Part shown: positions 1 to 29,997 of the stretch, one piece after another
Numbering within the stretch: position 1 is the stretch's first letter
How the letters are laid out: every line of letters starts with the position of its first letter
DNA from: a virus
UHGV virus genome: UHGV-0207024
Strand: one strand, 5' to 3'
Length of the DNA stretch: 29,997 nucleotides
The notes under the pieces: model-generated
The model's database searches: none
The model's input: the letters and a program-made list of their open reading frames with translations, nothing else
Told to the model about the DNA's origin: nothing
Program-made: the position numbers and the translations under genes

Positions 1-504
1 GTGTGTAACTGCGCCGTGGAAACCGGTCAGTCCGCCTTTTTCGGGGGAATTATGTTTAGCGGAAAGCCGCTGGATTATCAGGATGAGCCGCTGACAAATA
101 ACGGCTTCTGGCCGGATCTGAACCTGAAAGACTTTCAGGCGCAGCGGTCACTGCCGCCAGATATTGACGCGGACACAATCAGCCAGGCGCTGCTTGCAGC
201 TGTAGCGGAGGTCAATGCGGAGCTGGAGAACGTGGAAGCCATCTGGAAAACAAAAGGATATGTGCTGGCTGCGGATGTGCCGGGCGTAAAAATGGGCGGG
301 CTTAACAGTCTGTGCGCCCAGTACATGAAAGCTGTATTTGCCAGGGCAAAAGCGGATCTGCTGGGGGAGTTTGCCACAATCGGGCGGCGTGATTCTCACC
401 CTGGACAGGAAAGCCAGGAAACCCGCGCCGGATTACTTGCTGAGGCTTCAGTGGTGATCCGCCGTATGAAAGGGCTGAAAAGGGCAACGGTGAAAAAAGT
501 ATGA
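1..504 (+). CDS. L: head completion/stabilisation protein (P2 gpL-like); start is GTG at position 1 or upstream of the window
   Basis: Translation resembles the P2 gpL pattern (FWPDLNLKDF ... AVAEVNAELENV versus P2 FFFPDIDPKRV ... MAETNAELYEY). It lies just downstream of M if the window is circular, and its stop overlaps the next gene (ATGA). Confidence 0.75.
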   Translation: MCNCAVETGQSAFFGGIMFSGKPLDYQDEPLTNNGFWPDLNLKDFQAQRSLPPDIDADTISQALLAAVAEVNAELENVEAIWKTKGYVLAADVPGVKMGGLNSLCAQYMKAVFARAKADLLGEFATIGRRDSHPGQESQETRAGLLAEASVVIRRMKGLKRATVKKV

Positions 505-1007
505 GCCAGACGCAGATTCAAAGCCTGACCGAATTTTTTAAAGAGAACGTCCCGCCCCGCGCGATGCAGTCGTTTGACAGCGTGCTGGATGAGATGAAGT
601 TCATTCCTGCGGCGAAGGATTACGGGTTGGGACAATACCGCCAGGCTGTGATCCGGTATGACGCGGTGCTGAGCTGGGGGCGTTTCCCTTATCGCCTGTG
701 TCCTCCACAGTTGCTTATGTCCTTACTGGCGGCGTGGCTGGATGATGCGGACAGGGAACTACTGGATGAAGTGGGGCTGAGTGAGGCGGAACCAGACTGG
801 GATGTATCGGTAGAGGATGAGGAAACGGCCACTGTTGTGCTGACCGTGCCGATGGTGGAAGAACTGGTGATCAGGCGGGACGATAACGGGGCTATTCCGT
901 GGCAGGGGGGGCGCTGGTCACTGGTTGAGCCTGAAATCTGGACGGCGCTGACTGCCAGCATTTACAGCGTGGATGAGGCTGGTGCGCCGGTAGGTGAGGG
1001 GGAATGA
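501..1007 (+). CDS. tail completion protein, P2 gpR-like (168 aa)
   Basis: Position after L and before the S-like gene; size close to gpR (155 aa); weak LxAWL motif similarity; ATGA overlap coupling with L. Confidence 0.5.
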   Translation: MSQTQIQSLTEFFKENVPPRAMQSFDSVLDEMKFIPAAKDYGLGQYRQAVIRYDAVLSWGRFPYRLCPPQLLMSLLAAWLDDADRELLDEVGLSEAEPDWDVSVEDEETATVVLTVPMVEELVIRRDDNGAIPWQGGRWSLVEPEIWTALTASIYSVDEAGAPVGEGE

Positions 1008-1711
1008 TTGTCGGTGGCGAGCTGAATAAAAAGCAGCTGGCCGAATTGCGCAAGGCGCTGGCCAGCATGGATCTGCCGCCGAGAAAACGGCAGCGTCTGA
1101 TCTGGCGTCTGGCCAAATATGGCGTGATCGCTGCGGCGAAACGGCATGTGCGCAATCAGGAATCACCGGATGGCCAGAAGTGGCCAGGGCGTAAGACAAA
1201 ACGCAAAGGGAAGATGCTGCGTAACCTGCCAAAGCTGCTGCATATCCGTGAAATGCCAGAAATTCAGGCTGTGCGGATCTATTTGCAGGGTGGTGGCTAC
1301 CGGAACGGGGAAACACCGGTTCCGGCCGGGACAGTCGGTTACGCACAGCAAAACGGAATGCGCGTGACCGTCAGTCGTCGCAATCAGTCACGGAAGGCAG
1401 AGGCCGGGAAAATGGCCACGCCAGCACAGGCCAAAAAACTGAGGGCGCTGGGCTATCGGGTACGTACTGGCAAGCGCTGGAAAAAGCCCACACTGGGTGA
1501 GATTACGCAGACGATGCCTTACAACCAGGCGGGGCTGTTGATTCGGAAGTTAAGCGGTAAAGCGGTGAAAACCAGCTGGACAGTGGAACTTCCTGCCCGT
1601 GTATTCCTGGGCATGAATGACGATGAATTTGATAAAGCGCTGGCGCGTCAGCTTCAGGCCATTGGCTTTGGCTGGAATGTTAAGGCGCAGGATATTAAGG
1701 GGAAAACATGA
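1004..1711 (+). CDS. phage virion morphogenesis / tail completion protein (P2 gpS / Mu gpG family)
   Basis: N-terminal motif (ELNKKQLAELRKAL ... KRQRLIWRLAKYG) is typical of the gpS/Mu-G virion morphogenesis family; translationally coupled to the neighbouring genes. Confidence 0.65.
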   Translation: MIVGGELNKKQLAELRKALASMDLPPRKRQRLIWRLAKYGVIAAAKRHVRNQESPDGQKWPGRKTKRKGKMLRNLPKLLHIREMPEIQAVRIYLQGGGYRNGETPVPAGTVGYAQQNGMRVTVSRRNQSRKAEAGKMATPAQAKKLRALGYRVRTGKRWKKPTLGEITQTMPYNQAGLLIRKLSGKAVKTSWTVELPARVFLGMNDDEFDKALARQLQAIGFGWNVKAQDIKGKT

Positions 1712-2835
1712 CCTGGCCAAATGTGACAGTGAACCAGGTAAATCAGCTTCTGGGCGAAACCAATGAAGTGGAACGCACGCTGCTGTTTATCGGTACGGGT
1801 ACCAAAAATGTAGGGAAAACGCTGGCGGTGAATGCCCAGAGTGATTTTGATTCACTGCTGGGTGAGGAGGCCAGCCCGCTGAAAAATGATGTTCTGGCTG
1901 CGCTGGCGAATGCTGGCCAGAACTGGTGGGGATTCATTCACGTCCTGTCAGCTGAAGCGGAGGAGGATGCCTGGGTTAAAGCGGTTCTGGCCGCGCAGGT
2001 GGTGTGCTCTGTGGAAGGCGTGGTGTTGTCTGATGATGTAGCCACTAAAGCGCAGGTAAATCAGGCCGTGACGTTACGATCCACGCTGATTTCAAAGTAT
2101 GGCCGCTGGGTGTGGTTCATTCTGGCCGCGCAGGGGATGCAGAACGAAGAAGCACAGGCGGATTATCTGGTACGCATGGCCACCCTTCAGGATGGTATTG
2201 CCGAAAAGTCAGTACAGCTGGTTCCGCGTCTGTGGGGGAATGAACCGGGTGTGCTGGCGGGGCGTCTGTGTAGCCGTGCAGTGACTATCGCAGACAGTCC
2301 AGCCCGTGTGAAAACCGGGGCGCTGCTGAACCTGGGCAGTGATGAAATGCCGGTTGATGGTGCCGGAGCTGTGCTGGAACTGGCCACACTTCAGGCACTG
2401 GAAGCGCAGCGCTTTAGTGTGCCGATGTGGTACCCGGACTATGACGGCTTTTATTGGTCTGACGGGCGCACGCTTGATGTGGAAGGGGGTGATTACCAGT
2501 CAATTGAAACCCTGCGTGTTGCCGATAAAGCGGCGCGTCGTGTACGTTTGCTGGCTATCAGCAAAATCGCAGATCGTTCACTGAACAGCACGCCGGGCAG
2601 CATTGCTGCACACCAGACGCTGTTTGCACGTCCGCTGCGTGAAATGTCTACTGCCGCCAGTATTAATGGGGTGTCATTTCCGGGGGAAGTGAAGCCGCCG
2701 CAGGATGGTGATGTGACCATTGTCTGGAAGAACAAAAAGACGGTGGATATTTATCTGGTGGTGCGCACCTGGGAAGTTCCGCTGCAAATCACTATCAGTC
2801 TGTTACTTGATGCCAGTCTGGAGGCCGCTGCATGA
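1708..2835 (+). CDS. putative tail sheath-like protein (375 aa), consistent with the DUF2586-type proteins of P2-like hybrid prophages
   Basis: Position between tail completion genes and the tube-like gene; size near P2 FI (396 aa); no obvious FI sequence identity by eye, so the functional call is positional. Confidence 0.45.
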   Translation: MTWPNVTVNQVNQLLGETNEVERTLLFIGTGTKNVGKTLAVNAQSDFDSLLGEEASPLKNDVLAALANAGQNWWGFIHVLSAEAEEDAWVKAVLAAQVVCSVEGVVLSDDVATKAQVNQAVTLRSTLISKYGRWVWFILAAQGMQNEEAQADYLVRMATLQDGIAEKSVQLVPRLWGNEPGVLAGRLCSRAVTIADSPARVKTGALLNLGSDEMPVDGAGAVLELATLQALEAQRFSVPMWYPDYDGFYWSDGRTLDVEGGDYQSIETLRVADKAARRVRLLAISKIADRSLNSTPGSIAAHQTLFARPLREMSTAASINGVSFPGEVKPPQDGDVTIVWKNKKTVDIYLVVRTWEVPLQITISLLLDASLEAAA

Positions 2836-3287
2836 GTAAACGTATTTCGGGCATGTCCTTTGATACCTACCTTGACGGTGATCTGATCCATATCGAGAAA
2901 ATCACACTTGATATCACGGATAACAGCACCGCCGCCCAGACCCGTGGTGTGCCGGATGGTCATGTTGATGGTGATGTGGCCGCAGAGGGAGAAATTGAGG
3001 TCAGTTCAAAGGTGCTGGGCGTACTGACGGCTAAAGCCCGCGCCGCAGGTTCGTGGCGTGGTATTGAACCACTGGATTTTCTTTTCTATGCCAAAGCGGG
3101 CAGCGAGGAAATGAAAGTGGAATCGTTCGGCAACAAACTCCAGCTAAGTAATCTTCTGGATATTGATCCGAAGGGTGGCGGTGTGGCGACGCACAAAATC
3201 AAATATTTTGTGACCAGCCCCAAGTTCGTGAGCATCAACGGCGTGCCGTATCTGGAAGCGGAAGCCACGGAAAATCTGATCGGATAA
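2832..3287 (+). CDS. putative tail tube protein (151 aa, DUF2597-like)
   Basis: Small acidic beta-rich protein directly after the sheath-like gene and upstream of the chaperone and tape measure; ATGA coupling. Confidence 0.45.
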   Translation: MSKRISGMSFDTYLDGDLIHIEKITLDITDNSTAAQTRGVPDGHVDGDVAAEGEIEVSSKVLGVLTAKARAAGSWRGIEPLDFLFYAKAGSEEMKVESFGNKLQLSNLLDIDPKGGGVATHKIKYFVTSPKFVSINGVPYLEAEATENLIG

Positions 3288-3297
3288 GGAAGCCATA

Positions 3298-3594
3298 ATG
3301 CAGGAGTATGAAAAGGGGTTCATTGCACTGGTAGTCATGGGGGCGGTGATTGCACTGGGTAAGTTGCTCAATAGTGACGAGCCGATCACTTTTCGCCTGG
3401 TTGCCGGGCGCGTTATTGTCGGCAGCGGGTTGACGTTGATCGCCGGGGTAGCGTTGTATTTTGTCCCGGATATCCATCCTCTGGCAATTGCCGGTTTTGG
3501 TTCTGCTTTGGGTATTCTCGGCCAGAACGTGGTTGAGGCATGGCTGCGCAAGCGTGGTTTTTCAGGGATTTTTGATAAAGGGGCAGGAAGATGA
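3298..3594 (+). CDS. holin (98 aa, three predicted TM helices)
   Basis: Three hydrophobic segments (FIALVVMGAVIALGKLL; FRLVAGRVIVGSGLTLIAGVALYFV; LAIAGFGSALGILG) and a charged C-terminus; sits immediately upstream of the endolysin with ATGA overlap. Confidence 0.7.
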   Translation: MQEYEKGFIALVVMGAVIALGKLLNSDEPITFRLVAGRVIVGSGLTLIAGVALYFVPDIHPLAIAGFGSALGILGQNVVEAWLRKRGFSGIFDKGAGR

Positions 3595-3932
3595 CACTAA
3601 GTGAAAAACAACAACGTTTTACGTCGATGATTGCGTTGTTAATTCAGTATGCAAATGCGAATGGCATGTGGTTGACGTTTGGTGAGGCGTACCGCACACC
3701 AGAACAGGCTGCGCTGAATGCGAAGAAAGGCAGCGGTATTTCAAACAGTCTGCACACCCTGCGTCTGGCTGTAGATTTTAATCTGTTCGTTAAAGGGGAA
3801 TACAAAACCCGTACTGAAGATTATCTGCCGCTGGGGGAATACTGGGAATCTTTAGGCGGCAGCTGGGGCGGGCGCTTCAAATCAAGGCCGGATGGAAATC
3901 ATTTCAGCCTGGAACATAACGGGGTGCGCTGA
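3591..3932 (+). CDS. endolysin, peptidase M15 (L-alanyl-D-glutamate / VanY-like zinc peptidase fold)
   Basis: Motifs SNSLHTLRLAVDF and DGNHFSLEH match the M15 family zinc ligand pattern (H..D ... H); lies between the holin and the spanins. Confidence 0.8.
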   Translation: MTLSEKQQRFTSMIALLIQYANANGMWLTFGEAYRTPEQAALNAKKGSGISNSLHTLRLAVDFNLFVKGEYKTRTEDYLPLGEYWESLGGSWGGRFKSRPDGNHFSLEHNGVR

Positions 3933-4270
3933 TGAGCAGCGGGCAGTGGCTGGTTTTGGTGGCGCTGGCGTTTGTCTGGGGCTGGCTGACTGCGGACTGG
4001 CGGCGCGACAGTCTGGAGCTGGCAATCAACACGGCTGCACAGGTGGCGGGCGATAAATCGCGGAAGGTGATGCAGGATGTTGCCAGTGATTCCGCCAGAA
4101 CGCTGGAAGATAAACTGGAGGCGTTGAAAGATGCGCAACCGCGCGAAATTCGCACTGAGGTGCTTAAGCCTGTTTTTACCAATGTTTGTCTGTCTGATGA
4201 GTTTGTCAGCATGTACAACAGCGCCGCAGCCAGTACCGAACGTGCGCTATCAGGAAAACCTGAAAACTAA
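3932..4270 (+). CDS. i-spanin (Rz-like, N-terminal TM, coiled-coil periplasmic domain)
   Basis: N-terminal TM (WLVLVALAFVWGWL) followed by a charged helical region; the o-spanin gene starts inside it in another frame. Confidence 0.65.
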   Translation: MSSGQWLVLVALAFVWGWLTADWRRDSLELAINTAAQVAGDKSRKVMQDVASDSARTLEDKLEALKDAQPREIRTEVLKPVFTNVCLSDEFVSMYNSAAASTERALSGKPEN

Positions 4271-4430
4271 ATGTGCCACGCAGCTACCACGCCTGAATGG
4301 TGCAACAGGTAAAGACGCAGCAGAATTACTGACGATTTATCTTGAAATTTATGGCCAGTGTGCCGCGCGTCATAATCAGTTAGTAGACGAAATTAATTTA
4401 AGAGAGAATATTAACTATGGAAAAAATTAA
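4131..4430 (+). CDS. o-spanin (Rz1-like outer-membrane lipoprotein), overlapped architecture
   Basis: Lipoprotein signal with lipobox LSAC (MRNRAKFALRCLSLFLPMFVCLMSLSAC), Pro-rich mature region, internal Cys residues; starts within the i-spanin gene in a different frame and extends beyond it. Confidence 0.7.
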   Translation: MRNRAKFALRCLSLFLPMFVCLMSLSACTTAPQPVPNVRYQENLKTKCATQLPRLNGATGKDAAELLTIYLEIYGQCAARHNQLVDEINLRENINYGKN

Positions 4431-4674
4431 ATTGTGTGTTTGTGGTGTGGATATTATTTTTGAACCGAACCAGACCGCATACAATAAATTTATTAATGAA
4501 ATGGCAATGGATAATAAAATTGCCCCTGCGCATAATTATCTGACGCGTATTGTTTCGACTGAAAGTAAAGATGCGCTTACGGAAGTATTGAAACGACCGG
4601 GCGCCGCACTTCAACTGGTCAGTAAAGTAAATGATATTTACGCGCCAGAACTGGAGATTGAAGTAAAAAACTGA
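4417..4674 (+). CDS. tail assembly chaperone (lambda G / P2 E-like), short form
   Basis: 85-aa acidic protein directly upstream of the tape measure; ends at a slippery A_AAA_AAC heptamer. Confidence 0.7.
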   Translation: MEKIKLCVCGVDIIFEPNQTAYNKFINEMAMDNKIAPAHNYLTRIVSTESKDALTEVLKRPGAALQLVSKVNDIYAPELEIEVKN

Positions 4675-4865
4675 CAAAGCGAGTCCATGACATTGAACGA
4701 AATGGACTCGAACAGTATTTAATTCTCCGTCGTCATTATTTGCCACATGGTCAGGATTCCATTGACGATATTGCCGCAGCTATATGGCTGGATAACCGTC
4801 ACTGGGAATATACGGGAATAGCCGTGGCTAATGGCGTGGCTAAAGCATTTAAAGGCACTGAATGA
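4417..4865 (+). CDS. tail assembly chaperone, -1 frameshift fusion product (G-T / E+E' analogue); slip at A_AAA_AAC 4665-4671
   Basis: The -1 frame (codons at positions divisible by 3) is open from 4662 to TGA 4863-4865, giving ...EIEVKK-LTKRVHDIERNGLEQYLILRRHYL...KAFKGTE, and ends overlapping the tape-measure ATG. This is the conserved frameshift arrangement upstream of tape measure genes. Confidence 0.55.
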
Positions 4866-6922
4866 AGCAATTAGATTTTACATTAAGCCTGATTGATAAA
4901 TTGTCCCGCCCGTTAAAACAGGCGCAGGGTAACGTAACGGGCTTTGCTGAAAAATCAAAAGCAGCCTTTATGCAGATTGGCGGCGGCGTTCTGGCGCTGG
5001 CGGGTACAGGTATGGCCATTAAAGGTGCGCTGATGCCCGCTATTGAAATGTATGACGCGCTGAATGATGCGGCTGCAAAAGGGATTGATGATTCTGCGCT
5101 TAAAACCGTTCAGCGTGATGCGCTGCGCTTCAGTACAACATACGGTGCCAGCTCGGTGGAGTTTGTTAAGTCCACTGAAAATATTAACGCTTCTATTGCC
5201 GGACTGACGGGCAATGAGCTGCCGAAAGTGACGAAAGTCGCCAATATTCTGGCTTTTGCGCTGAAGTCTACCGCTGCGGATACAGCGGAGTTTATGGGGC
5301 AAATGTTCGGTAACTTTTCCGCCGATGCCCAAAGGCTGGGCAAGGTTGAATTTGCTGAACAACTGGCCGGGAAAATGGTGTACATGCGTAAAACCTTTGG
5401 CACAGAAATGGCCACTATCAAAGACTTGATGGAAGGTGCACGCGGAGTCGGGACTAACTACGGCGTGGGGCTGGATGAACAGCTGGCCGTACTGGGTCAG
5501 TTAAACCGTACGCTGGGTACGGAGGCAAGTAGCGCTTACGAGGGCTTTATGACAGGCGCTATTGACGGGGCTAAAAAGTTGGGGCTGTCCTTCACTGACT
5601 CAACCGGAAAAATGCTCTCGATGCCGGAAATGCTGATCAAGTTGCAGGGCAAATACGGGAAAAGCCTGGAAGGGAACCTGAAAGCACAGGCGGAGCTTGA
5701 TGCGGCATTTGGTGACAGTTCGGCCGTGGTGAAGCACCTTTACGGCAATGTAGCGTTGCTACAGCGGAATATCACAGAGCTGGGAGGGGCGGACGGGCTG
5801 AAGCGTACCCAGGAAATGGCGCAGAAAATGGTTAAGCCGTGGGATCGCTTTGTCGAAATTCTTAAAGCCATCCAGACCGTCATTGGACTGACGCTGATCC
5901 CGGTGCTGTATCCGTTGCTCAACCGCCTGGCGGATATGGGACAGACTTTTGCCCGCTGGATGCAACTGTTTCCCAACATTGCGCGTGTCGTTGGTTATGC
6001 AGCAATGGCCTTACTCAGCTTTGCCGCAGTGGGGGCTGTGGCAAATATCGTGATGGGTGTATCCAAATTTATCATGATGGGTTTACGTGGGATCTGGTCT
6101 GCGCTGACGGCTGTTACGAAGGTATATACCGCCACGGTATGGCTGGCTAATATGGCCGTGATTGCCTGGAACGCTACGCTGAAATTTCTGCGCGGTGCGT
6201 TACTGGCGGTTCGTATGGCGGCAATGATGGCCGGGATTGGTATCAATCTGATGAGCTGGCCGATTCTGCTTGTGATTGGTGCGATAGCCCTGCTTGCTGC
6301 CGGTTGTTATCTGCTGATTAAGCACTGGGATACGGTTAAAGCCGCAGTGATGAATACTGAAGCATTTCAGGCATGTGCGGCGGTTGTTGAGTGGCTTGCC
6401 GGGGTGTTTGCTTCAGCCTGGCAGTTTATCAGTGAGGGCTGGAATAGTTTTATTTCATTGCTGACCAGCTTTTCTCCTTCTCTGGCATTAAGTGGGCTGG
6501 CCACGGGTATCGTGTCGCTGTTTGATAATGTCTGGCTATCCGTTAAAAACGGTTTTTTGAAATCATGGAGCTGGATTGTTAATAAGTTAAATAACATTCC
6601 GGGGGTTAATATTGAACTGGCGGGCGCAGCTTCATCCGATATCGCTAAAAATGAATCAGCAGTATTTCCGGTGCCGGAGTTGAAACAATCAACGAAAGCT
6701 GAAAGCGCACTTACTGCGCTGACGCAAAATAATTACGTATCAAACCAGCTTTCAACAGGGGGAGAATTAAAAGGCATTGAGAAGGGCGGGATTACAAAAA
6801 CAATCAACAGTAATACTAAGCCCGTAACTGACAATAGCAAGAAAATTGATACGGTAAACATTTTTCCGAAAGAAATGGTAACTCCTGGTCAGTTAATGGA
6901 GTTTCAGGAGCTGGGCGCATGA
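4862..6922 (+). CDS. tail tape measure protein (686 aa)
   Basis: Long alpha-helical N-terminal half, multiple hydrophobic/TM segments in the middle (residues about 370-480), Gly/Ala-rich; canonical position after the chaperone and its frameshift extension. Confidence 0.9.
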   Translation: MKQLDFTLSLIDKLSRPLKQAQGNVTGFAEKSKAAFMQIGGGVLALAGTGMAIKGALMPAIEMYDALNDAAAKGIDDSALKTVQRDALRFSTTYGASSVEFVKSTENINASIAGLTGNELPKVTKVANILAFALKSTAADTAEFMGQMFGNFSADAQRLGKVEFAEQLAGKMVYMRKTFGTEMATIKDLMEGARGVGTNYGVGLDEQLAVLGQLNRTLGTEASSAYEGFMTGAIDGAKKLGLSFTDSTGKMLSMPEMLIKLQGKYGKSLEGNLKAQAELDAAFGDSSAVVKHLYGNVALLQRNITELGGADGLKRTQEMAQKMVKPWDRFVEILKAIQTVIGLTLIPVLYPLLNRLADMGQTFARWMQLFPNIARVVGYAAMALLSFAAVGAVANIVMGVSKFIMMGLRGIWSALTAVTKVYTATVWLANMAVIAWNATLKFLRGALLAVRMAAMMAGIGINLMSWPILLVIGAIALLAAGCYLLIKHWDTVKAAVMNTEAFQACAAVVEWLAGVFASAWQFISEGWNSFISLLTSFSPSLALSGLATGIVSLFDNVWLSVKNGFLKSWSWIVNKLNNIPGVNIELAGAASSDIAKNESAVFPVPELKQSTKAESALTALTQNNYVSNQLSTGGELKGIEKGGITKTINSNTKPVTDNSKKIDTVNIFPKEMVTPGQLMEFQELGA

Positions 6923-7248
6923 GTGAGAGTCTCTATATTGATTTACTTATTCAGGATGGCGATTTTGTTCTGAATACTGGCCGCGAACCTGAATTGTGTA
7001 ATAACCGCCAAAGTATAGGGCAGGATATTATTCATTCTATTCTCGAAAGTGGGTTAGCAACGGAGCTAATTGCTGAACGTAGTCCAACCATGCGGGCTGA
7101 TATCTTTACCCGCATGGAATTACTGATTGAAGATGATGAACGTATTGTACCGGGAACGGTGGAAATCAGTGAGGAAAGTCAGAAGCGGTTATGGATCACT
7201 GCCAGCACATATGACTTTGGCGGAATTTCTGCGCAGGTGGATTTATGA
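6919..7248 (+). CDS. baseplate wedge protein, gp25 / P2 gpW-like (109 aa; DUF2590-like)
   Basis: Size and position (after tape measure, before J); motif RQSIGQDIIHSI resembles gpW SQSIGDILRT. Confidence 0.45.
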   Translation: MSESLYIDLLIQDGDFVLNTGREPELCNNRQSIGQDIIHSILESGLATELIAERSPTMRADIFTRMELLIEDDERIVPGTVEISEESQKRLWITASTYDFGGISAQVDL

Positions 7249-8429
7249 CGGAAAAACCACAGGTTGATTTTGAAGAGGTGGTGAAAGCCAGTGGAATGCC
7301 GGTGACGGAATCTGAGGTGCGAGACCGATTTAATGCGATTGCAGATGATGAGGGCATGATCACCAATACTTCAAAAATGTCACCGTTCTGGAAGTTGATT
7401 ACAGCCATTGTGGTTGCACCGGTGATGTGGCTGAAGGACGTCATAGTATCCACTGTACTGGCAAATATGTTTGTGGCCACTGCCAGTGGGAGTATGTTGC
7501 GGCTGCTTGCCTGGGCTGTGAACGTTACGCCGAAACCTGCCAGCGCTGCGCAGGGTGTGATCCGGTTCTTTAAAGAAGATGCAAAAGCTGTGGTGACGGT
7601 GAAGGCCGGGACGCTTATTCAGACAGAACGCATCAACGGAAAAGTTTATGGAGTGGCCACAACACAGGATGTGGTTATTCCTTCAGGGACGGCCAGTGCG
7701 CTACTGCCGGTAAAGGCGACGGGAACGGGAGGCGCTTATAATCTTGCGCCGGGATATTACCGCATTCTGCCAGTTGCCGTTGATGGTATCAGCCACGCCG
7801 CCAGTGAAGAGGACTGGCTGACTGTACCGGGGGCGGATGAGGAAAGTGATGATGAATTGCGTGAACGCTGCCGGAATCAGTTCAACCTTGTGGGGAATTA
7901 CCATACTGATGCTGTATACCGGTCAATGATTGCCGGGGTTGCCGGGCTGAGTATTGATCGGATTTTCTTCGAGCATGAAGCTCCGAGGGGGCCGGGAACC
8001 GCCAATGCGTATCTGCTGCTTGATAGCGGGGTGGCATCCGCGCCGTTCGTTGATGCCGTCAATGACTATATCAATAGCCAGGGTCATCACGGTCACGGTG
8101 ACGATATGCAGTGTTACGCAATGCCGGAAACGCTTCACGATCTGTCTGTCACTGTTTACGTCAAAAACCTGAGCAATTTAAGCGATGACGAAATAAAAAC
8201 GCTGAAGGATGGCGTTGAAAACATGATTCGCTGCGCATTTCGTGAAAATGCTGATTTCGACGTCAGAAAGACGTGGCCGTATTCGCGTTTTTCATTTTCC
8301 CAGCTTGGGCGGGAGATTCACAAAACATTTTCGCTGACGGAATCACTGACGTTTTCTCTGGGTGACATTACCAGTGATCTGAGTGTTCCGCGTCTGAAAT
8401 CACTGGTTGTGAGCATAGAAAATGAATGA
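7245..8429 (+). CDS. J: baseplate J-like protein (P2 gpJ / Mu gp47 family)
   Basis: 394-aa protein upstream of the gpI-like gene; typical size and position; ATGA/overlap coupling on both sides. Confidence 0.75.
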   Translation: MTEKPQVDFEEVVKASGMPVTESEVRDRFNAIADDEGMITNTSKMSPFWKLITAIVVAPVMWLKDVIVSTVLANMFVATASGSMLRLLAWAVNVTPKPASAAQGVIRFFKEDAKAVVTVKAGTLIQTERINGKVYGVATTQDVVIPSGTASALLPVKATGTGGAYNLAPGYYRILPVAVDGISHAASEEDWLTVPGADEESDDELRERCRNQFNLVGNYHTDAVYRSMIAGVAGLSIDRIFFEHEAPRGPGTANAYLLLDSGVASAPFVDAVNDYINSQGHHGHGDDMQCYAMPETLHDLSVTVYVKNLSNLSDDEIKTLKDGVENMIRCAFRENADFDVRKTWPYSRFSFSQLGREIHKTFSLTESLTFSLGDITSDLSVPRLKSLVVSIENE

Positions 8430-9009
8430 GTTCCTGAAAAAGCTGGCGGGGATGGTGCTTCCGTCATGGATGAATAAAGGTGAACCCGCAAAGCTGCTTA
8501 AAGTTGCTCGCCGGTACTGGACGGAAGTTTACGGCTGGATCACATGGCCGTTGAATCAGTTTGATCCGCTGACGTGTACACCAGCATTACTGAACCTGCT
8601 GGCATATGACCGCGATATAACCCGTTTTGACGGGGAACCGCTGGCGCTGTTTCGTAAGCGCGTGGCGTATGCCTTTGTTAATGCCCGTGATGCCGGTTCT
8701 GTAGAGGGATTCATCAATATTTTTGAGCGTCTGGGGATTGGGTATGTGGAGTTACAGGAACGTCAACCGGATATTGACTGGGACGTGATTCTGGTTCGCG
8801 TCACAGACAGTCAGATAGCGGACAACACGCAACTGCTGATCCAGATTATCCGGCAGTATGGCCGTACATGCCGCCGTTATCAGTTTGAAGTGATTACGTC
8901 TGAAAGCCTGGTTATCAGGGCAGGATGGGATCAGGGGGAATACGTTGTTTATCCGGCACGGCTGGTCGATGCGGAAAACAACGGCGCAACATTCAGCGCG
9001 AGTTTATAG
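8422..9009 (+). CDS. I: phage tail protein I (P2 gpI family)
   Basis: 195 aa; its position between J and the tail fibre gene, and its size, match gpI (176 aa). Confidence 0.75.
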   Translation: MNEFLKKLAGMVLPSWMNKGEPAKLLKVARRYWTEVYGWITWPLNQFDPLTCTPALLNLLAYDRDITRFDGEPLALFRKRVAYAFVNARDAGSVEGFINIFERLGIGYVELQERQPDIDWDVILVRVTDSQIADNTQLLIQIIRQYGRTCRRYQFEVITSESLVIRAGWDQGEYVVYPARLVDAENNGATFSASL

Positions 9010-9018
9010 GGAGTAAGT

Positions 9019-10959
9019 ATGTCACAGACAGTTATCACGCTGGCGTTTGAGAGGTGGAAAACCAGCCAGGCCGTGACGGGGGAACCCGTACTGCTGGATG
9101 AGTTTGTTTTTGCGAATGTGCCAGGGCTTGATCCTGCCCTGCCGATTGACCGCAGCGAGATATTGCCGCCTGTGTCGCAAATTGTTCACCGACAGGCTGT
9201 AAGCCGTAAAGGTGTTGTGAGTGAAAATGCGGTGGTGCATTCCGTTGTTTTGGGTGCAGATGTTGGTGATTTCTCGTTTAACTGGATTGGACTCATTAAC
9301 AAAGCTAGTGGCACGCTGGCTATGATTGTACATGCCCCGGAACAGCAAAAGCTGAAAACAGCGGAAGGACAGCAGGGCAACGTGCTGACGCGCTCATTCC
9401 TAATGGAATACAACGGCGCACAGGCTGAGACAGGAATTAATACGCCTGCGGAAACCTGGCAGATTGATTTCACTGCCCGCATGGCGGGGATTGATGAGCG
9501 TCAGCGCCTGGAAAATATTGATCTTTACGGTGCGGCTGCGTTCTTCGGTGACGGTTATCTGGTAGCGAAAACCGGCAATCAGTTTTTTGTCACCAAAGGC
9601 ACCGGTTATGTTGCCGGATTACGCGCATCACTGGCCGCAAATCAGAATATTACTGTGACAACCAAGCCAGTAAAAATCTGGCTTGATGTGTGCTGGACTG
9701 GGACGCTGACAAGCGCATGGGGCGTTCAGAGCAAGATTACGGTAGCTGCAAATCTGGCTGATTATGTACAAAATGGCGTACAGCATTACGTATTTGCAGT
9801 GGCTTCTATTGATGCGAATGGTGTTATTACAGATTTGCGGCCAAAAGGTACACTGAACGAACAACAGGCCAGCAATGCGCTGAAAGAACACGAAAAATCA
9901 CGCAATCACCCGGACGCGACAACCAGCGAAAAGGGATTTGTGAGATTAAGCAATGCGATGGATAGTGACTCCGAAGTGCTGGCTGCAACACCGAAAGCGG
10001 TAAAAGCGGTAAATAAAGAATTAACTCAGTTGAAGGAAGAACTAGGCACCGCCGCATTTAAAAACATTGTCACATCAACGACAGATACTACAGCTGGACG
10101 TACTCCCGTTGTTGGTTGGCAGGGAATAGGTGGTGATGCGATAGCCAATCAGAATCTGGGTGCTATTAACGCAACGGGGATAATTGCAGGAACTACCGGT
10201 TCCCCTGTCGCTACCGTCACATATATGGGAATTAACATCAGACACTCCACGACATATCAGTTTACGCTTGTCGGGAGGTCTAAACGGTATTTTGCGCAGA
10301 CGTGGGAGGCTGGTGTTGCTCAGGGATGGGACGAGTTCTATACAACAGCTAATAAACCAAAAGCATCAGATGTTGATGCTGTATCTGCAACTAATGGCGG
10401 CGTTTTTAATAAAACAGTCAGATTTAATGATGGGCTTACTATCAGAGGGAGCAAAGTCGGCGATGCCGGAATGGTCGGTATATCTCCGGGCTCTGATGCT
10501 GCCAGTTTTGATGGCGCGAATTTGTTATTACAAAGCTGGTATGGAATAGGCTTTTATAGTTCTTTTCCTGCTGATGCGCCACGCGGCATCATGGGTTATA
10601 TAGATGTCCGTATGGGGCGACTGGCAATGAAAGAACAAGTCATTCCAGGCAATTATACGAACTTTGATGCGCGTTACCAGGCAAAAGGCAGTTATGCCCC
10701 TGCTGGTCAGGCTTATACAAAATCGGAAAGCGATGGCAGGTATTACACAAAATCGCAGTCTGATGCACGCTATTTGCAGGGGATTCGCGTAAGTGCAACG
10801 CAAGTCAGGGAATTCCGTGACGGCGGCGGATATTCATCGAATGACGCGGCATTTGCAACCGCAATCGCTATGGTAGGTGGAAGTTCAAACGTTGGTTCTT
10901 TGCTTGTCAGGTATCTCCAGCGGAATATTAATGGCACCTGGGTAAATGTAGCTACGTAA
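9019..10959 (+). CDS. H: tail fibre protein (P2 gpH homologue)
   Basis: Internal block EHEKSRNHPDATTSEKGFVRLSNAMDSDSEVLAATPKAVKAV closely matches P2 gpH EHEQSRRHPDASLTAKGF...SETLAATPKAVKA; C-terminus YLQRNINGTWVNVAT matches P2 IQKYINGTWYNVAQV; repeated Y-TKS-SD-RY motifs. Confidence 0.9.
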   Translation: MSQTVITLAFERWKTSQAVTGEPVLLDEFVFANVPGLDPALPIDRSEILPPVSQIVHRQAVSRKGVVSENAVVHSVVLGADVGDFSFNWIGLINKASGTLAMIVHAPEQQKLKTAEGQQGNVLTRSFLMEYNGAQAETGINTPAETWQIDFTARMAGIDERQRLENIDLYGAAAFFGDGYLVAKTGNQFFVTKGTGYVAGLRASLAANQNITVTTKPVKIWLDVCWTGTLTSAWGVQSKITVAANLADYVQNGVQHYVFAVASIDANGVITDLRPKGTLNEQQASNALKEHEKSRNHPDATTSEKGFVRLSNAMDSDSEVLAATPKAVKAVNKELTQLKEELGTAAFKNIVTSTTDTTAGRTPVVGWQGIGGDAIANQNLGAINATGIIAGTTGSPVATVTYMGINIRHSTTYQFTLVGRSKRYFAQTWEAGVAQGWDEFYTTANKPKASDVDAVSATNGGVFNKTVRFNDGLTIRGSKVGDAGMVGISPGSDAASFDGANLLLQSWYGIGFYSSFPADAPRGIMGYIDVRMGRLAMKEQVIPGNYTNFDARYQAKGSYAPAGQAYTKSESDGRYYTKSQSDARYLQGIRVSATQVREFRDGGGYSSNDAAFATAIAMVGGSSNVGSLLVRYLQRNINGTWVNVAT

Positions 10960-10972
10960 TCAGGGAAATAAA

Positions 10973-11515
10973 ATGCAGCATCTTAAAAATTTAAAAAAAT
11001 ATACTCCAGACGACGCATATAATTTGTTCTTAATGGATGAGCATGGCGCAGAGTTTTTTATCTCTGACGATGGTCGGGACTGGTACGAATCACAAGCCGC
11101 TTTTCTTCCAGATACATTGAAAGTGGCATATGATGAGGCGGGAATTATTCGTTGTATCAGCAATGATGTGACAGCTATTTATCCGCGAGATTTTAGCATC
11201 GTGGAAGTTAAAGCCACGGTAAAAAATAAAATGGCGGATATTTCAGGGGAATGGGTATTTAAAGACGGAAAAATCCAGCAGCGCCAGTATTCGCAAAATG
11301 AGCTAATCGAACAGGCGGAGGCAAAGAAAGCTGAGTTATTGTCAGCCGCCGCAGCAGCAATCGCGCCGTTGCAAGATGCGGTAGATATTGGTGAGGCAAC
11401 AGAAGAAGAGTCCGCGCTTTTACTTGAGTGGAAAAAGTACCGGGTTCTGCTTAATCGTATTAAGCCAGCCGATGCGCCAGATATTTACTGGCCGGAGGTG
11501 CCTGATGTGGCGTGA
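10973..11515 (+). CDS. tail fibre assembly protein (P2 gpG / lambda Tfa family)
   Basis: C-terminal signature EWKKYRVLLNRIKPADAPDIYWPEVP is typical of Tfa chaperones; directly downstream of H. Confidence 0.85.
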   Translation: MQHLKNLKKYTPDDAYNLFLMDEHGAEFFISDDGRDWYESQAAFLPDTLKVAYDEAGIIRCISNDVTAIYPRDFSIVEVKATVKNKMADISGEWVFKDGKIQQRQYSQNELIEQAEAKKAELLSAAAAAIAPLQDAVDIGEATEEESALLLEWKKYRVLLNRIKPADAPDIYWPEVPDVA

Positions 11516-12230
11516 AGCGCGTCTGGCTTTCACTGATTCTCTGGCCGCGCTGAATTGCTCCATCGTTCCGGCGCATCCGTGGGTTTATGGACTGGGTCAA
11601 GTAACTGAAAGCGGGGCATATTTGAGTCCCGTTAACGCAGTATCTTACCTTGCTGAAAAACTGGCCGGAACTGGTGGTGTGGCTGATGTAGTGATCTTCA
11701 TGGTAACCGGGCAGACACATGAAAATTTCATGGCCAGTCTTGGTGGCCTGGTAGATGTATTTCCCGCCCCGGCATTCACACAGGTAAAGAGGCTGGCGCA
11801 ATCGGCGGCGGAGCTGGCTGTTGAAAAAATGCAGATCCCGGCAAAATCAACTGCGGGTTTACCTGCACCCGTTCCGTTGTCTGTTCTTACCAGCAGGATG
11901 GCGTTATCAGCTGCTGCAATCAGTGCGGCGCAACAGGCGGCTGGTGCCGGATTTGATATAAGTGAATTAAAGCAACAACTGGGAGAGTTCACGCAGCTGC
12001 GAGACAAACTGATCGGTGATGTGGCCAGCGGACTGAATGAATTGCAGGGAAAAAGTGCCAGAGCGTGGGTTTTTACAGCCAGTGGAGACACCGCCACCAC
12101 GTTGCTGGAACTGGTAAAAGGGATTCCGCAGCAGTCCGCTGTTTACACGGCGGCGATGATGCTGGTTGGCGATAATCTTGATGGAATAAAGGGAATGATT
12201 CATGACTTCGATCCCAACACTGGCGCTTAA
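11505..12230 (+). CDS. hypothetical tail-module protein (242 aa; Ala-rich)
   Basis: ATG at 11505 preceded by GGAGG at 11494-11498 and overlapping the tfa stop. This start is preferred over the in-frame ORF start at 11388, which lies inside the tfa gene. No recognisable motifs. Confidence 0.45.
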   Translation: MWREARLAFTDSLAALNCSIVPAHPWVYGLGQVTESGAYLSPVNAVSYLAEKLAGTGGVADVVIFMVTGQTHENFMASLGGLVDVFPAPAFTQVKRLAQSAAELAVEKMQIPAKSTAGLPAPVPLSVLTSRMALSAAAISAAQQAAGAGFDISELKQQLGEFTQLRDKLIGDVASGLNELQGKSARAWVFTASGDTATTLLELVKGIPQQSAVYTAAMMLVGDNLDGIKGMIHDFDPNTGA

Positions 12231-12747
12231 CGGTGAGGCGATACAGCTAAAAAATATGCGCGTGACTGTTTCACAGCAGTTTCAGGACAAAGACCAGTCC
12301 GGCCAGACCAGCGCGACGTCCAAATCAGAGCAGGGCGCAAAGGGTAAAGAGCTGCGCATTAGTGGAGAGATCCCCTTTAAAAACCCGGAGATCCTTAAAC
12401 GCATCTTTGAGCTGGCCAGCGCCACAGACAGCGGCGGTAAGCGCCAGAAATACCGCGTTGCGCATGAGGTTGCCAGGGCGGTGAATTTTCGTGAAGCCAC
12501 ATTTACAGGCACGCTTGATGCCCCGCAGCAGGATGGGAAAATGGCCTGGCTGGTGACATTCACGCTGGCGGAACATATCAGCGTGCAGGAAAAGCGGGAA
12601 GCGAGGGCGACGGGCAAAACAACGGCGAAAAAACAGACTGCCGGAAGCGCCGGGAAGTCAGGCGGTCAGAATGCCGGTGAGGATGAAGAAAAACTGACGT
12701 GGTTTGAGCGTAAAGTGCTGAAGCCCGTAAATGATGCGCTGGGGTAA
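12202..12747 (+). CDS. putative tail tube initiator / P2 gpU-like protein (181 aa)
   Basis: Good RBS (AAAGGGAA); N-terminal segment LRISGEIPFKNPEILKRIFELASATDSGG loosely resembles gpU ITLSGVLYPELTGGG...LAVELMAEEG; Lys/Gln-rich disordered C-terminus; positioned before the hub-spike gene. Confidence 0.35.
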   Translation: MTSIPTLALNGEAIQLKNMRVTVSQQFQDKDQSGQTSATSKSEQGAKGKELRISGEIPFKNPEILKRIFELASATDSGGKRQKYRVAHEVARAVNFREATFTGTLDAPQQDGKMAWLVTFTLAEHISVQEKREARATGKTTAKKQTAGSAGKSGGQNAGEDEEKLTWFERKVLKPVNDALG

Positions 12748-14450
12748 TGATGAAACCAGTAAAACGCCTTTACCTTTCAACGGATGAAGTGCATCTGACG
12801 GATGCAAGTCTGGTTCTGGAGTTGAGCAGTTGCGGACGAGGTTTTATTACTGCTGAGACGACAAACGATTACACAGGGAAACTGGTGCGGCTGGATGTGG
12901 GGTATTCCGATCTGCTTTTGCGCTGGTTTACCGGCTATGTGGAACGCTCACAACCTGCCGAAAATGGTTTTCAGCGTCTGTTTGTACGCGAGCTGGTCGG
13001 CATATTTGAGAGAATGTGGCCATGTTCGTTTCAGCACCCAACTTTACGCCAGATCGCCAGCTGGCTGGAGGAAAACAGCGGAATTGCTGTCAGCGTGTCG
13101 GATGCCCTTTACAGCGATAAGCCGATCCCGCACTTCACCCATAACGGCACGGGCTATCAGCTGCTGAATAATCTGGGTAGGGCGTTCAGTATCCCGGATT
13201 ACATCTGGTATCAGTTGCCTGATGGTTCCCTGTATGTGGGCGGCGCGGAAAAAGCGATGTTTGCTGATCGCCCGGTAGATATCCCGGCAGAGTTCAGTCA
13301 GGGGGCTGCGGGCGGTAATTCCATGACGCTGCCAGTGATCCAGAGTCTGCGTCCGGGTGTGGAGCTGAACGGGGAACGCGTGACCAAAGTTCATCTGACA
13401 AATGACACAATGGCCATCACCTGGACACCCAGAAACCGCGCAACAGGTCAGCCATTACAGAAAACACCGGCACAGCGTCAGATTGAAAGCCATTACCCGG
13501 AACTGGCTTCCGGGCTGCATCTGCCAAAACAGGCCAGAGTGGTGGCACACAGTGAAGCCGTGAAAAGCGGTAATTTTGCCGATCCGTTCCGGCCGCGCTA
13601 TGCCGTGGATGTGCAACTGCTTGACGCAGACGGAAACCCGGACAACAAGACGCCGGTTTATTCTGCTGTGCCGCTGCCGGTTCCTATGGCCGGTAATGAT
13701 TCGGGCATGTTTCAGTTTCCGCCTGAAGGGACGCTGGTTGAAGTGGCATTTACTGGCGGGAGGCCGGATAAGCCTTTCATCCGGCAGACGCTACCGGATG
13801 GAACCAGTTTGCCCGATGTTAAGCCTGGCGAACAATTACAGCAGCAGCGCGAGGAAGTGTCACAGCGGGTTACTCAGGCTGGCGACTGGGTACGGCAGAC
13901 CGATCAGACTATCAGTGAAAAATCGATGGTGCGAAGCGTTAAAGCTGATACAGAACAGCGCGAACTGGTCAGCCGTGAAACCACGGTAAAGGCCACGGAT
14001 AAAACCACGGTACTGGGAACCGCCACGCTGCTGGCTGGGGCTATCCAGCAGGTAAGCGCCGGTGATTACAGCCAGGCAGTAAAAGGTAACAGGCTGGCCA
14101 GTATTGAAGGGAACGAAGAAACGGACATAACAGGACGGCAGTCCACCAAAGTGGGCGGAGCCGTGGATATTGAAGTGGGGGAATCCCTGACAGAAAAAAT
14201 TGCCGCACTGCGTAAATCTGTAGCCGCTGGCGGTCAGCAGGTTATGGGGGCAACCGTTCATATTGGCAGTGAGAGTATCAACGCCCTGACCATGATGCTG
14301 GACACCATTGATTTACTGGCAGAACTGGCGCAGCAATGTGCGAGCCATTCGCACCCCAGTGTTGGTACGCCAACCAATGCCGGAGCATTTACCCAGACGG
14401 CAGCGAAAGCCGGACAGACCCGCAGCAAATATCAGAGCATAATCGCCTGA
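12747..14450 (+). CDS. baseplate hub-spike fusion protein (gp27/gpD-like N-terminal region + gp5/P2 gpV-like OB-fold and apex)
   Basis: Motif PPEGTLVEVAFTGGRPDKPFI matches the gpV/VgrG OB-fold signature (P..G..V.V.F..GD...P.V); C-terminal SHSHPSVGTP resembles the His-rich metal-binding spike apex; last gene of the tail operon, followed by a terminator. Confidence 0.55.
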   Translation: MMKPVKRLYLSTDEVHLTDASLVLELSSCGRGFITAETTNDYTGKLVRLDVGYSDLLLRWFTGYVERSQPAENGFQRLFVRELVGIFERMWPCSFQHPTLRQIASWLEENSGIAVSVSDALYSDKPIPHFTHNGTGYQLLNNLGRAFSIPDYIWYQLPDGSLYVGGAEKAMFADRPVDIPAEFSQGAAGGNSMTLPVIQSLRPGVELNGERVTKVHLTNDTMAITWTPRNRATGQPLQKTPAQRQIESHYPELASGLHLPKQARVVAHSEAVKSGNFADPFRPRYAVDVQLLDADGNPDNKTPVYSAVPLPVPMAGNDSGMFQFPPEGTLVEVAFTGGRPDKPFIRQTLPDGTSLPDVKPGEQLQQQREEVSQRVTQAGDWVRQTDQTISEKSMVRSVKADTEQRELVSRETTVKATDKTTVLGTATLLAGAIQQVSAGDYSQAVKGNRLASIEGNEETDITGRQSTKVGGAVDIEVGESLTEKIAALRKSVAAGGQQVMGATVHIGSESINALTMMLDTIDLLAELAQQCASHSHPSVGTPTNAGAFTQTAAKAGQTRSKYQSIIA

Positions 14451-14461
14451 CCATCCCCATC

Positions 14462-14488
14462 AGCCCGCGCATATTGCGGGCTTTTTTT
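14462..14488 (+). terminator. rho-independent terminator ending the late tail operon
   Basis: Hairpin AGCCCGC-gcatatt-GCGGGCT followed by TTTTTTT. Confidence 0.7.
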
Positions 14489-14894
14489 GTACTCACTCTC
14501 AGGCTTCACCAGACGCATTCTAAGCGCCTCTTTTATCTGACCACTACCGCGCAACACCGTAAAAGGATCTGTGCTGTCACGTTACGCTGGCGGCGCTACA
14601 CGCTGACAAAATAAATCTTTCGCAGACAAAAACGGCACTACACCGCACCCGCCTGCGGTTTTTGGATCGTAGAAATTTTTCAGTTTTATTTTTCTTCAAA
14701 TCAGACCGCCAGACCGCGCCAGCGCTGGCGGATTGCGGGAAACACTAAACTGAAAACGTTGAAAAGAATTTCACTTTTTTTCAGTAAAAAGGATCTGTAG
14801 TGGATCTGATGAAATTGTTAACTTACAGATAAATAAGGGAAAAATAAATTTTATGTGGCTTTTGGGGATCTAATTACTCCGTGTGCTATAGACA

Positions 14895-14929
14895 GCAAAA
14901 AGCCCGCGATTCTAGGAATGGCGCGGGCT
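14895..14929 (-). terminator. rho-independent terminator downstream of the cargo gene (minus strand)
   Basis: On the minus strand: AGCCCGCG-ccattcctagaat-CGCGGGCT followed by TTTTT. Confidence 0.6.
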
Positions 14930-14970
14930 ACGGTGTTCAGTTTGCAATTTTTAAAACTGAAAAACAGCGG

Positions 14971-15468
14971 TTAAAGTTTTCCTTCCGAAATATTGAAATC
15001 CACGACTTCTTTGGTTTTCAGATCCAGTGTACAGGCATAGGTCATGTTCATTTTTGCGTTGAAGCCGTTTGTAAATTTGACCTTATCACCGATGAAGGTT
15101 AACTGGTTCTTTTTGCTGTCAATCCTGCCATGAGAAAACATTGGATCTAACATTCCGTCAGTCCATTCAAATTCATACTTCGCGGAACGCTCAACCAATG
15201 GTTTGCATTTGGTCACAGCATCTACCAGGTTCTTATCGAAGTTGCATTGGGTGTCAGTGTTAGAACATACCTTTGGAGTTTCAGCTGCTTTTTCATCGTC
15301 ACCACTACCAACGAAATACATGATTATTCCCACAATAATAATCAGTATCAGACAGCCGCTAAGTTTCTGCTTAGCACCAAAGCCTGGATCTTTTACGCCA
15401 CAGTGTGGGCAAGTCTTTGCAGAGGTTGATACTTCTTTTTTACATTCTTTGCATTTAGTGAGTGCCAT
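14971..15468 (-). CDS. moron/cargo protein: N-terminal zinc ribbon (CxxC-x13-CxxC), single TM helix, Cys-containing extracytoplasmic domain (165 aa)
   Basis: Translation MALTKCKECKK...CPHCG; TM LSGCLILIIIVGIIMYFVG; strong RBS (AAGGAA then 5 nt spacer); locally AT-rich compared with flanks; bracketed by its own terminators; sits between the tail operon and attP. Confidence 0.7.
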   Translation of the reverse strand: MALTKCKECKKEVSTSAKTCPHCGVKDPGFGAKQKLSGCLILIIIVGIIMYFVGSGDDEKAAETPKVCSNTDTQCNFDKNLVDAVTKCKPLVERSAKYEFEWTDGMLDPMFSHGRIDSKKNQLTFIGDKVKFTNGFNAKMNMTYACTLDLKTKEVVDFNISEGKL

Positions 15469-15555
15469 GACGATTCCTTTTTGCTGTGCAATGTAGCTAT
15501 CAGCGACCCAGTATTGGCTACATGGGGGGACGAAAAGGGGACACTGGGCACTGAT

Positions 15556-15585
15556 ATGAAAAAGCCACTTAGCGAATAAGTGGCT
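15556..15585 (-). terminator. terminator on the minus strand downstream of int/attP, insulating the cargo gene
   Basis: Perfect 9-bp stem AGCCACTTA-gcgaa-TAAGTGGCT followed on the minus strand by TTTTTCA. Confidence 0.5.
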
Positions 15586-15612
15586 TAATTATATGATTTT
15601 AAAGTTAAAATT

Positions 15613-15657
15613 TGGTGGCCCCTGCTGGACTTGAACCAGCGACCAAGCGATTATGAG
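15613..15657 (-). other. attP core: 3'-terminal 45 nt of a tRNA-Ile2 (ileX/ileY-type, CAU anticodon gene) including CCA; partial tRNA, no 5' half
   Basis: The minus-strand sequence CTCATAATCGCTTGGTCGCTGGTTCAAGTCCAGCAGGGGCCACCA matches the 3' part of enterobacterial tRNA-Ile2 as I recall it. Upstream sequence diverges (no GGCCCCT acceptor 5' strand). Lies 74 bp from the int stop. Confidence 0.7.
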
Positions 15658-15730
15658 AACGATGTACCATCATTTAAAAACAATAAGTTACAGATAAATC
15701 AGAAAGTTACACAACGAATATTATTGAATG

Positions 15731-16792
15731 TTATTGGATGTTTGAGTTCTGAGGGGACAGAAAAGGGGCATTTTGTCCCAAAGGGTTTAGCGTTATAGCT
15801 TCCTGCAAATGGCTTGGAGCGAAATGCGCGTAACGCATGGTCATTTTAATGTCAGTGTGTCCCAGTATCTCTTTTAAAACCAGAATGTTCCCGCCGTTCA
15901 TCATAAAGTGACTGGCGAAAGTGTGTCGTAACACATGTGACAATTGGCCATCAGGTAAGTCGAGTTCCGCACGCTCTACTGCTTTGCGAAAGGCCGAATA
16001 GCAGGGCGTAAAAAAACGCCCTGGTTTTTCTGGTTTCGGCAAAGCGTCATAAAAGTCCTGGCTGATTGGAACAGTTCTGTTCCTGTTCCCTTTAGTTTTA
16101 AAAAAGCTGACTTTTAGGTTTCTGATTTGCTTAGTCGTTAATGATTCTGCTTCATCCCAGCGAGCGCCGGTTATCAGGCATAAACATGCAACCCAGTAAG
16201 TGCTGGCGTTTCGACTTTTCGAACATTCGGATAACAATCGTTCGATTTCATCATGTTCCAAATAAGCCAGTTCAGCTTCCTCAGACTTAAAGGGGCGAAC
16301 GTTAGACAGGGGGTTTTCAGATTTCCAATGTCCTAAGCGCTTAAGCTCATTAAACACGGCACGAAAATAGGCCAGTTCTAAATTCATGGTTCTGGGCGCG
16401 ACTTGTTTTACACGCGCTGTTCTGGATATTTCACCGGATAAACGTTTTTTGCGATAAAGCGAAAACATTGTGGCATCAAATTCATGCGCCAGCGGATCAC
16501 CCATGCTTTGACACGCAAATTCCATTGCGCCTTTACGTTTTTCGCCATCGTCAAGCGTCACACCATGTTCATCGAACCATTGGTTTACTAAGTCGCGTAG
16601 CTTTCTCCGATCCTCTTTACCGTCAAGCCAGGGCTTTACATGGACGTTTTCCATAATGTGATTTTGGTAGGCTAGCGCCTCGCCTTTGGTGGAGAACGTC
16701 CTGCGGATGCGTTTGCTGGCTTTTCCCTGGGGTTTTCCTTCCGGGTAAAAGTCCAGCAACCATTTCCCGTCCGGCTGTTTTCTGATACCCAT
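15731..16792 (-). CDS. int: tyrosine integrase (P2/186 Int family)
   Basis: C-terminal catalytic region HVLRHTFASHFMMNGGNILVLKEILGHTDIKMTMRYAHFAPSHLQEAITLNPL closely parallels P2 Int; adjacent to attP. Confidence 0.95.
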   Translation of the reverse strand: MGIRKQPDGKWLLDFYPEGKPQGKASKRIRRTFSTKGEALAYQNHIMENVHVKPWLDGKEDRRKLRDLVNQWFDEHGVTLDDGEKRKGAMEFACQSMGDPLAHEFDATMFSLYRKKRLSGEISRTARVKQVAPRTMNLELAYFRAVFNELKRLGHWKSENPLSNVRPFKSEEAELAYLEHDEIERLLSECSKSRNASTYWVACLCLITGARWDEAESLTTKQIRNLKVSFFKTKGNRNRTVPISQDFYDALPKPEKPGRFFTPCYSAFRKAVERAELDLPDGQLSHVLRHTFASHFMMNGGNILVLKEILGHTDIKMTMRYAHFAPSHLQEAITLNPLGQNAPFLSPQNSNIQ

Positions 16793-17379
16793 TATGCGTT
16801 TGTTATCGTCATGACCACGCGGCCGATAATTTCGATATCTTCCAGTCCACAGTCAAAAGCCATGCCGACACCACTGACGCGCACCTTTTTTACCGGGATG
16901 CGTGTTAGCGTTCTGATGCCGGTTTTTCCTTCGATATTCACCAACCATTCGCCATCAAAAACCTCGGAAAATTTCTGGTCTAGGATGTACTGCGCTTTTT
17001 CATCTAGCACGCAGAAAGGTGCTGTGGGGAGTGGTGCTCCTGCCCTGAAAAAAACTTTATCGAACATAGCGTAACCAGAGTCATAGAGCTGGCCATCAAC
17101 TAGTTTTTTACGAGGAAATTTCATGATGTCTAACTGATCATCATCGAATTTCTTCCCCTGGCCAGTAGATAGCCACTCAAGAGACGCCCCGGTTTCTGCT
17201 ACGCAGCGAACTACCATATCAGCCGGGAATATTCCCCGTTTAAATCTTGCGGAAAGGCTACTTGAGGCCATATCGAAATGTTCCGCAAGCTGTAGCTTTG
17301 AAGTGAAGCCGTAAGCCTCTACTACTCGATCAAGCACGTCGCTGCTGTGCCCTATCTGCTCAAAAGGGAATTTGCTCAT
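16792..17379 (-). CDS. cI: CI-type immunity repressor (195 aa; phage 186 CI-like HTH + C-terminal oligomerisation domain)
   Basis: N-terminal motif VLDRVVEAYGFTSKLQLAEHFDMASSSLSARFKRG resembles 186 CI; overlaps the int start (int ATG at 16792-16790); divergent from the apl/cII operon. Confidence 0.7.
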   Translation of the reverse strand: MSKFPFEQIGHSSDVLDRVVEAYGFTSKLQLAEHFDMASSSLSARFKRGIFPADMVVRCVAETGASLEWLSTGQGKKFDDDQLDIMKFPRKKLVDGQLYDSGYAMFDKVFFRAGAPLPTAPFCVLDEKAQYILDQKFSEVFDGEWLVNIEGKTGIRTLTRIPVKKVRVSGVGMAFDCGLEDIEIIGRVVMTITNA

Positions 17380-17389
17380 ATCACCAGCT

Positions 17390-17500
17390 CTCTCGATTAA
17401 ATCGAAATTATGTTGATTTCTCGATTAAGTCGAAGTAGAGTCTCTCCGTGTTGTAGTTTAAATCGAATGTTGTTGAATGTTGCTGCATTCAACCGAATAC
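17390..17500. promoter_or_regulatory. lysis-lysogeny switch region: face-to-face/divergent promoters with repeated operator-like elements
   Basis: Direct repeats TCGATTAAATCGAA (17393-17406), TCGATTAAGTCGAA (17421-17434), TTTAAATCGAAT (17457-17468); GAATGTTG x2; perfect palindrome GTTGAATG-ttgctg-CATTCAAC (17472-17493). Confidence 0.5.
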
Positions 17501-17513
17501 GGGAGTTTGCCTT

Positions 17514-17735
17514 ATGCGTCCTAACATTACAATCACCATCCCAGCCCCATATCTACCACTTAAAGAGTGGTGCAAATTAACGAATACAGCTGAAAGCACA
17601 GCCCGTGACATGATCCGGGATGGCCGTCTGCCTATTCGTGGCAAAGGAGAAATGCCTAAAGGCCGTGTGGAAATAAACATGGCCGCTCTGACCGTTGAAG
17701 CGTTAAGCGAATGCAATATTTCGCTTAACGCGTAA
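17514..17735 (+). CDS. Apl/Cox-like excisionase-repressor (AlpA/Xis-type HTH, 73 aa)
   Basis: First gene of the rightward early operon opposite cI; motif LKEWCKLTNTAESTARDMIRDGRLP resembles the AlpA/Xis DNA-binding domain. Confidence 0.55.
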   Translation: MRPNITITIPAPYLPLKEWCKLTNTAESTARDMIRDGRLPIRGKGEMPKGRVEINMAALTVEALSECNISLNA

Positions 17736-17765
17736 TCCATCCTACGGATTAGGGAGAGGCAAACA

Positions 17766-18269
17766 ATGTTTGATTACCAGACCTCTAAACATGCTCACTT
17801 TGATGCGGCTTGCCGAGCATTTGCAATTGATCACAATCTTGAAGATGTGGCCGCTGCCGTTGGTATGAGGCCGCAGATCCTGCGCAACAAACTGAACCCA
17901 GCGCAACCGCACCGCCTAACCTGTGATGAGCTTTTGGCTATCACGGATTACACCGAAGATGCGCGTTTACTTGATGGGATGTTAGGTCAGATTAACTGCC
18001 TTCCATCCGTGCCGGTGAACAATGCCACTGAAGCCAATATGCAACTGTGTGCGCTTAGCGCCACTGCGTGTGTGGGCGCGATTGCTGGGGAAGCCGTATC
18101 AACTGGCCATATGACCGCCGCCCGCCGTACACAAATTCTTGATCGCGCCCGCGATGCTATCCGTAGCCTTTCTGTGCTGGCTTATACCGTTGAAACCCGC
18201 ATTCACTCTGCGCCGGTTCTGGCCGCTGCGGTGGATCTGGTGACAACCAGCGCCACAGGCATGATGTGA
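17766..18269 (+). CDS. cII: CII-like lysogeny establishment activator (phage 186 CII homologue, 167 aa)
   Basis: MFDYQTSKHAHFDAACRAFA...LRNKLNPAQPHRLT...LDGMLGQINCLP parallels 186 CII (MFDFQVSKHPHYDEACRAFA...LRNKLNPEQPH...); same size class (169 aa). Confidence 0.7.
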   Translation: MFDYQTSKHAHFDAACRAFAIDHNLEDVAAAVGMRPQILRNKLNPAQPHRLTCDELLAITDYTEDARLLDGMLGQINCLPSVPVNNATEANMQLCALSATACVGAIAGEAVSTGHMTAARRTQILDRARDAIRSLSVLAYTVETRIHSAPVLAAAVDLVTTSATGMM

Positions 18270-18277
18270 GGAACAAC

Positions 18278-18505
18278 ATGAAAGCATTTGTTACTTACCT
18301 GAAAAAAGAATCACCCGCCATGCAACGGCCAAGCGGTTCAACGGGCTGGATAGAACTGCCGAACGGTCAGCGCTGGAACCCTGGCCACACGTATAAATTC
18401 AATGCGCATGAGCCTGTTCGAATGAAAGGCGGGGTGGTTTTACGTTTCTTGTCTACAAAAGCCCGTCGCCTGGTTGGGTGTATAGGGGGGCGCTATGGCG
18501 ATTAG
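18278..18505 (+). CDS. hypothetical early protein (about 75 aa; ORF could start at 18266)
   Basis: ORF in the early operon at the position of 186 fil/dhr; no recognisable motifs. Confidence 0.4.
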   Translation: MKAFVTYLKKESPAMQRPSGSTGWIELPNGQRWNPGHTYKFNAHEPVRMKGGVVLRFLSTKARRLVGCIGGRYGD

Positions 18506-18923
18506 CCAGGAACAACAAAAGCGCGGACTGGAACATTTAAAACAGATTCGCCGCAAATATTTCAGCAATAGCAGCGAAGCCGCTGACTGGTGGGACAAAT
18601 TAACTCCTGAATGGCGGGGTGTTGTTCTTCATGCAGCCGCAGTGACTTCTGGAACTGGGGTGTTTAAAGCCCACTTAAGTAAATGCTGCTGGCGAGAGCT
18701 TTTTGAACGCCTGGACTACAGAGCAATGATCCAACTGCGTCAGGGCATAGCCCGCGCGCGTCTTACGCTTGATGGTTTTGGGTCGTTGCGTGACAGCGAT
18801 TTTTCCACCCGGTCAGCAAGCCGTCCAATCAAAAAGGCACACCCGATCAGCAGTCGTAACGGGGTGCAGATGATTATTGCTCCTCACATCGTTAATAAGT
18901 TACAGCAACAGGGGAATCACTAA
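18495..18923 (+). CDS. hypothetical early protein (142 aa)
   Basis: ORF with start overlapping the upstream gene; basic C-terminus; no recognisable motifs. Confidence 0.5.
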   Translation: MAISQEQQKRGLEHLKQIRRKYFSNSSEAADWWDKLTPEWRGVVLHAAAVTSGTGVFKAHLSKCCWRELFERLDYRAMIQLRQGIARARLTLDGFGSLRDSDFSTRSASRPIKKAHPISSRNGVQMIIAPHIVNKLQQQGNH

Positions 18924-19324
18924 TGACCATTATTTCAGTTGAAGGAAAAATGTTGGGGGCGGAGCTGGCCGCGTGGGGTGTCCCACATAATTACGCTGTT
19001 ACCTTTGCAGCGAAAAGCACTGCGAAAGATGGGCGTATCGCGTTGCATCCGTTCTTCTTTAACGACACAGAACACATGACAAGTCCGCGCCACTGGCTGG
19101 CCATTAATGCGGCTTTCTGGTGCTGCGTTTACCGCGAGGCGGAAAACAAAGAAGCGCAGATTGAAGCACTGGCCGGAATCCGTGCACTTTTCTATGCAGC
19201 TGGTGCGTTGGGCGTTGGCGAAATTAAGGCGCTGATCCAGGAGTGGTGGCGACACACTTACGAGTTGCACCAGGTTCCTGCGCCGAACTATTCAGCCGTC
19301 ACTGTTCAACCCATTTTTCACTAA
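18923..19324 (+). CDS. hypothetical early protein (133 aa)
   Basis: TAATG stop-start overlap with the preceding gene; Trp/Cys-containing; no recognisable motifs. Confidence 0.5.
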   Translation: MTIISVEGKMLGAELAAWGVPHNYAVTFAAKSTAKDGRIALHPFFFNDTEHMTSPRHWLAINAAFWCCVYREAENKEAQIEALAGIRALFYAAGALGVGEIKALIQEWWRHTYELHQVPAPNYSAVTVQPIFH

Positions 19325-19343
19325 TTAACTACCAGAAATTTTT

Positions 19344-19376
19344 GGCCACAGCTCAAGTGGCCGGGGATTCTTTTGC
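19344..19376 (+). terminator. putative intra-operon terminator/attenuator hairpin
   Basis: GGCCAC-agctcaa-GTGGCC followed by GGGGATTCTTTTG in the 67-bp gap between early ORFs. Confidence 0.35.
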
Positions 19377-19391
19377 CTTAAGGAAACCAAA

Positions 19392-19625
19392 ATGCACATG
19401 ACACGTCAGGATTTACCCGCAACAAAATCAGGCGCTGACCTGCTGGCCATGCTCACCAAAGCCACGCAGGAAGGTAAAGCCGCAGCTGCTGATCTGTGTT
19501 CCACTCGTCTGGAAAAGCTGGCAACCCATGCAGCCAATGAAGGTTTAAGCGCAACGGAAATTGTTGAGTTAATCCGCGAAGAAGCCGCAGCGATTTGCAG
19601 CAAAGGCGGTGCAGCATGGAACTGA
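19392..19625 (+). CDS. hypothetical early protein (77 aa, Ala-rich)
   Basis: ORF with AAGGAAACCAAAATG RBS; overlaps the start of the exonuclease gene. Confidence 0.4.
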   Translation: MHMTRQDLPATKSGADLLAMLTKATQEGKAAAADLCSTRLEKLATHAANEGLSATEIVELIREEAAAICSKGGAAWN

Positions 19626-20320
19626 GCGCTCGCAATCAACTTTTTTCGGCCGTTTTGGGTGGGGTGGTTTCTGGTGCCAGAGTTAAAGGAGGGGCTTTGT
19701 TTCGCGATGTGATTCGCGAGTGTTGGCGGATTACCGATCAGTCTCTGTATTTTTCCGACCGTTTGGAAACCGAACAGCAGATAGCAAAGCGCTGGATTGA
19801 TAAGGGCTTTGTCATTCTTGATACAGAAACCACAGGATTAGGATTTGATGATGAAATTGTAGAAATTTCGATCATCGACTGTGCTGGTTACGTTTTGCTT
19901 AATACGCTGGTCAAGCCATCGAAACCTATTCCGGGAGCGGCAACTGCAATTCACGGCATTACGGATGAAATGGTTGCTAATGCGCCATCATGGTTGGAAA
20001 TTCTGCCGAAAGTATTGGAGTTAACTAGCAAAGGCTGGGTCGCATATAACGCAAAATTTGATGCGCGTATGTTGCGGCAGTCTGGTGGGGATTATGAACA
20101 GCATGAGGATATGCGCCACCCTGAGTGCGTAATGCAGCTGTACGCAGATTATAACGGTGAATGGGATGTTGTACGCCGTAAAACCCGTTGGAAACGACTA
20201 GTGGATGCAGCGGCGGCACTTAAGGTTGATGCTGGAGAAGGTGCACCACACAGAGCGTTGTATGACTGCAATCTGACGCTTGGTGTGATCCTTGCTATTG
20301 CAGAAGGTGGTGCAAAATGA
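19616..20320 (+). CDS. DnaQ-like 3'-5' exonuclease (DEDDh family) with an N-terminal extension of about 65 aa
   Basis: Exo motifs ILDTETTGL (Exo I), [17 protein letters not shown] (Exo II) and HRALYDC (Exo III, His-type); ATG at 19616 with AAGGCGG RBS is preferred over the ORF start at 19595. Confidence 0.75.
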
Positions 20321-20646
20321 CCATCAAAATTCACACGATAAAAATTGCGCCCAAGTACCTTAACGCAGTAGTCGCTGGCCAGAAAAAAGCAGAACTGCGT
20401 AAGAATGATCGTAACTATAAAACAGGTGATGTTCTTTCGCTGTGTGAGTGGAAGCACGGGAAATACACCGGGCGAGAGTGGGCGGCGGTTATCACTCATG
20501 TTTTGCCGGTGAATGAAATTATCGCTGGTGTAGACCGCTGGGTAGTTCTGTCCATTCGTTCAATGTCACCGCTTGAAGTGATGGAGTACATCATTTCTAA
20601 CGGCGTATCAGGGCTGCTTTTAAACGGGGTTGAATATGGCCATTAA
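20317..20646 (+). CDS. DUF3850/ASCH-like domain protein (109 aa)
   Basis: [40 protein letters not shown] matches the DUF3850 signature (H.LKI.P.YF..V..G.K.FE.R.NDR.F.VGD.L.L.E) as I recall it; ATGA coupling to the exonuclease and to Dam. Confidence 0.6.
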
Positions 20647-21502
20647 AACTCCGCTTAAATGGGTGGGCAGTAAAGCCCGCCTTATGCCAAAGCTACGTCC
20701 TCATTTACCAAAGGGAAAGCGTCTGGTTGAGCCGTTCGCTGGTTCGTGCGCCGTCATGATGAATACGGATTATGACGAGTATCTGATCGCTGATGTAAAT
20801 CCTGATCTGGTTAATCTGTATAAGACGATGGCTTATCACACTGATGCGTTGCTCATTGAGCTGGAGGGTTTATTTTCTGCCGGTTCACTAGGCGATGAAG
20901 AAAGCCGGGCAATTTTCTATTACGCGGTGCGTGATGCCTTCAACCAGTCCGGCAAATCCTTTGGTTCTGAATCTGTGGAAGCTGCTGCGCGTTTCCTGTT
21001 CCTGAACCGGCACTGCTTCAATGGCCTGTGCCGATACAATCGCCGTGGCCAGTTTAATGTCCCGTTTGGGAAGTATAAAAAGCCCTATTTCCCAGTTGAT
21101 GAGATCCGCGCGTTTGCAGATAAAGCCAAACGAGCAACGTTTATCACTGCCAATTATTCAGAAACGCTTGATTTGGTGCGGCCTGGCGATGTGGTGTATT
21201 GCGATCCGCCATATCTGACCGATGCCGATAATTTCACGGCTTACCATGAGCGTGGTTTTTCGCATATGGATCATGGTCGGCTGGCGCGTAAGTTGCGAAA
21301 GCTGGCGATGAAGGGTGTTAGTGTCGTCGCATCAAATAGCGATCTTGAAATGGTGCATTACCTTTACGCCGGTTTTAAATCAGTGCGTATTAATGCGCCG
21401 CGCAGTGTTGGTGCAGCGGCTACAAGTCAGAAATCAGCAGCTGAATTGATTATTAAGTCCCCCATCAACGTAACGAACGATGTTCAGGTGGTGGGGGCAT
21501 GA
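20630..21502 (+). CDS. dam: DNA adenine methyltransferase (Dam / D12 class N6-A MTase), orphan
   Basis: N-terminal [14 protein letters not shown]...EPFAGSCAV (AdoMet binding) and catalytic DPPY (VVYCDPPY); no cognate restriction gene nearby. Confidence 0.9.
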
Positions 21503-21711
21503 TGATGGAAATCCTGATCGGCGTTTATGCCTTATTTGCCTGTATTACCTTTGTTTTTCTCTTATGGGATGAACAGCAGGATGACTTCAGTCATGATGTT
21601 GATGACTTTTTGCTGATCACTTTAAGTGCAGTTTTCTGGCTACCACTGGTCGCGGCCGTGCTGGTGGCATTCCTGATTGATTTCTGGAAAAAATGGGTTA
21701 ATCGTGGCTGA
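21499..21711 (+). CDS. small two-TM membrane protein (70 aa)
   Basis: Two hydrophobic helices (ILIGVYALFACITFVFLLW; LITLSAVFWLPLVAAVLVAFLIDFW); ATGA overlap with the Dam stop; stops immediately before the replication gene. Confidence 0.45.
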   Translation: MMMEILIGVYALFACITFVFLLWDEQQDDFSHDVDDFLLITLSAVFWLPLVAAVLVAFLIDFWKKWVNRG

Positions 21712-21712
21712 T

Positions 21713-23734
21713 ATGCTGGATATTGGCCAACATCACGCCGTCGATGCCTGGCGGCGTGAAACCTTTGCGCCGGGAACGCCAGCAGATGCCACCATCACAG
21801 AGCGCCGTTTATGGGCTGTTAATCCAGAGGATTATGAATGGCGCTCCCAGTACCTGCATGAGATACCCGACTGGTTAGCCGGGTATTTTGGCAACCGTTA
21901 TGAAAAGCTGCTGGCTGGTCGTGACGGGCGTCGCCGTGCCAATACATTTCTGCGTCAGACTATCGGCGGGAATGTATTGCCACGTCTGCGCAAAGTGGCC
22001 GCACGTTACAAGCTGGCCGCTGATGCACTTGATCTTCCTTTTGGTAAGTCGCTGGAGCGACTGCCATCACTTGACCGTCCAGATCTTAAAAAACTGTCTG
22101 GACAGATATCCGGCTGGATCTCCCAGTCACTGTATGACTTCACCGATCAGTTTATGGGCAGCACTGAAGATGCCGCAGAGCTGCGCCGCCGTACGCTGGA
22201 GTCTTATCGCCATTTGTGCGCCTGTTCACTGATGCTGAATAATCAGCCTCCGTACTGGGCGGAACATGAAGCCAGTGACGGCCAACTGGAAACACGCAAG
22301 GCTGAATCCGGCATCCTGCGCATGATGGCGCCAGAGTGGTGGTATCAGCGCCTTAAGCGTGCGCGTGATGTACAGCGTGAGCATCTGGCTATAGCTGTGG
22401 GGCAGGTACAGAAAGCAGCCAGTGCTTATGTGTCCCGTAAAACTCTGGGCGAATGGATAGAACAGAAAAAGCGCAACGCTGAGTTTTTTAAAAAATTCGA
22501 CCTGATAAATGAGCATGGGGATCGCGTAGCGCTGGCTGATATGGTTCATGGTAGCGTGGCTAATCCAGCGATACGTCGCTGTGAATTGATGGTTCGTATG
22601 CGCGGATTTGAAGATATTGCCAATGACGAACGGCTGGCCGGTGAGTTTTATACCATCACCGCACCATCACGTTTCCATGCTGTGCACAGTAAAGGCGGCT
22701 TTGTTTCTCAATGGAATGGATACACGCCGCAGGATACCCAGCGCTATCTATGTGGTGTATGGGCAAAAGCCCGCGCAGCGCTCTCCCGCGCGGGTATCCA
22801 TGTCTTTGGGTTTCGGGTTGTAGAGCCTCACCATGATGGGACACCCCACTGGCATATGTTGCTTTTTATGCGCCCACAGGATGTGGACACGGTACGCGAT
22901 ATTCTTTGCTATCACGCACGTATCACTGATTCTGAAGAACTACAAACCCCCCACGCGCTTAAGGCGCGTTTTCATGTTGAGCCTATCGATCCTAAAAAGG
23001 GGTCGGCCACTGGCTATATCGCTAAATACATATCAAAGAATATTGATGGCTTTTCGCTCGATGGCGAAAAAGATGATGAGACCGGGGAAAACCTGCGCGA
23101 TATGGCTAAAGCCGTTTCAGCATGGGCATCACGCTGGCGCATTAGACAGTTCCAGCAGATAGGCGGTGCGCCGGTGACGGTATGGCGTGAGCTGCGCCGT
23201 CTGCCAGGTGATGGACAGATTTTACCAACTGAAGATATGGATAACGTGCGTTTTGCAGCAGACGTGGGCGACTGGCGAGCTTATACCGAGTGCCAGGGGG
23301 GTGCGTTTGTTATGCGTAAGGATCTGACCGTCCGCCTGGCGTATGAGGTAACTGAGCAGGGTAACGAATACGCAGAGGACGTGCAGCGCGTACAGGGCAT
23401 CTACTCGCCACATATTCCAGATTCTGAGGTATGTACGCGTCTGGTGAAGTGGCAGAAGGTTACGAAGTTGGCCGAAGCGTCAGCGGAGGCGGGTTTTGAC
23501 CTTGACCTTAAACACCCTTGGAGTTCTGTCAATAACTGTACTGAGGGGGGAACCCGCAGACGGTTAAAACTGGAGTTACGCAGTCGTGGTTTTGATGGTT
23601 CTGATGAGGAAATCACCATACTGACGCGGGGGAGTGGTTTAAGGTTTGGCCATACAGCCCTGATTTATCGTAATGGCAGGTTGCAGGAAGCGCGAAAAGA
23701 GCCAGTCCAGGAGTTATGGCCGGGATGGGTATAG
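21713..23734 (+). CDS. A: rolling-circle replication initiation protein (P2/186 gpA family, HUH endonuclease)
   Basis: HUH motif region GTPHWHMLLF and catalytic Tyr region GYIAKYISKNIDG; about 674 aa from ATG 21713 (the ORF is open from TTG 21677). Confidence 0.85.
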   Translation: MLDIGQHHAVDAWRRETFAPGTPADATITERRLWAVNPEDYEWRSQYLHEIPDWLAGYFGNRYEKLLAGRDGRRRANTFLRQTIGGNVLPRLRKVAARYKLAADALDLPFGKSLERLPSLDRPDLKKLSGQISGWISQSLYDFTDQFMGSTEDAAELRRRTLESYRHLCACSLMLNNQPPYWAEHEASDGQLETRKAESGILRMMAPEWWYQRLKRARDVQREHLAIAVGQVQKAASAYVSRKTLGEWIEQKKRNAEFFKKFDLINEHGDRVALADMVHGSVANPAIRRCELMVRMRGFEDIANDERLAGEFYTITAPSRFHAVHSKGGFVSQWNGYTPQDTQRYLCGVWAKARAALSRAGIHVFGFRVVEPHHDGTPHWHMLLFMRPQDVDTVRDILCYHARITDSEELQTPHALKARFHVEPIDPKKGSATGYIAKYISKNIDGFSLDGEKDDETGENLRDMAKAVSAWASRWRIRQFQQIGGAPVTVWRELRRLPGDGQILPTEDMDNVRFAADVGDWRAYTECQGGAFVMRKDLTVRLAYEVTEQGNEYAEDVQRVQGIYSPHIPDSEVCTRLVKWQKVTKLAEASAEAGFDLDLKHPWSSVNNCTEGGTRRRLKLELRSRGFDGSDEEITILTRGSGLRFGHTALIYRNGRLQEARKEPVQELWPGWV

Positions 23735-23812
23735 TGTTGTAAGTCTGTGAAACACCTTCTTTTTGTCGGTAGATAGCAGGAAATTAAATTTCACAATTTG
23801 TGCTTAAAGGTG

Positions 23813-23832
23813 TACTGTATGTATATCCAGTT
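23813..23832 (+). promoter_or_regulatory. LexA (SOS) box overlapping a putative -10 element
   Basis: TACTGTATGTATATCCAGTT matches the LexA consensus TACTGTATATATATACAGTA at 17 of 20 positions (CTGT-N8-CCAG); 23 bp upstream of the ATG at 23855; possible -35 TTGTGC at 23798-23803. Confidence 0.6.
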
Positions 23833-23854
23833 ATTTTATGTTTTTGGGGGCTAA

Positions 23855-24058
23855 ATGGATCTTTTGGAAGCGTCGGCACAGCTGGAGCGCATTGAGTTAT
23901 TGGCCAAAATTGCCCATGTTTACGAAAGTGACCAGAGAGAGAAAACGATCGCTTTGGCCTGGATTGGTGAAATCGCGGGAGAAATGCGGGAAATGGTCAG
24001 GAAAGAAGTGAAAAGCCCCCAGTCAGGGGGCTTAAGCGGCGGGTGTCGCTTTCAGTAG
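23855..24058 (+). CDS. small SOS-regulated protein, candidate Tum-like antirepressor (67 aa)
   Basis: Strong RBS (GGGGGctaaATG); LexA box in its promoter; located after gene A, as tum is in phage 186; no sequence motif support for function. Confidence 0.4.
   Translation: MDLLEASAQLERIELLAKIAHVYESDQREKTIALAWIGEIAGEMREMVRKEVKSPQSGGLSGGCRFQ
24014..24032 (-). terminator. terminator of the leftward P-Q-ogr transcript
   Basis: Minus strand: AGCCCCC-tgact-GGGGGCT followed by TTTTCACTTCTTT, immediately after the ogr-like stop. Confidence 0.5.
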
Positions 24059-24301
24059 GTCTAATGCCATCTGACGCTGATCGGGTGAAAGTGCACCCAG
24101 TATTTTTTGCACCATTGCATCACCCGTTTTAGCGCTGGGGCTGAGAGTGTGGGAGAACGTCAGATTCATGACAAACGTATGACCACACTCCACATCTGAA
24201 CAGGCGCAGTAAATATCGGCAATCTGTCGGTGTTTCCGGTTTGTTTTACGAATAACAGCCTTTGAGCCGCATTCCGGGCATTCGATTTTCAGAACTCGCA
24301 T
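24032..24301 (-). CDS. ogr: Ogr/Delta (186 B) family zinc-finger late transcription activator (about 89 aa from MRVLK)
   Basis: CPECGS-x19-CACSDVEC zinc-finger spacing is typical of Ogr/Delta/B; start ATG at 24301 with GGAG 8 nt upstream. The ORF is open to 24355, but that start would overlap the Q stop region. Confidence 0.7.
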   Translation of the reverse strand: MRVLKIECPECGSKAVIRKTNRKHRQIADIYCACSDVECGHTFVMNLTFSHTLSPSAKTGDAMVQKILGALSPDQRQMALDLLKATPAA

Positions 24302-24351
24302 ATTCCATGCTCCAGCTGTTAAATAATGCCTGGATTTTAGCCTTTTTCGTC

Positions 24352-25413
24352 TCATACCGCATCCTTATCTGTTGATTCTGCGTAACTTAAATCAAAGTTA
24401 AGGTGCAGTCTTTCCGGTATTTCGGGATCGTTGTTAACGGCCAGCATGAACCGGCGCTGAATGGGCGCAACTTCGCTTTTCTTGTAAATACGTTCAGCCT
24501 TTTCAACGTCGCCCAGTCCGGCAGTGTTCTGCGGAACGATTCCGGCAAGGCCAGCAGGAAAGCGGTGTGCATTCAGAATGTCCTGGGCGCTGATATTCTT
24601 GACGTTTGCAAACTCATCCTTTGCGGAAATATCACCCATTTCAATGAACTTGATAGCGTCACCGTCGCCACCAGGAATATTTACCAGAATGGTGGAGAAA
24701 TTGCCGATCCCTTTACTGTCGCGCAGCTGCTGTTCAATCTCTTCTTCCATTTCGTCCGTCATGCTGGGGTCGCGGGTGTAAAGAATACCGCCTGTGTGCG
24801 CACCGTTATGGTAATAGCGGCGCCGGAAAATGACTGCTTCACTGTTGAGTAACGCAGAATGCACACCGCCGATGTAATCCGGTAGCCCGTAGATGTGCTG
24901 TTGCGGGTCGTACATCTTAATGAAAATAATATCTTCCTGCGGCCATACCTCCGGTTCCCCTTCCTGTAATACCACGTAATCGCCAGGCTGATCCGTGGCA
25001 TTGTCCCTGACCTTCCGGCGACGGATATACAGTCCGGGGAGGGGTTCAAGTCCGATCACGTCTCCCCAGCCATTGCGGATTTTACCAATTGCGATATCAC
25101 CAAACGTTATATAGTCGAATGCTGCCGCCTCAAGCTGGTCATGAATCAGGCCACCTCCTTTGTAGTCGGAGATAATCATATTCTTGCGGGCGTGGATGAT
25201 GCCGCCATGCTGCCCGTTAAGGTTAATCAGCTGTGCCAGCGCCAGCCGGTCAATCGGTTGTGTGAAATGATCGGCGGCGTTGTCGTACCAGATATCACGG
25301 TAGTCTGTGCCGGTAGTCAGTACCGGTTCAGGCTTGCCGAATGTGATAATGCTCATTTTTTTGGCCTTATCGCCGCGCTGGTCGCGCTTAATGAAGCGTT
25401 TCTTTTTACTCAT
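24352..25413 (-). CDS. Q: portal protein (P2 gpQ family)
   Basis: 353 aa (P2 Q 344 aa); downstream of and translationally coupled (ATGA) to terminase large subunit P, in the leftward P-Q operon. Confidence 0.9.
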   Translation of the reverse strand: MSKKKRFIKRDQRGDKAKKMSIITFGKPEPVLTTGTDYRDIWYDNAADHFTQPIDRLALAQLINLNGQHGGIIHARKNMIISDYKGGGLIHDQLEAAAFDYITFGDIAIGKIRNGWGDVIGLEPLPGLYIRRRKVRDNATDQPGDYVVLQEGEPEVWPQEDIIFIKMYDPQQHIYGLPDYIGGVHSALLNSEAVIFRRRYYHNGAHTGGILYTRDPSMTDEMEEEIEQQLRDSKGIGNFSTILVNIPGGDGDAIKFIEMGDISAKDEFANVKNISAQDILNAHRFPAGLAGIVPQNTAGLGDVEKAERIYKKSEVAPIQRRFMLAVNNDPEIPERLHLNFDLSYAESTDKDAV

Positions 25414-27197
25414 GCTGCCTTTTTCCTTACGCCCCAGCGGGACTGCGGTTTGTTTTCATAGTTAAGAGGTTCGTTATGCAGCGCGTGGGTAATTGCCCAG
25501 AATGCTTCCGCATGTCCTGTATCCTGACTGCGGTCAGCGACAAATGTCATCGCGTTACCGCTTTGGGTTGTTGTACGGCGCACGGCCATGAAGCTGGCCG
25601 GGATCTCCTTAAGGTTTTTGTCCCATTCGATACGCTGGCTTTCCACCACGTCCGCTGCTTTCAGTACCAGCTTATTTTTGGTGTTCAGGTCGTAACGAAT
25701 TGCGACGGCAACGCGCATGGCAAAGTGCTGGATGTTGTCAAAAACACCCTGGCCAATGCCGGTCACGTCAACGCCCAGATAAGAAAAGTTGTACTGGCTG
25801 AACAGTTTTTCTATCTGCTTTGCTTGGTATCGGAAGTTCATGCCCTTCCAGTAAATAACTCTCAGAACGCGGAATTTCTCCACGGCGAGCAGTGGCGGAG
25901 CGATAATCACAAAACAGGACAAATCCCCGCTGCGTGCCGGGTCAAAACCTCCCCATACCGGGCGATCACCGAATGGCCGCGCCGCATCGGGGTTGTGATC
26001 CTGCCAGGTGTCCACCTCCACGCCGCAGGCTTCCAGGTCGGAAAAGCTGAAAACGGAATCCTTGCTGTCAACGAACACGCACATGTAGAGCATGTTGAAT
26101 GTGGCGGTGTTGTAGCGGTTGCGCAGTTTCTCTATGTTGGCCAGGTTGAAGCCGCCCGCAATGGCATCCTCCATCGTAATGACATAGCGCCACTGTCCAT
26201 CCGGGCAGAGTCGCCCGCCATCACGCATTTCGTCAAAGGACGGGAACTTAATGGCCGCACGTTTTTTGCTGCCCTGTTTCCATTCATCGCCTGTCCAGAA
26301 CGGGTACGCCTGGTGTGTTTTTGCTGACGGTGTTGAAAAATAGGTGGTACGCCACTTGTCATGTGTGGCCATTGCGCTGGCCACTTCGTTAAGTCTGGCG
26401 AAGTTTGGCACCCAAAAATATTCATCGCAGTACAGGTGGCCGCTGTAGGACTGTGCAGTGTTTTTGTTGGTGGACAGAAAGCGCAGTTCTGCGCCGTTAC
26501 TTAAACGGATCGGGTTGCCGGTCAGCGTGATACCGAAATACTGCTCTGCAATGTTCACGATGTAAGACCGGAACACTTCAGCCTGAGCCTTTGATGCCGA
26601 CAGAAATATTTGCGGATCGCCGGTCATCACCGCGTTTTCAAACGCTTCAAACGCAAAATACCAGGTCGCACCGATCTGACGGCTTTTCAGTATGTTCCTG
26701 ACTTGCTGGCCAATGTTATTGCGCAGGTGTTTCTGATATTCAAAAAGATGTTCATCAGCCCATGCGTCAAAGTCCTCCTGCGTCAGCGATGAGATATCAT
26801 TTTTCTTGTATTTGCGTTTCCCTTTCCTGCTTTCGTCGTGAGCAGCGTATTCTCCTGTTTGTTCGCTGTTCTGATTTCCCCCCTGGCTGTTGGCCATCTT
26901 CTCTTTATGCTTATTACTTTGCGCACGCAGTTTCGTGGCATGTGCGATAAGCATGTCCATTTCTTTCAGGTCGAGATCGGTTTTGTTGTCGCGGCTGGCC
27001 AGCAGCTGGTAACGGCGTTCAATTGCTTCCTCTGTACTTTCAAAACTGAGCAAATCCGCCCAGCTATATTTCTCCGCCCAGTAGTAAACGATCCGCGCAT
27101 TCGGCAGATTTAATTCAGATGCAATTTCCTTTGGCGTATAGCGGCGCAGATAAAGTGCGCGGACAACGCCTTTTAATTCTTCAGAGTATTTAGCCAT
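25410..27197 (-). CDS. P: terminase large (ATPase) subunit (P2 gpP family)
   Basis: 595 aa (P2 P 590 aa); N-terminal HTH-like MAKYSEELKGVVRALYLRRYTPKEIASELN; central ATPase and nuclease regions; divergent from O. Confidence 0.95.
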   Translation of the reverse strand: MAKYSEELKGVVRALYLRRYTPKEIASELNLPNARIVYYWAEKYSWADLLSFESTEEAIERRYQLLASRDNKTDLDLKEMDMLIAHATKLRAQSNKHKEKMANSQGGNQNSEQTGEYAAHDESRKGKRKYKKNDISSLTQEDFDAWADEHLFEYQKHLRNNIGQQVRNILKSRQIGATWYFAFEAFENAVMTGDPQIFLSASKAQAEVFRSYIVNIAEQYFGITLTGNPIRLSNGAELRFLSTNKNTAQSYSGHLYCDEYFWVPNFARLNEVASAMATHDKWRTTYFSTPSAKTHQAYPFWTGDEWKQGSKKRAAIKFPSFDEMRDGGRLCPDGQWRYVITMEDAIAGGFNLANIEKLRNRYNTATFNMLYMCVFVDSKDSVFSFSDLEACGVEVDTWQDHNPDAARPFGDRPVWGGFDPARSGDLSCFVIIAPPLLAVEKFRVLRVIYWKGMNFRYQAKQIEKLFSQYNFSYLGVDVTGIGQGVFDNIQHFAMRVAVAIRYDLNTKNKLVLKAADVVESQRIEWDKNLKEIPASFMAVRRTTTQSGNAMTFVADRSQDTGHAEAFWAITHALHNEPLNYENKPQSRWGVRKKAA

Positions 27198-27245
27198 GCG
27201 GATAATTATGCCGTGGCTGTAATGAAAAAACGGTGGTGTTAATTC

Positions 27246-27281
27246 GTGTCTGTTCGGTAAAGCGTTATAACCGAACTGAAC
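27246..27281. promoter_or_regulatory. dyad element in the divergent late-promoter region: candidate activator (Ogr-like) binding site
   Basis: Inverted repeat cTGTTCGGT-aaagcgttata-ACCGAACtG (7 bp perfect arms, 9/8 bp extended) centred about 66 bp from the P start codon; no canonical TGT-N12-ACA found. Confidence 0.4.
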
Positions 27282-27358
27282 AGAATAAAGCGTAATGCGG
27301 TGGCGGTATTTATTGGCAATAATTGATTTGCAGCGTCAGGGAGTGGAACAGGGGGGAT

Positions 27359-28162
27359 ATGTCACATTTAAAAACTGACTGGCTGTGTGTTGCTACCGAA
27401 GGTGATACCGTTGACGGCAGAGTAATTAAACGGCAGTGGATTATAGATATGGGTGAAACCTATGACTATAACCACTGGGTTGCTTTAATCTGGCCAGAAC
27501 ATGAGGACGATTGCGGTAATTTCGGTGAGGTGCTGGAAGCCACCTGGAGTGATGGTGATGATGGTCTGGCGCGGTTATATGTCAGCCTTTGCCCGAATAT
27601 GCGCCTGATTTTCGCCAACCATGAAGATCAGCTTTTATTTTTCTCCATTGAGCCGGAAGAGAACTGGCGCGGTAGCGGACGGACTTACCTGAAAGGGTTG
27701 GCGGTAACAGACACGCCAGCCAGTATTGGCACCACACGGCTGCGCTTTAGTAGTCGGCGTAAAAAATTATCTGAACAGGGCTATTACAGCTGTGTAATTT
27801 CCCGTGACGGAAAAATAAAACAGGAAGGAAAAATGAAGAACTGGCAAAAATTGTTTGGTATCAAGCCGAAGTTTGAAGATGAAACCACGCAGGATAATCC
27901 TGCGCCGGATGATGATAAGTTACAGGCGCTTGCTAATGTGGTAAACGATCTGGAAGCGCGTGTCGCAAAAATTGAAAGTCAGATTAATGAAGTTCAGGAT
28001 GATGTTGATACCATTTCCGAAGTGGTTGACACGGAAGAGTTTGCCGCTATTCGTGATAATGCGAAAGATATCGTTAAACGTTTTAACGATTTGGGTAGTA
28101 AATCAACCCGTTCACCTGGGCGTAAAATTTCGGAAAAAGCCGGGAAGTTTAATTTTCTGTAA
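27359..28162 (+). CDS. O: capsid scaffolding protein (P2 gpO family)
   Basis: N-terminal region WLCVATEGDTVDGRVIKRQWIIDMGETYD parallels P2 O FRIGVEGDTCDGRVISAQDIQEMAETFD; ATG 27359 is preferred over TTG 27323. Confidence 0.85.
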   Translation: MSHLKTDWLCVATEGDTVDGRVIKRQWIIDMGETYDYNHWVALIWPEHEDDCGNFGEVLEATWSDGDDGLARLYVSLCPNMRLIFANHEDQLLFFSIEPEENWRGSGRTYLKGLAVTDTPASIGTTRLRFSSRRKKLSEQGYYSCVISRDGKIKQEGKMKNWQKLFGIKPKFEDETTQDNPAPDDDKLQALANVVNDLEARVAKIESQINEVQDDVDTISEVVDTEEFAAIRDNAKDIVKRFNDLGSKSTRSPGRKISEKAGKFNFL

Positions 28163-28224
28163 TTTTCTTTAACGCTGATTAATACAGGTTAATTTTTATT
28201 ATCGCTTAATTGCGAGGGAGTTTT

Positions 28225-29247
28225 ATGCACCTTAATAACCGTGCGCGGGATTTACTGGATAAATATTCGACCGGGATGGCACAGCAGTTTGGTGCGCGTG
28301 ATACCAGTCGTTATTTTTCCCTGAATGATCCGCAGGAAAACGCGCTGCGCCTTGCGTTGCTGGAGTCCGTGGAGTTTTTGAGCATGATCACCTGTCTGGA
28401 TGTTGACCAGCTGAGTGGTCAGGTGATCTCTGTTGGTTCCTCTGTACTGCATACCGGCCGCAGCGAAAACGGCCGCTTTGTCCGTCAGGTGGGCGTGGAC
28501 GGTAACGATTATTCGCTGGTTGAAACAGACAGCTGCGCCGCGCTGCGCTGGGATCTGCTTTCGGTTTGGGCGAACGCAGGTAAGGAAGAAAACGAGTTTT
28601 ACAACCTGGTACAGGCATTCACCACGCAGGCTTTTGCACTGGATATGCTGCGCATTGGCTTTAATGGTAAGAGCCGCGCAAAAACCACTGACCCAGAAGC
28701 TAACCCGAACGGTGAGGATGTGAACGTTGGCTGGCACGAGCGTATGAAAACGCTGCTGGACGGCAATCAGATTATGACCGATCCAGTGGTGCTCGATGAG
28801 GCCGGGGATTACAAGTCACTGGATGCAATGGCGTCCGATCTTATTAACACCAAAATTCCGTCACAGTTCCGCAATGACCCGCGTCTTGTCGTTCTGGTTG
28901 GTGCCGATCTGGTCGCTGCTGAACAGTACCGGTTGTATCAGGCAGCAGATCGTCCGACTGAAAAAATCGCTGCGCAGATGCTGGGAAGCACCATCGCTGG
29001 CCGTCAGGCCATTATCCCGCCGTTTATGCCGGGTAAACGCATGGTGGTGACGCCGCTTTCTAACCTGCACATCTACACCCAGCGCAATACCCGTATGCGT
29101 AAGGCGGAGTTTGTTGAAGATCGTAAGCAGTTCGAAAACAAATACCTGCGCAACGAAGGTTACGCCATTGAAGTGCCGGAACTGTATGCGGCTATTGATG
29201 AATCGGCGGTGACCATCGGCGCAGTATCTGAACCAGCGGAGGGCTGA
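28225..29247 (+). CDS. N: major capsid protein (P2 gpN family)
   Basis: Motifs GFNGKSRAKTTDPEANPNGEDVNVGW, GDYKSLDAM and DPRLVVLVG parallel P2 N (GFNGVKRAETSD...NP...GW; GDYASLDAL; DPDLVVIVG); ATG 28225 with GAGGGAG RBS. Confidence 0.9.
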   Translation: MHLNNRARDLLDKYSTGMAQQFGARDTSRYFSLNDPQENALRLALLESVEFLSMITCLDVDQLSGQVISVGSSVLHTGRSENGRFVRQVGVDGNDYSLVETDSCAALRWDLLSVWANAGKEENEFYNLVQAFTTQAFALDMLRIGFNGKSRAKTTDPEANPNGEDVNVGWHERMKTLLDGNQIMTDPVVLDEAGDYKSLDAMASDLINTKIPSQFRNDPRLVVLVGADLVAAEQYRLYQAADRPTEKIAAQMLGSTIAGRQAIIPPFMPGKRMVVTPLSNLHIYTQRNTRMRKAEFVEDRKQFENKYLRNEGYAIEVPELYAAIDESAVTIGAVSEPAEG

Positions 29248-29250
29248 TAA

Positions 29251-29949
29251 ATGGCACTTTCTCCCGCACAGCGTCATAGCCAGCGCATTCTGGCCGAACA
29301 GCAACTGAAAAAGCGCCGGGCGATTGAAACGCTGGAAAGTCTGCATGTGCAAATCCAGATCCTGAATCAGGATATCGCGTTTTTACGTGGACTCCCGACG
29401 ATTGCAGATCGTGTGACATACAAGCGCGATGAGCTGATTCCACGCTGGAAGCCGACTGTTGATGAATATCTGACAGGTGAAAGCGTGTATGAAAACCCGG
29501 TCTTTGCCTGGTTCGTTGTGTGGATGTTCGATGTTGGTGAGCTTGATGAGGCGTTGCGCCTGGCTGATATCGCGATTGAGCAGCAACAGCCAACGCCGGA
29601 GAACATTAAGAGCCGATTTCCGGTATTTGTCGCTGATACGGTGATGGAGTGGGCGGAAAGCACGGCAGCAGTGGGGGAAAGTGTCGAGCCATATTTTTCA
29701 CAGGTTTTTGAGAAAGTGACTCAGCGCTGGCGGCTTCATGAAGAGATTACCGCCAAGTGGTTTAAATTTGCCGGATTGATGCTGTTACGCGACGACAACG
29801 GCCAGCCACGCGCTACGGCAGTGGAAGATGTTGACACGTTGTTAAAGGCCAATGAACTGCTGGCCTGTGCTGAAAATCTCTATAAGCGCATAGGTGTAAC
29901 TACTATGCGAGCACAGATTGCGGCACGCATTCGCAGTCTGACGAAATAA
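29251..29949 (+). CDS. M: terminase small (endonuclease) subunit (P2 gpM family)
   Basis: 232 aa, after N as in P2; followed by 48 nt and, across the window boundary, the L gene. Confidence 0.8.
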   Translation: MALSPAQRHSQRILAEQQLKKRRAIETLESLHVQIQILNQDIAFLRGLPTIADRVTYKRDELIPRWKPTVDEYLTGESVYENPVFAWFVVWMFDVGELDEALRLADIAIEQQQPTPENIKSRFPVFVADTVMEWAESTAAVGESVEPYFSQVFEKVTQRWRLHEEITAKWFKFAGLMLLRDDNGQPRATAVEDVDTLLKANELLACAENLYKRIGVTTMRAQIAARIRSLTK

Positions 29950-29997
29950 AAACGACTACCGCAAGCCAGGCGGACGCGGTGGAGGGCAGAACACCTT

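Follow-up and report, generated by a model that had tools for sequence, protein, structure and literature searches.

The window (the whole 29,997-nucleotide stretch of DNA analyzed here) carries the gene modules of a P2-type temperate phage, and its features are collected in Table 1. From position 1 onward, the head-completion gene L is followed by a long module for neck, contractile tail, lysis and baseplate. A non-coding stretch with a putative cohesive-end site (cos), a cargo gene, the attachment site attP and the integrase gene (int) come next, before the immunity and early region and a head and packaging module that ends with the gene of the small terminase M. We took the families of the tail module from the Pfam entries recorded for contigs 99.9–100% identical to the window and from Pfam and PHROG scans of the window's open reading frames. 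All reading frames tested match families of phage proteins. These scans revealed no host gene, which agrees with an earlier note on this DNA. The note was also right that M (PF05944) ends at 29949 and is followed by L, an order found in P2 itself.

Table 1. Features of the window, with strand and basis of assignment
Feature	Position	Strand	Basis or remark
Structured RNA element, 3' half (apical hairpin, 3' arms of P3/P2/P1, T-run), then Shine-Dalgarno sequence and ATG of L	1..57	+	R1 positions 44-99, 5'-truncated match
Reading frame containing head-completion gene L (head-tail adaptor Ad1)	1..504	+	PF05926, phrog_71
Neck, contractile tail, lysis and baseplate module	501..14450	+	Pfam and PHROG
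GpR-like tail completion protein	within 501..14450	+	Pfam/PHROG
DUF2586 protein	within 501..14450	+	tail sheath label in ESSI-2 and phiO18P records
HP1_Orf24-family protein (tail tube)	within 501..14450	+	tube label from annotated records
Holin	3298-3594	+	
M15 endolysin	3591-3932	+	
Rz-like spanin	3932-4270	+	
Tape measure	4862-6922	+	
Baseplate_J	7245-8429	+	
Tail fibre, with assembly protein	9019-10959 (fibre)	+	
567-aa baseplate/spike protein	12747-14450	+	
Putative cos core CTACACCGCACCCGCC, uncut	14638..14653	+	inside 520-nt non-coding 14451-14970; ESSI-2 and phiO18P homology
165-aa cargo gene, N-terminal zinc ribbon, between cos and attP	14971..15468	-	phrog_13160
attP core, 48 nt: tRNA-Ile2 (CAU) 3' 45 nt, anticodon loop to CCA (15613-15657), plus 3 nt	15610..15657	-	core at both prophage ends
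19-nt repeat TAAGTTACAGATAAATCAG between core and int	15684..15702	+	repeat family D11
Tyrosine integrase	15731..16792	-	PF24624 and PF00589
Immunity and early region	16792..23734	both, parts below	Pfam for identical contigs
CI repressor	16792-17379	-	Pfam
HTH regulator	17514-17735		HTH match
CII-like	17766-18269		Pfam
Fil, DUF2732, RNase_T exonuclease, DUF3850, Dam methylase	within 16792..23734		Pfam
GPA replication endonuclease	21713-23734		Pfam
P2-type head and packaging module	24032..29949		Pfam
Ogr/Delta	24032-24355	-	PF04606
Portal	24352-25413	-	PF04860
Large terminase	25410-27197	-	PF03237/PF17289
GPO scaffold	27359-28162	+	PF05929
P2 capsid	28225-29247	+	PF05125
Small terminase M	29251-29949	+	PF05944
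Structured RNA element, 5' half (contains GGAGGG)	29954..29997	+	R1 model positions 1-44, 3'-truncated match

The phage is an ESSI-2-like temperate myophage of the P2 family (Peduoviridae), found in a state that is ordinary for such a phage. The head block of this family is present in order (PF04860, PF03237/PF17289, PF05929, PF05125, PF05944, PF05926), with portal and large terminase on the strand opposite to the rest, together with the family's regulators, the Ogr/Delta zinc-finger late activator (PF04606), GPA (PF05840) and CI with a divergent early operon (PF07022/PF16452, PF06892). The closest phages are Escherichia phages ESSI2_ev015, ev129 and ev040 (Peduoviridae, Quadragintavirus and relatives), with 85–86% identity over 75–84% of the query; Cronobacter phage ESSI-2 (Seongnamvirus) shows 76% nucleotide identity over 39% of the query. 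The species line is usually drawn at 95% identity. Because ESSI2_ev015 reaches 86% nucleotide identity over 84% of 25 kb, the present phage belongs to a different species from every phage record in the collection. Gene order and content are shared throughout with the ESSI2_ev phages and ESSI-2, including the P2-type head, the DUF2586/DUF2590-type tail and genome sizes of 28.8–30.9 kb. The 15-mer at cos is shared with ESSI-2, and the element in the M–L spacer is shared as well. On the other hand, integrase and attachment site differ, ESSI-2 having a tmRNA-like 3' fragment (read by eye) where the present phage uses ileX, M is only about 65–79% identical, and ev015 carries an extra small gene ("L33") after M. 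The hosts identified for the present phage, Citrobacter koseri, are a further difference. The best matches retrieved among complete E. coli genomes are divergent relatives, with ~80% identity across the M–L junction and ~85–88% partial identity over 12000–20000.

A more distant counterpart is Aeromonas phage phiO18P (Bielevirus), whose circular map has the same order of baseplate, cos, tRNA-derived attP, int(-), CI(-), rep, portal(-), terL(-), O, N, M, L and tail. However, its L protein is 47% identical, its attP derives from a tRNA-Leu-like sequence, its 172-nt M–L spacer does not match our RNA model (see below), and its record begins and ends at cos, the window being opened between M and L. 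With P2 and 186 the phage shares the Q-P/O-N-M-L head module, the Ogr/Delta activator, the GPA replication endonuclease and cos packaging, but their tail module differs. In P2, cos adjoins Q, unlike the cos of the present phage, which lies near attP.

We consider 14638–14653 to be the putative cos, on the basis of one annotated cohesive end (phiO18P) and a terminal repeat in one GenBank record. Read as reverse complement, its first 15 nt are identical to the direct repeat of 15 nt at the termini of the Cronobacter phage ESSI-2 record. Of its 16 nt, 12 agree with the cohesive end annotated for phiO18P, which is likewise 16 nt long, and the flanking motifs are conserved as well. The phiO18P cohesive end also occupies the corresponding place on the map, past the baseplate gene and ahead of attP and int. 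The P2-type cos motif was found nowhere in the window, and a literature search on the ESSI-2 cos site gave nothing usable. Headful (pac) packaging does not fit, as a cos homologue is present and the terminase is of the P2 type. Several Logan contigs end near cos (SRR8652995_13 at 14631, its other end lying at 15204; SRR30568706_66 at 14658; another sibling at 14571), but these ends do not coincide and are thus weak evidence for physical ends, which we did not use as proof. Since the cos homologue is internal and closed, the DNA of the virion would not be circularly permuted. The description of the genome as circularly permuted in the earlier note therefore holds for its written representation and fails for the packaged DNA of a cos phage.

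As for the attachment site, the tRNA-Ile2 3' fragment on the minus strand at 15613–15657 indeed has phage DNA on both sides, as the earlier note had described, with the baseplate and cargo genes to the left and the integrase gene to the right. ARAGORN found no tRNA in the window, as expected for a 45-nt fragment. The tRNA with anticodon CAU, labeled tRNA-Ile by PGAP in E. coli, is carried by 5421 of 5426 E. coli genomes. Identity to the lysogen contigs breaks off exactly at 15610 and 15657, and the lysogens contain the same 48-mer twice, once after the 5' half of the host tRNA and once before the host terminator. One side of the lysogens reads mug, the full tRNA (CAU) at ileX, the core and the cargo arm; the other reads int arm, core, ileX terminator, a DUF1889 gene and dhaR. 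Integrated copies with both attL and attR were found in WVTY01000002.1, ACBXUK010000002.1 and CP052059.1. The host flanks are ~86–88% identical to E. coli, so the lysogens found for the identical phage are not E. coli. In related prophages the cargo protein is encoded at the end, beside ileX or mntR, and a similarly placed 165-residue gene adjoins ileY in a prophage remnant of E. coli GF131. Beyond the cargo gene, at 14819–14837, the 19-nt repeat TAAGTTACAGATAAATCAG occurs a second time; the two copies may be arm-type or accessory sites of the integrase.

The earlier note had started L at GTG 1, but most likely L starts at ATG 52, which gives a predicted protein of 150 residues. In the translated reading frame, PF05926 matches residues 31–165, and phrog_71 matches residues 18–166 (profile positions 4–157), residue 18 being ATG 52. 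GGGGG at 43–47 precedes this codon. L is annotated with 150–153 residues by PGAP and in the records of ESSI-2, Yersinia 324 and phiO18P (150 by PGAP in E. coli EC101), and the three N-termini read from these phages start with MF, as does the product from ATG 52. ESSI-2 has an in-frame TAA directly after the equivalent of GTG 1, and among 43 relatives the position of GTG 1 falls at the sequence-variable tip of a hairpin. The GGAGGG proposed as the Shine-Dalgarno sequence of GTG 1 actually lies at 29981–29986, one base from the position given before and 11 nt ahead of GTG, and is a conserved internal loop of a structured RNA element. The argument for closure built on this motif and GTG 1 was wrong, though the closure itself is right.

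GTG 1 is the earliest in-frame start codon downstream of the TAA of M, and when the reading frames were re-examined across the join, the sole spanning frame of at least 30 residues was one of 31. The wrap point is thus non-random and looks like a position chosen by software, in a pipeline rotating a contig that had already been judged circular. Cenote-Taker, for example, rotates circular contigs to a "non-intragenic start codon" (PMC7000223). Another cut seemed to lie 34 nt away in IMGVR_UViG_2585427953_000007, but that contig is continuous there, the break being a boundary between storage chunks.

The 95-nt non-coding stretch between M and L is conserved far above the adjacent M gene. Comparative analysis revealed a base-paired element in the RNA sense, with compensatory changes and G-U pairs. 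We built a covariance model (R1), taking the alignment, the consensus fold and the pair counts from the spacers of 43 relatives. The element begins with a 5' single strand, GACUACCGCAAGCC, and continues with three stacked helices, a variable apical hairpin and a U-tract. The internal loops GGAGG and GUGGAA are invariant, and the P1 stem (GCGGRC/GYCCGC) is followed by T4–T7 in nearly all of the 43 sequences. The hairpin of ~68 nt, with its three helices and conserved internal loops, was not called by a simple terminator scan. Folding of the spacer from a single sequence was no better than that of shuffles (z = 0); the structure came to light only by comparison among relatives. The M–L spacers of P2 and 186 are also ~95 nt long with a long GC-rich hairpin, but differ in sequence and do not match R1. 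Rfam gave nothing relevant in the window at the gathering threshold or in the intact spacer of a relative at E-values up to 10; literature searches yielded nothing usable on a P2 M–L terminator and no description of a ~85-nt structured M–L RNA. We tentatively suggest that, between the genes for the small terminase and for head completion, the late mRNA carries a conserved ~85-nt structured RNA. It may be a regulated terminator, a processing site or the source of a 3'-UTR-derived small RNA, and might in any of these roles set the ratio of head to neck, tail and lysis expression in a broad group of Peduoviridae.

The join of the window's end to its start is real, as the earlier note had supposed. 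The 40-mer spanning 29997 to 1 has exact copies in seven IMG/VR contigs and one GTDB contig, and an artificial junction of 1200 nt gave a single ungapped alignment with integrated E. coli prophages. Where contigs encode an M protein identical to the window's, M is followed by 48 nt and then GTG, with 99.9–100% identity over the join. The join also restores the RNA element, with R1 matching the two window ends as abutting halves. The unit length was obtained from lysogens. In the C. koseri assembly WVTY01000002.1, the ileX locus is occupied by the phage, with two 48-nt att cores 29,997 bp apart, and the core-to-core sequence is colinear with the window rotated at the core and shows 0 differences. 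The core-to-core distance in ACBXUK010000002.1, computed from alignment ranges, is also 29,997 bp. The phage has a full set of genes, colinear with those of the plaque-forming ESSI2_ev phages (29–31 kb), which we counted in favor of a complete excised genome. Very probably, the window thus spells out, once and in full, the 29,997-bp genome of a temperate Citrobacter koseri phage of the P2 family in the circular form that follows excision, and unit length and base-for-base match to the WVTY01000002.1 prophage bear out the earlier proposal of a complete circular genome in the attP configuration. A replicative circle, annealed virion DNA, one unit of a tandem lysogen and a computational circularization would all read as the same sequence, and it is the physical topology that we infer.

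It is unlikely, though the most serious of the alternatives, that the circle was made by computation. A de Bruijn graph with k below 48 would merge the two 48-bp att cores, and an integrated prophage would be looped, flagged as circular, trimmed and rotated with no excised molecule involved. This account draws on the integrated copy, which is base-identical and bounded by 48-nt terminal direct repeats, one of which has only to be trimmed to leave exactly 29,997 bp, and on the wrap point, which suggests automated handling. Logan k = 31 contigs from lysogens also start k-1 bases into the core: those of SRR30568706 and ERR9752387 begin at 15628 (computed), as expected at a graph branch in a lysogen. 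However, the independent k = 31 contig SRR8652995_13 crosses attP unbroken, without a branch and with 100% identity, so excised DNA of this phage, with a real attP, exists in at least one read set. Widely used assemblers end with a k of at least 55, where the 48-nt repeat stays uncollapsed. We regard as improbable that the window is a single unit out of a tandem array of this phage at ileX (a di- or poly-lysogen), whose head-to-tail junction would be identical in sequence to attP. Arrays of elements do occur at this att site, and scaffold ERZ28648913_153 has a second, different remnant and a second copy of the core after int. A cut from a chromosome, however, would have to hit the exact unit length and the start codon of a reading frame by chance. 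Moreover, int adjoins host DNA in six chromosomal contigs, all six of these large contigs running from int through the core into host DNA, and the int-core-cargo arm of the same phage was not seen among the chromosomal contigs retrieved.

Two further readings concern the kind of molecule. A stable extrachromosomal plasmid-prophage (phage-plasmid), as opposed to a transient replicative form, is very improbable. The sequence is circular with an intact attP, and the 30,037-bp Salmonella "plasmid" CP074296.1 in PLSDB, which matches the tRNA-derived attP stretch and equals Salmonella phage SW3 in length, indicates that P2-like circles may get deposited as plasmids. Yet partition, plasmid-replication and protelomerase genes were not found in the window, the plasmid collection holds no close match, and integrase and attP are intact in a phage that is integrated in identical form in several genomes. 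Least credible of all is a linear virion record with cos-cut termini, in which the boundary of M and L would be cos. A cos at the window ends had been suggested by the highly conserved spacer, as the cut falls inside the 95-nt non-coding stretch beside the small-terminase gene. We rejected it: the cos homologue lies at the position syntenic with phiO18P, the spacer is an RNA-sense paired element, and a P2-type cos motif is lacking in the window.

For the preferred reading of an excised circle, integrase-mediated recombination of attL with attR would release the circle from the ileX locus. The 48-nt core would then lie between the int arm and the arm with the cargo gene, cos and tail module, with the cohesive-end site joined. 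P2-like phages replicate as monomeric circles after excision or infection and are later cut at cos by terminase. Assemblers would return the same closed sequence for virion DNA with annealed cohesive ends, and the linear record would have been opened in the M–L spacer at the first in-frame start codon past the stop of M.

Cutting a circular record hides the features that span the cut; in the present case a conserved RNA element was halved and misread as a ribosome-binding site and a start codon. Where circularity is read from the letters alone, real excision and assembly effects at att repeats are not separable. The excised circular state is biologically expected for P2-like phages. The natural linear map of the phage begins at cos, not at L, and the record should be annotated as an ESSI-2-like phage of C. 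koseri that is complete and probably viable, and not as a prophage fragment.

The window is a full temperate phage of the P2 family, and no host-like gene was found among its ORFs. Among named phages it is closest to ESSI2_ev015, ev129, and ev040 of Escherichia (85–86% identity over 75–84% of a 25-kb query) and to Cronobacter phage ESSI-2. A prophage identical base for base is present in public genomes.

Gene blocks and the M-L spacer element of the window
Feature	Position	Strand or direction	Remarks
Head-completion gene L, then contractile-tail, lysis, and baseplate module	to 14450	rightward	
Non-coding stretch, 520 nt	14451–14970		after baseplate module
Cargo gene, 165 aa	14971–15468	minus	then tRNA fragment
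Integrase and CI	right of tRNA fragment	minus	
Early operon			after integrase/CI; last gene is a GPA-type replication endonuclease
Ogr, portal, large terminase	after early operon	minus	
Scaffold O, capsid N, small terminase M	last block; M ends at 29949		
Structured RNA-sense element	29950–29997 joined to 1–57		intact copies in retrieved loci L010 (20557–20657) and L021 (14586–14686, minus)

The earlier note had joined the end of the window to its start, and five independent tests agree that this join is real. An artificial junction of 1,200 nt, made from the last 600 and the first 600 bases, gave one ungapped 1,200-nt alignment to prophages integrated in E. coli chromosomes, in which PGAP annotates gpM followed by a head-completion protein; it also aligns to ESSI-2-like phage records. 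The exact 40-mer over the 29997/1 junction, which is impossible within the linear window, was found in seven IMG/VR contigs and one GTDB contig. In contigs whose M protein is identical, the M gene is followed by 48 nt and the window's first bases, and identity across the join is 99.9–100%. R1, a covariance model of the M-L spacer of 43 relatives, matches the window as two truncated halves, 29954–29997 (model 1–44) and 1–57 (model 44–99), which abut exactly. The decisive test came from the C. koseri contig WVTY01000002.1 (GCA_009832525.1), whose prophage was assembled by tiling two loci. Exactly 29,997 bp separate its two att cores, and from core to core it agrees at every base with the window rotated at 15610.

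The attP configuration proposed for the tRNA-Ile2 fragment was likewise borne out, with the int arm and the cargo arm flanking a single core. The minus strand of 15613–15657 is the 3′ 45 nt of a tRNA with the anticodon CAU, from the anticodon loop to CCA, which PGAP names tRNA-Ile in E. coli and which is present in 5,421 of 5,426 complete E. coli genomes. Identity with the host covers a block of 48 nt (15610–15657). In lysogens of the identical or near-identical phage, tsaD-rpsU-dnaG-rpoD-mug is followed by a complete tRNA, which by its position in E. coli K-12 is the ileX locus, and then by the cargo-side arm. The int-side arm of the same lysogens leads into the core, a host terminator, a DUF1889 gene, and a dhaR-like regulator gene. 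The single core of the window between the int arm and the cargo arm is the recombinant attP. The host flanks of the lysogens are 98.9–99.5% identical to the chromosome CP052059.1 of strain SCAID-URN1-2019, whose species name is Citrobacter koseri (PMC10269928), and about 86–88% identical to E. coli. Relatives with other integrases are inserted between mntS and mntR in E. coli, and an ileY remnant in E. coli GF131 has a 165-aa gene at the same position beside the tRNA.

The cargo protein has an N-terminal zinc ribbon, according to weak Pfam hits, and matches phrog_13160, a family of unknown function. The identical 165-aa protein occurs at the attachment-site end of related prophages (ileX, mntR), and the index of the contig collection places it in 100 blocks; its gene may be a moron or a superinfection-related gene. 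Direct repeats of 19 nt, TAACTTACAGATAAATAAG and TAAGTTACAGATAAATCAG, lie on either side of the att core, at 14819–14837, past the cargo gene, and at 15684–15702, in the arm next to int. Arm-type integrase sites or sites for an accessory factor are possible roles, and the core and the old arm may have been parted by insertion of the cargo gene. In locus L031 of a metagenome scaffold (ENA ERZ28648913 scaffold_153, 11231–16543), the int side of the phage gives way to another, degraded element of a different kind (portal fragment, WapI, truncated integrase, AbiTii), after which comes a second 48-nt core; this locus is an array of elements stacked at ileX. In the plasmid collection, the Salmonella enterica record CP074296.1 has 30,037 bp, exactly as many as Salmonella phage SW3, and matches the part of the attP region that derives from the tRNA (15579–15657), which suggests that excised circles of P2-like phages have been deposited as plasmids.

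The wrap point of the window cuts the M-L element in two. This spacer of roughly 95 nt is nearly invariant in relatives whose M genes are about 65–79% identical. For 43 distinct spacer sequences from IMG/VR relatives, RNAalifold predicted a stack of three helices with a variable hairpin at its apex and a U-tract after it. Compensatory changes occur in 9 of the 15 pairs, and 99.1% of the cells are paired by pair counting, versus 34–55% in slid-register controls. On four of the five measures, none of 500 shuffles came up to the value seen in the alignment; for further pair types, 31 of 500 did. The structure was assigned to the mRNA-sense strand because of its G-U pairs; GACUACCGCAAGCC, GGAGG, and GUGGAA, which stay unpaired, hardly vary. 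A search with an intact spacer copy returned no relevant Rfam family at E up to 10. The spacers of P2 and 186, also about 95 nt long, hold an analogous long, GC-rich hairpin, but its sequence differs and R1 does not detect it. Lying between the head genes and the neck/tail/lysis genes, the element would most likely act as an elaborate intrinsic terminator or attenuator, or else as a processing site. An extra gene of about 65 aa lies between M and the element in ESSI2_ev015 (L048, 761–958, annotated as "L33") and ESSI2_ev239 (L051, 693–884), and the element is further upstream of L in the AT-rich relatives L124 and L132. The element appears to stay with the end of M and not with the start of L.

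M and L are in the same reading frame, and the GTG at position 1, previously read as the start of L, is simply the first in-frame start codon past the TAA of M. Several observations point to ATG 52 as the true start instead. Residue 18, encoded by ATG 52, is where the match to the PHROG adaptor profile begins, and L has 150–153 aa according to PGAP and in the annotated records of ESSI-2, Yersinia phage 324, and phiO18P, with N-termini in these three phages that read MF as in the ATG-52 product. The GTG equivalent in ESSI-2 is directly trailed by an in-frame TAA. Among the 43 relatives, the GTG position falls on the sequence-variable hairpin tip, and a GGGGG/GGAG motif is kept 4–8 nt upstream of the ATG. 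The supposed Shine-Dalgarno GGAGGG sits at 29981–29986, 11 nt from the GTG, and is better read as an invariant internal loop of the RNA structure than as a ribosome-binding site. Only a 31-aa ORF crosses the wrap point, where by our own estimate a random cut would fall exactly on an ORF's first start codon with roughly 0.3% chance. A window starting there is thus unlikely to reflect a random cut. Cenote-Taker is documented to rotate circular contigs to a start codon that does not lie within a gene (PMC7000223), and the window probably got its start in this way.

The window ends were first suspected to be cohesive ends, since the spacer in which the cut falls is much more conserved than the M gene beside it; this was wrong, and the cos homologue is found elsewhere. 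In Aeromonas phage phiO18P, cohesive ends of 16 nt are annotated; they come after the last baseplate gene and before int and an attP that derives from a tRNA. The window carries CTACACCGCACCCGCC at the same map position and in the same orientation, at 14638–14653, with 12 of 16 nt matching phiO18P and conserved flanking motifs, including CCAGACCGCGCCAG about 45 nt downstream. Read on the opposite strand, its first 15 nt are exactly the 15-nt terminal direct repeat of the ESSI-2 record, GCGGGTGCGGTGTAG. By this homology, the putative cos is internal and uncut, within the non-coding stretch after the baseplate module, and virion DNA should therefore have unique ends there. The description of a circularly permuted genome accordingly fits the written record only and not the virion DNA.

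After excision or infection, P2-like phages form a circle with both attP and cos closed, the substrate for the terminase cut, and assemblers give the same circle from virion DNA with annealed ends. The independent Logan k=31 contig SRR8652995_13 (29,425 nt) passes through attP, 100% identical and free of the branch expected of a lysogen, so excised DNA of exactly this sequence was present in at least one public read set; contigs of two other runs start k−1 bases into the core, as expected of lysogens. The window itself could also stem from a small-k assembly in which the 48-bp att repeats at the two ends of an integrated prophage collapsed, or from the junction inside a tandem lysogen; either origin gives the same sequence. 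The observation in the earlier note is largely correct, and its interpretation is supported. The window represents a complete and ordinary ESSI-2-like peduovirus of C. koseri, written in its excised, circular form.

Follow-up and report, generated by a model that had tools for sequence, protein, structure and literature searches.

The locus described here lies in a phage of the P2/186 group (Peduoviridae), inside the 300 bp that separate the replication gene A from a convergent gene for an Ogr/Delta-type zinc-finger late activator. Within this short interval sit a match to the LexA operator (23813-23832), the hexamers of a likely promoter, a Shine-Dalgarno sequence, an ORF for a protein of 67 aa (23855-24058, plus strand) and, inside the 3′ part of that ORF, an intrinsic terminator of the transcript that approaches from the opposite side (24000-24033, minus strand). 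We use the term window for the whole stretch of DNA that was analyzed, which is 29,997 bp long.

Genomic setting of the locus

The early region of the window holds a 186-like gene set. The integrase gene (15731-16792, minus strand) is followed by the gene for a 195-aa CI immunity repressor of the 186 type (16792-17379, minus strand), which shares 43% identity with 186 CI (E 1e-45) and is assigned to Phage_CI_repr and Phage_CI_C by Pfam. Beyond it come a 73-aa ORF of the size of Apl or Cox (17514-17735), CII (17766-18269), genes for an exonuclease, an ASCH protein and a Dam methylase and, after these, the replication gene A (685 aa, 21677-23734, plus strand; Pfam Phage_GPA, E 3e-106). The gene that converges on the locus (24032-24355, minus strand; Pfam Ogr_Delta, E 9e-20) is called as either 89 or 107 aa in relatives, and it belongs to a leftward operon of terminase, portal and Ogr/Delta genes that runs from 27197 down to 24032, with P2-type capsid genes on the same side. 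The morphogenetic genes of phages of the window type are HP1-like and not Fels-2-like.

Several further observations concern the genome as a whole. The window is a circular permutation of the entire ~30-kb phage genome, in which the junction of A, the 67-aa ORF, the ogr-like gene and the portal gene is unbroken (23734-24352). The last tail gene (12747-14450) adjoins the integrase gene, so the attP side is intact. The cos site was not located, as the cohesive-end sequence of the P2/186 type, GGCGNGGCGGGGAAAGCA, had no match with three or fewer mismatches in the whole window. CI and int abut with no gene in between; the corresponding interval in nine relatives (L024 and L027-L034) holds variable cargo, including bPH_3/SHOCT proteins, WYL-domain proteins and proteins of 290-300 aa without known function. 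The stretch from the tail genes to int encodes a 165-aa protein (14971-15468, minus strand) with an N-terminal zinc-ribbon (UPF0547/Zn_ribbon_3) and a hydrophobic segment, which is probably cargo.

The position of the late activator sets this lineage apart from the two classical phages: P2 and 186 carry their ogr-type gene beside int, whereas the window lineage carries it beside the portal gene. This Ogr/Delta gene, the last of the leftward terminase-portal operon, is the only one in the window, and the ORF that follows the tail genes (14336-14614) gave no Ogr_Delta match in Pfam.

A LexA box overlaps the likely promoter of the 67-aa gene

The sequence TACTGTATGTATATCCAGTT at 23813-23832 agrees with the LexA consensus TACTGTATATATATACAGTA at 17 of 20 positions, as an earlier note on this DNA had claimed, and it is the single site with three or fewer mismatches to that consensus in the 29,997-bp window. 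No such site arose in 100 dinucleotide-preserving shuffles, and a search of the window for CTGT-N8-ACAG returned no further site. The box has the palindromic CTG-N10-CAG structure and the AT-rich spacer of an SOS box. Its conserved half-sites show one departure, with CCAG in place of ACAG, which leaves both CTG and CAG intact. As ACAG is found in 16 of the 17 relatives surveyed by script, the operator of the window may be the weaker one.

Upstream of the ORF, the promoter hexamers TTCACA (-35; 23790-23795, plus strand) and TACTGT (-10; 23813-23818, plus strand) are separated by 17 nt, and both are identical to those annotated for promoter p95 of phage 186. The 186 record (NC_001317) describes p95 by these same two hexamers and places the start of a putative LexA site at the -10. 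The same is seen in the window, where TACTGT forms the left half of the box, and the overlap between box and likely -10 that the earlier note had proposed is therefore real at the level of the letters. From its sequence, the window would thus have what characterizes a Tum module, namely a promoter with a LexA operator over its -10 region. A generic sigma-70 scan misses this promoter because TACTGT matches TATAAT at just three of its six bases, and the same outcome is to be expected for p95. Downstream of the box, the Shine-Dalgarno sequence GGGGG (23845-23849, plus strand) lies five bases upstream of an ATG, so the description of the ORF as well initiated also held up; relatives have either GGAGG or GGGGG at this position.

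Box, promoter and gene order are conserved across genera

Our survey of the box covered 17 related loci that were processed by script and two phage records that were added later. In every one of the 17 scripted loci the best LexA-like site retains CTG-N10-CAG and precedes the start codon by 14-25 nt, and the box is also visible in both added records. In an alignment of 12 sequences, mean column identity reaches 0.88 in the box and 0.86 in the -35 region, against 0.60 in the intergenic DNA that precedes them and 0.69 in the stretch from the box to the ribosome-binding site. Conservation reaches 100% in the CTGT columns and 96% in the right half of the box, while (T)TTCACA is kept as the -35 in most relatives.

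The related loci also share their gene order, in which A is followed after ~120 nt by an ORF of 66-68 aa and then by the convergent Ogr_Delta gene, the portal gene and the terminase gene. Two isolated phages have the same layout, Escherichia phage ESSI2_ev040 (Quadragintavirus; box TACTGTGTTTATATACAGTT) and Yersinia phage vB_YenM_324 (Tresduoquattuorvirus; box TACTGTATAAACATACAGTA), and the conservation of box, spacing and ORF therefore extends across genera, from Citrobacter, Salmonella, Klebsiella and Enterobacter to Yersinia. In Salmonella enterica subsp. diarizonae (L017, L018 and L031) a 346-aa DUF2806 gene has been inserted ~100 nt after the ORF and before the ogr-like gene, and these relatives still keep both box and ORF. 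Sequence and phylogenetic footprinting together make it very likely that the 67-aa gene is under LexA control.

The annotation of the two phage records is uneven. The ORF is unannotated in the vB_YenM_324 record (L036, 6893-7102), and the start annotated in ESSI2_ev040 (L023, 2291-2551) falls inside the LexA box, from which it follows that the true start is probably a GTG ~45 nt downstream.

The 67-aa protein is related to the N-terminal part of Tum

The ORF begins 120 nt after the stop codon of the Phage_GPA-type gene A, directly downstream of it, and the proposal that its position is equivalent to that of 186 tum is borne out. The intervening segment, 23735-23854, is the sole non-coding DNA from gene A to the portal gene. 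A search of 5.8 billion proteins returned 108 homologues of the 67-aa protein, all labelled as hypothetical, from Citrobacter, Salmonella, Escherichia, Enterobacter, Klebsiella, Kluyvera, Pluralibacter, Lelliottia and Raoultella. Conservation is strong over residues 1-41, and pairwise Nei-Gojobori estimates of dN/dS over codons 1-45 range from 0.08 to 0.24, with synonymous sites often saturated. Judging from this pattern of substitution, the ORF is a real gene under purifying selection.

Neither Pfam (best E 0.2) nor NCBIfam gave a reliable match for the protein. Among the PHROGs it falls into phrog_698 (E 3e-23), with weaker matches to phrog_8554 and phrog_1993. A further weak match (E 0.21) concerns phrog_189, a family to which full-length Tum belongs, and is limited to its N-terminal columns 8-43, outside the DinI part. 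AlphaFold2 confidently models the protein as a hairpin of two helices (3-21 and 27-53; mean pLDDT 82.7), while residues 57-61 and 63-67 have pLDDT values below 50. We therefore describe residues 1-53 as a conserved Tum N-terminal domain with a predicted helical-hairpin fold, and residues 54-67 as a tail predicted with low confidence. Searched against the PDB, the model found no match at E ≤ 0.001 and generic helical hairpins alone, and a sequence search of the PDB with the 67-aa protein gave nothing significant.

The earlier note had failed to recognize the protein, which in fact matches both the N-terminal part of Tum and the short Tum proteins of Fels-2 and E. coli HS. The stretch related to the N-terminal part of 186 Tum spans residues 4-43; of these, residues 4-41 align with residues 5-42 of 186 Tum at 34% identity (BLASTP, E 9e-6), and hhalign links the window family to 87 distinct N-terminal segments of the 186 type with a probability of 87.8% (E 3e-6). 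The 62-aa proteins STM2728 of Fels-2 and ECHS_RS04495 of E. coli HS are 31% identical to the window protein over 48 aa (E 1e-8). A profile of the window family, run against 1.84 billion representative sequences, retrieved 67 clusters, mostly of proteins of 50-100 aa, with the Fels-2-type proteins recovered at library-wide E values of about 2e-5 to 8e-4. The PHROG assignments form a similar network, as ECHS_RS04495 belongs to phrog_698 (E 6e-38), PSP3 TumA to phrog_1993 (E 3e-32), and the first 70 residues of 186 Tum match phrog_1993, phrog_8554 and phrog_698. PSP3 TumA itself shows no BLASTP similarity to the window protein, so that this link is indirect and passes through the cross-matches of phrog_1993 and phrog_8554.

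The comparison with Tum and Tum72 that the earlier note had suggested thus had a divided outcome: the N-terminal part of Tum is similar, and Tum72, the DinI-like C-terminal part, shows no similarity to the window protein. The ORF likewise has no DinI match in Pfam or NCBIfam, and neither the C-terminal part of Tum nor DinI gave a significant tblastn match anywhere in the window. The locus therefore has no member of the DinI family (PF06183), either fused to the 67-aa protein or adjacent to it, and the homology is confined to the N-terminal, antirepressor-specific part of Tum. Although similarity to the characterized Tum proteins amounts to about 31-34% over 38-48 residues, the tests applied here place the 67-aa protein within the Tum family by sequence, where it belongs as a short, TumA-like form.

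Comparison with known Tum modules

Phage 186 provides one close parallel. Its Tum (146 aa, expressed from p95) resembles the window gene in its position after A, its promoter hexamers, the LexA site over the -10, its N-terminal ~40 residues and the type of CI that accompanies it. It differs in that its C-terminal domain is a fused DinI-like one, also made alone as Tum72, which modulates induction, and in that orf97 and cos come next. The window protein corresponds to the N-terminal domain alone. According to the 186 record (NC_001317), full-length Tum "inhibits CI DNA binding", whereas in-frame products that lack its N-terminal part do no more than "modulate" induction. Lemire et al. 2011 (PMC3121763) describe Tum as an antirepressor joined to a half that resembles DinI.

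In Fels-2 and PSP3 the two halves are split by a stop codon, and in PSP3 antirepressor activity is carried by the upstream gene (PMC3121763). The PSP3 record gives this gene, tumA (60 aa), the note "UV induction of prophage" and describes tumB as resembling DinI. PSP3 resembles the window in having a short gene with a LexA box (TACTGTATAAATATACAGTA) in front, and in PSP3 this gene alone carries the antirepressor function; PSP3 keeps tumB, whereas the window lineage is without it.

The tum gene of the E. coli HS prophage DuoHS and the near-identical STM2728 of Fels-2 also encode, like the window gene, a short stand-alone protein after gene A behind one or more LexA boxes. Deletion of the HS gene, ECHS_RS04495, abolished mitomycin C lysis of this P2-like prophage in the Phollow study (2025, PMC12055606), and lexA(Ind-) likewise abolished mitomycin C-induced lysis (PMC12055606). 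Since the HS protein falls into the same PHROG as the window ORF, a short Tum of that PHROG is experimentally required for SOS induction. In the genome record (NC_009800.1) the same gene appears as a 62-aa "hypothetical protein" between the replication endonuclease gene and a DinI-like gene. Indeed, a DinI-like gene directly follows tum in both HS and Fels-2 and none does so in the window, where the gene, unlike its HS and Fels-2 counterparts, converges on an ogr-like activator beside the portal gene and takes its tail from the ogr terminator and 3′ codons. The CI of Fels-2 is 30% identical to that of the window.

Short Tum proteins are accordingly not new, the PSP3 tumA gene, the split tum of Fels-2 and the E. 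coli HS gene all having been on record before the window gene, and the order of A followed by tum is common to 186, PSP3, Fels-2, E. coli HS and the window. The window locus differs from the known modules in layout, not in principle. A wider parallel, one of logic, can be drawn with GfoA, GftA and FsoA of the Gifsy and Fels-1 phages and with AntC of N15, which are LexA-controlled small antirepressors with documented action on several repressors (PMC3121763). In these systems LexA silences the gene for a small protein, which in turn inactivates a non-cleavable repressor, but the backgrounds are lambdoid or N15 and the repressor families are unrelated.

The CI repressor as the presumed target

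The nature of CI offers a plausible reason for the presence of an antirepressor. The window CI has no S24 peptidase (autocleavage) domain in Pfam, which reports Phage_CI_repr and Phage_CI_C alone, and the phage thus combines the Tum-like gene with a cognate 186-type CI that lacks a self-cleavage domain. A CI of this kind would be unable to answer RecA directly, and an SOS-inducible phage that relies on it would need an antirepressor. By analogy with 186, we infer that the 67-aa protein binds the window CI.

The relationship between antirepressor and repressor alleles is less straightforward. In a set of 11 genomes, identical 67-aa proteins are paired with CI alleles that are 63-78% identical, no allele-specific co-variation that would link the protein to CI is seen, and the antirepressor alleles track the neighboring genes A and Q more than they track CI. 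Over larger distances (186, Fels-2, ESSI2_ev040 and the Yersinia phage) antirepressor and CI diverge together. One C-terminal stretch of CI, IRTLTRIP.KKVRVSGVGMAFDC, hardly varies among these alleles and might, as a matter of speculation, serve the antirepressor as a common docking surface.

Identical proteins beside divergent CI alleles would also fit a gene that, while regulated by LexA, has some other role at the time of the SOS response, acting on RecA or LexA, cell division, replication or host benefit rather than inactivating CI. The standing of the family as one of unknown function in PHROGs, with no reliable Pfam or NCBIfam match, leaves room for such a role, as does the presence in the 186 SOS operon of further genes of unclear role, such as orf97 (186 record). 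We nevertheless regard this alternative as distinctly unlikely. The homology is specific to the segment of Tum that is needed for anti-CI activity and does not involve the DinI-like, RecA-binding part; the closest tested relative in the same PHROG, HS tum, is required for prophage induction; and the absence of an autocleavage domain from CI makes an antirepressor the expected partner if the phage is SOS-inducible.

The C-terminal tail overlaps a leftward terminator

The 3′ end of the ORF overlaps the terminator of the leftward ogr-like/portal/terminase transcript, as the earlier note had observed. The terminator consists of a stem-loop at 24013-24033 followed by a U-run, and folds with an 8-bp GC-rich stem (z = -3.85 for the whole fragment). 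As the U-run is present on the minus strand only, we read the hairpin as a terminator of leftward transcription. It is conserved in relatives as AAAA-CCCCC-loop-GGGGG, with a compensatory stem change in one of them (L029). The two genes themselves also overlap, the final 8-9 codons of the ogr-like gene lying across the last codons of the tumA-like ORF.

This overlap bears on the interpretation of the protein's C-terminus. Distant family members, with N-terminal domains down to about 30% identity, retain the sequence K.PQ.GG.SGGG..FQ, and PQ.GG.SGGG..FQ was considered as a functional protein motif. We rejected this candidate, since the DNA alignment traces the segment to the leftward terminator hairpin and, behind it, the final codons of the ogr-like gene on the opposite strand. 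The DNA that ESSI2 phages have in common with the window begins only at 24011, at the hairpin, and the S. diarizonae relatives with the DUF2806 insertion have a different C-terminal tail. Encoded by hairpin and ogr codons, replaced in S. diarizonae and disordered in the model, the tail of ~14 residues is most likely a by-product of gene packing.

For the rightward transcript, no conserved terminator was found, and on the plus strand no U-run follows the hairpin. A terminator scan yielded a single candidate, at 24083-24098, which is not conserved in relatives and was rejected. With an ORF that enters a convergent late-regulator gene from its 3′ end and no conserved signal to stop the transcript, the main output of the SOS promoter might be antisense transcription into the ogr-like/portal/terminase operon, with the small ORF a secondary matter. 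This seems very improbable to us, given the strong purifying selection on the protein, the conserved ribosome-binding site and start codon, and the homology to a protein of known function; moreover, box and ORF persist in S. diarizonae even though the DUF2806 gene stands between the ORF and the ogr-like gene. That both the LexA-like sequence and the ORF arose by chance and have no function is barely credible, as neither the CCAG departure from the consensus nor the weak -10 can be set against a box with 0 sites expected by chance, the conservation of box, spacing and ORF across genera and dN/dS values far below 1.

Discussion

The proposal that this locus is a 186-style, LexA-controlled, Tum-like module has fared well, with a p95-like promoter, homology to the N-terminal part of Tum and a 186-type CI all pointing to it in the sequence. 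We think it probable that a 186-like temperate phage uses this locus as its SOS-induction module, and that the whole chain from LexA to the inactivation of CI operates. The LexA steps of this model are based on sequence and footprinting, while the later ones we infer from homology to the Tum proteins of 186, HS, Fels-2 and PSP3 and from the type of CI. Among the points that weigh against this reading, the DinI-like partner that every characterized Tum module possesses is missing here and the -10 agrees poorly with TATAAT.

In this model, host LexA bound at 23813-23832 in a lysogen would cover the -10 and the likely transcription start, keeping the p95-like promoter silent. Damage to DNA would activate RecA and lead to the self-cleavage of LexA, whereupon the promoter would fire and the 67-aa helical-hairpin protein would be made. 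This protein would bind the 186-type CI, which cannot cleave itself, and CI would leave its operators, resulting in expression of the early lytic operon (the Apl-like protein, CII and the replication genes) and induction of the prophage. The window lineage would accomplish this with the antirepressor half of Tum alone and no DinI partner.

Because identical antirepressors occur alongside CI alleles of 63-78% identity, one antirepressor could potentially cross-induce heteroimmune relatives. It is conceivable, if unlikely, that a DinI-less Tum does so by recognizing the invariant C-terminal part of CI, and that rightward antisense readthrough adds a link, at the level of RNA, between the SOS response and the timing of late gene expression.

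Assuming that the SOS-induction module operates as proposed, we predict that DNA-damaging agents, among them antibiotics such as quinolones, can induce this group of prophages by way of LexA and the small antirepressor. Its members are widespread and occur in Citrobacter, Salmonella, Klebsiella, Enterobacter, E. coli and Yersinia. The existence of a DinI-less form further supports the view that a helical hairpin of roughly 50 residues is the whole antirepressor unit, which would make the protein a practical minimal model for structural studies of the inactivation of 186-type CI proteins.

With the family listed as hypothetical in the databases, the main value of the finding lies in annotation. 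PHROGs 698, 8554 and 1993 carry the label "unknown function", and in RefSeq the proteins are either "hypothetical protein" or uncalled, a gap that the relationship to Tum now closes. About 40% of the RefSeq E. coli matches listed lack an annotation of the Tum-like ORF. Several of the relatives are separate contigs of 30-31 kb, which would fit excised or replicating phage DNA. Among 5,426 complete E. coli genomes, the module of the window type is present in 30 and the split tum-dinI module of the Fels-2/HS type in 1,125.
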